Below are positions 1 through 64,000 of a stretch of 64,000 nucleotides of DNA, one piece after another (position 1 is the stretch's first letter; each line of letters begins with the position of its first letter). Source of the DNA: Roseibacillus sp. GTDB taxonomy: Bacteria > Verrucomicrobiota > Verrucomicrobiia > Verrucomicrobiales > Akkermansiaceae. Below the pieces are notes generated by a model. It did not search any database. It had not been told where the DNA came from and saw only the letters and a list, made by a program, of their open reading frames with translations. A program made the position numbers and the translations under genes. The stretch spans positions 32,001-96,000 of the forward strand of contig CBDEUM010000013.1 of assembly GCA_965242925.1 (NCBI GenBank), given 5' to 3'.

Positions 1-1447
1 CCGCCACGGTGTAGCGCAGGAGAGTCAGCAATCCCGGGGACAGAAGATTACCACGGATATTGCCTCCTACCCAGGCCCGGTCGGTCTCCTGGAAGGCGTC
101 CTCGAAATGATGCTCCCCGAAGTGGCGCTCCACTTCCGGCAAATCTACCAGTTCAGGACCGGCCTCCTCGGACCCAGTCGCCTCCTCGGACCCAGTCGCC
201 TCCCCGGACCCAGTCGTCTCCCCGGACCCAGTCGTCTCCCCGGACCCAGTCGCCTCCTCGGACCCAGTCGCCTCCTCGGACCCAGTCGTCTCCCCGGACC
301 CAGTCGCCTCCTCGGACCCAGTCGCCTCCCCGGACCCAGTCGTCTCCCCGGACCCAGTCGTCTCCCCGGACCCAGTCGTCTCCCCGGACCCAGTCGTCTC
401 CCCGGACCCAGTCGTCTCCCCGGACCCAGTCCTCTCCTCGGATTCGCCGGCCTCCTCCCCCGCCGCCGTCGATTCTCCAGTCTCCTCCACACTCTCCTCG
501 ACTACCGCACTCTCATCCTCGGTTTCCTCTTCCACTTCCGGAACCACCCCACCGGTAGGACGGTAGGTCACTCGCGTGGACATTTTCTTCAACCAGGCGC
601 CCACGGCCTCCTCGCCTCGCTCCATCTTGATCTTCCTCTTGTAGGCATCGAGCGACATGTTCCCGAAGCGCTCACGATGAAGTTGCATCAGCGCCGGTTG
701 ATAGCCGTGGTAGTTGGGAGGCCCCAGCCACTCGCCGCTGATGCCACACCGGGCCACGGTCTGGAAGTTTCCCCGCGGCGGATCTGTTTCTGAAACCACT
801 TCCTCGTAGTAGTCGCCCCGCCAGTCCGCCCGCCAGAAATGCTGAAGTGCCTCCTCCCGGCTCAACCAGAGCGAACCATCTTTCTTGCAGCGGACGATTC
901 CCCCGGACTCCTTGCCACTGCGGAAGGTCACGTTAAAACGTTCACGCGCACCAAGAACCAGCTTGGCGAGATCAAAAACCGAGTAGGTACGCCCACCCGC
1001 AAGGATCTCCTTGGCCAGACCGTCCAATCCTTCTTCTACCGGCATGACCGCTGCCGTAACCCCCTCCGGTGGCGCCACCTCTTCGCGCTCCCGCGAACCG
1101 TGGCGATCGTCGTCGCGGCGACCTTGTCCGCCTTTCTGAAACCTCTTCCCCCGGTCACCCCGACCTTCACGCCGGTCGTCATGGCGACCCCGCCCATCGT
1201 CCCTTCGGCCCCCGCGCCGGTCATCACGGCGACCCCGGTTCCGATCGCGATCTCGCCCGTCCTGCCGTTTCCCTTCACCCCGGCCGCCATCACGTTCCCG
1301 GTCGTCATCGCGACGACGCCTGCCCTTGGCTTCCCCACTCTTCTTCCCCTCCGTCTCGCCCCGGGCCCAAGCCGGGCCAAGATCGAGAGCGTTGAGACTA
1401 AGAAGGGGGGTCTTGGAAGACTCCGCTGTTGGGGCTTCGTCGCTCAT
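1..1447 (-). CDS. Hypothetical protein, 3'-truncated by the window edge; R/D/G-rich N-terminus, globular core and internal acidic 6-aa repeat
   Basis: Absent from the ORF track because it has no stop inside the window. Manual translation from ATG at 1447 gives MSDEAPTAESSKTPLLSLNALDLGPAWARG...RTYSVFDLAKLVL...RCGISGEWLGPPNYHGYQPAL...(TGSGET/TGSEEA)n...LLRYTVA, open to position 2. Confidence 0.8.
   Translation of the reverse strand, partial: MSDEAPTAESSKTPLLSLNALDLGPAWARGETEGKKSGEAKGRRRRDDDRERDGGRGEGKRQDGRDRDRNRGRRDDRRGGRRDDGRGRHDDRREGRGDRGKRFQKGGQGRRDDDRHGSREREEVAPPEGVTAAVMPVEEGLDGLAKEILAGGRTYSVFDLAKLVLGARERFNVTFRSGKESGGIVRCKKDGSLWLSREEALQHFWRADWRGDYYEEVVSETDPPRGNFQTVARCGISGEWLGPPNYHGYQPALMQLHRERFGNMSLDAYKRKIKMERGEEAVGAWLKKMSTRVTYRPTGGVVPEVEEETEDESAVVEESVEETGESTAAGEEAGESEERTGSGETTGSGETTGSGETTGSGETTGSGETTGSGEATGSEEATGSGETTGSEEATGSEEATGSGETTGSGETTGSGEATGSEEATGSEEAGPELVDLPEVERHFGEHHFEDAFQETDRAWVGGNIRGNLLSPGLLTLLRYTVA
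170..439. repeat. 18-bp tandem repeat, 15 copies (GGACCCAGTCG[C/T]CTCC[C/T]C), in-frame in the minus-strand CDS
   Basis: Directly visible; encodes TGSGET/TGSGEA/TGSEEA units. Confidence 0.95.
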
Positions 1448-1523
1448 CAGTCAGTGATGCTTACAGAAAAGACCTCCACCTTGGAACGCGCAAGAAGCAA
1501 AAGCAGACGTTCCCCTGTCACAC

Positions 1524-2543
1524 TCAACCCATCGGATAGCGAATCTCGCGGCTCACTTCGTCGATCCGCTCCAGAACCCCGGACTCAAGTTCAAGTCCGG
1601 CCGCATCGAAAATCACGTCGAGTTGATCTTCATGGGTGGCCCCCACGATGGTGGAGGCCACAAAATCGTGCTGCTTGCTCCAGGCGATCGCCATGGTGAC
1701 CGGATGCAGACCCGCCTCTGCCGCAATCCCCATGAAACGATCCGTCGATTCCAGGCAACGCCCGTTGGCGAAACGCTCCGCCATCGCACGCTGCCGCGGC
1801 TCGGTGGCATTCATGTAATGTGTGAAGCGAGCCCCCTCGGGTCGCTTCCCGTCATTGTACTTGCCACTGAGGACCCCCCCCGCGAGCGGGCTGTAGGGAA
1901 GCAGGCTCACCTGCTCACGCCGGCTGACCTCAGCCAGTTCATCCTCGAAACGACGATTATTCAGCGAAAAATTGTTCTGGATCGTGTCGTAGCGGGCCAG
2001 ACCATGCGCATCGCTGGTCCAGAGCGCCTTCATCATGCCGTAACTGTCCTCGTTGCTCACCCCGATCGCGCGCACTTTTCCCTCCTCTACAAGTTCGTCG
2101 AGAGCTCCCAAGGTGTCCTCCGGACGCATTCCATGGTCGGGCCAATGAACCTGGTACAGATCAATGTAATCCGTCCGAAGGCGCTGCAGACTGCCCTCCA
2201 CGGCCTTGCGGATGTGATTGCGATCCAGTGCCGCCTTGTCGTTGCGCACCGGCGGGTTGAACCAGCCATGAGCGGCGCCCGCCACCTTGGTTGCGATGAT
2301 GATCCCGTCGCGAGGCTTGGTCGCCAGCCACTCGCCCACCCAATCCTCGGTCCGGCCCACCAGTCCCGCAGTGGGCGGAACCGGATAAAGCTCCGCGCTG
2401 TCATAGAAGTCGATCCCTGCTTCAAAAGCCCGATCCATGATCCGGAAGGACATCTCCTTCTCCGCCTGCGTTCCGAAGGTCATGGTCCCCATGCAGATCT
2501 CGCTCACCACGATTCCGCTCGTCCCCAACCGCCGCTGCTGCAT
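1524..2543 (-). CDS. Aldo/keto reductase (Tas-like)
   Basis: [63 protein letters not shown]; start moved to ATG 2543. Confidence 0.92.
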
Positions 2544-2777
2544 GAATGCAATCCTCTCAGGGATCGGGAGAGGAGCAAGACCGGACCCGGCAACCGCGGG
2601 CATTCCGATCAAGAGAGTTGCCGGAACCCGGGAAGGCCTGAATCTGCTCCGGCGAAAATTCTTTCATCAACGACAAACTTTTCCCTATGGCCGACACTGA
2701 TACTGATTCACCTTGCGTGCAGACTGCTCCCCGAACCGTTCTCTCCTGCAGCCTCGAATATCAACCCGCAACCGCAA

Positions 2778-4361
2778 ATGAAGCATAGCAAGTTCATCCT
2801 CTTCCTTTCTCTCCTCTCCCTGCATGCCTCGGCCCGGGAAACATCAGAGGCCCACGGATTCGTGTTCGATGACCGCAATCGGAACGGCAAACGCGATGAG
2901 GGCGAACCGGGCCTCCCCGGGGTCCTGGTCTCGAACCAACGGGAAGTCGTCTCCACTGCGCCGGACGGCTCATGGTCTCTTCCGGTTCGCGACGACTGCA
3001 TCTTCTTCGTGGTCAAGCCGCGCGGCTGGATGCCTCCCGTGAGCGACCAGCAACTCCCCCGCTTCTACTACGTGCACAAACCCAAGGGCTCTCCTCAGAG
3101 CCGCTTTCCCGGCGTGAAACCCACTGGCCCTCTGCCTGCTTCCATCGACTTCGCCCTCACGCGTCAGAAAGAACCCGACAAGTTCAAGGCACATTTCTTC
3201 GGCGACACTCAATCGCGCGACGAAAAGGAACTCGGCTACATGGCCCGGGACACCATCCAGGAACTGATCGGCACCGATGCCAGGTTCGGAGTGACCCTGG
3301 GTGACATCCTCTTCGATGACCTCTCCCTCTTTGAAACACACAACAGCATTGTGGCTCTGGTGGGCGTGCCGTGGTGGAACGTGATTGGCAATCACGACCT
3401 CAACTTCGATGCTCCTGACGACAGGACCTCTGATGAAACCTTCGAGCGCGTTTACGGTCCGGCCTACCACGCCTTCCAGTGGGGCCCCGTGAATTTCGTG
3501 GTCATGGACAATGTCATGTGGGGCGGTTCCAAGGAATCGGGTGGCACGGGCAGCTACACCGGGGAGCTGGGCGATGCGCAGCTGACCTTCCTTGAGAACC
3601 TCCTGCCCCATCTGCCCGAGGACGAACTGCTCATGCTGATGATGCATATTCCTCTCAAGACAACGGAGGATCCCCTCAAGCCCAGTCCCGAACGCGATCG
3701 CCTCTTCCGCCTGATAGAGAAGCGGCCCTACACCATGTCCATCTCGGGCCACACCCACTGGCACGCGCACATGTACCTCGATGAGAAAGACGGATGGAAG
3801 GGCAAGAAGCCCCATCACCATGTCGTGAATGTCACGGTCTGTGGAAGCTGGTGGCGGGGCGAGCCGGATGAACTCGGTATTCCACACTCCCTGGGAAGAG
3901 ACGGAGCCCCCCGCGGTTACTCCACCATTACCTTTGACGGGACCCAGGCGATAGTGGACTTCAAGGCCAGCCGGCGACCGGCTGATTATCAGCTTCGCAT
4001 CGCAGCCCCCTCCGTAGTGAAACCCGGGACAAAAGAGGTAACCGTCCACGCCAACGTCTTCAACGGATCCCGGCACTCCAAGGTCCGCATGCGAGTGGGA
4101 AAGGATGGCCAATGGTCTGGGAAGATCACCATGCTCAAGACCGTGGCACTCGACCCCGACTTCCTCGCCCTCAAGAAGCGTGAGGAAAGCCGCGGTGACA
4201 AGCTGGAGGGGCCCACTCTCCCGGGAGCGGTTCCCTCCCACCATCTCTGGAAGGCCACCCTGCCCGTCAAAGGCTTAACCGGTGTCCACCGTCTCTGGGT
4301 TCAGACCGAGGACATGTACGGCCGCACTTACGACGCCTCTCATGTCATCCGCATCGAGTGA
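2778..4361 (+). CDS. Exported calcineurin-like metallophosphoesterase
   Basis: Signal peptide MKHSKFILFLSLLSLHASA; motifs FGDTQ, LGDI, GNHD, MMHIP, SGHTH; start moved to ATG 2778. Confidence 0.88.
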   Translation: MKHSKFILFLSLLSLHASARETSEAHGFVFDDRNRNGKRDEGEPGLPGVLVSNQREVVSTAPDGSWSLPVRDDCIFFVVKPRGWMPPVSDQQLPRFYYVHKPKGSPQSRFPGVKPTGPLPASIDFALTRQKEPDKFKAHFFGDTQSRDEKELGYMARDTIQELIGTDARFGVTLGDILFDDLSLFETHNSIVALVGVPWWNVIGNHDLNFDAPDDRTSDETFERVYGPAYHAFQWGPVNFVVMDNVMWGGSKESGGTGSYTGELGDAQLTFLENLLPHLPEDELLMLMMHIPLKTTEDPLKPSPERDRLFRLIEKRPYTMSISGHTHWHAHMYLDEKDGWKGKKPHHHVVNVTVCGSWWRGEPDELGIPHSLGRDGAPRGYSTITFDGTQAIVDFKASRRPADYQLRIAAPSVVKPGTKEVTVHANVFNGSRHSKVRMRVGKDGQWSGKITMLKTVALDPDFLALKKREESRGDKLEGPTLPGAVPSHHLWKATLPVKGLTGVHRLWVQTEDMYGRTYDASHVIRIE

Positions 4362-4417
4362 CCGTGCCGGGGTAGCCCCTCTCGTAGCAAGAACTATCAG
4401 AACCCAACATCGTTCCC

Positions 4418-5815
4418 ATGCCACATCTCACCCTGTCCGTCCTCCTTTCCGCCCTTCTGGTCCTCTCCGTGACGGCTGTTTCCGGACAGAAGGCAAAGCC
4501 CAACATCATCCTCCTCTACGCTGATGACCTGGGCTACACTGATCTCTCCTGCCAGGGATCCGATTACTACCGCACCCCCAACATCGACCGCCTTGCGAAA
4601 GAGGGAATGACCTTCACCAATGCTTATGCGGCGGCCGCCAATTGCGCTCCCTCGCGGGCCTCCCTCATGACGGGACTCTACACCCCGCGCCACGGCGTTT
4701 TCACGGTTGGGAATTCGGGTCGAGGGAAAGCCGTCCACCGCCGCCTCATCCCGATCTCCAACAAGACCGAACTCACCAGGAAACTGCCCACCATGGCCCA
4801 GGTTCTCAAGGGAGGCGGCTACCGCACGGCGGTGGCAGGCAAATGGCATCTCTCCGATGATCCCACCGCCTATGGATTTGATACCAATTTCGGCGGCCTG
4901 ACGTGGGGGGCTCCGAAATCCTACTTCTCTCCCTATAGAAATCCCAAGCTGGAGGATGGACCCAGGGGCGAGCACCTCCCTGCCCGCCTCGCCACCGACC
5001 TCTGCAACTGGATACGTTCGACCCAGAAGAAGAAGGATGGGCCCTTCTTCGTCTACTTCCCCTTCTATTCCGTCCACACGCCGATCCAGGCCCGCGCGGA
5101 TCTCACCGCCAAATACGCGGGCAAATCAGGCACCCATCACAGAAACGCGAAGTACGCCGCCATGATCGAGGCCATGGACCTCGCGGTGGGACGAATTCTC
5201 GACCTGCTGGATGAACTCGAACTGGCGAAGGACACCCTCGTGGTCTTCACTTCCGACAACGGCCCCCACGGAGCAGTCTCGAATGCCAAGCCCCTGCGTG
5301 GCTCGAAGGGAATGTTCTACGAAGGGGGCATCCGTGAGCCCTTCCTCGTGCGCTGGCCCGGCAGGATCAGGGCCGCCTCGCGACTGGATACAGCCATCCA
5401 CCAGATCGACCTGCTCCCCACCTTCGCCGCCGTAGCCGGGACCGAGGCCCCTGAACTGCAGGACGGCCTGGACCTCAGCCCTCTCTTCCGCGGGGACTCC
5501 CTGCCCGACCGCCCCCTCTTCTGGCACTTCCCTGCCTACCTCCAGGGCTACGGCAAGGACCTCGGCTCGCCCTTCCAGCATTTCCGGACTACACCCTGCG
5601 GAGTGGTCCGGCAGGGACCGTGGAAGTTGATCGAGTACTTCGAGGACGGCACCCTCGAGCTCTATAACCTCCAGCAAGACTCCTCCGAGAAGAACAATCT
5701 GGCCGAAAAGGAAACAAAGCGCCGGGAACAACTCCACGACCTCCTCAAGTCCTGGCGCAAAACCACCAAGGCACCGGTACCCACGGAAAAGAATCCAAAG
5801 TTCCAGAGCAACTGA
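4418..5815 (+). CDS. Sulfatase (formylglycine-dependent, Cys-type)
   Basis: Signal peptide; PNIILLYADDLG, CAPSRASLMTG, GKWHL, SDNG, YEGGIREP. Confidence 0.95.
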   Translation: MPHLTLSVLLSALLVLSVTAVSGQKAKPNIILLYADDLGYTDLSCQGSDYYRTPNIDRLAKEGMTFTNAYAAAANCAPSRASLMTGLYTPRHGVFTVGNSGRGKAVHRRLIPISNKTELTRKLPTMAQVLKGGGYRTAVAGKWHLSDDPTAYGFDTNFGGLTWGAPKSYFSPYRNPKLEDGPRGEHLPARLATDLCNWIRSTQKKKDGPFFVYFPFYSVHTPIQARADLTAKYAGKSGTHHRNAKYAAMIEAMDLAVGRILDLLDELELAKDTLVVFTSDNGPHGAVSNAKPLRGSKGMFYEGGIREPFLVRWPGRIRAASRLDTAIHQIDLLPTFAAVAGTEAPELQDGLDLSPLFRGDSLPDRPLFWHFPAYLQGYGKDLGSPFQHFRTTPCGVVRQGPWKLIEYFEDGTLELYNLQQDSSEKNNLAEKETKRREQLHDLLKSWRKTTKAPVPTEKNPKFQSN

Positions 5816-5943
5816 TTCCCTGCATACCCTCTTTGGGCCTTCCCGGCCCTGCCCTTGATCACTTTCGGCAAACCTGACCCGGAAAACCTGGATGGTTTCC
5901 CGCTTGCCCGGGACTCCGGGCGGACTAAATTCAGAGACCCCCC

Positions 5944-8900
5944 GTGCTCTTCCCTCGACTGACCGCCAAAACTCTGCACCGGCTTGCCGAGGTCAGGATT
6001 CCGGAGTGCCTGCCGCACGGAGGAAAGGGGTCGACACTTTGCGCTACCCTGCTCTCTGCGCTGCTGTTCCCGACTATTCCTTCCCCGGGCGCCGAACAAT
6101 TCCTCGTCACGCCCACCGCGGTCACCTCCTCCTCCTCGGCAACCGACTTCTTTGCCGCTTCCAATCTCATCAACAACAGCGGGCTCGACCCGGTGCCCAC
6201 CCTGACGAACTACCAGAACGCGCAGCATGGCTCGGCCAGTCCCTCCCGGGCCTGGGCCACCGCCGCCCGGGGCCGTGACTACTTTGCCAGCGGCCAACCA
6301 AATCCCGCCCTCACCTTCACCCTCCCCGACCTCTATCAGATTACCCACCTCGTGGTCTGGGGGTTCTACTACACTTCGCCCAATAACTCTGAAGCCAGGA
6401 AATTCACCCTGGAGTTTTCGACCAACAGCGGGCGGACCTGGACGGGCCAGACCGACGTTACCCACAGGAAAACCGCCGATGAGGGCGAGGCCATCCCGCT
6501 GGATCGTAAATTCCAGGCCAACGCAGTGCGGCTCATCGTCACCGACAACTACTATGTTTTCCGGGGTGTCGGCGGGGAGCGCGTCGGACTGGGTGAAGTC
6601 AAATTCATCGGACAACCGCCCGCCGGCCCCGACCCATCTGTTTCGCTCCGTCCCCTCGTCGATTTCGGGAGCAATTCCCCCGGCGAACCGATCCTGTCCC
6701 GAACCCTCGCCATCGAAAACGTGGGAAGCCAGCCTCTGACCATCGCCCCCCTTGCACCGGTTCCTCCCTTCGTGATCAGCGGCGGACCGCTTGAAATTCC
6801 ACCCGGTGTGTCCCGTCCACTCACCATTGACCTGCCGCCGGTCCCGGGCTGTCACCTCGTCACCCTCGAACTGGCCACCAATGATCCAGCCCGCCCCATT
6901 GTGCCAGTCAATCTCATGGGCGCCTACGACTGCCTCCCGAATGCACCTTCCCAACCAGATATCCTTCCGGAAGAGGGCACCTTCGTGGATCCCTTCGAAG
7001 TCACCATCACGAGCGAAGACCAGGGGGTGATCATTTACACCACGGATGGATCAATCCCCTCCTCTGACAATGGGATTCCCTACACTGGTCCGGTCGTAAT
7101 CGACTCGTCCACCCAGTTGCGTGCTGCCGTGGCAAGAGCCGGAAGCGCTTCAAAACCCCAGACCAGAAGCTACCTCCGCCTCACTGGAGGACTCGAAACC
7201 TACACCTCTCCCATCCCCATCGCGATCATCGACAACTTCGGTGGCGGCACCATTCCCAACAAGGAATGGTCCTTCGCCACCCAGACTTCAGCAGGGCTCC
7301 AGCAACTTCCACGCCAACCCGCCAGCCTCCACCTCATTGACACCAACCCGGAGTCCGGCAGGGCCTCCATCACGGGCCTGCACGACCTCACCGAGCGCAT
7401 CGGAATCAGGGTGCGCGGTTCCTTTTCCTCCACCTGGAACCCCAAGCCCTACTCCCTGGAGACATGGGACGAGTACGATGCCGACAAGAGCACCTCTCCC
7501 CTGGGCCTTCCTGGAGAATCTGACTGGATCCTCTACTATCCTCACCCCCTCTACGACCGCCAACTCATTGCCAACACCTTCTCCTGGGAACTCTCCCGAC
7601 AGACCGGGCGCTACGGCACACGCTTCCGCCTCGTGGACACCTTCATCAATCAGGACGGCGGAGATCTCACTCCCGCCGACCGCGTCGGAGTCTACGCATT
7701 CGCCGAGAAGGTCACAAGAGACGACGATCGCATTGAGTTCGAACCGCTCTCCGAAGATGGCAGCACGGGGGGATGGCTCCTCAGCATCAATCGCATGGAT
7801 CCCATCCCCGTGGGTGGCTTTCCCACTGAAAATGGCGCCCTTGCTCCCCAGTTTTTCCACACTGCCGGCCCCGATCGCATGCTGCAGACCCCTCCCAACC
7901 AACTCAACCGCGAAGGCGACGACGATATCCCACGCCAGTACAATGGATTCTTTAATTTCGAGGATCCCAACGGCTACCGTATCAATGCCGCCCAACGCAA
8001 CGCGATCGAGAACTGGTTCGAGGAATTCGAAGACGTGCTCTATGACGACGCCCGCTGGCTCGATCCCGTGGATGGCTACCGGCGCTACGTCGACACCCGC
8101 GACTTCATCGATTACTTCCACCTTCACAATCTTGCCAAGCAGGGCGACAGCATGGCGCTGAGCCTCTTCCCCTGGTTTTCCTCCAGGGACCACAAGCTCC
8201 GTATCGGTCCGATTTGGGATTACAACCTGAGTGCCTACTGGACCGAACCCACCGAAGAGCTCTTCTACCGCAACGACCGGATCTGGTACCCGCGCTTCTT
8301 TGCGGATCCCCGCTTCATGCGGGAATATATAGATCGTTGGTACGAACTGCGCCGCGGACCGTTCGCCACTCCGAATCTGACCGGACTCGTCAACCAGCAG
8401 GCCAGACAGTTTACCTCAACCCTCGCCATTCGACAGGGCCTGAGCGTCAGAGAATGGTCCACCGAACTGGCGGACATGAAGACCTACCTCTCCATCCGGA
8501 CAAGCTGGATTGACTCGCAATTCTTCCGACCGCCCACCTTCAGTCACCCGGGTGGCACCGTCAGCGGGCAATTCACCCTCTCCATTCTCAACGACACCGG
8601 AAAGGTGGGCACCATTTTCCTTACCCTGGATGGCAGTGATCCCATCGATGGTGGAGGAACCGTCTACACCGATCCCATCTCCTTGAATGCGACCGCTCAT
8701 GTCAGGGCCCGGGTTCGCTCGACAAACGGTGAGTGGTCCGCCCTTAACGAGGCCTCCTACGTGACCGGAACGCCGCCGAAACCCGGGGACCTCGTCCTCT
8801 CCGAAATCATGTATCATCCTCTTGGTGACCCCGGGGCGGAGTTCATCGAAGTCCTCAACATCAATCCGGTGGAGGCACTCGACCTCGCCCTCATCCGGTT

Positions 8901-9618
8901 CGCCGCGGGGGTGGAATTCACCTTTCCGGTGGGGGCCACTCTCGCCCCGGGCGAACGAATTATCGTGGTTCGCAACCGGTCAGCCTTCGAAGCCGTCCAC
9001 GGCATGGCACACAACGTGGTGGGAGAGTTCCAACTCGACAGCGCCCTCGATAACAGCGGCGACCGGATCATCCTCCTCGACGCCAGTGGCAGTGTCCTCC
9101 TCGACTTCAGTTACGGGGACGATCCGCCCTGGGCCGAGTCCGCGGATGGGGACGGTGACTCTCTCATCCTGATCGATCCCCTCGCCAATCCCGATCACGG
9201 GGTTTTCTCGAGCTGGCGCAGCAGCACTACTACCGACGGAAACCCAGGCAACGACGACCGCGCGACCTTCTCCGGTGATCCCGTCCGCGATCGTGATAAC
9301 GATGGCATTCCCGCCCTCGTCGAATTTCTCCTTGGAACCCCGGAAATCCGGGAAGACCTCATCTCCGACTTCTTCACCTGGAACCACACTCCCGGTGGCG
9401 AGACGGAACTTCTCCTCGCCTTCAGCCTCGCCACCCGGGCCATTGATATGCCCGCCATCGAGTTCAGCAACGACCTCGAGACCTGGCAGGAGGTGACCGT
9501 GGAGCCCGCCTTCGATGAACATCTCACTGCCGGACGCGCCCGTTACCGCTGGCTCCTGCCCGCCCCCCAGCCCCCGCAGCGCTATTTCCGCATCCAGGTG
9601 GCGGAAACAGGGCGTTGA
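5944..9618 (+). CDS. CotH-kinase-family surface protein with N-terminal discoidin-like/Ig-like domains, FN3/chitobiase-type domains and a lamin-tail domain
   Basis: IGIRVRGSFS..PKPYSLETWD, GPIWDYN (CotH-like); IIYTTDGSIP and TLDGSDP (FN3-associated); LSEIMYHP..EFIEVLN..LDNSGDRI (LTD). Start codon uncertain. Confidence 0.85.
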   Translation: MLFPRLTAKTLHRLAEVRIPECLPHGGKGSTLCATLLSALLFPTIPSPGAEQFLVTPTAVTSSSSATDFFAASNLINNSGLDPVPTLTNYQNAQHGSASPSRAWATAARGRDYFASGQPNPALTFTLPDLYQITHLVVWGFYYTSPNNSEARKFTLEFSTNSGRTWTGQTDVTHRKTADEGEAIPLDRKFQANAVRLIVTDNYYVFRGVGGERVGLGEVKFIGQPPAGPDPSVSLRPLVDFGSNSPGEPILSRTLAIENVGSQPLTIAPLAPVPPFVISGGPLEIPPGVSRPLTIDLPPVPGCHLVTLELATNDPARPIVPVNLMGAYDCLPNAPSQPDILPEEGTFVDPFEVTITSEDQGVIIYTTDGSIPSSDNGIPYTGPVVIDSSTQLRAAVARAGSASKPQTRSYLRLTGGLETYTSPIPIAIIDNFGGGTIPNKEWSFATQTSAGLQQLPRQPASLHLIDTNPESGRASITGLHDLTERIGIRVRGSFSSTWNPKPYSLETWDEYDADKSTSPLGLPGESDWILYYPHPLYDRQLIANTFSWELSRQTGRYGTRFRLVDTFINQDGGDLTPADRVGVYAFAEKVTRDDDRIEFEPLSEDGSTGGWLLSINRMDPIPVGGFPTENGALAPQFFHTAGPDRMLQTPPNQLNREGDDDIPRQYNGFFNFEDPNGYRINAAQRNAIENWFEEFEDVLYDDARWLDPVDGYRRYVDTRDFIDYFHLHNLAKQGDSMALSLFPWFSSRDHKLRIGPIWDYNLSAYWTEPTEELFYRNDRIWYPRFFADPRFMREYIDRWYELRRGPFATPNLTGLVNQQARQFTSTLAIRQGLSVREWSTELADMKTYLSIRTSWIDSQFFRPPTFSHPGGTVSGQFTLSILNDTGKVGTIFLTLDGSDPIDGGGTVYTDPISLNATAHVRARVRSTNGEWSALNEASYVTGTPPKPGDLVLSEIMYHPLGDPGAEFIEVLNINPVEALDLALIRFAAGVEFTFPVGATLAPGERIIVVRNRSAFEAVHGMAHNVVGEFQLDSALDNSGDRIILLDASGSVLLDFSYGDDPPWAESADGDGDSLILIDPLANPDHGVFSSWRSSTTTDGNPGNDDRATFSGDPVRDRDNDGIPALVEFLLGTPEIREDLISDFFTWNHTPGGETELLLAFSLATRAIDMPAIEFSNDLETWQEVTVEPAFDEHLTAGRARYRWLLPAPQPPQRYFRIQVAETGR

Positions 9619-10038
9619 ACGTGACGCTTCACTCAACAGGGATCCTCGGGCGTTCCCTGCCCCACTCCCGACGCCTCTTCTCCTTTCCCCGGGATCGTCC
9701 GCGAATCCGTGATCTCGTCTACCAGATCCTGTGCACTCGGAGTGCGTCCAACCGCAGACACCACCGGCAGCAACCCGGGCACCACTGCGAAAAGCAACCG
9801 GGCAAACGACATCACCAGACAAACGTGATCTGCCTCCGGTGGTTGGCGAGGCCACAGTTCCACCATAATCCACCCGAGGACGCGGCGCGGTACCGCGCGG
9901 CGCCACCTGTCTACCCTTCCAGCGGCATTGCATCCACGCAAACGGAGCTTGAGATTTTCTCCAGCCCGATTCACCCTCTCCCACCCCGCAGACTCGAAAC
10001 TGCTTTCCCCACAAGGTTCGCCCTGCCTCCTACCTTCC

Positions 10039-10659
10039 ATGAAAACGCTTCTGTGCCTCCTTTCTCTTCTGATCCCGACGCTCACCCTGGCCGAAAAGAA
10101 GGAAACTCCGGCGACACCCACCGGGGAGGCCGCCACCATCAAGAAGAAGAACTGCCCCCTCTGCAAACTCCCCGGCCGGGCCGCCCTCTTTGCGGGAGCG
10201 GTCAGACCCTGCCCGGCTGATTGCCCCAAACTCTGCTGCAAGGGCACGAAACTCGTGCTCCTGCTTGAGGGCCTTGCGGACCAGGATGGAACCGGGCAAG
10301 TGACTGCAGCCCTCAGCGGACTGAAGGACGTAAGAGTAAAGGGCGTTCGTACGGAATCGGGGCGCACGATTCTCAACTACAACGCGACGCAACTGACCGC
10401 CGCGCAGGTACGCGGCACCCTGGAGCGAGCGGGCTTCAAGATAGCTGGCGAACTCTGCACCTTCAAGATCGCCGGCCTCGGGAAAGCCGGGGCTGCTGAC
10501 GTTCTCGTTGAAGCCCTCGCCTCGACCGCCGGTGTCAGCGCGATAGATACCGTCTGCCAGGACACTGGCCAGGCGATCATTGAGTATGATCCTGCCGAGA
10601 CAACTCCCCAGCGCCTCGCCGCCGCCATCAATGCCACTCCCTGCAAGGTGATTCCCTGA
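10039..10659 (+). CDS. Exported protein with a Cys cluster and two degenerate HMA-like domains
   Basis: Signal peptide MKTLLCLLSLLIPTLTLA; CPLC...CPADCPKLCC; two HMA-like repeats (V..AL...KDV.V...YNA; L..AL....GV.....IEYDP) that lack CxxC. Confidence 0.7.
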   Translation: MKTLLCLLSLLIPTLTLAEKKETPATPTGEAATIKKKNCPLCKLPGRAALFAGAVRPCPADCPKLCCKGTKLVLLLEGLADQDGTGQVTAALSGLKDVRVKGVRTESGRTILNYNATQLTAAQVRGTLERAGFKIAGELCTFKIAGLGKAGAADVLVEALASTAGVSAIDTVCQDTGQAIIEYDPAETTPQRLAAAINATPCKVIP

Positions 10660-10813
10660 TCACCGTCTGTTCCAACGCCCCGCCCCTCCCGAAGACCTGC
10701 TGGGCACACATATAACGGTTGGATGACCTGCAGGACACGGGCACGTTTTTTCTAGCCACCGGCAGCCCTTCCCTGTTCGATGCAGGGGACCAGAAAACTC
10801 AACAAACACACGC

Positions 10814-11944
10814 ATGTCTCAGGTAAATATCGCTATTGTCGGTCTTGGCTTCGGCGCAGAGTTTATTCCCATCTATCAGCGCCATCCGCAGGCGAACATG
10901 TCCGCCATCTGCCAGCGCACGGAGGAAAGTCTCAACGAGATCGGCGACAAATACGGGGTGGAGAAACGATATCAGGACTACGATGACGTCCTCCGCGATC
11001 CGGACATCACCGCGGTGCACATCAATACGCCCATCCCCAATCACGGGGAGCAGTCCATCGCCGCCCTGGAGGCCGGCAAGCACGTGGCCTGTACGGTGCC
11101 CATGGCCACCAGCCTGAAGGAGTGCGAGGAGATCGTTCGCCTCTCCAGGGCCAACGGCCTGAAGTACATGATGATGGAAACCGTGGTCTATGCCCGCGAG
11201 TTTCTCTACATGAAAGAACTCTACGACAGTGGGGAGCTGGGCAAGGTGCAATATCTCAAGGCCTCCCACCAGCAGGACATGGACGGCTGGCCCGGCTACT
11301 GGCCCGGTCTGCCCCCCATGCACTATGCCACTCACTGCGTCGGTCCCGTCCTCGGTCTCACCCGGGGAGAAGCAGAGTATGTCTCCTGCTTTCCGTCCGG
11401 GACCATCCGCGAGGAAATGCACGAGTGCTATAACTCGCCCTTCGCGGTGGAAAGCTGCCACATCAAGTTCCACAACAGCGACCTCACCGGCTTCGTCTAT
11501 CGCTCCCTCTTCGACGTGGCCCGGCAATACCGGGAGTCATTTGAAGTCTATGGCGAAAAGAAATCGGTGGAATGGCCCCTCATCGAGGGCAAGCCGCTGG
11601 TGGTGCACACCGCCAAGAAACCCGAGCCCGAGATCCCCGAGGAAGTCGAGTGTCCCGACTTCGCCCATCTTCTTCCGGACGAAGTGGCTCCCTTCACCAC
11701 CGGTGGCGTCTATGGCGGCGATACCGGGGAGGATCATCTCTCCTTCACCCAGGGAGCCGGTCACGGCGGATCCCACCCGCACCTTACCCACCAGTTCATC
11801 AATATGCTCATCACCGGTGAAGATGCCTATCCCAATGCGGTGGAGTCCGCCAACATCACCTGCACCGGCATCCTGGCACACGAGTCTGCCCTGAAGGGCG
11901 GCGAGATCATGAAACTCCCGAGCTGGAGCCTGCGCCAGGAATAG
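10814..11944 (+). CDS. Gfo/Idh/MocA family oxidoreductase
   Basis: VNIAIVGLGFG, INTPIPNH, ALEAGKHVACTVP. Confidence 0.9.
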   Translation: MSQVNIAIVGLGFGAEFIPIYQRHPQANMSAICQRTEESLNEIGDKYGVEKRYQDYDDVLRDPDITAVHINTPIPNHGEQSIAALEAGKHVACTVPMATSLKECEEIVRLSRANGLKYMMMETVVYAREFLYMKELYDSGELGKVQYLKASHQQDMDGWPGYWPGLPPMHYATHCVGPVLGLTRGEAEYVSCFPSGTIREEMHECYNSPFAVESCHIKFHNSDLTGFVYRSLFDVARQYRESFEVYGEKKSVEWPLIEGKPLVVHTAKKPEPEIPEEVECPDFAHLLPDEVAPFTTGGVYGGDTGEDHLSFTQGAGHGGSHPHLTHQFINMLITGEDAYPNAVESANITCTGILAHESALKGGEIMKLPSWSLRQE

Positions 11945-12168
11945 GCCCTGAGACCAGCAGCCGTTACCGCCAGCACGCTCACCATCGGTAGCATCGTCCT
12001 TTCAACGATTCCTTCGAACTCGGCATACCAGTATTCCGTGCCCCCCGGGAATTCACTGCTGGAATTCACCCTGTATCCCCCAAGCCCTCCGACAAATTGA
12101 GCTCCCTGCGACATTCCCTCTGGAAATACTAGTTGTTCTGCGCAAATTCCGACCTTTCTTTCAGGATC

Positions 12169-12930
12169 ATGTCCAACCCCTCCAAACTCCTCCGCAACCC
12201 TCTCGTCCTGATCGCCTCTGGCATCGTCCTCCTGGGCCTGGTGGTATCCATCGCAATTACCAGGTCAATGGGCCCGGACGAAAAAGAACGCGTGGAGTCC
12301 GGAGAAAAAAGGGTAATCCAGCCTTCGAAATCCTCCGTGCCTCCCTCCAGATCCTCCGAGGGCAGCTCTCGCGGCGGCCCGCGCAAATCGCAGGGCAAGG
12401 AGATCCAGGGGGATGGACACATCGTGGCCGTGCCCGAGAAGTCCAGGCGGCAGGAGTTCATGACTGCGATCTCGGTCCGGGCCCGCAACGAATTGAAGGG
12501 ACTGCGCGAGCAATACAAGACCGAGTTCGACTCCGCTGAGTCACGAAAAGAATTCAGTGATACGTTACGGAACGTCACCGACCCTGAGGAGCGTCAACGC
12601 CTGCTCCTGGAACGTACCACCGCATTACGCGTGGCTCGCAACAAGATGGATGCTCAAAAGGGATTTCCCGGGCGTGCCCGGGAGAAACGCCTCATCGACC
12701 TCATGCAGGTCCAGAATCTCTGGCGCATGAACACCTTTGTCGCCCGAAACGCCTCCCTGACCGGGGAAGCCGGAAAATTCGACGACCGCCTTGCTGAGTG
12801 GGCGGTAAACTCGGAAGACATGAGCGACGAGGAATTTCACACGACCTTCAACGAGCTGCGCCATGACCTGAACGTCCTCCGGGGCCGCAACCAGAGCGGC
12901 GCCCGCCCCCAGCCTTCGATACCAAAATAG
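12169..12930 (+). CDS. Hypothetical single-TM membrane-anchored helical protein
   Basis: N-terminal TM (LVLIASGIVLLGLVVSIAI) followed by a charged helical domain. Confidence 0.7.
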   Translation: MSNPSKLLRNPLVLIASGIVLLGLVVSIAITRSMGPDEKERVESGEKRVIQPSKSSVPPSRSSEGSSRGGPRKSQGKEIQGDGHIVAVPEKSRRQEFMTAISVRARNELKGLREQYKTEFDSAESRKEFSDTLRNVTDPEERQRLLLERTTALRVARNKMDAQKGFPGRAREKRLIDLMQVQNLWRMNTFVARNASLTGEAGKFDDRLAEWAVNSEDMSDEEFHTTFNELRHDLNVLRGRNQSGARPQPSIPK

Positions 12931-13204
12931 GCCTTAAAACAACAACGCAGCTTCCCCCGGCTTGGGAAACCCGCCGGTCCGGGCCTTGGTATAAAGCAGC
13001 TCTCCGTCCCGGCGCACCTCAAAGATGCCCCCGCCACCCGCCACGAGAGACACCTCTTCCCCGGTCTTCTCCCTGATCTCAGCCGAGACACGCTCGGCTT
13101 CTGGAAGATAGTTTCACTGTGCGCAGTATTCGATCTCGATCGCCATGCCCAAGTCTGAACCAGCAGGAGGAATGGATCAATCCCAGGATCTTTTGATCTA
13201 CGCG

Positions 13205-13290
13205 TCCTTGATTTCTTGCATTCAGGGACGGCAATGGATGAGCTTGGCTAGACCGTAGTCGTCACCCCATGCCCCCACGCCCTCCTGACA
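13205..13290 (+). repeat. Copy A of a duplicated upstream/leader segment
   Basis: Shares a 21-bp identical core TCCTTGATTTCTTGCATTCAG, plus alignable downstream sequence, with 14705-14791. Confidence 0.85.
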
Positions 13291-13311
13291 AACCTTCCTG
13301 AATCCACCCCG

Positions 13312-14580
13312 ATGCAAGACCCGCCACTTTCCCGCGACCTTTCACGACAGCACCTGGAAGTAACCCGGCGTTATTTCATGCATCTGGGAACAGCCGGCTT
13401 CGCGGCCATGGGCTGTCCCTCCCTGCTGCGGGCTCAGGATGCGGACAGGAACATCCATGAAGAAACAATTGCGGCCCTAGAGTATCTGACCCATCAGAAG
13501 GAATTCGAGCTCGTTGAGCGAGGCAATCCTCTGCCATATAAATTGCCCCTGGAAAAACGTCTGGCAATCGGCATGGAGAGGGAAAGCTGGAAACTAGACG
13601 TGATCGCCGACAGCGCAACAAACGCCCAGGTGGACAATCCGCTTTCAAGGGAAAAAGGCACCGCGCTCGATTTCAAGGGTCTCTTGAAACTCGCCGGCAA
13701 ACGCCCAACTCGCTTCCTCAAGGTGATGACCTGCAACAACATGGGAACTCCCCTTGGAATGGGCCTGTGGGAAGGAGTGCCCCTGCGCGAGGCGATCTGG
13801 GCGGCCAAACCCTCCGCCAACATCCGCCGGGTCTTCTATTACGGACATCACAATGAGGATCCGAAGCAGATGTTCCGCAGTTCCCTTCCCATCGGTCGAG
13901 TGCTGGAAGATCCACCCGGAGACCACCCGGTCATCCTCTGCTACAAACTGAACGGCGAATGGCTGAGCGGTGAAAGCGGTGGGCCGGTAAGAATAATCGT
14001 ACCTGAAGCCTACGGGTTCAAGTCAGTCAAGTGGCTGAAGACCGTGGTTCTCACAAACGCACCCGCTGCCAATGACACCTACGCCGGTGGCAACAACGAC
14101 ATCGACAGCTGGATGAAAACCATGTGCCGGTTCATCCACATCCCGGCACAGGCAAAGGCCGGCTCCCCGATCCCGCTGACCGGACTGGCGCAAGTCGGCG
14201 TCGGCGGACTGGGAAAAGTGCAGGTCTGGATCAAACCCCGGCAGGATGGCGAATGGCCCAAGGATGATCCCTACTTCACCAAGGCCCCGTGGCAGGATGC
14301 CGCGATTCTGCCACCACCCGAAAAGTGGGGCGGCGGGCTACCCGGGGGCAAATTGCCACCGGATGTGCGCTTTTTCACCCCGGAAGGCAAACCGGCCCAG
14401 TGGCCGATGCGCTACACCATCGCCCACTGGGCGACCCTTCTAAAGGGCATGGCTCCTGGGAAATACGACATCTACTGCCGCACGATCGACCAGCAAGGTC
14501 ATGCCCAGCCGATGCCGCGCCCGTTCCGCAAATCCGGACGCAACAAGATTGAGGGATCACCCATCACCATCGAGGGCTGA
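13312..14580 (+). CDS. Tat-exported molybdopterin oxidoreductase (sulfite oxidase/MsrP superfamily)
   Basis: Tat motif TRRYFM; MTCNN (candidate Mo-ligand Cys); WEGVPL; YKLNGEWL...GGPVRIIVPEAYGFKSVKWL; C-terminal Ig-like dimerisation domain (CRTIDQQGHAQP). Confidence 0.88.
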   Translation: MQDPPLSRDLSRQHLEVTRRYFMHLGTAGFAAMGCPSLLRAQDADRNIHEETIAALEYLTHQKEFELVERGNPLPYKLPLEKRLAIGMERESWKLDVIADSATNAQVDNPLSREKGTALDFKGLLKLAGKRPTRFLKVMTCNNMGTPLGMGLWEGVPLREAIWAAKPSANIRRVFYYGHHNEDPKQMFRSSLPIGRVLEDPPGDHPVILCYKLNGEWLSGESGGPVRIIVPEAYGFKSVKWLKTVVLTNAPAANDTYAGGNNDIDSWMKTMCRFIHIPAQAKAGSPIPLTGLAQVGVGGLGKVQVWIKPRQDGEWPKDDPYFTKAPWQDAAILPPPEKWGGGLPGGKLPPDVRFFTPEGKPAQWPMRYTIAHWATLLKGMAPGKYDIYCRTIDQQGHAQPMPRPFRKSGRNKIEGSPITIEG

Positions 14581-14704
14581 GGCAGCCAGCATGCCTCAGA
14601 GACAGTTGATTATCACCGGAATCTGACCGGGGATCCGTTTCATCATGTCCGCAGGGGCGTGCCATTTCCGACTGGCGGGAACGACAGGCTCATCGACCTT
14701 ATCC

Positions 14705-14791
14705 TCCTTGATTTCTTGCATTCAGAAACGGTGAATGAATGATCCTGACCCGACCGTAATTGTCACGCCATGCCTGCCCGCCTCCCTGTCC
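14705..14791 (+). repeat. Copy B of the duplicated leader segment, running into the sulfatase start codon
   Basis: Aligns with 13205-13290. Confidence 0.85.
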
Positions 14792-16161
14792 TTTTCCTTG
14801 CCACCCTGATTACCGCATTCCTTGCAACCCTCTCGGCGGCAAAGCAGCAACCCAATATCATCTACATCCTCCTTGATGACGCTGGCTATGGAGACCTCTC
14901 CTGCTACGGACAAAAAAAGTTTCAGACACCCAATATCGATCGCCTCGCCAGGGAGGGGATGAAATTCACCAACCACTACTCCGGTTCGACGGTCTGCGCC
15001 CCCACCCGCAGCGTGATCATGTCCGGTCTCCACACCGGACACACCCCGAGTCGCGGGAACAGGGAGATCCAGCCGGTGGGACAGTTCCCCATTCCCGCCG
15101 CAACCTTTACCATCGCGGAAGCTCTCAAGAAGGCCGGTTACGCCACCGGGGCCTTCGGAAAGTGGGGCCTGGGTAATCCGGGCTCGGAAGGAGATCCCGT
15201 CAATCAGGGCTTCGACCGCTTCTTCGGCTATAATTGCCAGCGCAATGCCCATACCTACTACCCAACCTGGCTCTTCGACAATCTCCAGAAGATCAAACTC
15301 AACGGCGAAACCTACGCTCACGATCTCATCATGGACCGGGCCGTGGAGTGGATCGACAATCACCACAAGGCTCCATTCTTCTGCTTCCTTCCGGTTACGA
15401 TCCCGCACGCCGCCATGCACGTGCCGGAAAAGTATGCCGCCCCCTTCCGCAGGAAGTTTCCGGAATTCGAGAACAAGGTGGGACGCTACGGGAACAACAG
15501 GCCTTTCGCCAGGAACCCCGCCGCTCAATTCGCTGGAATGATGACTGCCCTGGACCATGGGATCGGCCGCGTGCTCAAGTCTCTCGAGAAATACGGCATC
15601 GAAGAGAATACCATCGTCCTCCTCAGCTCAGACAATGGCCCTCACAGGGAGGGCGGCCACATGCCCGACTACTTCAATTCCAACGGAGGCCTGAGGGGTC
15701 ACAAACGCGACCTCTACGAGGGAGGCATCCGCTGTCCCCTTCTCGTCCGCTGGCCCGGCAAGGTGAAGGCAGGATCGACCAGTGACCATATTTCCGCCCA
15801 TTGGGATCTCTTCCCTACCTTCTGCGAGCTGGCGGGCACGGAAACGCCCCGGAATCTTGACGGAATCAGCTTCCTGCCCACCCTCCTCGGCAAGAAACAA
15901 GAACAACACGAATACCTCTACTGGGAATTCTTTGAAGGCGGCGGAAAGCGAGCGGTCCGCATCGGCAAGTGGAAGGCCGTACAGAACCAGCTCACCCGGA
16001 AGGGACAAAATGCATCCGTCGAGATCTACGACCTGACAACGGATCGCGCCGAGAAGAACAACCTCGCGACCCGGAAACCCGAACTCATCGCTCGCGCCCG
16101 GGACATCTTCAAGCAAGCCCACACACCTTCGAAGATCTGGAAGTTCAAGTGGGAACAATAG
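14770..16161 (+). CDS. Arylsulfatase-family sulfatase
   Basis: Signal peptide; PNIIYILLDDAGYGD, CAPTRSVIMSG, GKWGLG, SDNGPH, YEGGIRCP. Confidence 0.95.
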   Translation: MPARLPVLFLATLITAFLATLSAAKQQPNIIYILLDDAGYGDLSCYGQKKFQTPNIDRLAREGMKFTNHYSGSTVCAPTRSVIMSGLHTGHTPSRGNREIQPVGQFPIPAATFTIAEALKKAGYATGAFGKWGLGNPGSEGDPVNQGFDRFFGYNCQRNAHTYYPTWLFDNLQKIKLNGETYAHDLIMDRAVEWIDNHHKAPFFCFLPVTIPHAAMHVPEKYAAPFRRKFPEFENKVGRYGNNRPFARNPAAQFAGMMTALDHGIGRVLKSLEKYGIEENTIVLLSSDNGPHREGGHMPDYFNSNGGLRGHKRDLYEGGIRCPLLVRWPGKVKAGSTSDHISAHWDLFPTFCELAGTETPRNLDGISFLPTLLGKKQEQHEYLYWEFFEGGGKRAVRIGKWKAVQNQLTRKGQNASVEIYDLTTDRAEKNNLATRKPELIARARDIFKQAHTPSKIWKFKWEQ

Positions 16162-16178
16162 CCATTCGTCACCTTGCC

Positions 16179-17018
16179 ATGAAGATCCTGACTCCTCTTT
16201 TCCTGCTCCTCGTTCTCTCCGCACCCCTACCGGTCCAAGCGGTGGGAGCGAATGCGCGGTTCGTCTCTGAAGTGGAATCCATCCAGCCCGGAGTTCCCTT
16301 TACGGTCGCCCTCCTCATCCTTCCGGACAAACATTACCATACCTACTGGAAGTACCCAGGCATCGTAGGGCTGCCCACCTCCATCAAATGGCAGCTGCCC
16401 AAGGGATTCCGCGCCGGTGAAATCGCCTGGCCCGCTCCCGAGGTAGTCGACATGGCGGGCCACCCCGCCCACGGATTCCACCGCGACCTTCTTCTGCTGA
16501 CGGTCATCACTCCGCCGAAAAAACTCCCGGTGAACTCTGTCACTCTCACCGGTGAACTGGCCTGGATGGCCTGTCACAAGGAATGCCACCCGGGCTTCGT
16601 CACCCGCAGGCTCACACTCCCCGTCAACCGTGACAGGGAGATCAGGCCTCATCCGGAATGGGCCGCTGCCATCGCCACGGAACGCGAGGCCCTTCCCCGG
16701 GAAACTGATCTGTGGAAAGTTTCCATTGAGTCGAGACCGGACGTCACTCCCGTCCTGATCCGTGTCCGCCCCAGAGCAGGCGCAGCGGCAGATCCCGGTG
16801 AGATCTACTTCTTCAGCGAAGACGGCCAGATCACCTCCGAACCTGCCCAGAAGGTCAAGCGCCAGCCGGATGGCAGCTACCTCATCAGCGGAACCCGCTC
16901 CGAATTCAGCCCGAAGAAAAAGACAACCCTCCCCGGCACCCTGGTGGCTTCAGGGGGATGGGCCAGGGGAAAACCGCTGTCGGCCTTCCGTGCCGAGCCA
17001 GCCTACCCCGGAAAATAA
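16179..17018 (+). CDS. Stand-alone DsbD N-terminal-domain-like exported protein
   Basis: Signal peptide; YHTYWKYPGIVGLPTSIKWQLP..AGEIAWPAP; WMACHKECHPG (CxxxC). Confidence 0.8.
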   Translation: MKILTPLFLLLVLSAPLPVQAVGANARFVSEVESIQPGVPFTVALLILPDKHYHTYWKYPGIVGLPTSIKWQLPKGFRAGEIAWPAPEVVDMAGHPAHGFHRDLLLLTVITPPKKLPVNSVTLTGELAWMACHKECHPGFVTRRLTLPVNRDREIRPHPEWAAAIATEREALPRETDLWKVSIESRPDVTPVLIRVRPRAGAAADPGEIYFFSEDGQITSEPAQKVKRQPDGSYLISGTRSEFSPKKKTTLPGTLVASGGWARGKPLSAFRAEPAYPGK

Positions 17019-17119
17019 ACCCCGGCGGAACGCTGCCCGGGATTCACTGCGATCCACCGAATCCGGATCACGCGGGTGCGTCAGGAACACGTTCGGCAAC
17101 GACATGCTCCCCGGCGGCG

Positions 17120-19678
17120 TCACTTTCCTATCCGCGCCCGGTCCCGGTCCTGTTTTTTCTTCGGTTCCGGCGTGAACGTACCCGTACCCGGCGAAAAATC
17201 CCACGGCTGGATGTCCTCTCCCAACCGATCAAGGAAAGCCCCCGCGGAAAACGCCAGGTAGAAAGGCCCATCACCTTTCTTGTTCCGGTTCCGGATGTAA
17301 AGATCCTTCATGGAGGGCAGGGCCGCCCTGGCCTCCTTGCCCAGTAACTCGATCGCCCGGCAGGCCCGCAGAGCCACCCACCAGTCGTCGTGGTCGAGTT
17401 CCTTCACCAGCCCGGCGAGGGCCATCTCCCGGTGCTTGCCCTCCTGAGCCAGCCAATCCGCAGTTTCCAGTCTGACCGCTGCAGAAATGTCGTCCAGGTA
17501 GCCCACCACGCGATCCCTGTCCTGGTAGTCTGCCACCCGCAGGGCGAGGACAGCCCAGTAACGCTCACTCGGATCAGCGGACTTCAGCAGCTTGAGCGCG
17601 GTCGGCACCTCCGCCCGACCGACCAGGTCCGCGGCACTCCACGCCTCCTCCAGGTTCGGTTGGTGGTCGCTCTTCCCAAGAAGGATATCGCGTAGAGCCT
17701 TGTCCTCATTCCTGACCCATTTCCACATCTCGCTTTCCGGTATCGCTCCGGGATCCCGCAGGAGCCTACGCTTGATCCGGTAAATCCGGCGGTGCTCCAC
17801 GAGGGCCGCTTGCTGCTTGCCGGTCATCTCCGTCTCCAGCAGGTTGACCAGGTTGTGAGGATCAACCTCACAGTCGTAGAAGGCCTCCACCGGCTTGCCT
17901 GGTCCCGCGTAATCCAGCTGCGCCTTGTCGAGCAATTGTGGCTTGTCCCTCGCGAGGCGGGTGATCTCCTGCCGGGTCCGCCCCAGATCGGAAAAGACGC
18001 TGGGCTGGTTGTGGCTCAGATGCGGATGGTAGTTCCGGATGTAGAGGTATTTCTCACTGCGGAGCGAACGTGCACATTCGAAAACCTCGTCGACCCGGTC
18101 GCGACAGCCATAGACGTATTTGCGCTTCGGATCCCGCTCCCGTCCCAGAAAACTGTGTCCCTGCATGTAGTCCGGTTTCGCCAGTCCGGCCAGGTTCAGA
18201 ACCGTGCAGGGAAAGTCGACGAAACTCACCAGTTCATCATTGACCGTCCCCGGCAGGGAGGGCGCGAGATGCTGGTAGCGCCTCGGGAAGCGCGTCATGA
18301 GAGCTACGCGCATCCCCGAATCGTGCAGCATCCTTTTGCCCCTCGGCATTCCCGTGCCATGATCGGTATAAAAGAAAACGATGGTGTTGTCCGCCAGCCC
18401 GTCCTCCTCCAGCTCCCGCAGGAGGCGTCCGGTATTCCGGTCCATCACGGTCACGCAATCGTACATGCGCGCCCACTCCTTCCGGATCACGGGTGTATCC
18501 GGATAGTAGGGGGGCAGCGGAACCCTGGCCGGGTCGTGGATCTCCTCTCTGGTGAGCTTGGACTGCACTTCACGCACAAACACCTCGTGCGGCCACACCG
18601 TGGTACGGGATTGGTGGGTGCTCATGTCGTTGAACACTGCAAAGAACGGCTGGCCTTCCCTGCGCTGGTCGCTGCGCCAATGTGCCTGGCCGCTCGACTC
18701 GTGCCACGCTTCCGCAATCAGACGCTGCGCCGCTCCATTGTTGTAGTCGGTCTTCACGTTGTTGGTGGTGAAGTAACCGGCCTTCCGCAGATAGCCGGGA
18801 AAGGCCTTCACCCGGTCCGGAATCGGAAAGGCCGACCGCATCTGGTGCGCCCCCAGGCTGACCGTAGTCATGCCTGTAATGAGACAGGCCCGTGAGGGAG
18901 AGCAGACCGGCGCCGCCGCAAAGGCCCGGGTGTAGCGTACGCTCTCGGTTGCAAACTTGTCCAGGTTTGGAGTAGTGGCGAACTCATCACCGTAACATCC
19001 GAAATAGGGGCTCATGTCCTCGGCGGTAATCCAGAGGATATTGGGATGAAGCCGGCGCGCCCGGATGTTACGAAAACGGACCGTTCCCCCTTTGCCGTGA
19101 TGCTGGATGCCGAAGTAGCCCGCAAGCTGCCGTTTCTCGTGCAAGTCCGCGACCAGCGTCCCATTGAGGTAGGTCCGCACCAGCGACCCCTGCGCCACGA
19201 TCCGGAAATGGTTCCAGTCCTTTACCTTGAGCAGTCCCTCCACCCGCTTCTGGTAATCCTTGTTCTGCGCCCTGCCCGGATAGAGCCATCCCCCCAGTCC
19301 GATTCCGTAGATCGCGGCCGGTTTCTGCAGGTCAATCTCACACTGGTAGCCCCTGGGCTTGCCCTGTTCTCCCGTGCAGCGATAGGCAAATCCGGAATTG
19401 AAGTTCACCTTGCTCGCATCCTCAGGCAGCAGCACCTCCAGCTCCGCCTCGAAATCCCCCATCGAAATCTCAGTGGTCACCCAGCAATTCGTCCTGGAAT
19501 GAAGTTCGAGCACGCCATCCCTTGCTTCGAAGCGCACAACCTGGCTGCGAGGCGTCCACCCCTTCGTGCTCTTTCCGTCAAAGAGATCCACCCACTCCGT
19601 CGCTCCAGCCGGCATGATCACAAGCAACAGCAACCTTGAGACAAACAACTGCGAAAACAGGCGAAGGATGATCTGCAT
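17120..19678 (-). CDS. DUF1080-domain / sulfatase / HEAT-repeat fusion protein
   Basis: WVDLFDGKSTKGW, NSG, GYQCEI, WNHFRI, GIQHHG..VRFRNI (DUF1080-like); PNILWITAEDMSP, CSPSRACLITG (sulfatase); C-terminal HEAT-like repeats. Confidence 0.9.
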   Translation of the reverse strand: MQIILRLFSQLFVSRLLLLVIMPAGATEWVDLFDGKSTKGWTPRSQVVRFEARDGVLELHSRTNCWVTTEISMGDFEAELEVLLPEDASKVNFNSGFAYRCTGEQGKPRGYQCEIDLQKPAAIYGIGLGGWLYPGRAQNKDYQKRVEGLLKVKDWNHFRIVAQGSLVRTYLNGTLVADLHEKRQLAGYFGIQHHGKGGTVRFRNIRARRLHPNILWITAEDMSPYFGCYGDEFATTPNLDKFATESVRYTRAFAAAPVCSPSRACLITGMTTVSLGAHQMRSAFPIPDRVKAFPGYLRKAGYFTTNNVKTDYNNGAAQRLIAEAWHESSGQAHWRSDQRREGQPFFAVFNDMSTHQSRTTVWPHEVFVREVQSKLTREEIHDPARVPLPPYYPDTPVIRKEWARMYDCVTVMDRNTGRLLRELEEDGLADNTIVFFYTDHGTGMPRGKRMLHDSGMRVALMTRFPRRYQHLAPSLPGTVNDELVSFVDFPCTVLNLAGLAKPDYMQGHSFLGRERDPKRKYVYGCRDRVDEVFECARSLRSEKYLYIRNYHPHLSHNQPSVFSDLGRTRQEITRLARDKPQLLDKAQLDYAGPGKPVEAFYDCEVDPHNLVNLLETEMTGKQQAALVEHRRIYRIKRRLLRDPGAIPESEMWKWVRNEDKALRDILLGKSDHQPNLEEAWSAADLVGRAEVPTALKLLKSADPSERYWAVLALRVADYQDRDRVVGYLDDISAAVRLETADWLAQEGKHREMALAGLVKELDHDDWWVALRACRAIELLGKEARAALPSMKDLYIRNRNKKGDGPFYLAFSAGAFLDRLGEDIQPWDFSPGTGTFTPEPKKKQDRDRARIGK

Positions 19679-19785
19679 GAGTCCGGTCTAGAACTTCCCG
19701 TGCGGAGAGAAAAGGTAATCTCTGCAAAATCGCCTCGCCAGCAGGCGTAGAGCTTTGGCAGCTTCCGACTGCGATCCCGTCTGCC

Positions 19786-22700
19786 ATGAAATTCATCCTC
19801 TTCCTTGCTCTCCTTGCCTTCTGCCTGCAGCCTCTCGCAGCTCAAAAACGCAAAAAACAAGCTTCCAGGGGAGGGCCGGAGAAGTCCCCTGAGCTGGCCC
19901 GGCACTACATCAATCTCAAGACCTCACCCCGCGCTCCACAGGCAGAACCGGTCACCACCTCCCTGCCCCTGGAACTTCAACCGAAGGACCAGATCGCCTT
20001 CATCGGCAGCGGCCTCCTCGATAATGCCCGTCACTACGGTTATTTCGAAACGCTCCTTCACCAACGCTTTCCCGATCACCAGCTCGGCATCCGGAACTTT
20101 TCCTGGCCTGCTGACGAGGTCGACCTCCAGCCTCGCCCTGCCAATTTCGGCGACCTTGACCAGCATCTCACCTACTACCATACCGATGTAATCATTGCAG
20201 CCTTCGGCTACAACGAATCCTTTGCGGGTCAGGCCGGCCTTCCCGCTTTCCGTGCGCGCTTCGACGCTTTCCTCTCCCAGCTCAAATCTCGGTCCTACAA
20301 CGGCAAGAGCGCTCCGCGGATCGTGGTAATCTCTCCCGTTGCCAACGAGAACATCGAGGGTGTTCCAGCTGCCGATCGCAACAATGAAAACCTGAAGCTC
20401 TATGGCCAGGCCATCGAGAAGGGCGCCACCAGCCACAAGGTTGCCTTTGCCAATGTCTACGCCGCCACCGCCACCGCCATGGCGGAGAAAGGACACGATC
20501 TCACCGACAACGGCACGCAACTGAACGGAGCGGGACAGCAGGTCTTCGCCAGCACGCTCTATCGCCAGCTCTTCGGTGAGACCGCCCCGCCCGTAAACGA
20601 AAAAGCACGCGCCCTTGTGGTGGACAAGTCCTTCCAGTTCTTCCACCGCTACCGCCCTCTCAACACCTTCTATTACACCGGAGGCCGCAACAAGAACTAC
20701 GGCTATCTCGACTTCCTCCCTGCCATGAGAAATTTCGATCTCATGGTGGTCAACCGGAACAAGGCCATCTGGGCCACCGCACAGGGGCGGGAGGGCACCG
20801 CAGACGATTCCAACCTGCCTCCACTCGAGGAAACCGCACAGGGACGTGGCGCCAACAAGTGGCTCTCACCAGAGGAGGAACTCGCGGCCTTCCAGGTCGA
20901 TGAACGCTTCGAGGTCAACTGCTTTGCATCCGAGGAGGACTTCCCCGACATGGCCTGTCCCATCCAGATGCGCTGGGATGCCCGCGGTCGACTCTGGGTC
21001 TCCTGCTCGACCACCTACCCACACCTCTATCCCGGACGCGAACCCAGCGACAAGATCATCATCCTGGAAGATACCAACTGGGACGGAAAGGCCGACAAAT
21101 CGACCGTTTTTGCAGACAACCTGGAAGTGCCTCTCTCCTTTGTCCTCGGCAAGGGAGGAGTCTACCTCTCGGAGGAACCGCACCTCATCTTCCTCGCGGA
21201 CACCGACGGAGACGACAAGGCCGATCATCGCGAGATCGTCCTGACTGGCTTCGGGTGTGAGGATTCGCACCACGCCTTGCACGATTTCGTGTGGACACCC
21301 GATGGCGATCTCCTTTTCCGCGAGTCCATTTTCCACAATTCCCAGGTTGAAACCCCCTACGGTCCGGTCCGCGCCAAGAACAGCTCGTGGTTCCGCTTTC
21401 ATCCCGGTTCGCAGCGGCTCACAGCATTCGGCGGCTATCCCAACACCAACCCGTGGGGCGTGACCTTCGACGACTGGGGGCAGCACGTGGCCAGCCATCC
21501 CGTCTTTGCCAGCGCCTTCCACGCCACCAATGCTCCCTACCCGACCCAGCACCCGAGAGCCAACGGGATTCCGGCCTACTCCGGCGTATGCGGTCACGAA
21601 TTTGTTGACTTCGCTTCGTGGCCGGACGACCTGCAGGGGGGCTTTGTAAAAGTCCGTTACAAGCCCACCAACCGGGTCGAGTTCCACAAGTGGGTTGAAC
21701 ACGACGACCACTTTCGCGAGGAGTTTCAGTTCAATCTCATCTTCTCCACCAACCTCTCCTTCATCCCGGTCGATCTCCGCTACGGGCCACGTGGCGCGAT
21801 GTATGTCTGCGACTGGTACAATCCGGTGAAAGGGCATGCTCAGTACTCGCTTCGCGATCCGCGCCGCGACCGCAAGTCCGGGCGCATCTGGCGCATCGTC
21901 CCCAAGGGTGCCCGGTTGCAGGATCCTCCCGGGATCACCGGTGCCTCAATCTCCGCTCTCCTCGACCTGCTCAAAAGTAGGGAGTACCGCTACCGCTACT
22001 GGGCCAAGCGAGAACTGCGCGACCGAAACCCCACCGAGGTGCGTAACGCCCTCGACGCCTGGGTTCCCATCCTCGATTCCAAGGACCAACGCTTCCGGCA
22101 CCATCAGCTTGAAGCCCTCTGGACCTATCGAGGGGTCGGTGCCTCCAATCCGGACCTGCTGAAAGAACTGCTCTCCTGTGGGACACATCACGCACGCGCC
22201 GCCGCCACCCGCCAGCTACGCTACGCTGACTGTGGTCTGAGCAAAAGGGACCGTGGAACGCTCCTTCTCCAGAGTGCCAACGACAAAAGCGCTCTCGTTC
22301 GTCTGGAGGCCGTCACCGCCTCCACCTACCTGGCCACCCCGGCAGCCTTCCAGGCCCTCCTCTCCACCTTGGACCATCCGCGTGAGGCGCATCTCAGCTA
22401 CGCCATCCGGACCGCCTTTGGTGCGAAGTCCATTCTCCCGTTCTGGACGGAAAAGATCCCTCCCGCCGTGGCGAAGTTCATGGCGACTTTCGACCGAAGC
22501 TCCAAAACAAAAGCGGGCACAACTCCCGGCAACGCCCGGGAGGCAGCCTTCGATTCACAGAACAACCTGGCAGAAGTGAAAATTGGCTGCATTCCCGAAC
22601 GGCTCCTCTTCACCCGGGACAGGTTCGAAGTAAAGGCAGGGCAACCCGTCAAACTGATCTTCACCAATCCCGATGCCACCCAGCACAATCTCCTCATCCT

Positions 22701-22944
22701 TAAACACAACACATCCATCGAGACGATTGGCATCGCCGCCAATGAAATGGCCAAGAGCCCGGAAGGCGTGAAGAAGCACTTCATTCCCGACGACAAGCGC
22801 ATCCTGCACGCCACCAGGCTCCTCAAACCCCACTCCTCGGAAACATTGCGCTTTCTTGCCCCCGAAAAACCGGGCATCTATCCCTTCCTCTGCACCTTCC
22901 CCGGGCACTGGGTCCTGATGAAGGGTGAAATGATCGTCAAATAA
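19786..22944 (+). CDS. Multidomain exported protein: SGNH-like domain, PVC-type dehydrogenase beta-propeller, HEAT repeats and C-terminal azurin/plastocyanin-like Cu domain
   Basis: IAFIGSGL, FGYNESF (SGNH-like); MRWDARGRLWV, DTDGDDKAD, NPWG, YGPRGAMYVCDWYN (propeller); QHNLL...CTFPGHWVLM (type 1 Cu ligands). Confidence 0.85.
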   Translation: MKFILFLALLAFCLQPLAAQKRKKQASRGGPEKSPELARHYINLKTSPRAPQAEPVTTSLPLELQPKDQIAFIGSGLLDNARHYGYFETLLHQRFPDHQLGIRNFSWPADEVDLQPRPANFGDLDQHLTYYHTDVIIAAFGYNESFAGQAGLPAFRARFDAFLSQLKSRSYNGKSAPRIVVISPVANENIEGVPAADRNNENLKLYGQAIEKGATSHKVAFANVYAATATAMAEKGHDLTDNGTQLNGAGQQVFASTLYRQLFGETAPPVNEKARALVVDKSFQFFHRYRPLNTFYYTGGRNKNYGYLDFLPAMRNFDLMVVNRNKAIWATAQGREGTADDSNLPPLEETAQGRGANKWLSPEEELAAFQVDERFEVNCFASEEDFPDMACPIQMRWDARGRLWVSCSTTYPHLYPGREPSDKIIILEDTNWDGKADKSTVFADNLEVPLSFVLGKGGVYLSEEPHLIFLADTDGDDKADHREIVLTGFGCEDSHHALHDFVWTPDGDLLFRESIFHNSQVETPYGPVRAKNSSWFRFHPGSQRLTAFGGYPNTNPWGVTFDDWGQHVASHPVFASAFHATNAPYPTQHPRANGIPAYSGVCGHEFVDFASWPDDLQGGFVKVRYKPTNRVEFHKWVEHDDHFREEFQFNLIFSTNLSFIPVDLRYGPRGAMYVCDWYNPVKGHAQYSLRDPRRDRKSGRIWRIVPKGARLQDPPGITGASISALLDLLKSREYRYRYWAKRELRDRNPTEVRNALDAWVPILDSKDQRFRHHQLEALWTYRGVGASNPDLLKELLSCGTHHARAAATRQLRYADCGLSKRDRGTLLLQSANDKSALVRLEAVTASTYLATPAAFQALLSTLDHPREAHLSYAIRTAFGAKSILPFWTEKIPPAVAKFMATFDRSSKTKAGTTPGNAREAAFDSQNNLAEVKIGCIPERLLFTRDRFEVKAGQPVKLIFTNPDATQHNLLILKHNTSIETIGIAANEMAKSPEGVKKHFIPDDKRILHATRLLKPHSSETLRFLAPEKPGIYPFLCTFPGHWVLMKGEMIVK

Positions 22945-22962
22945 ACCCGCCCCTTCATCCTC

Positions 22963-24513
22963 ATGAAAACCCTGGTTTTCCTCATCGTTGCCTGCTTCCC
23001 GTTCCTTGCTCCTGCCCTGACGGACAAACCCAACTTCGTCTTCATCCTGGCCGACGACATGGGCTATGGCGATATCTCCCACGCAGGTGGCAAAATTCCC
23101 ACGCCCAATCTGGACCGGCTGCGGGCGGAAGGAATGCGCTTCACCGACGCCCACACGACGTCCTCGGTCTGCACCCCCACCCGCTACGGCATTCTCACCG
23201 GCCGCTACAACTGGCGCTCTCCGCTCAAGAAAAGTGTCCTCTTCCCGCCCAAGCCCTCGATCATGGATCCCGAACGTCCCACTGTGGCCAGCTTTCTCAA
23301 GGAACGTGGCTATCGCACCTGTGTGGTAGGTAAATGGCACCTTGGGCTGAACTGGCACATGCTGGACCAGCCCGCCAAGGCCGCCAATGGCCCAACCAGG
23401 GGCACCTGCTGGAACATCGACTTCTCCAGGCCCCCACAGCAGGGACCGCTCAAGTTGGGCTTCACCGACGACTTTCTCTTTCCCGCTTCCCTCGACATGG
23501 CCCCCTATCTCTACCTCCGGAACGACCGGGCGGTGGGAATTCCCACCGTGAGCAAGGGCTGGAAGCGACAGGGACCTGCCACCGCTGACTTTGAAGCGAA
23601 AAACTGCCTCACCGACTTCGCTCGCGAATCACGAACCTTCATCAAGTCCGCGCTACAGGGCAAGTCCCCGTTCCTCCTCTATCTTCCCCTCACCAGCCCA
23701 CACACCCCCATCGTTCCCTCCAGTCAGTGGCAGGGGAAATCTCCCCTCGGCAAGTATGGCGACTTTGTGATGGAGACCGACTGGGTGGTGGGCGAGGTCA
23801 TGAAGGAACTGGCTGACCAACAGGTCGCCAGGAACACCATTTTCCTCTTCACCACCGACAACGGCTGTTCGCCCGCTGCTGACATCCCGAAACTTGTCTC
23901 TCATGGGCATAAGCCCAACGCCGACTGGCGGGGGCACAAGGCCGACATCTACGAAGGGGGCCACCGGGTTCCCTTCCTTGTCCGCTGGCCCGAGCGGGTG
24001 AAGCCCAACAGCTCCTGCAATCTCACAGTCTGCACCACGGACTTCTTCGCCACGGTGGCCGACATCCTCGGTGTGCGCGGACGCCAATTTCCTCAGAATG
24101 CCGCCGAGGATTCCTTCTCCTTCCTCTCCGCGCTCGATCAGCCGGACCGCAGCACTCCCCTCCGCCCCTACACCATCCACCACTCCATCAACGGATCCTT
24201 CGCTATTCGCAAGGGACCCTGGAAGCTCTGCCTCTGTCCCGGTTCCGGAGGCTGGTCCTCACCCCGGCCCAACATTGCCCTCAAAGACAAGTCGCTCCCG
24301 CCCATCCAACTCTTCAATCTCGATACCGACCCTGCTGAAAAAACAAACCTGCAGGCCGGACAGCCTGACATTGTCCGCGACCTCGTCGACGATCTTTACC
24401 ACGCCATCCGGCACGGGCGGTCCAACTCCGGCCTGGTTGCCGGAAATGAGGGATGGCCCGGCACCTTCCCATCCCCCGTACTCAAACTCTTCCCTCAGTT
24501 CGCTGGCAAGTGA
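22963..24513 (+). CDS. Arylsulfatase-family sulfatase
   Basis: PNFVFILADDMGYGD, CTPTRYGILTGRY, GKWHLG, YEGGHRVPF. Confidence 0.95.
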   Translation: MKTLVFLIVACFPFLAPALTDKPNFVFILADDMGYGDISHAGGKIPTPNLDRLRAEGMRFTDAHTTSSVCTPTRYGILTGRYNWRSPLKKSVLFPPKPSIMDPERPTVASFLKERGYRTCVVGKWHLGLNWHMLDQPAKAANGPTRGTCWNIDFSRPPQQGPLKLGFTDDFLFPASLDMAPYLYLRNDRAVGIPTVSKGWKRQGPATADFEAKNCLTDFARESRTFIKSALQGKSPFLLYLPLTSPHTPIVPSSQWQGKSPLGKYGDFVMETDWVVGEVMKELADQQVARNTIFLFTTDNGCSPAADIPKLVSHGHKPNADWRGHKADIYEGGHRVPFLVRWPERVKPNSSCNLTVCTTDFFATVADILGVRGRQFPQNAAEDSFSFLSALDQPDRSTPLRPYTIHHSINGSFAIRKGPWKLCLCPGSGGWSSPRPNIALKDKSLPPIQLFNLDTDPAEKTNLQAGQPDIVRDLVDDLYHAIRHGRSNSGLVAGNEGWPGTFPSPVLKLFPQFAGK

Positions 24514-24522
24514 TCCGACTCG

Positions 24523-25122
24523 CTAGGCAATGCGCTTTTCCACGAAGCGAAAGCGCTCGTCGTAGTCCCCCCGATTGTGCTTGAGACAGCAGGCGTAGCA
24601 GGCCGATGCCTTGTGCATCCGTCTCACCCGTTCGACCACCGCCCAGCACCCGGGACAGAAGTAGCGCCACTTGCGGCGCATTGCCCGCGCCGGAAGGGGC
24701 AGGCTGTGTCCAACCCGCTCCCCGGGAATTCCAAGGTCACAACAAGCCCGGCGCCATTCCGGCCCGTGTGGTTGGATTCGACGGTTCCCCGCCCGCTCAT
24801 AAGCCACCAGATGGGCGAGCTCATGCAGGAAAGTTCGCTCGGTTTCAATTTCGGAAATCTCCTGCAGGGCGGGATTCACCTCTACCACCGCGTCCGGCCA
24901 GGTGGCCCGGCCCGCCGTCGATCGCATTCGCGAATTCCACTGCACCGTCACCTTCTCCGCCAGGGTTGACAATCCCAACTGCCCACAGAGAACCCTCGCC
25001 CGCATCGTCATCTCCGTGTCGCCCCCGCTGCGCAGGCGCGGCTTCTTCACCTTGCGCCTCTCTCCCTCACTAAACGAAAACCGCAATTGCAGGACCGCTT
25101 GTTCCACTACCAGAGTATCCAC
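24523..25122 (-). CDS. SprT-like zinc metalloprotease
   Basis: WNSRMRSTAGRA, HELAH, HGPEW, C-terminal CPGC...CYAC. Start uncertain. Confidence 0.85.
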   Translation of the reverse strand: MDTLVVEQAVLQLRFSFSEGERRKVKKPRLRSGGDTEMTMRARVLCGQLGLSTLAEKVTVQWNSRMRSTAGRATWPDAVVEVNPALQEISEIETERTFLHELAHLVAYERAGNRRIQPHGPEWRRACCDLGIPGERVGHSLPLPARAMRRKWRYFCPGCWAVVERVRRMHKASACYACCLKHNRGDYDERFRFVEKRIA

Positions 25123-25239
25123 AAAAGAAGGCTGAAACTCAAGAACGGAGGCCCTCCGAAGGAAGTTTACCCATCAAGCAGGTAAGACAAGGGGTCCCAT
25201 TCGCCGAAGGGGGCCACGATCTCACCAGCCTTCAGACAA

Positions 25240-25266
25240 AACAAGCCGGGGAATCCCCTGCTTGTT
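25240..25266 (-). terminator. Probable intrinsic terminator
   Basis: AACAAGC-GGGG/CCCC-GCTTGTT hairpin followed by T's on the minus strand, just after the 25280 stop. Confidence 0.55.
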
Positions 25267-25279
25267 CCTCAAACGATCA

Positions 25280-25927
25280 TCAACGCCGGGAGGGCGATTT
25301 CCAGTCCGCCGCCTTAACCGGCTTGAACACCTTGGGAGGTTTCTCCCCCTCCACCGGAAGGCGCACCGAGATGGGGCCACCCTGGCAGATCGCCACCACC
25401 AGCAGGCCGGCGCGCTTCAGCGACTCCAGGTACTCTTCCGACAATGGATTCTGCCCAGTGGCCTGTTCAAGCGTGACCGGAAGGAGCCGGATCCATGAAG
25501 CATTCTTCGCGTAGAAATCGCGCCAGCTCACCAACTTCCCCTTACGTTGGCCATTCACGCGGGTTTTGAACCGGCTCGGTGTATTCAATACCGAGCCTCG
25601 CGGAACGATTGTCCAGCTCGATGCTCCTGAAACAATCGTGGAACGCTTCACGAGACTCTCCCGGCTCTTCGCCGCCTTGGTGGACGCCTCGGAATCCTCT
25701 CGCAGGTTTCGCTGCTGCAAGTCGGAGAGCCTGACGGTTTGCCCCTTCAATTTAGGGTCCCGGGGCCGCTGAAGGCTGGCAAGCTGCTCATGGGTCATTC
25801 GGGGACGAACGTTCAGTGCCTTCCCCTTGCCTTTCCCGGGTTTCCCTCCGGGCGCAATCAGTTCTACCGCGCCTGGAGAACTCACTCCGATGGCGGTGAT
25901 CCAGATGAATAATCCGATTCTGTTCAT
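25280..25927 (-). CDS. Hypothetical exported basic protein
   Basis: Signal peptide; globular C-terminus (WTIVPRGSVL, WRDFYAKNASWI, VVAICQGGPISV). Confidence 0.75.
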   Translation of the reverse strand: MNRIGLFIWITAIGVSSPGAVELIAPGGKPGKGKGKALNVRPRMTHEQLASLQRPRDPKLKGQTVRLSDLQQRNLREDSEASTKAAKSRESLVKRSTIVSGASSWTIVPRGSVLNTPSRFKTRVNGQRKGKLVSWRDFYAKNASWIRLLPVTLEQATGQNPLSEEYLESLKRAGLLVVAICQGGPISVRLPVEGEKPPKVFKPVKAADWKSPSRR

Positions 25928-25945
25928 ATTGAAAATGGGGAACGT

Positions 25946-26977
25946 CTACTCCTGATCGATCACGCCTCCATTGATTTCGATCGTCCGGTCCACGTTGATC
26001 TCTACTACATCCAGCAAATCAGTTCCGAATGGTGTCCGGTGGAGCAATTCAACAGTGTAAATGCCTTCCTCCGTGAAATAGCGGTCCATGCTCCTGACGG
26101 TCAGATCCCGGCTCTGGGGGATCGAGTCCTCCATGATCACAAAACTCGAGTTGATGGTCTTGGTTCCGTCCGGTCTCTCTTTCCGGGGACCAGGGTATAT
26201 CCGCATATAGGTGGTGCTGTCCGGATACAAGTTGACCAGGCTCACCGAAACCGGAGGCACCTGCTCGTAGTATCTGGAGGAATCCACCCCGCTGATTGTC
26301 CCAGTGGCGATAGGCCAGATCTGGACTTTCTCCGAATCGAGAATGGTTGCCGATACCCCAAAGTCCGCCTGGGCGGTGATTGTGAAGACTTCTTCTCCCT
26401 TCACCTGGGTCAGGTCGGGTCCGGTCAGGTTGGTCGCGGAGAAGGTGATCGTCGTATTTGCCGTTTCCTCCATGTAACCCTCCGTCACCACCGTCCCGAC
26501 CGGATTTTTCACCTCCTCGAAGCTGTATGCCCCATCGGGATATGCGAAGGTGTAATTGGTGTAATCCACCCACTTGGCAGCGTCTGGCGCAGTGGCATAG
26601 CTGGGATGGTTCTCGTCAAGTAACCCCGCTACCGAGATCTGCACCTGAAATGGTTGGTCCACCCGTGTCCTGGGGATCGCGAGATAAGGATCGCCGGTTA
26701 CAATGGTGATGGTCGCGTTGGGCGTATAAGCGGTCACATACTGCTCATCGAGCCGATATTCTGACACACTGCGATTGTGAATCGCCCAGAGTTCGAAGAA
26801 GGAGCCAGCCCCGCTCACCCCCGTTGGTGAAATCTTCATTCCGTTCGGAGCAACGCTCATGTCCCATTCGACACCGCTGTCCTGCTGGATCTGCCGGACA
26901 AAGTTGACATAATCGGCCGGATCCGCCGACACCACGCACGGCGCCGCTGCGGCCAGCAATAGTAATTGTTTCTTCAT
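25946..26977 (-). CDS. Hypothetical exported acidic beta-rich protein
   Basis: Signal peptide MKKQLLLLAAAAPCVVSA; T/V/Y-rich Ig-like composition. Confidence 0.8.
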   Translation of the reverse strand: MKKQLLLLAAAAPCVVSADPADYVNFVRQIQQDSGVEWDMSVAPNGMKISPTGVSGAGSFFELWAIHNRSVSEYRLDEQYVTAYTPNATITIVTGDPYLAIPRTRVDQPFQVQISVAGLLDENHPSYATAPDAAKWVDYTNYTFAYPDGAYSFEEVKNPVGTVVTEGYMEETANTTITFSATNLTGPDLTQVKGEEVFTITAQADFGVSATILDSEKVQIWPIATGTISGVDSSRYYEQVPPVSVSLVNLYPDSTTYMRIYPGPRKERPDGTKTINSSFVIMEDSIPQSRDLTVRSMDRYFTEEGIYTVELLHRTPFGTDLLDVVEINVDRTIEINGGVIDQE

Positions 26978-27035
26978 GATGAAATGTATGGATGCCGATT
27001 TCAGGAGGGTCATCAGGATTATGCCCAGGCGACTG

Positions 27036-27893
27036 CTACCGCTCTTTCCGTCCCCGTATGATTTTTCCGTTGTCGTCCACAGTCGCGGAGGACGAACTTG
27101 TTTGAGTGCTCAAATCCATGCTGGACAGGAGAGCGCCATCCCCATTGTTACGTTGAGTCTGATTGAGAGTTGTGGTGCAGACGATGTCCTGCATGTCAAA
27201 CCACCAGTCTCCCGGGTTGCTGGACCCCAGCTCAAAGGTATGAATGATATCGTGGGGTCCCAGGACCACGTGGTTATCTTCATCGAGAAACTGGGTCATG
27301 AAGCTCTCAATCCTGCCCTGTTCGTAGGCCGGGGCGTAGTCCGGCACGCTATCCCCGTCGATCATTCCGATAACAGACAAGTCCGAGCCTGCCGTCGAGT
27401 GGGTGTCGAACCAACTTCCGCTCCCGGATTGACCCCGGGCAGAGAAATCGATTTGTGTACCGGGCTGGACGTTCTTCTTCTCATAGACAATCACATCAGG
27501 ATTCACATCATTCTCCCGGCCGTAAAAAGCCAGTTCCCAGGGAGCGGAGGCTCCCACCCGAACCCATAGAGCGGCAGGAAGCAACGTGTGACCGGACTGG
27601 AGAGCGACCCCCATCACCCGGATCTTCAGGTCAATTTCCTGCGTCGGAGTAATCGTTCCATTCGGATCAACCTCGCTCAGATCCACAACAGCCACTGGAT
27701 AATCGATATTCCACACCATCCTGGGCCGGACCCCCGGTTGAACCACGGTGGGGGTCACCGAAATAGCACCAACCGGGATGTAGGGATCCTTATGGCCGGA
27801 ACCACGCGGGATGGATTCGCTGGTTTGGCCGGGAAGAGAGCTTCCCAAGGCCAACAGCCCGAGAAGGGCCAGTTGAGAGGCGTTTATTTTCAT
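27036..27893 (-). CDS. Hypothetical exported acidic beta-rich protein
   Basis: Signal peptide MKINASQLALLGLLALG; C-terminal FELG...FDMQDIV motif. Confidence 0.78.
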   Translation of the reverse strand: MKINASQLALLGLLALGSSLPGQTSESIPRGSGHKDPYIPVGAISVTPTVVQPGVRPRMVWNIDYPVAVVDLSEVDPNGTITPTQEIDLKIRVMGVALQSGHTLLPAALWVRVGASAPWELAFYGRENDVNPDVIVYEKKNVQPGTQIDFSARGQSGSGSWFDTHSTAGSDLSVIGMIDGDSVPDYAPAYEQGRIESFMTQFLDEDNHVVLGPHDIIHTFELGSSNPGDWWFDMQDIVCTTTLNQTQRNNGDGALLSSMDLSTQTSSSSATVDDNGKIIRGRKER

Positions 27894-28312
27894 GAGATCA
27901 GAGAGGGGAGGAGTTGTGCAATTCTTTCGAATTTCCAATAAAATTACAGAGCCTGACCTCTTGATCAATAGAAATATTAAAATATCTTGATATTATTGTA
28001 TTTTTGTTGAGAGGCGACGGGGCTCCATCCCTAGAAAGGTGGCAAAACCCCACCTTGGGCTCGGCTTAGCAAAATCCGGGGAAATCCGCATTACAGCCTT
28101 CAATCTCTCCAAATCCCCCTATTTCCGGGCAAAAGAGCTGGCAGATTAAATGGCCCGGGACAGCCATGATAAATAGAGTTCGCCTAGAAAAAAGCCGGCC
28201 AGGTAACCCGTCGAGGGCCGGAGTGCGGATGAGTCGGAGGGACGACCGCCGTGACAGCCAGCTGTTCATTCTTACGCCGTAACCAGTTTTTTCTGCTAAG
28301 CACTCCATATGA

Positions 28313-28351
28313 TTGACTTTATTAAAAAACTTTCTAATACTAATTATTAGT
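28313..28351 (+). promoter_or_regulatory. Putative sigma70-type promoter overlapped by an ACTAAT-N-ATTAGT palindrome
   Basis: TTGACT-17 nt-AATACT in an AT-rich patch; inverted repeat at 28339-28351. Confidence 0.45.
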
Positions 28352-28364
28352 TTTCCCTTACAAG

Positions 28365-29228
28365 ATGCGCCTCGCTGGAATCCATTGTGATGTGATTTCC
28401 GGCTCCCGCTGTGGAGCCGTGATTCTCGGAGCGGTCCTGGCCGTAACGGACCTGTCGGTCGCGGCCGCCGTGCTCACCACCACCGAGCGCACCGCGCTTG
28501 CACACGAGAAGTTTCTTGAGCACCGCCGCGCCAGTATCACCAACCGGGTGAATCCCTATCTCGGACCGGGAGTAGCACAAGTTGTCGAAGAGCTCCCCCG
28601 GCCCTGGAAGGTCAGACGCAATCCCTGGCACCACCAGATTGGGGCCACCGTCTTCTGGGTAGGGGAGCACCCCTCCGCCCGGAACCCTGTTTCAAACATC
28701 TCAAGTTCCTGGGACGCCAATTGGGAAAACCGCTTTGGCGGCTACGACCATCCCTTCAAACGACAAGGCTACTTTCCCCTCGGCTTCGAGCCGAAGCTGA
28801 ACCCCTTCTACGTCGCGCTTCCCTACAACGACCTCCTGCACGGCAGAGAGCATCGCCCCGAAGCCTCCGAGGTCATCCCCTGGTTCTGGCGGGCTTACCG
28901 CGGACCGGGGGTCTCCGTCTGCCACAATAGATGGGTAGCCATCCACCACCAGGGACGTATCGTCTACGCCCAATGGAAAGATGTCGGGCCCTTCACAACC
29001 GACGATTGGCCCTATGTGTTTCAGGGCAGGCGCCCCCGTTCAAACGCCAACCAGAATGCCGGAATCGATATCAGTCCCGCCGTCCGTGACTTCCTCGGAA
29101 TGCGTGGAAACGCGGACGTCGACTGGCGGTTTGTTGAAGAATCCGAAGTCCCCGGGGGCCCCTGGTCAAAGTGGCTTCCACCACAACTGGGACTCCCCGC
29201 CGGATCCTCGGACCAACCGCTTCCGTAA
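28365..29228 (+). CDS. Exported protein with RlpA/expansin-like double-psi beta-barrel motifs
   Basis: FYVALPY, RWVAI..VYAQWKDVGPF, GIDISPAVRDFLG, resembling the DPBB pattern 'V.V.D.GPF...IDLS..A...LG'. Confidence 0.6.
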   Translation: MRLAGIHCDVISGSRCGAVILGAVLAVTDLSVAAAVLTTTERTALAHEKFLEHRRASITNRVNPYLGPGVAQVVEELPRPWKVRRNPWHHQIGATVFWVGEHPSARNPVSNISSSWDANWENRFGGYDHPFKRQGYFPLGFEPKLNPFYVALPYNDLLHGREHRPEASEVIPWFWRAYRGPGVSVCHNRWVAIHHQGRIVYAQWKDVGPFTTDDWPYVFQGRRPRSNANQNAGIDISPAVRDFLGMRGNADVDWRFVEESEVPGGPWSKWLPPQLGLPAGSSDQPLP

Positions 29229-29301
29229 CTACCATCAGCCTCTCTCCATGAGCTCACCCACAACAACTCAGACCCTTTCCAGACGGGTCGACCACTGAAC
29301 G

Positions 29302-29922
29302 CTACGGCTTGCCCGAAGGGACGTCCACCCCATCTCTCCGGATAATCACTCGAGGACCCTCTTGCTGCAAGACCCCACCATTATGATAGACCACCGAGAA
29401 TCTGGCCGATTTGTCACCACGCTTGGCGTCGGTCACCTCGGTCATGACCAGCATGAGGTTGCTGCCCGGTGCAGGTTCGATCTGGTAGGCTGTCGACCGG
29501 CTAATCACTCCATCCAGGAGTTCCTCACGCGTCTTCGCTCCCATCTGAAGCGGGCCGTGCCGGTGCGAGAGAATCTTCCTCAACTCCGCGAACTGGGCGC
29601 GGACGAACGCGCTGTTTCTTCCGGGATAAGTGTAGTGAAGAGCAACCTCGAAGAGTTTCCCGTCCATAAACCGTGCCTCCAGCGTGGTGGCATCATGACC
29701 GGGAAGAGTCCCTCTGGCCGGGGATACCAGCAACACCTTCAACCGGGGCTGATCAGCCGGAGCCTTCACGGTCTGGTCCAGTTTCGTCCTCATGGCCCAG
29801 TCAACCAGACGAGTGGGCGAATCCCCCCAACTCAACCCAAAGGGCGGCTGCAAAGGCTCTGCCGCCCACAGAACTGACACGCCGTGAAACACCAGAAATC
29901 CGCAGATCAGGAAAGCTCTCAC
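29302..29922 (-). CDS. Hypothetical exported protein
   Basis: GTG start, signal peptide, PPFGLSWGDS. Confidence 0.7.
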   Translation of the reverse strand: MRAFLICGFLVFHGVSVLWAAEPLQPPFGLSWGDSPTRLVDWAMRTKLDQTVKAPADQPRLKVLLVSPARGTLPGHDATTLEARFMDGKLFEVALHYTYPGRNSAFVRAQFAELRKILSHRHGPLQMGAKTREELLDGVISRSTAYQIEPAPGSNLMLVMTEVTDAKRGDKSARFSVVYHNGGVLQQEGPRVIIRRDGVDVPSGKP

Positions 29923-30447
29923 CCTTGCGTTGATTCTATCTCAAATCGCAGTCAATTCAAGACCCGTTCCGAACGACACGGCCTCCACCAGACACAACGA
30001 GGCAGTGTTCTCATCGAGGCAATCGTAGCCCTCACCCTTCTCTCGGTGGTCAGTCTGGTAGTCCTAAAAGGGACAATGGACATCCTCACGCCTCGTCAAT
30101 GGACCATGGTTCAAAATGTATCCGACGCCTACCTCACCTACGAAAAGGCCTTTGCACAGCGCATCCCCTTTGATGCCCTTACCGACGCGTCGTCTCCGTG
30201 GCCCGTCTATCCTGCCAGATCACATGCCCCGGTAACGATCGGCACCCTTCCCGGGGGAAGGACCCTCAACGGCAATGTGATCCGGACCAGGATCCCGGAC
30301 CAAGACAATTTCCCGGCTCATGGTGGGAACGGAACGATCTCCACAAACCCCGCCGAAATGCAGACCTGGAAACTGCAGAGCCACATCACCTACACCATCA
30401 GTGGCCGCGAATACGTCAAATCTCGAACCATCGTACGGACCCAATGA
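29884..30447 (+). CDS. Minor type IV pilin-like protein (PilV-like)
   Basis: Class III signal QRG|SVLIEAIVALTLLSVV (E5 present). Start uncertain. Confidence 0.75.
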   Translation: MKHQKSADQESSHPCVDSISNRSQFKTRSERHGLHQTQRGSVLIEAIVALTLLSVVSLVVLKGTMDILTPRQWTMVQNVSDAYLTYEKAFAQRIPFDALTDASSPWPVYPARSHAPVTIGTLPGGRTLNGNVIRTRIPDQDNFPAHGGNGTISTNPAEMQTWKLQSHITYTISGREYVKSRTIVRTQ

Positions 30448-31001
30448 TCACTTCCACAGAAAACAGCAGGCAATCCCCGACACGCCGTCGTGGATTTACC
30501 CTCCCGGAGCTTGCCACCGCAATAGGCCTCGCCCTCGCAATCGCGGCCATAATGATGACCCTGCTCCAACAGCAGGTCACCTTCCACCGGATCCTCAAAA
30601 CCCAGGGATTCCTGGTGGATGAAGCTCCCCAGATCAACAACACAGTCACTCAGATTCTCTCCCGCGCGGATGCCTATCGCATTCATTCGAATCTCAGTGA
30701 TGCAGTCGCCGGAACCAACGCCGTAACAGCCGACGGGAAAGTGCTCGTCCTCGGTTTCCTCAATCCGGATGGATCGGAGGACTTTGGGATCATCTCCTTT
30801 GAATCCGACAACGGAGAGGACGCACTCGCCTACTATACCATGGATCCGGCCACTCCATTCACCAAGACCGGAAACCCTGATTGGCTCATTTCCCGTCAGG
30901 TGGATAACGCGGAATTTTTCATCCAAAACGGCGTCTTCCGCATGCAACTCACCGGCCCCGCCGGCGAGATGATCACCTACTCCGGAACACCAAGGCTCTA
31001 A
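30444..31001 (+). CDS. Minor type IV pilin-like protein (PilW-like)
   Basis: RRRG|FTLPELATAIGLALAI; ATGA overlap with the upstream gene. Confidence 0.8.
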   Translation: MITSTENSRQSPTRRRGFTLPELATAIGLALAIAAIMMTLLQQQVTFHRILKTQGFLVDEAPQINNTVTQILSRADAYRIHSNLSDAVAGTNAVTADGKVLVLGFLNPDGSEDFGIISFESDNGEDALAYYTMDPATPFTKTGNPDWLISRQVDNAEFFIQNGVFRMQLTGPAGEMITYSGTPRL

Positions 31002-31024
31002 CCTTCGCTCAACACCCCCATCTC

Positions 31025-32938
31025 ATGAAAAAGAACCTCAGATCCGGCTATGTCTCAATTTTGGCCGTCGTCACCCTTTCCTCGATCATGCTGTTGATGC
31101 TCACCGCATCATTCCGTTACACCCTCCAGAATCAGGAGACCCAGAAGAAGACCCAGATCCGGATCGACTACACAAACCGCGAACAAGCACTGCTTCGCGC
31201 AGTTCTTACCGAGACTCCCAACAGCGCCATCAAGAACATGATGGCCAATTCGCGCTCCACAAGTGAGGAGTTACAGTCCCGCTGGCACTGGATCTTCAAA
31301 CGCGCCCGTGACAAGTCGAACGGTGAAACTGCACTCGAAAATAATATTGCGGAAGTCCTCGGAATCAACAGCCAATCCATTTCCGGCAACACGGGTGACG
31401 GCCCTCAGGACGACATCAGCGACTGCATAAACAGTATCGCGAACCAGCAAGCCATGCACCGGTTTTACATAAATGCCGGCACGAACAACACCGGCAACCT
31501 CCTTGGATCCGAGTATCCGGAAACCCTGGAACTCGTTAACGGCAGCCTGGAGATGCTGGACCGGGACCGTCCTGTCATCACGATGGACAAGACGTATGCC
31601 GGCGGCAAGCAGTTCAAGGTGATCCCCTACCCCGACGTGCACTTCGGCTATGTCTCTCAAAATGAGAATTTCGTGGCCAAACGAAACTGGTGGGCATTCT
31701 CCCTGACCTATGGAGCTGCTTCCAAATCCTCGACCGGCGTGGCCACCACGAAGAAAAACTTCGTTCTCTCAATCTACGAGGTGCCCTCGCAACTTGCACT
31801 TGGCAGCACCACCACCACCGCGCTCGGCAAACATGCGGACGGCACCGAATGGGGCAATGTAAGCATCACAGGTAGCGTCTTCGCAACCCGGGCCTCCACT
31901 GAAGGCAATCTCAGACTTGACCGCCTTGCCGCCCGCCGGGGCATCTCCCTTACCGACAATTCCTCGGTCGGGGGCGTCGCGCTCGACAACTTCACAGGCG
32001 ATCTTCCCTCCCGCGAACAGTACGAGGCAGATAATGCCAGCTTCTTCCCTCTCTCCAATTCCTCGGACTCAGGTCTTGTGGCCTTCCTCCCGATCGCGCG
32101 CGGTCTGGAGATCTTTGACGATCTGGAGGATGTCACCGACTACAACTCCGCCTCTTCGACAGGATGGAACTACTACAGCCGGCCCGCCCTGCAGACCGTC
32201 ATGAAACTGCGGGTGGAAGACGTGATTTCTCCCGAGGATCAAACCCCAACCTCGATTTCCTTCACTTATCTCTCTTATGGAATCGAAAAAACCGCCCTCT
32301 TCACACGGGGTAACAACTGGCCAACTCAGGACTCCCCTGAGGGCTCGACCTTCCCCTTCCACCTCGAGACCACCCGGCTTGAACGACGGACCCTCGCGGT
32401 CTACATCGGCAGGCTGGCCACCTACCTCAAGTTCCTTGGAGCCGATCCCCTGGCAGTGAACAATTCCCTCATGATCAACGCGAACTACCGGGACAACATC
32501 AGGATCAGCAAGCCGAACATCCCCAGCCTGTCCACCGACATCTCCCTCATCCTGCGTGACACAAGGGATTTCACCGCCTTCCCGAAGGGTTTCTCCCTGG
32601 TTACTCCCTTCCGGATGTATCTCGTCAATGATGTCAACATCACGGCCAGCCGCGTCGATGACAATGGAAAGAGAATCTTCCCCCCAATCTCGCTCTTCAC
32701 TCCTGAAAAGCGTTTCGGAATTCGAGACAAGGCCATGAATATCGCCCTGAAGGGGCAGATCAATCACACTGGGAAAAACAGAAGCGATGCCGTCCGACCT
32801 CTTGATCTCCGGTCCGGCGCCGATGACCAAGTATCCACCAACAAGATCGAAGCCGATCTTTATTCCATTACCGACCCCGATCAGTTGCCTCCCATCACGC
32901 AGATGAACTGGCTTGTGACCATCGAGCAGGTTGACTGA
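31025..32938 (+). CDS. Large PilX/GspK-like pilin (637 aa)
   Basis: RSG|YVSILAVVTLSSIMLLML (no E5, as in PilX/GspK); third gene of the minor-pilin operon. Confidence 0.7.
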   Translation: MKKNLRSGYVSILAVVTLSSIMLLMLTASFRYTLQNQETQKKTQIRIDYTNREQALLRAVLTETPNSAIKNMMANSRSTSEELQSRWHWIFKRARDKSNGETALENNIAEVLGINSQSISGNTGDGPQDDISDCINSIANQQAMHRFYINAGTNNTGNLLGSEYPETLELVNGSLEMLDRDRPVITMDKTYAGGKQFKVIPYPDVHFGYVSQNENFVAKRNWWAFSLTYGAASKSSTGVATTKKNFVLSIYEVPSQLALGSTTTTALGKHADGTEWGNVSITGSVFATRASTEGNLRLDRLAARRGISLTDNSSVGGVALDNFTGDLPSREQYEADNASFFPLSNSSDSGLVAFLPIARGLEIFDDLEDVTDYNSASSTGWNYYSRPALQTVMKLRVEDVISPEDQTPTSISFTYLSYGIEKTALFTRGNNWPTQDSPEGSTFPFHLETTRLERRTLAVYIGRLATYLKFLGADPLAVNNSLMINANYRDNIRISKPNIPSLSTDISLILRDTRDFTAFPKGFSLVTPFRMYLVNDVNITASRVDDNGKRIFPPISLFTPEKRFGIRDKAMNIALKGQINHTGKNRSDAVRPLDLRSGADDQVSTNKIEADLYSITDPDQLPPITQMNWLVTIEQVD

Positions 32939-33273
32939 GACCAGGGAGACCTCAAGACTCTGCCCCCTGGCGGAACCCATCAGGCTTGCCCATCCCTCAC
33001 CCCGTGATCTCAGACGATCAACGGACCCGGTCAGCTTCCGGCACGAGTGTGTGCTCACACAGGAGAGTGGTTGCACAAACCCTCCTGGCGGGCCATCGGG
33101 TTCATGGATTAAACCGTAGAAGAAATAATCCACTTCTGAAGGATCACCGATAGAATGACAGGAGGCTGGATGTGTCACCCCCTGGCCGGGACTCACCAGG
33201 GACCGGCTTTCTTCATCCTCTCCCTACGTTCACCGGAAAACAGTGGGAGTCATTCCCGAGCAAGAAGAACTGA

Positions 33274-33771
33274 CTACTCCTTTGGGGGCAGGAGGGGATG
33301 AAGCGTGTTACCGGGACTGATCGAATTTCGAAGGATCGAACCGATCCCGGAAGATGCCCTCAACGGTCGGAAAGACTCGCTGTGCGTATCCACGCGAAAC
33401 TGAAGTTCACTCAAATCCAGGTTGGTCTCCTCCAACTGCTCCTGGAGTTTCCTGTTGGCACCCTGCAACTCCGTATTCTCGGACTTCAGTTCCTGCAGCC
33501 GTGCCACGATTTCCTGCAAGGCCTGGAGGGTGGCCGTATCCTCATCGCGAGAACCAGAGAACGGCAACCTGTTCTTCCCCTCGCTGCCAGAAGCAGGAAA
33601 AATCTCCGTTCCCTCAACGGAATCGAGACCGGAACCAACTCCCGCAAGCCATTGGCCGTTCCCGGTCAATTTCCTTGCGCCCATCACATGAACCGCATGG
33701 ATCGTGACAGCTCCACACATGAGGCCAAGCGCCACCCCACTGCTCACCAGTTGAAAGAGAGGACTTTTCAT
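33274..33771 (-). CDS. Hypothetical TM plus coiled-coil protein
   Basis: N-terminal hydrophobic helix; heptad-rich LQEIVARLQELKSENTELQGANRKLQEQLEE. Confidence 0.75.
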   Translation of the reverse strand: MKSPLFQLVSSGVALGLMCGAVTIHAVHVMGARKLTGNGQWLAGVGSGLDSVEGTEIFPASGSEGKNRLPFSGSRDEDTATLQALQEIVARLQELKSENTELQGANRKLQEQLEETNLDLSELQFRVDTHSESFRPLRASSGIGSILRNSISPGNTLHPLLPPKE

Positions 33772-34457
33772 GGTTTGAGATCCGGGTGGTTGTCACCCTT
33801 CTGTTGCGGGGACGAAAATTCGGCCATGAAGGATGCGTGAACGCGAAACTCCTCAGAGCTGCTATTCTGACCCCCATCTCCATCGGCCGCCAGGATCACA
33901 ACGTCTTCTCCCGGAATCTGATCCTCATCCTGTCCGCTACCTGCTTCCGCTGCATCCCCCAACTCAGGGGCCTCCACCGCAATCTCCCTCCTCCCAGGCA
34001 TCTCGCCAGGTGGAATCGCCCGGAAGAGGGAAGGGCCCTGCCGCTTCACGATCAGCGGCTTCAGTTCTTCTCCCGGAATCTCTTCTCCTGCAGATGAATC
34101 GCCTGTCGGCGCCGGATCTCCCGGAAGTCTGGCAATGGCCGGATCCAGATTCCCTCCTCCCGCAGTATGGCGAGTGGGTTCATCCTCCCGGACGGGTCGC
34201 TTTTCCTGAATTGCAGGCGGGGTGTTCAATGGTTGATGTGCAGGCGCCGACAGAAAGACCGGCTTGGTAATGTACATCCAGCAAAACACTGCTGCCAAGG
34301 CAGTGGTCATTAGCATCAAGGGCGGATACCAGCGATACAGCCCACAACGCTGACAGGCGCATTGATCCGGCCTTTCAAGGGATTCCATTCCCGACTTCAC
34401 ATTTGCCGGGATCCTCTCACTCTCGACCGAATTTAACCTGGAAATGCTTTCGCTCAT
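33768..34457 (-). CDS. Hypothetical bitopic membrane protein
   Basis: CACQRC followed by a TM (LMLMTTALAAVFCWMYITKP) and a Pro/acidic tail; ATGA-coupled to the next gene. Confidence 0.7.
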   Translation of the reverse strand: MSESISRLNSVESERIPANVKSGMESLERPDQCACQRCGLYRWYPPLMLMTTALAAVFCWMYITKPVFLSAPAHQPLNTPPAIQEKRPVREDEPTRHTAGGGNLDPAIARLPGDPAPTGDSSAGEEIPGEELKPLIVKRQGPSLFRAIPPGEMPGRREIAVEAPELGDAAEAGSGQDEDQIPGEDVVILAADGDGGQNSSSEEFRVHASFMAEFSSPQQKGDNHPDLKP

Positions 34458-34478
34458 ACTGAATCCGAGAGGGCCAAT

Positions 34479-34949
34479 TTACTTGTTGTGGCTAACCGTG
34501 ATACGTCGGTTTGCGTAGGTGATCTCCACGACATCCGAGAGAGCGGGAAACTTCGTCAGGACCAACCGTTCCTCAGTGAGCGTAAGCTGCCGGAGAATGT
34601 TTCCGACCAGGGAGTAAGCCTGTAACCCCGGAACAGTCTCCATCTTGTTTGTTCCAGCACCAGTCAAAATGCCATCATTGCGATGAATCGTGAAAGAGGT
34701 GTAGGCCTCTGTCGAACTTTCCCCATAAACGCGAACCGCGATCCCATCAGTGTAGACGCGGCAGAAGAAGGCCTTGCTTCTTACGTTGAAGGATGCGCCA
34801 TCACGGATCTTCATCCGTTTGTCGAATCTGTAGTTCCCAACAAAACGAAACCCCGGAGAAAGGGAATCCTCCTGGGCCATACTCGTCTCCGACGTCAGGC
34901 AGAGAAAGGACGCCAGAACCAGCAACAGAGATGGAACCGTTCTTATCAT
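34479..34949 (-). CDS. Hypothetical exported beta-rich protein
   Basis: Signal peptide; ATGA-coupled to the upstream pilin. Confidence 0.75.
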   Translation of the reverse strand: MIRTVPSLLLVLASFLCLTSETSMAQEDSLSPGFRFVGNYRFDKRMKIRDGASFNVRSKAFFCRVYTDGIAVRVYGESSTEAYTSFTIHRNDGILTGAGTNKMETVPGLQAYSLVGNILRQLTLTEERLVLTKFPALSDVVEITYANRRITVSHNK

Positions 34950-35356
34950 TCGCCCACGTCCCAGAGGGAATCCGTAGAGGATCCAGAAGGATCATACACT
35001 CTACCACCCGCTTCCGTCAGAATCGGTGGCGACTTTGTTACATCATAGGTGAGGCTGTTACCGTTGAGATCCTCCACCCCGGGAAGAGCTGCGCCACCAC
35101 TCGGAAGGTATTGGATCAAGTCATTGGTCGTTATCGAATCAACCGCCTTCCTCGGGTGGTCCGCGAGGTAGGAGCGTTGCGCCACGTATACTTCCCGCAG
35201 AGCCGCGGAGGCCTTCTTGCCTTTGTTCCACTCGCCGATATTGCCGGCGAAGTACATCGTCGCTCCCATGATGCTGAGGATGATGAAGATGACAACCGTC
35301 AGCTCGATGAGAGTGACCCCCGCCCGGGGTGGTGTTTGATGACGATGTCTGTTCAT
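34946..35356 (-). CDS. Type IV pilin-like protein
   Basis: RAG|VTLIELTVVIFIILSI. Confidence 0.85.
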   Translation of the reverse strand: MNRHRHQTPPRAGVTLIELTVVIFIILSIMGATMYFAGNIGEWNKGKKASAALREVYVAQRSYLADHPRKAVDSITTNDLIQYLPSGGAALPGVEDLNGNSLTYDVTKSPPILTEAGGRVYDPSGSSTDSLWDVGE

Positions 35357-35387
35357 GGCTGATATGGTTTTGCGTTGATGATCTGAA

Positions 35388-35807
35388 CTACCTGTCCCTC
35401 AAGAGATCCAGGGACTCAATGATCTCGGTCTTGAGTCCCTCATTGGTGATGACCGCGTAGCCCAGGATAAGAACGGTGAATGCGACCACTATGACCACCG
35501 CCCACCAGAAGAGCCGGAAGAAAAAGCTCTTTCCCTCGGGTGCAATGATCGGTTTGTACCAAGGATTACCCTCTACTATCCTGGTGGCAAACATCTGGTT
35601 TCCTTTCCGAAGAACGGCCAGCAGGATCTCCAGGTCCCTCCTCGCATTAACGATCAACCGATAGCGGTAGCGCCGGGTGGGTGATTCTTCCAGTTCCTCG
35701 ATTAATACCTGCGAAGGCACTCCCGATTCCGGGAGTCTCATCGTATAAATATGAGTCCGGTAAATGAACTTCTCCCGGAGCCAGCGGTCGAATTGGGTCA
35801 GTTGCAT
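35388..35807 (-). CDS. Hypothetical membrane protein
   Basis: Cytoplasmic N-domain (FDRWLREKFIYRTHIYT) and a C-terminal TM helix; lies within the operon. Confidence 0.75.
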   Translation of the reverse strand: MQLTQFDRWLREKFIYRTHIYTMRLPESGVPSQVLIEELEESPTRRYRYRLIVNARRDLEILLAVLRKGNQMFATRIVEGNPWYKPIIAPEGKSFFFRLFWWAVVIVVAFTVLILGYAVITNEGLKTEIIESLDLLRDR

Positions 35808-35819
35808 CGTTTTCCGGTG

Positions 35820-36953
35820 TTAGATTCCACTCTGCATCATCTTCGGTCCCATCAGGAAGATCGGCAGAAAGGTGCCGATGAAGACTGCGGCAATCAAGGA
35901 GACCGCCATCAGGAGGACGAGGAAGTTGAGAACCTGGGTGAAGTCATTCATGTAATTCTCGGCTTCTTCCTCGTACATGTCGGCGAGCATCTTCAACTGG
36001 TTGTCAATCGAGGCTGATCGCTCACCAATGGACATCATGTGAACCACCTGCTCGTCCACGGAAGTGAACTTGCTGAAGGCAAGCGAAAGAGGAACCCCGG
36101 AGTGCTCATACTGATCCGCCGCATGCCGGATTTCCGGATAGAGAGGCGTTGCCTTGACGGACTTGGCCGCCACCCGCATGGATTTGGAAAGGTTGATCCC
36201 GTTCGAATAGAGAAGCTCCATGGTGGAGAGAAAGGTCATCTGGCGCAGGCTCATGACCAGCTGGCTGAGGAGACGCCACTTCGACATCGCAATCGAGGTA
36301 ATGGTATTTCGAACCCCCTCTGATCGCCAGATGAGCGCTCCCATGACCATCACGCCCAGGACCACGAAAGGCCACAAGACCCGGGTGGCGTGACTCACCT
36401 TGAAGGCGATGGCAGTGAGCCCGTCAGGCTTCTGGCGGACCTGTTCCAGCATGCCCTCCACCTGAGGCACGATTTTCACCTGAGAAACGATGAAGGCCCC
36501 GATGAGCACCGCAATCACGATACCCGGAAGAAGAACCGCCTTGCGAATCTGCTTCCTGAAGTAGAGATCGGCCTTCAGGCGATCGGCGAGCTCTCGAAAG
36601 GCGCGGTTAAGCTGGCCGGAATCTCCCCCGGCCTGGATCAGACCAATGGTCATGTCATCAAAACGGTCGGTCCTGCGGAAAGCCTCGTGAATCGACATCC
36701 CGGATTCGGTATCAAAACGGATCTGCTCCAGAGTGGAGGCCATCGCCTTGTTGGGAAGACCCTGTCCGTAGTACTTGAGCGCGTCAGAGGTGTTGATCTG
36801 CGCCTTGAGCATGGAGGCCAGGCCCCGGAACAGGTGGATCAGATCTTTCTTCTTGAAACGCTGTATCTTCACCTTTTTCCTCGTCACGGCGGCATGCTGA
36901 GCGGACGCGTGAGACAGGGAGACAGGGGTTGTAGTGGAGCTGCCGTTACTCAT
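35820..36953 (-). CDS. pilC: Type II secretion F family / PilC platform protein
   Basis: Two GspF repeats (GLASMLKAQ..GMSIHEAF..GLIQAGGDSGQL; MMSIGERSASIDNQL), three TM segments, C-terminal FLPIF. Confidence 0.9.
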   Translation of the reverse strand: MSNGSSTTTPVSLSHASAQHAAVTRKKVKIQRFKKKDLIHLFRGLASMLKAQINTSDALKYYGQGLPNKAMASTLEQIRFDTESGMSIHEAFRRTDRFDDMTIGLIQAGGDSGQLNRAFRELADRLKADLYFRKQIRKAVLLPGIVIAVLIGAFIVSQVKIVPQVEGMLEQVRQKPDGLTAIAFKVSHATRVLWPFVVLGVMVMGALIWRSEGVRNTITSIAMSKWRLLSQLVMSLRQMTFLSTMELLYSNGINLSKSMRVAAKSVKATPLYPEIRHAADQYEHSGVPLSLAFSKFTSVDEQVVHMMSIGERSASIDNQLKMLADMYEEEAENYMNDFTQVLNFLVLLMAVSLIAAVFIGTFLPIFLMGPKMMQSGI

Positions 36954-38640
36954 CGGAATATGTCATGTCGATTGTTTTGCTGACTGCCTTCAGGTCGGTC
37001 TGACCTTCCGCCAGGAGGCGTAATCCGCTTCGCCGAAGATTCGGGAGCGTTCCGTCATTAAGAACCATGATTTCGAGATCGTAGGGACTGATCTCCCCCT
37101 TGGAGAGTTGATCGGAGACCCGCGGAGTGATCGGAATGATCTCGAGAATTGCGGTTCGACCGCTGTACCCAGTCTGCCGGCACTCCGAACATCCCTCCGG
37201 TCGCGCGACGAAGAGAGGCCGTTCCGCCCATTCGTCACCAAGATTGAACAATCGACGCTCGGTCTCCTCCACTCCATCTACCTGGACCTTGCAGTCAGGA
37301 CAGAGCACCTTGATCAGACGCTGTGCACAGGCAGCCTTGAGGGTCTGTGCAATTTTCCAGCGCTCGATCTTCAGTTGCTCAAAACGCTCAATGATCTGGG
37401 ATGCCCTGGGAGTGTGGATGGTGGTCAGGACCTTGTGTCCCGTCACCGCAGCCTCAATGGCCAGTTCGGCCGACTCGGTATCCCGCACCTCCCCCATCAG
37501 AATGATGTCGGGATCACTCCGCATGAAACTGGTGATCATCGGCTTGAACTCCGAGGCGCTCTTAAGATCACAGTGAGTCACTCCTGGAATTTCATCCTCC
37601 ACCGGATTCTCCAGAGTAAGAATATTAACCTCGGGACGGTTGAGTTCCCGCAACATCGCGTTCAGGGTCGTCGATTTTCCAGACCCTGTCGGTCCGCTCA
37701 TCACGATGATCCCCGCCGGGATCTTCATCACACGATTGAGCTCGAAAAGGGTTTCATCATCGAAGGCCAGCGAACCCTTTCCGAGCTTCACGTTGATGTG
37801 ACTTTTATCAAGAAGCCGCATCGTGACATGGTAGCCCCGGTAGGTACGATGGCGTTCATAGCGGATGTCAATGGGCCGGTGGTAATAGGCGATGGTAAAA
37901 CGACCCGAGATTCCCGGCTTTGTATTGCGGGTCTCGGCGGGCAGTTTCATCAGATTGAGGAAGAACGCATCAATGCGATCCTTGAGCTTCATCGGCATCT
38001 CCACCTTGTCACCGAGGTCTCCATCGATCCGAAAGCAATAGTAAAACGATTCCTTTTCCACCTTGAAGTGGACATCGGAAGCACGAAGCTTGGTGGCGGT
38101 GGCAAGGATTGTGGCGGCGAGCTGGGTGATCGGCTCGTCGTATTCCGCGGTCACATCGAAATCCTGCAGTCCCTCATCGAGATCCTCTACATCGATGGAC
38201 TCCAGCTGGGAATGATTGGGTCCCTGGGTGGTTGTTACGCGCTCGATTGCACGGCTTATCTCACTGCTCAGCGTGACGACCTTGTCCAGTTGAAGATCAG
38301 GAAAGCGAGGGGGAAGATACTCGTCCGGCAAGGAACTCCAGGGATTGGATACTGCGACGAGAAGCCGCTCCCCGTAGCTGCAGAGGGGGGTAAATCCTCC
38401 CCGCGTGAGCAAGGCCGGATCACAGGCATCCAGAAGAGAAGAGTCACAGAACTCTGCTATCTTTGGCAGGAACGGCAGCCCGTTCACCTGCGCGATGGCG
38501 GACATGAACAGGGGGCGGGAAACCCTGTTGGGAACCTGGTCATGGCCCAGCTCGGCCAGGGAGGAGTCATGTGCAGCGAGCGCATCCATGACCCGACCGC
38601 TGATCAAGTCGTTGAACTGAATGCCGTCAAACTCAATCAT
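36946..38640 (-). CDS. pilB: GspE/PilB assembly ATPase
   Basis: ASDVHF, GPTGSGKSTTL, TLENPVE, MRSDPDIILMGEVRD, TGHKVLTTIH, CPDC...CSEC zinc motif; start set at the ATGA overlap at 38640. Confidence 0.92.
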   Translation of the reverse strand: MIEFDGIQFNDLISGRVMDALAAHDSSLAELGHDQVPNRVSRPLFMSAIAQVNGLPFLPKIAEFCDSSLLDACDPALLTRGGFTPLCSYGERLLVAVSNPWSSLPDEYLPPRFPDLQLDKVVTLSSEISRAIERVTTTQGPNHSQLESIDVEDLDEGLQDFDVTAEYDEPITQLAATILATATKLRASDVHFKVEKESFYYCFRIDGDLGDKVEMPMKLKDRIDAFFLNLMKLPAETRNTKPGISGRFTIAYYHRPIDIRYERHRTYRGYHVTMRLLDKSHINVKLGKGSLAFDDETLFELNRVMKIPAGIIVMSGPTGSGKSTTLNAMLRELNRPEVNILTLENPVEDEIPGVTHCDLKSASEFKPMITSFMRSDPDIILMGEVRDTESAELAIEAAVTGHKVLTTIHTPRASQIIERFEQLKIERWKIAQTLKAACAQRLIKVLCPDCKVQVDGVEETERRLFNLGDEWAERPLFVARPEGCSECRQTGYSGRTAILEIIPITPRVSDQLSKGEISPYDLEIMVLNDGTLPNLRRSGLRLLAEGQTDLKAVSKTIDMTYSDE

Positions 38641-39218
38641 ATCCCAAACTGTTGCTGACAGAGTGACATCCATCCATCATGGTGGAGTAGTACCCGCGAT
38701 ACAATTGGAGTGGTTCCGGTTTTCTCCCCGATGGTGTGCATGATGATCTCGGCGGCAATACCGAGCGCGACGGGATTGATCGAAGCGACTCCGATCGCCT
38801 CCGATTCCTCGGCGTAGAGAATGGGAGTCATCAGCCTTCTGCATTCCGTCAGGAGATTCTCATGGAGATCATAGAAAGCGGAGGGCGTGGACATCCTGCT
38901 TGCGAAGGGCACCAACGCCAGCTGCTGGCCCATGGCCTGCGAAAGAGCCCGTCCCAGTTGTTCGACTTCCAGGGGACGGGCATCAGGATCGCCTACGCGC
39001 AGGGCCGTGAGAAACTCAAGAGGATCCCACGGCCTTGGTCCCTGCAGCGGCGCCAAGCCGTGTTCCCGGAGCTGGTGCAGTTCAGCCGGAGTCGCCAGGC
39101 CCTGCTCCTGAAGGAGCTTGGTGGTCTGATCGAGGCAGGTCGGGTCGGTGGCAGTGGGTGCACCTCCGGGAAGAGATGCACTCTCCAGCACAGCCGTATT
39201 TCCAGCCTGGGTTTGCAT
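38637..39218 (-). CDS. Stand-alone GspE/PilB N-terminal-domain-like protein
   Basis: LLQEQGLATPAELHQL (degenerate MshEN-like) and CRRLMTPILY...IGVASINPVAL (T2SSE_N-like); translationally coupled to pilB. Confidence 0.55.
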   Translation of the reverse strand: MQTQAGNTAVLESASLPGGAPTATDPTCLDQTTKLLQEQGLATPAELHQLREHGLAPLQGPRPWDPLEFLTALRVGDPDARPLEVEQLGRALSQAMGQQLALVPFASRMSTPSAFYDLHENLLTECRRLMTPILYAEESEAIGVASINPVALGIAAEIIMHTIGEKTGTTPIVSRVLLHHDGWMSLCQQQFGI

Positions 39219-39224
39219 GTTGGA

Positions 39225-41063
39225 CTAGCGCTTTCGGATGAACTTCAGGCGGCCATGACGAAGCACACTCTTGGCCCGGCCTTCACGGGATTCCCCTAGA
39301 TCTACCTTCAACTCTTCCACCGTGGGACGGTGATCCCGCTGACTGGGCCGCAGATCCTCAAGGGCCCGATTCAGGTCCGGTTCGTGGGCCGGTCCCGGAA
39401 GTGCTGGCTCAATCCAGTCGTGGCCGGGCTTGAGGCTCACATCATCACGGATCGCTCTGCTGGTCGCACCGTTCTCGGCAACACTCCCCGGATTGTAGGA
39501 GGTCGGAGTCACTACAAAAACAAGGCTTGAGGTTTCCTTGACGGCCTCCTTGCTCTTGAAGAAGAAGTTGATGCCGGGGATGTCTCCTAGAAGGGGCACC
39601 TTGTTCTTGTCCTTCGTCTTCACCTGCCCGTAGAAGCCGCCCACCACGAGGGAGTGCCCATCAGGAATGCGGGTGACAGTCTCGATCATGGACTCGGATA
39701 CACGGGGATACCTGTTTCCACTCTGCCCGATGATCTCCCCCACAACCTGAGCCGAACGGGGACGCATCTTCATCCGGATCGTGCCGTCAGGAAGGAGAGT
39801 CGGGGTGACCGCCACCGTCACTCCAATCTCACGGGTAGTAGAGGGATCCCCCACCGGATCCTTTGCGTCCACCGAATAGCGCACCTCTTCCGTGACCTGG
39901 TTACTCACCTCGGTCTCGTTGATAGTCGTGGTAATGATCGGAACACGATCAATGAGAGCGATCGTAGCTTTTTCATTATCCTCCGTGATCAGCGTCGGAT
40001 TGGAGGTCTGGGTTACAAGTCCTCCCTTCTGCAACGCATGGAGAACTCCACCCATTTGAACCGGGGAAAGAACAATCGTGTTGTTGCTGGGAGTATCGCT
40101 CCCACGGAGAACAGATCCTGTTCCGAGGGTTCCGGTGGCGGCGAGGGTATTATCGATGCCGAAGAGGGAATTCAGGCTCGCGATAGTCTCAAGCGGGATT
40201 CCGGTGCTCCCAAGATTGGAGGACCAATCGACTCCCTTGCGCTCGCCGGCACTACTGTTCACGCTGAGGATCTTGATTTCGATGACGACCTGACCCTTGG
40301 CCTTGTCTACCATGGTAAGCAGATTCTTGGCACGCTCCACCTGATGGGCTGCATCAACGATAATGATGGTGTTGGTCTTCGGTTCATAATTGGCGACCCC
40401 GGTAGGTGACAGCAGGGGCTGGATTAATCCCTTGATCTGCTCGATGTCCGTGGGACGTAAATAGCGCAGCTGATAATGCCACTCCGACGCGGGCAACCGG
40501 TTGAGTTGCTCGGCATTCAGCGCATAAACGGTATTCCCCTTGGTGTAGAGTGTCAGGCCATACTGGAATGCCAGTTCCTCCATCTGCTGCAGGGGATCAC
40601 CACCATTGAGGTGGCCGCTGACATTGAAATCGGCACCGGTAATACTGGTGTTGTGGAAATACTGCTTGTTCGCACGCTTGGCCAGCATCTGGAAGATATC
40701 GTTGATTGCGGCATCCCTGATCAGGTATTCACCATTGCTCTCCTCGATCTGCCCGAGATCATCGCCCGGAGCACCGGGTCCTCCATTCTCTCCACTCGGA
40801 GGTGGAGGCGGGGGTGGCAATTCGGAAAGATCACGCCCCGCGGGAAGGGCCGGAGCTCCGATGGGCACCGTCTCACCGGGCGGATTGGCTGGTGGTGGAG
40901 GCGGATCCGCCACACCTGGTGCCGAAGGATCAAACTCGGGAGGGCTTACCACCGGCGGTGACTCATCCTGTTCTTCCGGAAGAACTGGGACTGGAACCTG
41001 CTGCCCATGAACGAGTGCAACGCTCAGCAGCAGCAGAGAAAACAGTAACTTTTTCGGTTTCAT
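39225..41063 (-). CDS. Secretin (PilQ/GspD family)
   Basis: Signal peptide, Pro-rich linker, N3 domain (YQLRYLRP..EPKTNTIII), QVVIEIKIL, NPTLITEDNEKATI, VPLLGDIPGINFFFK. Confidence 0.93.
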   Translation of the reverse strand: MKPKKLLFSLLLLSVALVHGQQVPVPVLPEEQDESPPVVSPPEFDPSAPGVADPPPPPANPPGETVPIGAPALPAGRDLSELPPPPPPPSGENGGPGAPGDDLGQIEESNGEYLIRDAAINDIFQMLAKRANKQYFHNTSITGADFNVSGHLNGGDPLQQMEELAFQYGLTLYTKGNTVYALNAEQLNRLPASEWHYQLRYLRPTDIEQIKGLIQPLLSPTGVANYEPKTNTIIIVDAAHQVERAKNLLTMVDKAKGQVVIEIKILSVNSSAGERKGVDWSSNLGSTGIPLETIASLNSLFGIDNTLAATGTLGTGSVLRGSDTPSNNTIVLSPVQMGGVLHALQKGGLVTQTSNPTLITEDNEKATIALIDRVPIITTTINETEVSNQVTEEVRYSVDAKDPVGDPSTTREIGVTVAVTPTLLPDGTIRMKMRPRSAQVVGEIIGQSGNRYPRVSESMIETVTRIPDGHSLVVGGFYGQVKTKDKNKVPLLGDIPGINFFFKSKEAVKETSSLVFVVTPTSYNPGSVAENGATSRAIRDDVSLKPGHDWIEPALPGPAHEPDLNRALEDLRPSQRDHRPTVEELKVDLGESREGRAKSVLRHGRLKFIRKR

Positions 41064-41092
41064 AACGGTATTCTTGTTAGGGGGTGGATTCC

Positions 41093-41680
41093 TTACGGGG
41101 CGGCAGGGGAGGTATTGGTATCAAGCCGGAGGGGCTCCGCTTCGCCTCGGCTCCTGGAGGTAACGCCCTGCACCCGGACCCGGCCTGCGGCGGCGGTCAC
41201 GCCCTCGGGAAGGACATCGAGGCGGCGAAGAGCGATTTCTCCGGTCCGCAGATTTCTGAAGGTCACCCGGGAGGATCGGACAGCCTCGACCCGGACGGAG
41301 AGGCGCTCACCACCGCGGACGATGGGAAAAACCTGGCCCACCCGGAAGATGCGGGCGCCGACCAGAAACTCCTTCTCCCTCGAATTGATCACGGAAATCT
41401 GGATGCCGTTGATGAATTCGATGAAAGGTGTCTTGCTAATCTTCTTGGCGACATGGTTGTCCACCGGAGTCTTCGCCGGATTCTGATAGAGACCAAATGG
41501 CCCGCGCTCACGGCTGATGATGGAGAGTCGTTTTCTCATTCTTGCGATCCGGTCATCCAGATCTGCAGAAAGAAACCTCGCGGGGGTGCCCCCGGGCACA
41601 GCCGAGGAAACAACTGGAACAGGCTCCCCGGCAGCCAGCAGGGAAGTGGCGAGAGGGAGAATAAGGAGAATCGCTTTCAT
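41093..41680 (-). CDS. PilP-position exported protein
   Basis: Signal peptide, RGPFGL motif and short beta domain; lies between the PilO-like gene and the secretin; ATGA overlap. Confidence 0.6.
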   Translation of the reverse strand: MKAILLILPLATSLLAAGEPVPVVSSAVPGGTPARFLSADLDDRIARMRKRLSIISRERGPFGLYQNPAKTPVDNHVAKKISKTPFIEFINGIQISVINSREKEFLVGARIFRVGQVFPIVRGGERLSVRVEAVRSSRVTFRNLRTGEIALRRLDVLPEGVTAAAGRVRVQGVTSRSRGEAEPLRLDTNTSPAAP

Positions 41681-42216
41681 TTCTTCTGCCATGTGGTGTA
41701 AACGACGTTCGCGTTTAGGACATTCTGGTTGGAGGCCCTGGAGAGTTTGATGCTATCGAGTTGTAGTTGCGGCATTCTTGTCTCCAGTTCGAGGAAGGCG
41801 GTCTGGAGAGCCCGGAAAGTTCCGCGGAAGGAGAAGTGCAGCTGACTGGACGGCTGCTTGCTTGCGCCACCAATGCCCCCCGCCGTGGAGGTTGGACGGA
41901 AGGCCGTCTGCTGGAAATGAGTGGCATCGAATTCATTCTGAAACTCACGGAAGAACGTATTGACGGTGGTGGCGGCAGGCTGCTCGAAAAGAGCCATCCA
42001 GCGATGCATGTGCGGAGCCTGCGACTGAACGTTCTGCTCCAGCACTCCCCGTTCCCTTTCCAGGATCTTGAAGGTCTGGTGGTGATTGCGCCGGGCTTCG
42101 TACGTGTTCTCCATCTTTCCCTGAAAGTGAACTCCCAAGCCCAGACCAATCACGACAAGCAGCACCGGAGCTACCAGGCCGAAGACGATGACGGACTCTT
42201 TGTAATGCGGGTTCAT
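41677..42216 (-). CDS. PilO/GspM-like alignment protein
   Basis: N-terminal TM, coiled coil, ferredoxin-like LHFSFRGTFRALQTAFLELETRMPQLQLDSIKL. Confidence 0.7.
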   Translation of the reverse strand: MNPHYKESVIVFGLVAPVLLVVIGLGLGVHFQGKMENTYEARRNHHQTFKILERERGVLEQNVQSQAPHMHRWMALFEQPAATTVNTFFREFQNEFDATHFQQTAFRPTSTAGGIGGASKQPSSQLHFSFRGTFRALQTAFLELETRMPQLQLDSIKLSRASNQNVLNANVVYTTWQKK

Positions 42217-43961
42217 GGGATGGAAACAATGGGAATGGCAATGGGATCTTCAGCAGTAATACGCTGAGTGATGGTCAGCCTGAAATTTTGGGAAAATCGT
42301 TCTTCCGGTTTCATTCCGCCATCCGGTTTGAAGCGTTTGTTCTCCGAAGTCAGGAGGTTCACCAGAAGAGTGCGGGAGGACAGGTCCGTCCGAAGGGAAT
42401 CGTTGCCAGTATGCTTCCGGACAACCTCAAAGACTTTCCCCATTCCCTCGGTGGTACTGATCACAGTGAGGTGATTCAGGGCCTCCGAGTTAGCGAGCCC
42501 GGTGATGGTCCACTCCTTAATCACGCCCGCCTTCTTGTCCTTTTCGTTAACCACTTCCGGTCGCACCCGGTGAGTGGTTTCAGAGAGAATGACGCTCTCC
42601 GGATCCGGAAAGAGATGGTTTACGAGCTCCATGGATACCCAGGCCTTGGAACGGTCGGCGAGCAGGGAGCTCCATTGCTCATATCGGCGGATCTCCGAAG
42701 CGAGAACCTTGTTGCCTTCGCGGGAGACCTCGCCGGTCTGATTCCAGGCTTCGTCATTGATGATCCTCACGGTCCGAATCCCGGTCCAGGACAGGAAAAG
42801 GACCAGCGCCACGGCACCAATCCGCAGGGCCACTGACCCGTAGCGGAGGATCTTCATCTCGGTTTGAGAGGGACAGAGTTCCACCTCTTCCACGGTGGCC
42901 GGGAGAAAATCCTGGGTCGCCCACTTCTGCTCAGCCATCCCCCGGAAGGTCTCGGAAGCAGCCAATCCTTCCGCCTGATCAGCGATCAGGAGACTGGCAG
43001 GGCCTTGGAACTCAAGCGGCACCTCGGGATCAAACCAGGCGCTCTCACGCCAGTTGAGGGTCACGGCCCCAGGCAGTTCGGGGAGATCAGAATCCGTCTC
43101 CTCGTGGGACAGGGGAAGGATGTAGACCAGTGGCTCGGGCAGTTCGAGTGCAGCGGCCATGGTCTGCATGATCCGCCCCACGTGTGGAGGAGCCCCCCCC
43201 GCATGATGCCGAACGGACCGGAGCATGACGAGATCCCCCTCTGCGGTGAAAAAGGCGATTACGGAGAAGGACGAATAAGAAAACAGGATACTGAACGGCT
43301 CGGAAGGCAACTGGGAAGCTAATTGCGGCAGGGCGGCCAAGGCCACCAGGGGAGCGCTCAGGGCGCAGGTGCGGATGGGAAAGTTAAGGGTTTCGCCAAT
43401 CGTCCGGATCTGGCGAAGGTAGTCATGACACTTGCGGGAAATCGTAATGGCCGAGCCGAATAGTTGGCCTGGCCTGGCACCAGGATAAGGAAAGAGCCGG
43501 AAAGAAAGCTCCTCCGTTGAGATCCTGTGATCCTCCAGGACCTCCTGGGGAGCACTGGTGACCTGATCGCTCAGAGCTCTCAGGTCCTCGGGGCGCTCGT
43601 TGGCGCGAGCGAGCTCCGAGATGGCGAATTCGTCCGCCAGATGGAGGATCACGGCAAGGGAACGCGGCTTCCCGTTGAATTCTCCGCGAATCTCCGAGAG
43701 ATACTCCCTCAGCTCCTCCTCACTTGCCTGCAGGGAAGGCGCGCTCACCCGGACCCAGTTCTTTCTGTCCTCCTTTCCAGAACAAATGCAGGCCTCCGAA
43801 ACTTCCTCGCCTTCGAGGAACAAGTGGAGTTGACACTCCAGCTCAAGAGCATTGCTGTACCAGTCAGGGTTCTTCGAGCGGGTGGTCTCACGGTGGAGAC
43901 CACGGGCCTGAAGGAACCGTTGCCAGGCAGAGAGCTGAGCTGGGTGGATCAGGGTTTCCAT
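42213..43961 (-). CDS. PilM/PilN (GspL-like) fusion protein
   Basis: ~370-aa cytoplasmic domain, single TM (IGAVALVLFLSWTGI), PilN-like periplasmic domain (WVSMELVNHL...WTITGLA); precedes the PilO-like gene. Confidence 0.6.
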   Translation of the reverse strand: METLIHPAQLSAWQRFLQARGLHRETTRSKNPDWYSNALELECQLHLFLEGEEVSEACICSGKEDRKNWVRVSAPSLQASEEELREYLSEIRGEFNGKPRSLAVILHLADEFAISELARANERPEDLRALSDQVTSAPQEVLEDHRISTEELSFRLFPYPGARPGQLFGSAITISRKCHDYLRQIRTIGETLNFPIRTCALSAPLVALAALPQLASQLPSEPFSILFSYSSFSVIAFFTAEGDLVMLRSVRHHAGGAPPHVGRIMQTMAAALELPEPLVYILPLSHEETDSDLPELPGAVTLNWRESAWFDPEVPLEFQGPASLLIADQAEGLAASETFRGMAEQKWATQDFLPATVEEVELCPSQTEMKILRYGSVALRIGAVALVLFLSWTGIRTVRIINDEAWNQTGEVSREGNKVLASEIRRYEQWSSLLADRSKAWVSMELVNHLFPDPESVILSETTHRVRPEVVNEKDKKAGVIKEWTITGLANSEALNHLTVISTTEGMGKVFEVVRKHTGNDSLRTDLSSRTLLVNLLTSENKRFKPDGGMKPEERFSQNFRLTITQRITAEDPIAIPIVSIP

Positions 43962-44042
43962 GGCGGGGAAGATTTCCAGCAATCCTGACGAGTCAGAGGG
44001 ATCGGACCTCGAATGACTCGGTCTGAGAGTCTGGGCACATCA

Positions 44043-44081
44043 CCGGAACCGGCGCCGGGTTTCTCCAGCGCCGATCTCCGG
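44043..44081 (-). other. GC-rich stem-loop directly downstream of the major pilin gene
   Basis: CCGGAGATCGGCGCTGG-AGAAAC-CCGGCGCCGGTTCCGG; pairs best on the minus strand (G-U pairs); no U-tract. Confidence 0.65.
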
Positions 44082-44092
44082 AGATTAACTTC

Positions 44093-44497
44093 TTACCAGT
44101 CGCCGTAATCGGATGGGACGTGCTTCTCCGATCCGGACAGCGAGCAGCTCGCGTAGAGAGCGCCTGATAGCGGGAGCGAGTCGTCCATAAACGCGTATTG
44201 GCCAGTACCGGGGCACTGGGGAACACTTTCCACGAACTTGCCGGGACCGATGATCTCGCTCTTGGCATTGGCAACGATGTCACCAGCACTGTGGCCGTTC
44301 ATGTTCTGGAAGGAACGCATTCCTTGTTGGACGTTACGGATGTTCATGATGCATCCGGCACGGTCAGAACCCCTTTTCCAGGCGCGTGCGCCGACGAAAA
44401 GGATACTGATCAGTGAAAGAAGTACAAGGATCACGACCGTCAACTCAATGAGGGTCATCCCGGACTTCCTGGCTTTTTGGGTGTATGTCAGTGTCAT
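44093..44497 (-). CDS. Probable major type IV pilin
   Basis: RKSG|MTLIELTVVILVLLSLISILFVGA; short globular head with three Cys; downstream stabilising hairpin. Confidence 0.85.
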   Translation of the reverse strand: MTLTYTQKARKSGMTLIELTVVILVLLSLISILFVGARAWKRGSDRAGCIMNIRNVQQGMRSFQNMNGHSAGDIVANAKSEIIGPGKFVESVPQCPGTGQYAFMDDSLPLSGALYASCSLSGSEKHVPSDYGDW

Positions 44498-44565
44498 TGT
44501 TTCTTGTCTGTTTCGGTTGATGATGCGCACAAGGCGCATGTTAGCGAGGCTCCCGAAAACACCGG

Positions 44566-45828
44566 TCAGATTTCATCTTCATCGTTCCGGTTCATTCGAG
44601 CGCTCTCATAAGTCTGGTCATCGATGTCACCGCGCCCGAGCAGGTTGCGCAGACTGTCATCCCACGAGATGTTGCCGGCGCGGCGAATCACATCTTCCAG
44701 CGAATTCGCTCCGGAGGTGTAATTCGCAATCGCACTGGCCACCGCATCATTGTTGTTTTGAAGAAATTCGTAGGTCAGAACCCTCTTCCCGTTCAGGCCC
44801 TTCAGAAGACCCTGGGAGTGAATGAAGATCAGCATCTCGCTCAGGCGGCTGAGAACGGAATGAAACTTCTCATGGGGATACATTTCCAGGATTCGGCCCA
44901 TGGTCTTCACTGCCCCGGTGGTGTGGAGAGTGGAGAGAACCAGGTGACCGGTCTGGGCAGCTTCCAGACAGGTGTCCATGGCATCGCGATCCCGAATTTC
45001 CCCAAGAAGAATGATGTGGGGGGCCTTCCGCAGGACATCCTTGAGGCCCTGGCGGTAGCTGGCCACGTCACGGCCCACTTCCTGTTGAGTGATGATAGTC
45101 GGTGACATGGCCCGATGACCGGGATAGTTGGGATGCTCCATGTCCGCCTGATAGCGATATTCGACCGGATCCTCGATCGTGACAATGTGCTTGGGCGACG
45201 ACTGGCGGAGCCAGTCCATGAGAGAGGCCAACGTGGTCGACTTCCCGGAACCGGTCGGCCCGGTGACCAGGCAAAGGCCGGCCCGCCGAGAGACCGCCTG
45301 CCGCAACGAAGCCGCGGTATCAGGATCGATTCCCAGCACGTCGAGGGGTGGTATCTTATCGCTCAGTATCCGGCAGGTTATGCCCAGCCCCGAAGCAGAA
45401 AGGTGTGCCTGGATCCGCAGCCGCCCTGAAACCCTGCTACCATTGGCAAACTGCACCCCATCGGCCGAAAAATCGTCTACCCGGGTTTCCTGGAAGCGCT
45501 GGAGCGCGCGTGCAATCTTATCATCCGAACGACTGGCGCGATCATTCCCACCAAACCCATGACCGGATTCTTCCTGCCGGCGAACCAGTTCCTTGTAGAT
45601 CTCCAGGAGATCGCGATCGGAAAGGAATCCCAGGAAATCAAGGCATTCCATCCCATGGTTGGTTTCAACGTAGATAGGGCGCTTGGCGCGGAACTGAATA
45701 TCGGAAACACCGCGTCCCTCGCAGGCCTCCAGCGAGACCGCGAGAAGTTCCTCCCCGGACATGCCTGGCTGGAAGACCCGCAATTGCGGAGCCTCCGGCA
45801 GGACCGGCGGTTGCTGGATCGCACTCAT
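44566..45828 (-). CDS. PilT/PilU-family retraction ATPase (divergent)
   Basis: VSDIQF, GPTGSGKSTTL, HIVTIEDPVEY, QQEVGRD, LRKAPHIILLGEIRD, AAQTGHLVLSTLH; no tetra-Cys motif. Confidence 0.88.
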   Translation of the reverse strand: MSAIQQPPVLPEAPQLRVFQPGMSGEELLAVSLEACEGRGVSDIQFRAKRPIYVETNHGMECLDFLGFLSDRDLLEIYKELVRRQEESGHGFGGNDRASRSDDKIARALQRFQETRVDDFSADGVQFANGSRVSGRLRIQAHLSASGLGITCRILSDKIPPLDVLGIDPDTAASLRQAVSRRAGLCLVTGPTGSGKSTTLASLMDWLRQSSPKHIVTIEDPVEYRYQADMEHPNYPGHRAMSPTIITQQEVGRDVASYRQGLKDVLRKAPHIILLGEIRDRDAMDTCLEAAQTGHLVLSTLHTTGAVKTMGRILEMYPHEKFHSVLSRLSEMLIFIHSQGLLKGLNGKRVLTYEFLQNNNDAVASAIANYTSGANSLEDVIRRAGNISWDDSLRNLLGRGDIDDQTYESARMNRNDEDEI

Positions 45829-46432
45829 GGGGAGTTAAAGAGCGACCTGCAACGAGCGGAAACGATCTCCCGGGGATTCCTCGGGATCTGCGCTCCGCCG
45901 TCTGGGTAAGGGTGAGACCAGAGGGACTGCATCAGCTAGTTGTCAGTTCTGTTGAGTATCGCTATATTACTTGCCGTAGGGCCCTCTCCTGCTGGTAGAT
46001 GGCCCCCATGTGATGGGGTGGGCGCCAACCATCTCCAGTCGGTTAAATATGTGGAAATCCTGAGTGGATTTGGTGGTGGTAGTAGTACGAACCCGGTTGA
46101 ACTGATCTGGGACAACCCAAATCACCAGACTGTGGCCCACCCGCATCCCAAAGGAGGCTGATTCCTGCAGTTCCAGATAGTTTGGAGTCACAAATACTCA
46201 TCCGTCACCAATTACTAATTGAAATTAACTAAATATTCAATCTTTTTTATCTTTACCGTGTTAATTACTTTCGGATGCTCCCAATTTTCGATCCCTGCCT
46301 CCACCAGAAAGAGACGTAAGAAATTCATTATAAGAGCATTCCGTGATTTTACGGCTCCAGGTCTGATTTTCCCATACTCTCTAATTTTCTGTGAATTTCA
46401 GACCCCTCCCTGCCTAATCCGGGCACAAGAAC

Positions 46433-46468
46433 AAAAAAAAACCGGCTCTCGCCGAAGGCTAGAGCCGG
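46433..46468 (-). terminator. Intrinsic terminator of ppdK
   Basis: CCGGCTCT/AGAGCCGG stem followed by a 9-T run on the minus strand. Confidence 0.85.
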
Positions 46469-46495
46469 AAATAGAGTGTTTTCGACCAACTGGGG

Positions 46496-49273
46496 CTAGG
46501 AGATCTCACCACGGGCCAGTCCCCGCTCCTCAAGCACGGCTTGGGCCGCTGCCAGCTTGGCAATCGGGATGCGGAACGGACTGCAACTCACATAGTTAAG
46601 CCCGGTTCGGTGGAAGAATTTCACCGAGGCGGGGTCCCCTCCGTGCTCTCCACAGATACCGATCTTGAGCTTCTCCTTGGTCTGACGGCCACCCTTAACC
46701 CCCATTTCAACGAGTTGCCCAACCCCCGTCTGGTCCAGACTCGCAAAAGGGTTGGTGCTCACCACCTCGGCATCCTGGTAATCAGGCAGGAAGGAGCTGG
46801 AATCATCCCGGCTGAGACCGAGACAGGTCTGAGTCAGATCGTTCGTTCCAAAGCTGAAGAAGGCCGCATGCTTCGCCACATCGGCGGCGGTAAGCGCAGC
46901 ACGGGGAATTTCGATCATGGTTCCCACCTGGTATTTCAGCTGACTGGCCTTGAGGCCGCGTTTCTTGCGTACCTCGGCGGCGGCCTCGTCGATCACCGCC
47001 TTCTGAAGTTCGAGTTCCTTCTCGTAACTCACCAGCGGAACCATGATTTCGGGCAGAACCTTGATTCCCCTGGACTGCACCTCGGCGGCTGCTTCAAGAA
47101 TCGCAGTGGCCTGCATTCTCGTAATCTCCGGGTAGACAATCCCGAGACGGCAACCACGGTGCCCGAGCATCGGGTTTTCCTCATGGAGAGCCTTGATGCG
47201 ACTCTTGATCGCTGCGGGGGTGACCTTGATCTTCTTGGCAAGAGCCTTGATCTGGGTCGGCGTCATGGTGCCGATGAACTCATGAAGCGGCGGATCAAGG
47301 AGGCGAATGGTAGCGGGACGTCCCTGGAGAGCACTGAAGATTCCCACGAAGTCCTTTTTCTGGTAGGGGAGGAGTTTCCTGAGGGCCTTGGCGCGACCTG
47401 CATCATCTTCTGCCAGAATCATCTGGCGCACCGCATCGATGCGATTGCCCTCGAAAAACATGTGTTCGGTCCGGGTGAGGCCAATTCCTTCCGCCCCAAA
47501 CTTGACCGCGTTCTTAACCTGGCCCGGGGTATCGGAATTCGTACGCACACCCAGTTTTCGGAGTCTGTCGGCCCAGCCCATGAGCTGCTCGAATTTCTTG
47601 TAAGTCGCACTGCGCTTGGCCGCGGCCTTGTTCTCCAGAAGCCCCTGAATGACCTGCGACGGCGAGGTTTTCAGCTCTCCGGCATAAACATTACCCACAA
47701 ATCCATTGAGCGAGAGGTAGTCACCCTCCTTCAGGGTCACCCCGTGTCCGCTGAGTGTCTTTCTGACATAGTCAATATCCATGTCATGGGCACCACAGAC
47801 GCAGACCTTGCCCATCTGGCGGGCCACCAGAGCGGCGTGTGAGGACGCTCCTCCACGGGTCGTCAGGATTCCCTCCGCTGCAATCATTCCACGCAAATCC
47901 TCGGGAGATGTCTCCTGTCGGGTAAGGATCACCTTCTGCCCCTTGGCGGCAGCTGCCACCGCGGCATCCGCGGTGAAGTAAATATGTCCACTTGCTGCGC
48001 CGGGTCCGGCAGGAAGCCCCCTGCCGATCTTGGACGCCTGGCGCTCAGCAGCCGAGTCAAAGATGGGAGCAAGGAGATGGCTGAGATCTTCGGCAGGGAT
48101 GCGCAGGATCGCCTCTTCCTTTGAGATGAGACGCTCTTTCACCATGTCCAGGGCGATATTCACCGCCGCAAAGCCGGTGCGTTTTCCGTTGCGGGTCTGC
48201 AACATCCAGAGACGCCCCTCCTCGATAGTGAATTCGACATCCTGAACATCGCGGAAATGCTTCTCAAGAATCTTGCGGATCTTGAGGAGTTCCTTGAAGG
48301 AGCCTGGCAGGTCCTTGGCCATCCGGGCCACCTGCTTGGGAGTGCGGACTCCGGCAACCACATCCTCACCCTGAGCATCGATCAGGTACTCACCGTAAAA
48401 AACATTCTCGCCCGTGGCCGGATCGCGCGTGAAGGCCACTCCCGTCCCGGAGTTCCTGCCCGTATTCCCGAAGACCATGGCCTGCACGTTCACGGCAGTC
48501 CCCCACTCCGCCGGGATCCCGTATTTCTGGCGATAGACCTTGGCCCGGTCATTGTTCCAGGAATTAAAGACCGCGTTGACCGAGCCATGCAGCTGCTCCA
48601 TGGAATCCTCAGGAAAAGCCCGGCCGGCCCGCTTTCGGATCAGCTTCTTGAACTCTGCAATGACCCAGCGGAGGTCCGCCTCCTGCAGTCCAGAATCGTC
48701 TTGAACCCCTGCCTTGGCCTTGGCCTTGTCGAGGATAACCTCATAGGGATCGTGATGCTCGTGGGCGTGTGCCTCTACTCCCATCACCACACTGCCGTAC
48801 ATCTGCAGGAAGCGTCGATAGCTGTCCCAGGCAAACTTTGCGTTGCCTGTCCTGGCCGCGAGAGCCTCCGCCACCTCGTCGTTGATCCCGAGATTCAGCA
48901 CCGTATCCATCATCCCAGGCATTGACTCACGCGCTCCGGAACGCACAGAGAGAAGGAGCGGGTTGTTGAGATCCCCAAACTTCTTGCCCATTACCTTCTC
49001 GATCTTGGCAATGTTGGAGCGGATCTCCGCTTCAAGGGTGGCGGGCCAGTTCTTCTTATGATCGTAGTAATAAGTGCAGACCTCGGTCGTCAGGGTGAAT
49101 CCTGCTGGAACGGGAATCCCGATCCGGCTCATTTCGGCGAGATTTGCGCCCTTTCCCCCGAGAAGGGCTTTCTGGGAACCATCTCCATCGGCCTTGCTCC
49201 CACCAAAAAAGTAGATGTACTTCTTGGATTTGCGGGCCTTTGATTTGCGGGCGATCTTGCGTTTGGTTGCCAT
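46496..49273 (-). CDS. ppdK: Pyruvate, phosphate dikinase
   Basis: [71 protein letters not shown]. Confidence 0.97.
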
Positions 49274-49352
49274 CGTTAGAAGGGAGTAAATCTGGTTGCA
49301 AAGGGGGTTGCGCGTTGGGGGGAATCAAAGTGCCCGGCCCGAACGGGCGCGC

Positions 49353-49380
49353 ACCTTAGCAACCGTTTGAAGACTGTCAA
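49353..49380 (-). promoter_or_regulatory. Sigma70-type promoter for ppdK
   Basis: Minus strand TTGACA-16 nt-TAAGGT with an extended -10 TG. Confidence 0.65.
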
Positions 49381-49650
49381 TCAGCCAGTTGCGCCCTGAA
49401 TAATAGTGGTTCGACCCCCTCAGCTTTCTCCCCCATGCGCCCATCTTCCACCGCCAGAAGGCCCTGTCGGGCGGCGGAACAATATACAACCTCCGTCACC
49501 CGTTCTCCCCCCCACCGCCGGCAAGTTAGTTCAACAGCTTTAGAATTCAGCCTCTGATCTCTGGAAATTTCGCCCTTCTCTTCGGATTGCTATTGCCAAG
49601 AAACCTCACCCGACGCTATCGGTGCACCTGTGCAACGCTAAACCTAGATC

Positions 49651-50085
49651 ATGAGCATTATTCCAACCATCAGTTCAGGCACCGCAGGTCCTCTCGGTGT
49701 GCAGCATCTCCCGCGCCTCTGGCAGAAAGCTTCGCTCGACGCAGCTGGCAAACTTCATCCCGACTACCCCGCCGCCGGCGCAGGCTTTGATCAGATGACC
49801 CTCGATGCCCTGGGCATCGATCGTCAGACGTTCCTCGACTACATCGGAGCCGAGAAACCAAGCTACGTCGCTTGCGAGGCCTGGTGCCAGTCCAACGGAA
49901 ACGCGGATGCCGGCGCGATCGCCGCTCACAACGCAGCGGTTGACGGTTATAACCACGACGACGACACCCGGAACGGCATTCTCAGTGCGGTCGGCCTCTC
50001 CGCCGATGCGGGTATCCTCGACGCAGTGAACCTCAACAACCTTGAGGACTGGAACGACTTCCACGGCGCTGAAATCGCCGGATAG
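49651..50085 (+). CDS. DUF5069-like protein
   Basis: GPLGVQHLPRLWQKA..GKLHPDYP..GFDQMTLDALGID; recalled family pattern, not searched. Confidence 0.7.
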   Translation: MSIIPTISSGTAGPLGVQHLPRLWQKASLDAAGKLHPDYPAAGAGFDQMTLDALGIDRQTFLDYIGAEKPSYVACEAWCQSNGNADAGAIAAHNAAVDGYNHDDDTRNGILSAVGLSADAGILDAVNLNNLEDWNDFHGAEIAG

Positions 50086-50113
50086 TCCAGGTCCCAGACG
50101 TAAATATTCAAGT

Positions 50114-50145
50114 GAGAGAGCCCCGCGATTGCGGGGCTCTTTCTC
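50114..50145. terminator. Terminator hairpin between convergent genes
   Basis: GAGAGAGCCCCGC-GATT-GCGGGGCTCTTTCTC. Confidence 0.75.
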
Positions 50146-50195
50146 TTGGGGGAAATCCCCTGGCCTGGAATCTGAAACCTGTGCCTCCGGCTCTC

Positions 50196-51086
50196 TCAGG
50201 ATCCGTGCCGTCCCGGGAAGGTCAGTTCGGCGACCCCGGACTTGTCCAGGTCCCCAAGCCCTTCCGCGGTCATCCTGTCATACTGTGCCTTGGTCGCATC
50301 GTTGACAGGCAGGCTCAGGCCTGCCTCCTGTGCCAGGGCCTGCGCGATCCCGGAGTCCTTGGCAGCATGCTCGGCTGAAAACCAGCACTCGTGATCGCGA
50401 TCGATCATGTCCTCGGAATCCGTCTCCAGTACGCGCGAGTTGGCGCCGGTCTGGGAAAAGATTTCACAGATCAACCCGAGATCGAGCCCCAGGGCCGTGG
50501 CCAGGCCGAGACCTTCTGCCAGACCAGCCGTGTTGATGTTCATCACCATGTTCACCAGTGCCTTCACCTTGGCGGCCTGTCCAGCCTCTCCGCAGTGGCG
50601 CAGGTTCAGGGAGAGGTCATCAAGAAGTGCCCGGTGACTGTTGAAGACTTCCTCCTCCCCTCCGATCATGAGGTAGAGGTTGCCTTCCCGTGCATGACTG
50701 ATGCTTGAAGCCATGGCACCTTCCAGCACCGCGGCCCCGAGCTCCTTGCCCGCATTGTATACTTCGCGGTGCGCGCCTGGAGAGAGCGTGGCGCAGTTGA
50801 TGAAGGTCTTGCCCCCCGCATTCTGCAACAGATTGTCCCCCTCCGTAAAATAGATCGCACGCATGGCCTCGTCGTTCGTGACCACGGTGATGATGACGTC
50901 CGCGGCGGCGGTGACCTCGGCGAGGTTCCCACAGTTCGCGGCGCTCAGTTCTTCCGCAAGAGAGGCGGCGATCTCCTTGTTGATATCATAGACCGCGGTC
51001 ACATCGTGGCCGCAATCGAGTTGCAGGTGGCGGGCCATGTTGGCGCCCATCCGTCCCACTCCGACAAATGCTACTTTCTGGCTCAT
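50196..51086 (-). CDS. NAD(P)-dependent beta-hydroxyacid dehydrogenase family protein
   Basis: VAFVGVGRMGANMARHL, AKVKALVN, FSAEHAAKDSG. Confidence 0.9.
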   Translation of the reverse strand: MSQKVAFVGVGRMGANMARHLQLDCGHDVTAVYDINKEIAASLAEELSAANCGNLAEVTAAADVIITVVTNDEAMRAIYFTEGDNLLQNAGGKTFINCATLSPGAHREVYNAGKELGAAVLEGAMASSISHAREGNLYLMIGGEEEVFNSHRALLDDLSLNLRHCGEAGQAAKVKALVNMVMNINTAGLAEGLGLATALGLDLGLICEIFSQTGANSRVLETDSEDMIDRDHECWFSAEHAAKDSGIAQALAQEAGLSLPVNDATKAQYDRMTAEGLGDLDKSGVAELTFPGRHGS

Positions 51087-51103
51087 GGTGTCTTATTCTT
51101 ACT

Positions 51104-51928
51104 TTACTTGAATTCCGGGTAGAAGGGATTGTGGGCCTTTTCCTCACCCACCGTCGTCATCGGCCCGTGTCCCGGACAGATGATGGTGTCATCCTGAAGG
51201 GTGAATAGTTCAGCCCGGTTCGTCGTCAGGGCGTCCTGGTAGGAAACCAGGCCTCCTCCCATCGACTGTGCGAAGAGAGCATCTCCCACAATCGCCACAG
51301 GCCGCGCCAGGCCGTTAATCACGTAGGTCGTGCCACCCGGTGAATGACCCTTGGTGAGCCGCGTGGAGACCCGCAACGTCCCCACCGAGAAAGCATCCCC
51401 CGGTTGAAACCGGGTTGCCTCCGCCACCGGTTCAAGGGCGCCCACGAAGGTCTTCACCTCTGGATTGTACGACTCCACCACAGCCCGGTCCATGATGTGG
51501 TCGAGATGGGTGTGGGTGAGGAAGAGTTGCGTGAGTTTCAGGTCAAGTTCCTTAACAAGCCCGATTGCCCCGCCTGCATCCGTTCCGGTATCGAACAGTG
51601 CGGCCTCCCGGGAAGTGGGATCCCACACCAGATAGTTATTCACCGTCATGTCATCATAGACGGTGTTGTACTGGCACAGGCCCTCCAGTTCGACCGGCTC
51701 CGGCGTCCATGCTTCCTTGGCACGCTCCACCAGAGTATCCGCATCCAGCCCGAGGGGCGAGGCGACCTTGCGCAGAGCATCCTCCTCGAACTCGCCGTCT
51801 TTCAGTTTCGCGATGGTCTCCTCGGGCACGCCCGTCAGGAACTCCAGAACCCCGTCTGCGATTCCGGTGCCCCGCAGCGCTTTCCCGAGAACATCCTCGA
51901 AATTATCTTCCAGGGAGATGCTGGTCAT
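51104..51928 (-). CDS. MBL-fold metallo-hydrolase with an N-terminal HTH-like domain
   Basis: THTHLDH, GHSPG, VGDALF, CPGHGPMTTVGEEKAHNPF; XRE-like N-terminus. Confidence 0.9.
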   Translation of the reverse strand: MTSISLEDNFEDVLGKALRGTGIADGVLEFLTGVPEETIAKLKDGEFEEDALRKVASPLGLDADTLVERAKEAWTPEPVELEGLCQYNTVYDDMTVNNYLVWDPTSREAALFDTGTDAGGAIGLVKELDLKLTQLFLTHTHLDHIMDRAVVESYNPEVKTFVGALEPVAEATRFQPGDAFSVGTLRVSTRLTKGHSPGGTTYVINGLARPVAIVGDALFAQSMGGGLVSYQDALTTNRAELFTLQDDTIICPGHGPMTTVGEEKAHNPFYPEFK

Positions 51929-52941
51929 TGCTTCGACGATTTCACTTTAAGGAGTTTGGCAATGCGGCCGAACCGGTTCCAGTCCTGCACATAGAGATTC
52001 CCCGACGGGTCGTAAGCCAATCCGTGTGGGGCAGTGAAGTGAGCGGGCTTCGCCTGATTGGGCGCCACCCCGTTCTGCCCCCTCTGTTTCGGGTTGGGGT
52101 TTTCACCGAGGAGGGCAATCACCTTGCCCGCCTTGTCGAGGATCTTGACTCCACCCGCCAACTCGGTCACCGCCACCACCTCTCCCCGGAAGGCAAGATC
52201 AGTGGGCCGACGCAGGCCGTCAGCAACAACTCCAATCCAGTTCCCATCCAGATCCCAGTGGGTCAGGCGACCGTTCTCCCGGTCCGCCACCATGATTCGC
52301 GGCGGATCAAAGCGGTAGTCAAGAGCCATGCCGTGCGCGGTATTGCACTGGCCTTCTCCCCTGCCGCGTCCGCCAAAGGTCTTGATGAGTTTTCCCTCCG
52401 CGTCAAACTTGTGAATGAAGTTGGAGCCGTATCCAAGGGCAATGAAGATCGAGCCGTCTGGTGCAATATCGGCAGCGGTCACTCCTCCCCATCCGCCCTT
52501 GACCTCAACGGTCTTGTCGTTCGGGATCTGGAAGACTTCCTTGCCGTCCAGCGTCATCTTTACCAGGCGCTTTCCCGCTGTATGAGAGGCCCAGATGTAC
52601 TCCGTTCCGCCCTCTTCCCGGATGAAGAGATCATGGATGTTGCCCGGTCCCACTTTCCCCAGCTGCTTTCCCTTTGCATCGTAAATGAGGATCCCATTCG
52701 GCGTATCCGTGCTGAAGTAGATTCTTCCGGCCTTGTCGATGGCGACCCCGCCATTGGTACTACCTACCCCCTTGTTTTCCGTCGTACCCCACCAGGGAAC
52801 GTTCTTATAGGAATGATCACCGGAGCCGGTGGCAACCGCAACGGTGAGAATTTCGCCCTGTGGTGCGACACCCTTGTGGGGATGGGCCGACAGGACGCCC
52901 GGTAATGTGGAAGCCGCGGCAAGCAGCAGGATGGGTTTCAT
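51925..52941 (-). CDS. Exported NHL-repeat beta-propeller protein
   Basis: Signal peptide; GYGSNFIHKF, CNTAHGMALD, VADRENGRL, FTAPHGLAYDPSGNLYVQDW. Confidence 0.85.
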   Translation of the reverse strand: MKPILLLAAASTLPGVLSAHPHKGVAPQGEILTVAVATGSGDHSYKNVPWWGTTENKGVGSTNGGVAIDKAGRIYFSTDTPNGILIYDAKGKQLGKVGPGNIHDLFIREEGGTEYIWASHTAGKRLVKMTLDGKEVFQIPNDKTVEVKGGWGGVTAADIAPDGSIFIALGYGSNFIHKFDAEGKLIKTFGGRGRGEGQCNTAHGMALDYRFDPPRIMVADRENGRLTHWDLDGNWIGVVADGLRRPTDLAFRGEVVAVTELAGGVKILDKAGKVIALLGENPNPKQRGQNGVAPNQAKPAHFTAPHGLAYDPSGNLYVQDWNRFGRIAKLLKVKSSKQ

Positions 52942-53038
52942 GACGGACCAGATATGGCTTCTTCCTGCGGACAGGAAAAGAACTTTTGAACCCTGCCAAA
53001 CCTTCGCACCGTTTTATTGCCGGGAATCGGCACACAAC

Positions 53039-53067
53039 AAAAAAAGGCCGCTGTCTCCAGTGGCCTT
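53039..53067 (-). terminator. Intrinsic terminator
   Basis: AAGGCC-GCTG/CAGT-GGCCTT stem followed by a T-run on the minus strand. Confidence 0.7.
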
Positions 53068-53102
53068 GATTAACTTAACGAAGCTGAGGAAAAGGAAGAG
53101 CG

Positions 53103-53459
53103 CTAGCTGGCAGCTCCATCCTTGGCCCCGGGCTTCTTCTTTTTGCCTTCGGCCCCGGGTTTGGGTTTCTTCCTGCCGCCCTTCACTTCGTCAGCAGTCA
53201 GGGCCCCGTCACCATTCTTGTCCCGCTTCTTGAAAAGCGCCTCGATTTTCTCGGCTGGAACAGGCTTGGACTTGGCCGCTCCCCAGGACTTCATTTCATC
53301 CAGGGTGATCTTGCCGTCCTTGTTCTTGTCGGCGGACATCAGTCCCTTCGCTTTCTTGGCTGGTTTGTCCTTGGGCTTGTCACCATCCTTGTCGTCGGCA
53401 ACGACCAGTCCCACCCCGGCGATCGTGATCGCCGCTATCAGTTTCAATGTATTCTTCAT
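53103..53459 (-). CDS. Small exported EF-hand protein
   Basis: Signal peptide; DKNKDGKITLDE and DKNGDGALTADE. Confidence 0.88.
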   Translation of the reverse strand: MKNTLKLIAAITIAGVGLVVADDKDGDKPKDKPAKKAKGLMSADKNKDGKITLDEMKSWGAAKSKPVPAEKIEALFKKRDKNGDGALTADEVKGGRKKPKPGAEGKKKKPGAKDGAAS

Positions 53460-53577
53460 CAGTAGTTTGTGTGCGTGGAAGCACGCTTGTTGCTTCCCTC
53501 ACTATAACTGTCGCTCACCCCGATTCCTATCGCCCAAAGTGCAAAAAACGCGTGCCATCCCTCCGGAACCCCCACCT

Positions 53578-55797
53578 TCACTCTCCCACCAGCAGGAAAT
53601 CCACCAACTGGCGTTCCCTGTTGACCCTCGCCACCCGTACCGCCACGACCTGGCCCAGAGTCAACTCGGCGCCCTGCATCGTGGCATACCGCATCCTGTG
53701 AGATTCCAGACGCCAGTCTCCGGCCGGGAACTCATCCCGTTTGACGAGACCACGTTGCAGGATTTCAAGAGCCTCAACCATGAGACCGATCCTGCGCACG
53801 TCGGTGATAACCGCCTTGAAGACCGGAGGGTTGGCGTCATGCGCGCTGAGGTGCAACCACTCGAGCATCTTGAGGCGATGAGATTCCGTTTCCGCACTCG
53901 CACTCGTCCGCTCGGTGGTGGAGATGTGATTTGAAATCTCCGCACATTGCAACTGGACCGGCGCCCGCGGGGAATGGGTGGGCGGATTCTCCAGGAGGGG
54001 CTCCAGCGCCCGATGCATGATGAGGTCGGCATAGCGGCGGATGGGACTGGTGAAATGGCAATAGTCTGTCTTGGAGAGGCCATAATGCCCCAGAGGACCC
54101 TCGCGATAACTTGCCCGCTTCAGACTCTTGAGCAAGCCCACCTTGATGGCGTGCTCTTCCGGTTGTCCCCGGCATTCCCGCAAAAGACTCTGAATGTGCT
54201 TCCTGTTGACGAGATCCCCCGGTTCATAGCCGTGAGCACGCGCAAGTTCCGCGAATTCGAAGAGCTTGTCGTGATCCGGTTCCTCGTGCACGCGATAAAT
54301 CCCGGGACGCCCGGCATTCTTCACCGCACGCGCCACCGCCTCATTGGCTGCCAGCATGAACTCCTCGATCAGCTGGTGACTTTCATTGTAATCCTCGCGC
54401 CGGTAACCGGTTGGGCGCCCGGACTCATCGAGCTCCACGCGAATCTCCGGAAACTCCAGATCCAGTGCTCCCTGAACAAACCGGCGCTGACGCAAGAGCT
54501 TGGCCAGCTTCCAGCACTCCCTGAGAGTGCCCGCGATTTCGCAGCGGGATGGATCATCCACATCCCTCTTCCCCTCGAGCATGTTCTGCGCTTCCTCGTA
54601 AGTGAGCCGGAACTTGGAGCGGATGACCGCTTTTTCGAAACGCACCTGCGTCATCTTCCCCTTACCGTCGAAGCCCATCACCACGCAACAGGTAAGGCGG
54701 TCCTCCCCCGGCACCAGGGAGCAGATTCCGTTACTCAACGCTTCAGGGAGCATCGGGAGAACCCGGTCCACCAGGTAGGTCGAGTTGCCGCGCTTCCGTG
54801 CTTCCCGATCCAGGGCGGTGCCCGGTTTCACATAGTGTGCGACATCCGCGATGTGCACCGCCAGCTCCCATCCCTGCTCATGCTCCCGGAGCCAGATCGC
54901 ATCATCGAAATCACGCGCATCCGCCGGATCGATTGTGATGACCAATTCCTCCCGCCGGTCCGCCCGTCCCTCCAACGCCTCCGGCAGGACGGAGGAAGGA
55001 ATCTCCCCGGCCTCTTCCTCCACCTCCCCGGGAAACTCCTCATGCAACCCATGGCGCAGGATGATTCCACGGATATCCACTCCCGGTTCATCCGGCCAGC
55101 CCAGCACCTCGGCAATCTCCCCGCGAGGCGCCACCTGCCGGCTGTCCCACTCCAGCAGACGTACCGCCACCATCTGCCCCGACTTCCCTTCCGCCGCGTT
55201 CTCCAACTCGATTGTTGGAGGCAGGCTCTTGTCGGTGGGCTGCACGTAGACAAATCCCTTGCGTTCCATCAGGATGCCCACCACCACCCCGCTGCGGCGC
55301 TGCAGGATGCGTTCCACGCGACCAGTGGCCTGGTCCTCCGCGCCCGGGAGCTCCAAGGACGCGCGCTTGTGCTTGGCGTGCTTCCACCAGACCGGCGGAC
55401 CAAGTCGCTCGACGCGAAGTGCCACCCGGTCACCATCGAGCGCCACCGAAGTCTTTCGCGCCCCGACGTAAATGCGGCTGAAGCGCTCTAGGTCAATTCC
55501 GCTCGCCAAGTTGGCAGGGTCACGGGGGTCGGGATAAAACCAGGCGGCACCCTTCGGCTGAAAGCGAAGAATCCCGGAGAGCAGGTTCCCCTCCTGTTCG
55601 CGAAGCCGGTAGCGGGCCTTTTTCCCACGGACAATCACCCCCTCCCTCTCAAGGGCCGCCAACTCGGCTCGCAAATCAACCCGCAGGTCGGGGTGGAGCT
55701 CCAGATCACGAGCCAACTCGCCCTTGTTGCTCGGACGATATCCGGGGCGGCGCATGAGCTCCAAAACCTTCTCCCGCAATCCCCCGCCCTCTCCCAT
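53578..55797 (-). CDS. rnr: Ribonuclease R
   Basis: N-terminal HTH and cold-shock domains; TIDPADARDFDDA, VHIADV, LSNGICSL, LIEEFML, HFTSPIRRYADL; C-terminal S1. Confidence 0.95.
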   Translation of the reverse strand: MGEGGGLREKVLELMRRPGYRPSNKGELARDLELHPDLRVDLRAELAALEREGVIVRGKKARYRLREQEGNLLSGILRFQPKGAAWFYPDPRDPANLASGIDLERFSRIYVGARKTSVALDGDRVALRVERLGPPVWWKHAKHKRASLELPGAEDQATGRVERILQRRSGVVVGILMERKGFVYVQPTDKSLPPTIELENAAEGKSGQMVAVRLLEWDSRQVAPRGEIAEVLGWPDEPGVDIRGIILRHGLHEEFPGEVEEEAGEIPSSVLPEALEGRADRREELVITIDPADARDFDDAIWLREHEQGWELAVHIADVAHYVKPGTALDREARKRGNSTYLVDRVLPMLPEALSNGICSLVPGEDRLTCCVVMGFDGKGKMTQVRFEKAVIRSKFRLTYEEAQNMLEGKRDVDDPSRCEIAGTLRECWKLAKLLRQRRFVQGALDLEFPEIRVELDESGRPTGYRREDYNESHQLIEEFMLAANEAVARAVKNAGRPGIYRVHEEPDHDKLFEFAELARAHGYEPGDLVNRKHIQSLLRECRGQPEEHAIKVGLLKSLKRASYREGPLGHYGLSKTDYCHFTSPIRRYADLIMHRALEPLLENPPTHSPRAPVQLQCAEISNHISTTERTSASAETESHRLKMLEWLHLSAHDANPPVFKAVITDVRRIGLMVEALEILQRGLVKRDEFPAGDWRLESHRMRYATMQGAELTLGQVVAVRVARVNRERQLVDFLLVGE

Positions 55798-55980
55798 GAC
55801 CGGACTCTGGATAGTTGATGCCCGGTCATCAATGCGGAAGGCCTGCAAAAATTGAGTTGCATCAAACCCGGGACGAGACCAGCTTGGTATTGACATTGTA
55901 ATTCCCGAAACCGGAAGATTGCCAAATCCCGGCCATCCCGCCACCTTTCCCGCAGAAAACTCCCCAATTCCAGATCAGCT

Positions 55981-56604
55981 ATGAAAATAACTTCCCCTCC
56001 TTCCAGGAACCGCGGCTTTACCCTCATCGAACTACTCGTCGTCATCGCCATCATCGCGATCCTCGCGGCCCTCGGCTTCAGCGGTGGTGCCGCCGTGATG
56101 AACACCGCCAAGAAAACCGTCGCCAAGAACGACTGCACCAACCTCGTCCAAGCCATCCAAGCCTACTACGACGACTACAACTACCTGCCCGAAGCCCCGG
56201 AAGCTGGCACAGCTCCGGGCGCGCCTACCACCAACGAACTGATGGACCAGCTGGTGGGCTTTGACAAGGAAAGCAACCCCAAGGAAGAGCGCTACTACTC
56301 AGGCAAGGATGCCAAGGGCAAGACCCAGAATGGTGCCTACGGAGGACTCTTCTACACCAATCGCTCAGTGGAGCTTTTTGACGCCTGGAAGAAGAGCGGC
56401 ATTGCTGCTACCAACCGCCACTATTTCGTCCTCATGGATATTGATCTGGACGATGAGCTCACCGATCCCTTTGACGCCACGAAACCTCTCTTCGGACGCA
56501 TGGCCATCGCGTGGACCTCGGGACGTGATGGACAGTACACCACCGGTCAGGCCACCGCGACGAAGAACCGCGACAACGTTTACTCCTGGAGAGGCAAGCA
56601 ATGA
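55981..56604 (+). CDS. Orphan type IV pilin / pseudopilin-like protein
   Basis: NRG|FTLIELLVVIAIIAILAAL; GspG-like C-terminus (DAW..., WTSGRDG...DNVYSW); TTGACA at 55890 upstream. Confidence 0.88.
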   Translation: MKITSPPSRNRGFTLIELLVVIAIIAILAALGFSGGAAVMNTAKKTVAKNDCTNLVQAIQAYYDDYNYLPEAPEAGTAPGAPTTNELMDQLVGFDKESNPKEERYYSGKDAKGKTQNGAYGGLFYTNRSVELFDAWKKSGIAATNRHYFVLMDIDLDDELTDPFDATKPLFGRMAIAWTSGRDGQYTTGQATATKNRDNVYSWRGKQ

Positions 56605-56633
56605 GTTCGGCATCATAACCTGACCTGCATGGT

Positions 56634-56660
56634 AAAAAGCTGGCTTCGACCAGCTTTTTT
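56634..56660. terminator. Bidirectional intrinsic terminator
   Basis: AAAAAGCTGG-CTTCGA-CCAGCTTTTTT. Confidence 0.85.
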
Positions 56661-56834
56661 GTTGTCACCCCCCCCTTCCTGATTGCTCTGATCCTCTTGC
56701 CTTCATCCGTGAACAGCCTGCCATCGGCAACGGTAATGTACAAGGGATGATCATGCGGTCTCCTGCTTCTGAGTGCCAATCCCCGATCCGTGAGGGCTGA
56801 CCGGAAATCGACGAGTGCCCGTTTCCCTTGCAAT

Positions 56835-56864
56835 AAAAAGCCGGGCGGTTCCCCGCCCGGCTTT
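56835..56864 (-). terminator. Terminator of groEL
   Basis: AAAGCCGGGCGG-TTCC-CCGCCCGGCTTT with a T-run on the minus strand. Confidence 0.85.
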
Positions 56865-56906
56865 GTTCGTTGATCAATCTGGAAACCTGGATCTTCTCGT
56901 CTTCTC

Positions 56907-58556
<1,650 letters not shown>

Positions 58557-58620
58557 TCAGTTAATAATTGTCGGTTGTCGGCTGGGAGTCCCGATAGCGG
58601 ATTACTCCCGACCACGGATG

Positions 58621-58914
58621 TTAGTCCGCAATCACGCCGAGAATGTCGCCCTCATTGATGATGAGGACATCTTCGCCATTCACTTTGACATCAGTTCCAC
58701 CGTACTTCGAGATGAGGACCTTGTTGCCCTCCTCGACGGTGAATTGGATGTCGTTTCCGTTTTCGTCTTTCCCGCCGGTGCCGAGTGCGACGACTTCAGC
58801 TTCCTGCGGCTTCTCTTGGGCAGTGTCGGGAAGCACAATGCCGCCGGCACTGACTTCTTCAGCATCGAGGCGCTTTACAAGCACGCGCTGACCGAGTGGT
58901 TTGATACTAGCCAT
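58621..58914 (-). CDS. groS: Co-chaperonin GroES
   Basis: [34 protein letters not shown]. Confidence 0.98.
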
Positions 58915-58924
58915 TGTTTCGTAG

Positions 58925-58958
58925 TGGTTGGTTCTGGTTGGTTCTGGTTGGTTTTGGT
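58925..58958. repeat. 10-bp tandem repeat (TGGTTGGTTC), about 3.4 copies, in the groES leader
   Basis: Directly visible. Confidence 0.8.
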
Positions 58959-58965
58959 CGAGTAG

Positions 58966-58996
58966 CCGCCCCGTCTTCCGGAGAAGAGCGGGGCGG
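58966..58996 (-). other. Intercistronic stem-loop between dnaK and groES
   Basis: CCGCCCCG-TCTTC-CGGA-GAAGA-G-CGGGGCGG; no U-tract. Confidence 0.7.
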
Positions 58997-59008
58997 GAAA
59001 CTGACAGA

Positions 59009-60958
59009 TTACTTCTCGGCGTCAACGACTTCCGCATCAACGACCTTGCCCTTGGCCTCACGGGGCTCTTCCGGAGCGTCCTCGGGAGGCACTGATCCCG
59101 CTCCAGCCCCCGCAGCTGCGGCTGCGGCAGGGTCCATTCCCGCTGCCCCGGCAGCCTGCTGGGCGGCAGCCATGAGTTCGCCCATGGTTTTCTCAAGCTC
59201 TTCGACAGCCGGCCGCACCGCTTCCATATCGGCGGCCTTGAGGGCCTCGCGCACCGCTTCGGTTTTCGCCTCCAGATTGCTCTTCAGCTCGACAGGTGCC
59301 TGGTCGCCCAGTTCCTCAAGCTGTTTCTCGACCTGGTAGACGAGATGCTCGGCCTTGTTCTTTTCGTCGATCTCCTCGGCGCGTTTCTTGTCTTCCTCCG
59401 AGTGGGCCTCCGCCTCCCGTTTGGCCTTCTCAATCTCGTCATCACTCAGGCCGCTGGACCCTTCAATGGAGATCTTCTTTTCATTGCCGTTCTTCTTGTC
59501 GCTGGCGGTCACATGCAGGATCCCGTTGGAGTCGATGTCGAAGGTGACTTCGATCTGGGGCATGCCGCGCGGCGCGGATTCAATGCCCTCCAGATTAAAG
59601 GTTCCGAGAATCTTGTTGTTGGCGAATATGGGTCGTTCGCCCTGGCAGACCCGGATTGTCACCTCGGGCTGGTGATCCGCCGCAGTGGAGAAGATCTGGG
59701 ATTTTTGTACCGGGATGGTGGTATTGCGCTCGATCATCGGGGTGGATCGGCTGCCCTCCGTTTCGATCGCAAGCGTGAGCGGAGTGACATCAAGCAGGAC
59801 CACATCCTTGACGTCGCCTTGCAGGACGCCCCCCTGAATCCCGGCTCCGATAGCAACCACCTCGTCCGGATTCACCCCCTTGTGGGGCTCCTTGCCCGCA
59901 AGCTCCCTGGCCACTTCATGGACCTTGGGCATCCGGGTCATCCCGCCCACCAGCACGAGTTCATCGATCTCGCTGGCACTGACGCCCGCCTCCTGCAGGC
60001 AATCGCGTACCGGCTGCTTGGTACGATCCAGCAAGTGCTCGGTAAGCTGCTCCAGCTTGGAACGGGAGATCTCCATCTGGATATGTTTGGGCCCGGTCTG
60101 GTCTGCCGTCACGAAGGGCAGGTTGATTTCGTAGGTATTAGAGGAACTCAGCGCAATCTTGGCCTTCTCTGCCTCCTCCTTGATGCGCTGCAGGGCATCC
60201 GGCTGCCCCCCCAGATCAATGTCCTCCTTCGCTTTGAATTCGGAGACCACCCAGTCGATGATGGCGTTGTCCCAGTCGTCACCACCAAGCTGCGTGTCTC
60301 CGTCGGTGGCCATCACTTCGAAGACTCCGTCCCCGATATCGAGAACCGAAATATCGAAGGTCCCGCCTCCGAGGTCGTAAACGGCGATCTTCTCATCGCT
60401 CTCCCTGTCGAGCCCGTAGGCCAGCGAGGCGGCTGTGGGCTCGTTGATGATGCGGCGGACCTTCAATCCCGCGATCTCCCCCGAAGCCTTGGTGGCGTTA
60501 CGCTGTGAATCGTTGAAATAAGCCGGCACCGTGATGACCGCCTCTTCGATGGTCTCTCCCAGCTTGGCCTCTGCATCGGACTTCATCTTGGCAAGGACCA
60601 TGGCGGAGATCTCCTGCGGGGAGTACGTCTTTTTCTCACCATCCACTTCCACCTCGATGTGGGCGTCGCCATTCGGTGCTTCCACGATGGTGTATGGAAG
60701 TTTCTTGTCCTCTTTGGTAAGCTCAGCGAATTTGCGCCCGATCAGGCGTTTGGCAGAGAAAATCGTGTTCCTGGGATTAGTCACCGCCTGGCGCTTGGCA
60801 GCCTGTCCTACCAGACGCTCTCCACCCTTCGCAAAGGCCACCACTGAGGGAGTCGTCCGGGCCCCTTCCGAATTCTCAAGGACAACCGGTTCGCCGGCCT
60901 CCATCACGGCCATGCAGGAGTTCGTGGTCCCAAGGTCAATTCCGAGTATTTTTGCCAT
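59009..60958 (-). CDS. dnaK: Chaperone DnaK
   Basis: [55 protein letters not shown]. Confidence 0.99.
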
Positions 60959-61061
60959 GTGCTTAAATCCTTTCCGTTGAGGTAGCCCGGTAGAGATCCG
61001 GATTTCCCTTCAGGTCTGTTAAAAGTGAATCATCAGGGCTGGCCCCGACGGGGTTCTCTAT

Positions 61062-61077
61062 GGCAGATCCTGTGCCA
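61062..61077 (-). promoter_or_regulatory. Putative sigma54 (-24/-12) promoter of dnaK-groES-groEL
   Basis: Minus strand TGGCACAGGATCTGC, with exact GG-N10-GC spacing, about 105 nt upstream of the dnaK ATG. Confidence 0.65.
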
Positions 61078-61110
61078 GCCAGGACTGAAAATCACTTAAC
61101 TGACTGATCA

Positions 61111-61123
61111 TAAGTGCTTGATG
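61111..61123 (-). promoter_or_regulatory. Putative IHF site
   Basis: CATCAAGCACTTA against consensus WATCAANNNNTTR (one mismatch), in an AT-rich patch between the promoter and candidate enhancer. Confidence 0.5.
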
Positions 61124-61157
61124 GATTTATAAGGCACTTCCCGCAAACGTTTCACTC

Positions 61158-61269
61158 GCGTCATTTTGACTCAATTTCCCCTTCCTGATCGGCCCAATTG
61201 TCGCAGTGACACAGTCTGGCACACCCTCAGCTAAAGCCTCTCTCCCGCATCACCGCCCAAACTGACAGA
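61158..61269. promoter_or_regulatory. Candidate enhancer (bEBP binding sites)
   Basis: Imperfect palindrome GCGTCA-TTT-TGACTCA plus related half-sites TGTCGCA, TGACACA, TGGCACA, TGACAGA. Confidence 0.45.
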
Positions 61270-61503
61270 AGGTAGCGCTTTTCGCCTCCGGCTGGAAATC
61301 GTTGCGTGCCTAACTCAGCAGGATACACGCTGTTGCCCGAAGCAGTTCAAAGCAAGCGCACCGGTTCTCTCTTGCCTCTCCCTGCACCTTCTGCGCCGCC
61401 ATCGCCCTGACTCAACCGATCTAGAGGAAGGTGATGTGACACATCGAACGCGGGATCGACAAGCGCCCCTTCAATGCCCAAGAATCCCTCCAAGAAGTTC
61501 CTC

Positions 61504-63264
61504 ATGACCGATCAACAGAATCACGAAAACGCAGACGGTACAGCACCGGAAGAGCAGGTTCCCAAGAAAAAGGCCGCCACGAAGGCTCCCAAATTTATTT
61601 TCCCTGGCGCCGAGGAAGATCCGCCCTCCCCTTCCACTTCTGCCTTGGACTCCCCAACCGACCAAGCCTCCGCCGAACCACCTCCCACTCCCCCGGCCGA
61701 GCCTGCCCCGGCAGCGGCCGAACCACCTCCCACTCCCCCGGCCGAGCCTGCCCCGGTAGCAGCCGAACCACCTCCCACTCCCCCGGCCGAGCCTGCCCCG
61801 GCAGCAGTCGAACCACCTCCCACTCCCCCGGCCGAGCCTGCCCCGGTAGCAGCCGAACCACCTCCCACTCCCCCGGCCGAGCCTGCCCCGGCAGCAGCCG
61901 AGCCACCTCCCACTCCCCCGGCCGAGCCTGCCCCGGCAGCTCCCCCCGCTCAATCCCCTGCGCCGGTAGCAGGTGCAAAGCCCGGACAGATCAGCTTTGG
62001 CGGGTCCACGCCCGCACCCCCCGCGGGAGATTCCATTCCCCTCGCTGCGCCCGCGAGCGCGGATGCCACTCCCGGTCCCTCCACCTTCATCTCGGGCAGC
62101 ACCGAGACCAAGGGGGGAGGAGTCAGCAACGCCGTCAAGTTCACCATCGTAACTGTTCTGGTGGCAGCCATCATCATTACGGGTATCGTCGTCCTCGGAA
62201 AATCCGGAGAGAACAAGCGCGCGGAAACCCTGAACAGGCTCCTCGCCCAGGTGGCGGAAGAGGGCGTCAGGGAACTCGCCACCACCGAGGAAGAAGCGGA
62301 GGTTCTCCTCGGGGCCGCCAGGTCCCTCAAGACCAAAGGCGACCGGGAAGCCATCTACCAGCGCCTGCTGCTCGCCAAGGGTAGCGGAGTCAACCTCGAC
62401 GAGTTGATCGCCAAGTTCGCGGGCGATGAGGAAAACGCAATGACCCCGGACATCCGGGTCAAGTTCTTCCAGGTCGTGCAGGGACGCAACTCCCCCCATT
62501 CCCTCCCCTTCCTGATTGAACACGCGCAAAACGCCTCCAGACCGGCGACTGCTTCTGCCGCGCTGAAGGCCGCCCGGAAACTGGCCACCGACGACAATCT
62601 GCCCGCCCTCCTCGGGATCATCCAGTTCAACGCGAGCAGCCAGATCCAGCAGGATGCCAAACGCACAATCACCTCTCTGGCCGAACGCAGCACCGCCCGC
62701 AACGAAATCGCCACGGCAATAAAGAACTCCCATGACAGCGCCACCAGTGATGATGCCAAAAACATCTTTCTTGAACTCCTCGGCTCAACCGGGGGCGACA
62801 CTGCGGCCGGAATCATCAGGGAAACCCTGAAGAGCGATAGCAAGACCACTCGTATCGCCGCCATTGCCGCCCTCGGCACCTGGGCGGACGACAGTCAGTT
62901 CGATGTCCTCCTGAACTACATGGCCGGGGAGCAGGATGACACCCTGCGCAAACGGGCTTTCGCCTCGTCCTACCAGTTTCTGACGAAGGACCGCAAACGC
63001 GATGCTCTCGCCCTTGAGGACATGTGGAAGGCCCTCGCGCAGGAAGCGGGAACCGAAAGCGAAAAAAAACAGATCGTAAATGGTCTGGCCAATATCGTGG
63101 AGGACTGGTCCTTCGCGGTGGTGGAATTCTTTCTTGAGGATGAAAACGACGAGGTTTCCTTCCGGGCGGAAAAGGCCTTGGACCATATGAAAGAGAAGCG
63201 TAATCGGCTTAATCCGGATCGTGACGACGATAAGGATACCGAGGATGACAAAGGTGCTGAGTAG
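61504..63264 (+). CDS. Bitopic membrane protein with Pro-rich repeats and a HEAT-repeat domain
   Basis: AEPPPTPPAEPAP repeats, TM (FTIVTVLVAAIIITGIVVL), HEAT-like units (TRIAAIAALGTWAD). Confidence 0.85.
   Translation: MTDQQNHENADGTAPEEQVPKKKAATKAPKFIFPGAEEDPPSPSTSALDSPTDQASAEPPPTPPAEPAPAAAEPPPTPPAEPAPVAAEPPPTPPAEPAPAAVEPPPTPPAEPAPVAAEPPPTPPAEPAPAAAEPPPTPPAEPAPAAPPAQSPAPVAGAKPGQISFGGSTPAPPAGDSIPLAAPASADATPGPSTFISGSTETKGGGVSNAVKFTIVTVLVAAIIITGIVVLGKSGENKRAETLNRLLAQVAEEGVRELATTEEEAEVLLGAARSLKTKGDREAIYQRLLLAKGSGVNLDELIAKFAGDEENAMTPDIRVKFFQVVQGRNSPHSLPFLIEHAQNASRPATASAALKAARKLATDDNLPALLGIIQFNASSQIQQDAKRTITSLAERSTARNEIATAIKNSHDSATSDDAKNIFLELLGSTGGDTAAGIIRETLKSDSKTTRIAAIAALGTWADDSQFDVLLNYMAGEQDDTLRKRAFASSYQFLTKDRKRDALALEDMWKALAQEAGTESEKKQIVNGLANIVEDWSFAVVEFFLEDENDEVSFRAEKALDHMKEKRNRLNPDRDDDKDTEDDKGAE
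61672..61941 (+). repeat. 45-bp in-frame tandem repeat, 6 copies
   Basis: Encodes [AV]EPPPTPPAEPAP[AV]A x6 with near-identical DNA. Confidence 0.95.
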
Positions 63265-63409
63265 ATAGTCGGCCCCGCAGCCATTCCTGCGCTTATCTCT
63301 CTGATTCCCCGCTATTGCGATGGTGAGAACCATCGATAAGGGGATCAGCCCCCCTCTTCCCCCGGACCGTCAACCCCTCCCGGAACCTTGAGGGGAAAGC
63401 GCTTCCCTC

Positions 63410-64000
63410 TCATTTCGTTCTCAACGACTGCCACAACCAGTGGATTAAGCGCAACGTCAGAATCGTTCCCACAAACTGCCAGAACCAGAAGGCCCGTGGC
63501 AGGGACCGCATGATGTCGGCCCCCGCATCCGTCATCGGCAGCATCACCCCCGACGCATACACCGGTGCCATCACCGGAGAGATCCCCATCAACCACGTCG
63601 CCACCACGCTGAATCCCATCGTGCCCAGGATCGATCCCACCATGATCGGAACCACTCCAATGAAAATGGCCGCCATGCCCGCCGCCCGGGGTCCGCGCCC
63701 CTCGAGGAGGGCATGGAAACCAAGGCCACCCGTCGCCATCACCAGCAGGAAGGCTGCGATCGCCATCGTCGGCAACTCTTGCCCGGGGAACCAGCGCGAC
63801 TCGACCAGTTCCTTCGCAAAGAGGTGCCATCCCACCGCCCCCATCCCGACCATCAGGACCAGCCAGGGAAAGGCAGTGGCCGGATCCGAGACCGGGGAGA
63901 AGCGCCGCCTGCCGAGCTTGCGGATCCTCCGCCATCCCCGCAAACGCGTCTCCGCGTTCGGGGAGATCATCAGCATCATCACCCACAGCATCATCAGGGT
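63410..64000 (-). CDS. 3' end of a polytopic membrane protein (possibly ABC-permease-like), 5'-truncated
   Basis: Several consecutive TM helices; reading frame runs to the window edge. Confidence 0.7.
   Translation of the reverse strand, partial: TLMMLWVMMLMISPNAETRLRGWRRIRKLGRRRFSPVSDPATAFPWLVLMVGMGAVGWHLFAKELVESRWFPGQELPTMAIAAFLLVMATGGLGFHALLEGRGPRAAGMAAIFIGVVPIMVGSILGTMGFSVVATWLMGISPVMAPVYASGVMLPMTDAGADIMRSLPRAFWFWQFVGTILTLRLIHWLWQSLRTK

Follow-up and report, generated by a model that had tools for sequence, protein, structure and literature searches.

A locus of 22 genes in the genome of Roseibacillus sp. probably encodes a complete, retractile filament machine of the type IV pilus class, of a divergent family so far found only in Verrucomicrobiota. 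It lies in the window analysed here, a stretch of 64,000 nt (GCA_965242925.1, contig CBDEUM010000013.1, positions 32,001 to 96,000). The known parts are very divergent and a dozen proteins have no family, which is why, judging from sequences and structure models, the locus is read as a variation on a familiar machine and not as a new kind. A minus-strand operon of 14 genes (33274–45828) encodes PilT-like and PilB-like ATPases, a PilC/GspF-like platform, a secretin and two pilins. It converges with a plus-strand operon of three minor pilins, and the genes of five exported proteins adjoin (Table 1). Intergenic spacing in the 14-gene operon is −37 to +110 nt; 3 of its 13 junctions are ATGA overlaps, and 3 further junctions overlap by more. 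Gene calls and the Pfam and NCBIfam searches returned the gene set, order and strands that an earlier note on this DNA had described.

The families confirmed at the locus by Pfam and NCBIfam are T2SSE, Secretin, T2SSF and N_methyl. No Pfam family was found for 15 of the 22 locus proteins, including 8 of the 14 in the operon, which bears out the expectation of many uncharacterised parts. Pfam scans of 64 orthologues of the no-family proteins gave nothing consistent (a single T2SSM_b match, E 0.013). In hhalign comparisons, none of 66 pairs among 12 no-family families exceeded a probability of 20%, and 14 no-family families compared with accessory proteins of the T2SS-like and Amuc-type loci of the same genome all scored 6% or less. 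A full-text literature search found no paper on the locus.

Table 1. Genes of the locus; positions are those of the window, and a slash marks the break in the pilin signal motifs.
Feature	Position	Strand	Basis or remark
Exported protein, 215 aa	25280..25927	-	no family; block member
Exported protein, 355 aa	25946..27013	-	no family; block member, duplicated in one genome
Exported protein, 310 aa	27036..27968	-	no family; block member, duplicated in one genome
Membrane or exported protein, 287 aa	28365..29228	+	no Pfam family; within block
Exported protein, 206 aa, divergent from minor-pilin operon	29302..29922	-	no family; conserved 8-gene block
Minor pilin, QRG/SVLIE	29884..30447	+	weak ComGE N-terminus match; co-occurs with core
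Minor pilin, RRG/FTLPE	~30444..31001	+	start inferred inside ORF 30198-31001
Large minor pilin, 637 aa, RSG/YVSIL, without Glu5	31025..32938	+	pilin helix + beta-solenoid (AlphaFold)
Membrane-anchored coiled-coil protein, 165 aa	33274..33771	-	sub-threshold coiled-coil matches only; syntenic in 12/12 genomes
Bitopic protein, 229 aa, N-terminal CxxC, Pro/Glu/Asp-rich periplasmic part	33768..34457	-	no family
Exported protein, 156 aa	34479..34949	-	signal peptide; no family; syntenic in 12/12 genomes
Type IV pilin 2, RAG/VTLIE	34946..35356	-	N_methyl match
139-aa protein, cytoplasmic domain + C-terminal TM helix	35388..35807	-	no family
PilC/GspF-like platform, 377 aa	35820..36953	-	two T2SSF matches, 119 bits
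PilB/GspE-like assembly ATPase, 575 aa, divergent clade	36946..38673	-	T2SSE 269 bits
Cytoplasmic protein, 193 aa	38637..39218	-	no Pfam/NCBIfam family
Secretin, 612 aa	39225..41063	-	Secretin 116 bits, Secretin_N 29.5 bits
Exported protein, 199 aa, PilP/GspC position	41093..41692	-	signal peptide; no family
Bitopic protein, 179 aa, PilO/GspM-like candidate	41677..42216	-	NF040576 GspM E 5e-5; N-terminal TM helix
Bitopic scaffold, 589 aa	42213..43982	-	PilM/GspL-like actin-fold cytoplasmic domain (AlphaFold)
Type IV pilin 1, KSG/MTLIE	44093..44539	-	N_methyl; TIGR02532 18.5 bits, above cut-off 16.3
PilT-like retraction ATPase, 420 aa, N-terminal extension ~120 aa	44566..45828	-	T2SSE 141 bits

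The gene order of the locus is kept in all 12 genomes examined, which represent 9 genera. The family of the 589-aa scaffold is found in 74 of 151 genomes of the taxonomic family, and in 69 of 201 genomes of the order, spread over 5 of 8 families. A minor-pilin protein is found in 76 of the 151 – both are present in 73 genomes, the core only in 1, the minor pilin only in 3, and neither in 74. Among 15 genomes of one genus, the scaffold and minor-pilin modules are found in the same 7, and in one closed genome they are ca. 2 Mb apart. A version of the scaffold with 38% identity occurs on metagenome contigs, the nearest named relative of which is labelled Chthoniobacterales. In these Chthoniobacterales-type loci the minor pilins are part of the main operon, with PilC, pilin 2 and the trio following one another on one strand. 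Five protein families (179, 199, 193, 589 and 637 aa) have homologues in both orders (hhalign 98–100%; mismatched control pairs, 1.3% or less). Among the matches listed, all named relatives are Verrucomicrobiota, in line with the earlier description of the system as lineage-specific; its occurrence across the order is patchy. Of the 80 loci kept from a contig search with the ATPase alignment, which looked for the generic Walker A motif, 3 were this system. Near-identical contigs were found in marine RNA libraries (4 libraries, 4 studies), covering 23–27 of 30 bins, which is not proof of transcription and in which uncovered bins carry no meaning.

The PilT-like gene comes first in the operon of all 12 genomes, and heads it in the Chthoniobacterales-type loci too. 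Its product scores 234.3 bits against TIGR01420 (pilT_fam, the PilT/PilU subfamily), below the cut-off of 319.1, and this miss of its own family's cut-off counts against a pilus. PilT leads its PDB matches (up to 153 bits). The motor motifs are intact in the translations, with Walker A, Asp-box and His-box in this protein, and in the tree it joins the PilT-like proteins of the other loci in a clade whose sister is the PilT/PilU pair of this genome. The position of such an ATPase at the head of the operon agrees with the earlier label "retraction-capable", retraction itself being a prediction.

The PilB-like ATPase reaches 300.9 bits with the PilB equivalog TIGR02538 (cut-off 675.65) and 286 bits with the GspE equivalog (cut-off 630), missing both, and matches PilB (225 bits) and GspE (223 bits) sequences in the PDB. 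It also has a weak MshEN match (E 2e-4). Trees and AU tests were run under LG+G4. The clade of assembly ATPases has an SH-aLRT of 100 and a long stem. Joining it to the PilB clade is not rejected (p 0.378), and placing it with the GspE references gives a likelihood slightly above that of the free tree (p-AU 0.553). The clade is divergent and well supported, and a position as sister to PilB, GspE or both would fit the AU tests. A plasmid search for labelled MshE found only GspE, PilB and T4bP labels, so that the ATPase tree has no labelled MshE. Two Campylobacterota plasmid loci seen in that search looked T2SS-like.

The best-scoring model for the platform is the GspF equivalog (146 bits, cut-off 424 missed). 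The secretin is made up of a Pro-rich linker, N0, a single N domain and the secretin domain, and misses the cut-offs of GspD (128 bits against 351), the PilQ subfamily TIGR02515 (127 against 284.35), the MshL equivalog TIGR02519 (106.5 against 250.2) and Amuc_1098_fam NF042912 (41.9 against 750); its top PDB match is M. xanthus PilQ, with 68 bits. The motors, the platform and the secretin of the locus all fall short of the NCBIfam cut-offs for T4aP, T2SS and MSH.

The same genome has a genuine Amuc_1098-1101 cluster at another locus, and also a separate T2SS-like locus and two genes that make up a canonical PilT/PilU pair. Paralogues there score 1.8–2.8 times as high as the locus proteins with the same or corresponding models, and only the PilT/PilU pair clears the cut-off (414 and 430 bits against TIGR01420); the ATPases reach 500–595 bits against TIGR02538. 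The GspG of the T2SS-like locus passes its cut-off (99 bits against 88.85), whereas no GspG or GspC match was found among the proteins of the locus studied here at E 0.01 or better. All four proteins of the Amuc-type cluster, which is on another contig, pass their NCBIfam cut-offs, the secretin with 1091 bits. The two systems share a phylum and the combination of a secretin with a PilM-like protein, but they are separate loci with no hhalign similarity above 6%.

The 589-aa scaffold, for which Met8 is probably the true start, has one TM helix (378-408) followed by a periplasmic alpha/beta domain; its model assigns it to a PilM/GspL-like fold. The protein earlier called PilO-like (179 aa) does match GspM, but weakly (NF040576, 22.9 bits, cut-off 60); this was the only match found. 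Its homologue in the Chthoniobacterales-type loci is a protein of 182 aa (hhalign 98.2%). For the "PilP-like" protein (199 aa), which is kept across the two orders (98.8%), gene position fits and is the sole basis for the presumed PilP/GspC role; no family matched.

The 3’ end of the 193-aa gene overlaps the start of the PilB-like gene by 37 nt, and the protein is kept in the second order (hhalign 98.3%). The proposal that it is a stand-alone ATPase N-domain found no support. It has no profile similarity to PilB N-domains, with hhalign probabilities of 1.0% and 1.9% against the canonical and own-clade N-termini, while the positive control, own-clade against canonical, gave 98.8%. An Atlas search returned chance-level matches only (Peptidase_M13). 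All 12 genomes have the 139-aa protein, which was not detected by hhalign in the Chthoniobacterales-type loci, and tblastn with the 229-aa protein gave weak matches in 10 of 12.

The pilins carry class III signal motifs (G/xxxxE, though without Glu5 in the 637-aa protein), the motif for prepilin cleavage and methylation. Pilin 1 is likely the major pilin, and occurs as 4 tandem copies in one related locus (L086) and 2 in another (L186). Pilin 2 lies immediately ahead of the minor-pilin trio in L186, L190, L171, L173 and L194, and is likely the fourth minor pilin, in the GspH/FimU position. An orthologue of the RRG/FTLPE minor pilin matches N_methyl (E 0.011), with synteny kept. Two fold searches with the model of the 637-aa minor pilin placed ComZ at the top, then ice-binding proteins and, weakly, GspK, a pattern that PMC6561018 gives for ComZ itself. 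As in the ComZ/PilA2 competence-pilus tip of Thermus thermophilus (PDB 6qvi), a pilin helix is joined to a large beta-solenoid in the model, which gives moderate support for a ComZ-like tip fold. The host genome has ComEC and DprA; as these are also found in at least 10 of 14 control genomes, they indicate nothing specific to the locus. The window contains no prepilin peptidase, as the earlier note stated, and the only match in the genome lies on a different contig. With this enzyme supplied in trans, all other core functions are at the locus, and to that extent "self-contained" was apt.

An N-terminal hydrophobic, signal-like segment is present in 5 of 5 flank proteins. The flanking genes form a syntenic, co-occurring module in relatives, and were not found in the Chthoniobacterales-type loci, one weak match excepted. 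Neither this synteny nor the scores of the motors and secretin bear out the refuting conditions that the earlier note had set. The 287-aa protein, inside the block, has 48–69% identity across genera. Its description as DPBB-like is a lead only: its closest named Atlas cluster is RlpA DPBB_1 (0.85), and it has no Pfam family.

The locus might be no more than a rapidly evolving paralogue of an ordinary T4aP in which drift has made PilN/O/P, TsaP and FimV-type parts unrecognisable. The parts list is that of T4aP – assembly and PilT-family ATPases, platform, a scaffold modelled with a PilM-like fold, M/N/O/P-like proteins, secretin, and class III signal pilins with a minor-pilin set of four as in FimU-PilVWX. 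The PDB match of the secretin and the AU test with PilB also suit this explanation, and T4aP are polyphyletic and very diverse according to Denise et al. 2019 (PMC6668835). Yet every equivalog or subfamily cut-off tested is missed, by about half, while paralogues in the same genome score far higher, and the ATPase clade stands on its long, fully supported stem. Unlike in T4aP, the genes form a single locus with an unlinked peptidase, PilM- and PilN-like parts are fused in the 589-aa protein, and for the conserved 193-aa protein and four more proteins of the operon no counterpart could be detected. The hhalign comparisons also show no relation of the no-family proteins to each other or to the genome's other systems. 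We regard drift alone as a rather unlikely explanation. Less likely still is a T2SS-like system, in which a short endopilus would push the 355-, 310-, 215- and 206-aa proteins through the secretin and the PilT-like protein would only aid disassembly. It would account for the fused GspL-like scaffold, the weak GspM-like partner, a platform nearest the GspF model, a K-like minor pilin without Glu5, the compact locus that includes the secretin, and the ATPase tree with GspE. The exported proteins, some duplicated, form a single co-occurring block with the minor pilins, and together with the GspL-, GspM- and GspK-like parts would also fit a role in secretion. Against it, the operon begins with a PilT-family gene in both orders (T2SS loci are not known to contain PilT), GspG and GspC matches are missing, the genome already has a T2SS-like locus, and the exported proteins of the block were not found, one weak match aside, in the Chthoniobacterales-type loci.

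The order of msh genes is mshI-J-K-L-(M-N)-E-G-F-pilins, and the sequence of alignment genes, secretin, ATPase, platform, small protein and pilins found here resembles it, as would be expected of a distant relative of MSH-type pili. The weak MshEN domain points the same way. However, the MshL model is missed by a wide score, the ATPase tree has no labelled MshE sequence to join, and a PilT gene heads this operon while none is known at the V. cholerae msh locus. According to PMC6668835, encoding at a single locus without a peptidase is an MSH trait, as here, but MshM is mandatory in the published TFFscan model; besides the two T2SSE motors no AAA-type domain, and thus no MshM-type protein, was found among the locus proteins. 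An MSH relative seems very improbable.

In the retractile pilus-class machine that we consider probable, the one PilD-type peptidase of the genome, which is unlinked to the locus, would cleave the prepilins, and pilin 1 would be polymerised by the PilB-like hexamer and the PilC-like platform. The 589-aa protein would form a cytoplasmic PilM/GspL-like ring, its fold being that of the model, and its periplasmic domain, with the 179- and 199-aa proteins, an alignment complex reaching the secretin. Pilin 2 and the plus-strand trio of minor pilins, which would correspond to the T2SS H-I-J-K positions, may prime assembly and cap the fibre, with the 637-aa ComZ-like beta-solenoid as putative tip receptor. 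The PilT-like ATPase would retract the fibre. As a guess, the 193-aa cytoplasmic protein may be a dedicated partner of the PilB-like ATPase, and the five exported block proteins could be fibre- or envelope-associated factors. The favoured function, which is speculative, is capture of an external ligand (DNA, a polymer or a surface), followed by retraction.

It is possible, though doubtful, that the locus represents a separate class of type IV filament native to Verrucomicrobiota, on par with MSH or T4bP. Its marks would be the ATPase clade of its own, the fused PilM/N-GspL scaffold, the 193-aa subunit and the ComZ-like solenoid tip, and the 193-aa protein would then be coupled to PilB and have a new fold. 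Such a class would combine T2SS-style priming with PilT-driven retraction, reeling in DNA or marine polysaccharide.

Verrucomicrobiota are abundant polysaccharide degraders in the sea and in soil, and to our knowledge almost nothing is known of their surface machines besides the Akkermansia Amuc_1100 cluster. Current classifiers would likely place this locus in a large "generic" unassigned class. The 22 genes listed here define the parts of a second filament system of the phylum, a widespread one, with five no-family components common to two orders, and a candidate tip receptor open to direct tests of DNA or glycan binding. The system naturally combines T2SS-like with T4P-like traits and would also be useful for the study of how these machines diverged.

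The gene list and coordinates of the earlier note were borne out in the window. Within the 14-gene operon the intergenic distances range from -37 to +110 nt; start and stop codons overlap as ATGA at three junctions, and at three more the genes overlap further, by 8, 16 and 37 nt. A Pfam scan found no family for 15 of the 22 locus proteins. The families that were found include T2SSE in the 420-aa (141 bits) and 575-aa (269 bits) proteins, Secretin in the 612-aa protein (116 bits), two T2SSF matches in the 377-aa protein, and N_methyl in the 148-aa and 136-aa proteins. The minor-pilin trio, convergent with the operon, carries class III signal motifs, with Glu5 missing in the last member (637 aa), and all five exported flank proteins have signal-like N-termini. 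The sole prepilin peptidase of the genome is encoded on another contig (A24_N_bact 97.5 bits, Peptidase_A24 37.7 bits). An SprT-like gene adjoins the accessory block, as it does in one other genome of the same genus.

Coordinates of the filament locus, its neighbors and related loci
Feature	Location	Coordinates	Strand	Details
Core operon	window	33274-45828	-	14 genes, running from 45828 down
Accessory block	window	25280-32938	minor pilins +	five exported proteins, three minor pilins
SprT-like zinc metalloprotease	window	24523-25122	-	55.8 bits
1052-aa protein	window	19786-22944	+	GDSL lipase, DUF7133 (217 bits), HEAT and cupredoxin-like domains
ORF next after the 1052-aa gene	window	22963-24513		apparent sulfatase-like CTPTR motif in translation
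Amuc_1101/1100/1099/1098 cluster (L082)	contig C38, same genome	14.8-21.7 kb		complete
T2SS-like locus (L081)	contig C30, same genome	126-138 kb		lacks ATPase and platform genes
ATPase and platform genes (L083)	contig C4, same genome	93.6-96.6 kb
ATPase and platform genes (L084)	contig C4, same genome	118.1-123.5 kb
Tandem duplication in block genes (L058)	genome G057	13338-18357
Tandem duplication in block genes (L059)	genome G094	10071-16532
Tandem pilin 1 paralogues (L086)	Verrucomicrobiia MAG	1369-3515		four, between PilT-like and scaffold genes

No motor, platform or secretin of the locus reached an NCBIfam cut-off. The PilB-like protein scored 301 bits against the PilB model (cut-off 676) and 286 against GspE (cut-off 630), the PilT-like protein 234 against pilT_fam (cut-off 319), and the platform 146 against GspF (cut-off 424). 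The secretin scored 128 bits against GspD (cut-off 351), 127 against PilQ (cut-off 284), 106 against MshL (cut-off 250) and 42 against Amuc_1098 (cut-off 750).

The genome encodes seven T2SSE ATPases, five secretins and three platform proteins in total, and its other systems score much nearer to the NCBIfam models – 414 and 430 bits for a PilT/PilU pair, 545–596 bits for three PilB/GspE-type ATPases, and 308 and 403 bits for two platforms. The T2SS-like locus on C30 encodes a GspG above the cut-off, a GspK-like protein, a 902-aa secretin, and 436-, 185- and 200-aa proteins without an assigned family; one of the two C4 loci carries two tandem PilB/GspE-type ATPases. The proteins of the Amuc-type cluster on C38 are all above their cut-offs (793, 274, 256 and 1091 bits), so the Akkermansia-type system is present in this marine relative too, beside the window locus. 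Since that cluster is complete elsewhere and the other systems are closer to the models, an Akkermansia-type cluster was ruled out as the identity of the window locus, which, of all filament systems in its genome, has diverged the most.

Searched against 1.84 billion representatives, the PilB-like protein gave graded close matches (56% identity, then 37–42%) and then a plateau at ca. 220–240 bits. Of the best 150 matches, 81 were scanned against NCBIfam: 20 lacked any family match at E 1e-110 or better, and the remaining 61 had PilB or GspE scores of 410–909 bits. An 87-sequence tree placed the window protein together with eight orthologs and the 20 family-less representatives, set apart from the other sequences by a split with an SH-aLRT of 100. 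A second tree of 68 rows, rooted on PilT, included labelled GspE (two), PilB and IncI T4bP ATPases, all drawn from plasmid records. Its first branch was the T4bP ATPase, and the divergent clade (stem 0.55, support 100) came out as sister to a group of every PilB- and GspE-type row (support 91 and 82). Constraining this clade with the PilB clade cost 11.8 log-likelihood units (p-AU 0.378), and constraining it with the GspE reference clade gave a likelihood 6.65 units above that of the free quick search (p-AU 0.553). Given these results, and trees built without MSH or Com references, the deep position of the clade is not secure; what is robust is only that the clade is monophyletic and has a long stem. 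About a dozen ca. 1000-aa proteins among the representatives (P0094–P0113) match the PilB-like query over two stretches, and each of the five that were scanned scored ca. 800–900 bits against PilB/GspE in NCBIfam, also over two stretches. Each looks like a single polypeptide in which two full assembly ATPases are fused in tandem.

Relatives of the 589-aa scaffold protein are all unnamed or "hypothetical", and come, where the source states a taxon, from Roseibacillus, Akkermansiaceae, Haloferula and Luteolibacter. The protein occurs in 74 of the 151 genomes from its family (12 of 20 genera), and its profile picked out 69 of 201 genomes in the order – 13/52, 33/52, 19/51, 2/4 and 1/38 in five families, and 0 of 3 in three further families. 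In a sample of 401 genomes of the phylum, clear PilB-like orthologs (>700 bits) were confined to two families of this order, and the other matches listed were all at or below 248 bits. Operon order was identical in 12 genomes of nine genera, with a few genes missed by tblastn (pilin 1, the 199-aa gene and the 193-aa gene in one genome each, and the 229-aa gene in two).

The 637-aa minor pilin was found in 76 of the 151 family genomes. It occurred together with the core in 73 genomes and without it in three; one genome, a fragmented assembly, had the core only, and 74 had neither. Of 15 genomes of one genus, the same seven carried both. As related genomes are not independent of one another, these counts are supportive and not a statistical test. 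Tandem duplications affect the 355/215/310-aa exported set in one genome and the whole minor-pilin trio in another, which suggests that the tip or accessory set has been diversifying.

The findings fit a type IV pilus-class machine, capable of retraction, with traits of both T2SS and T4aP. On the T4aP side are the motor of the PilT family and the secretin, to which PilQ is the closest relative of solved structure; on the T2SS side are the L-type fused scaffold, a partner weakly similar to GspM, a minor-pilin set in H-I-J-K style with a K-like member lacking Glu5, and a platform with GspF as its top score. The main classificatory rival is an ordinary but fast-evolving T4aP. In the favored mechanism, a solenoid tip would capture a ligand and retraction would follow. 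The main functional rival is a secretion role for the neighboring exported proteins. The conserved block, made up of the 287-, 310-, 215-, 355- and 206-aa genes and the three minor pilins, is next to the core in four of the 12 genomes and lies 8 kb to 2.7 Mb from it in four others; in one more, the minor-pilin trio alone was seen within the fetched stretch. A full-text literature search found no publication on the locus. It probably falls into the group of 884 "generic" systems without an assignment in Denise et al. 2019 (PMC6668835).

Fourteen runs labelled as marine or seawater metagenomes, one of them possibly the source sample, contain a 4.1-kb stretch of the core nearly whole. In four marine RNA libraries from four studies, contigs of at least 95% identity covered 23–27 of the 30 bins of 26000–45900, which shows presence in RNA libraries, short of proof for transcription.

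Metagenome contigs with a PilB representative 38% identical to the window protein have the same architecture, all on one strand: PilT-like, one or two pilins, 603-aa scaffold, 182-aa, 211-aa, secretin, 219-aa, PilB-like, PilC-like, 151-aa, pilin 2 and three minor pilins. Profile comparison (hhalign) paired the 179-aa protein with the 182-aa protein (98.2%), 199 aa with 211 aa (98.8%), 193 aa with 219 aa (98.3%), 589 aa with 603 aa (100%) and 637 aa with a 666-aa protein (100%), against at most 1.3% for mismatched control pairs; it detected no counterparts of the 139-, 156-, 229- and 165-aa proteins in these loci. Among the best 120 of 169 relatives of the 603-aa protein, the one taxon label in the matches listed was Chthoniobacterales. 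Three MAG loci carry the system too, under the label Verrucomicrobiia or Verrucomicrobiales, one of them with four tandem pilin 1 copies. The family therefore extends beyond a single order, with Verrucomicrobiota the one phylum in which it has been seen so far.
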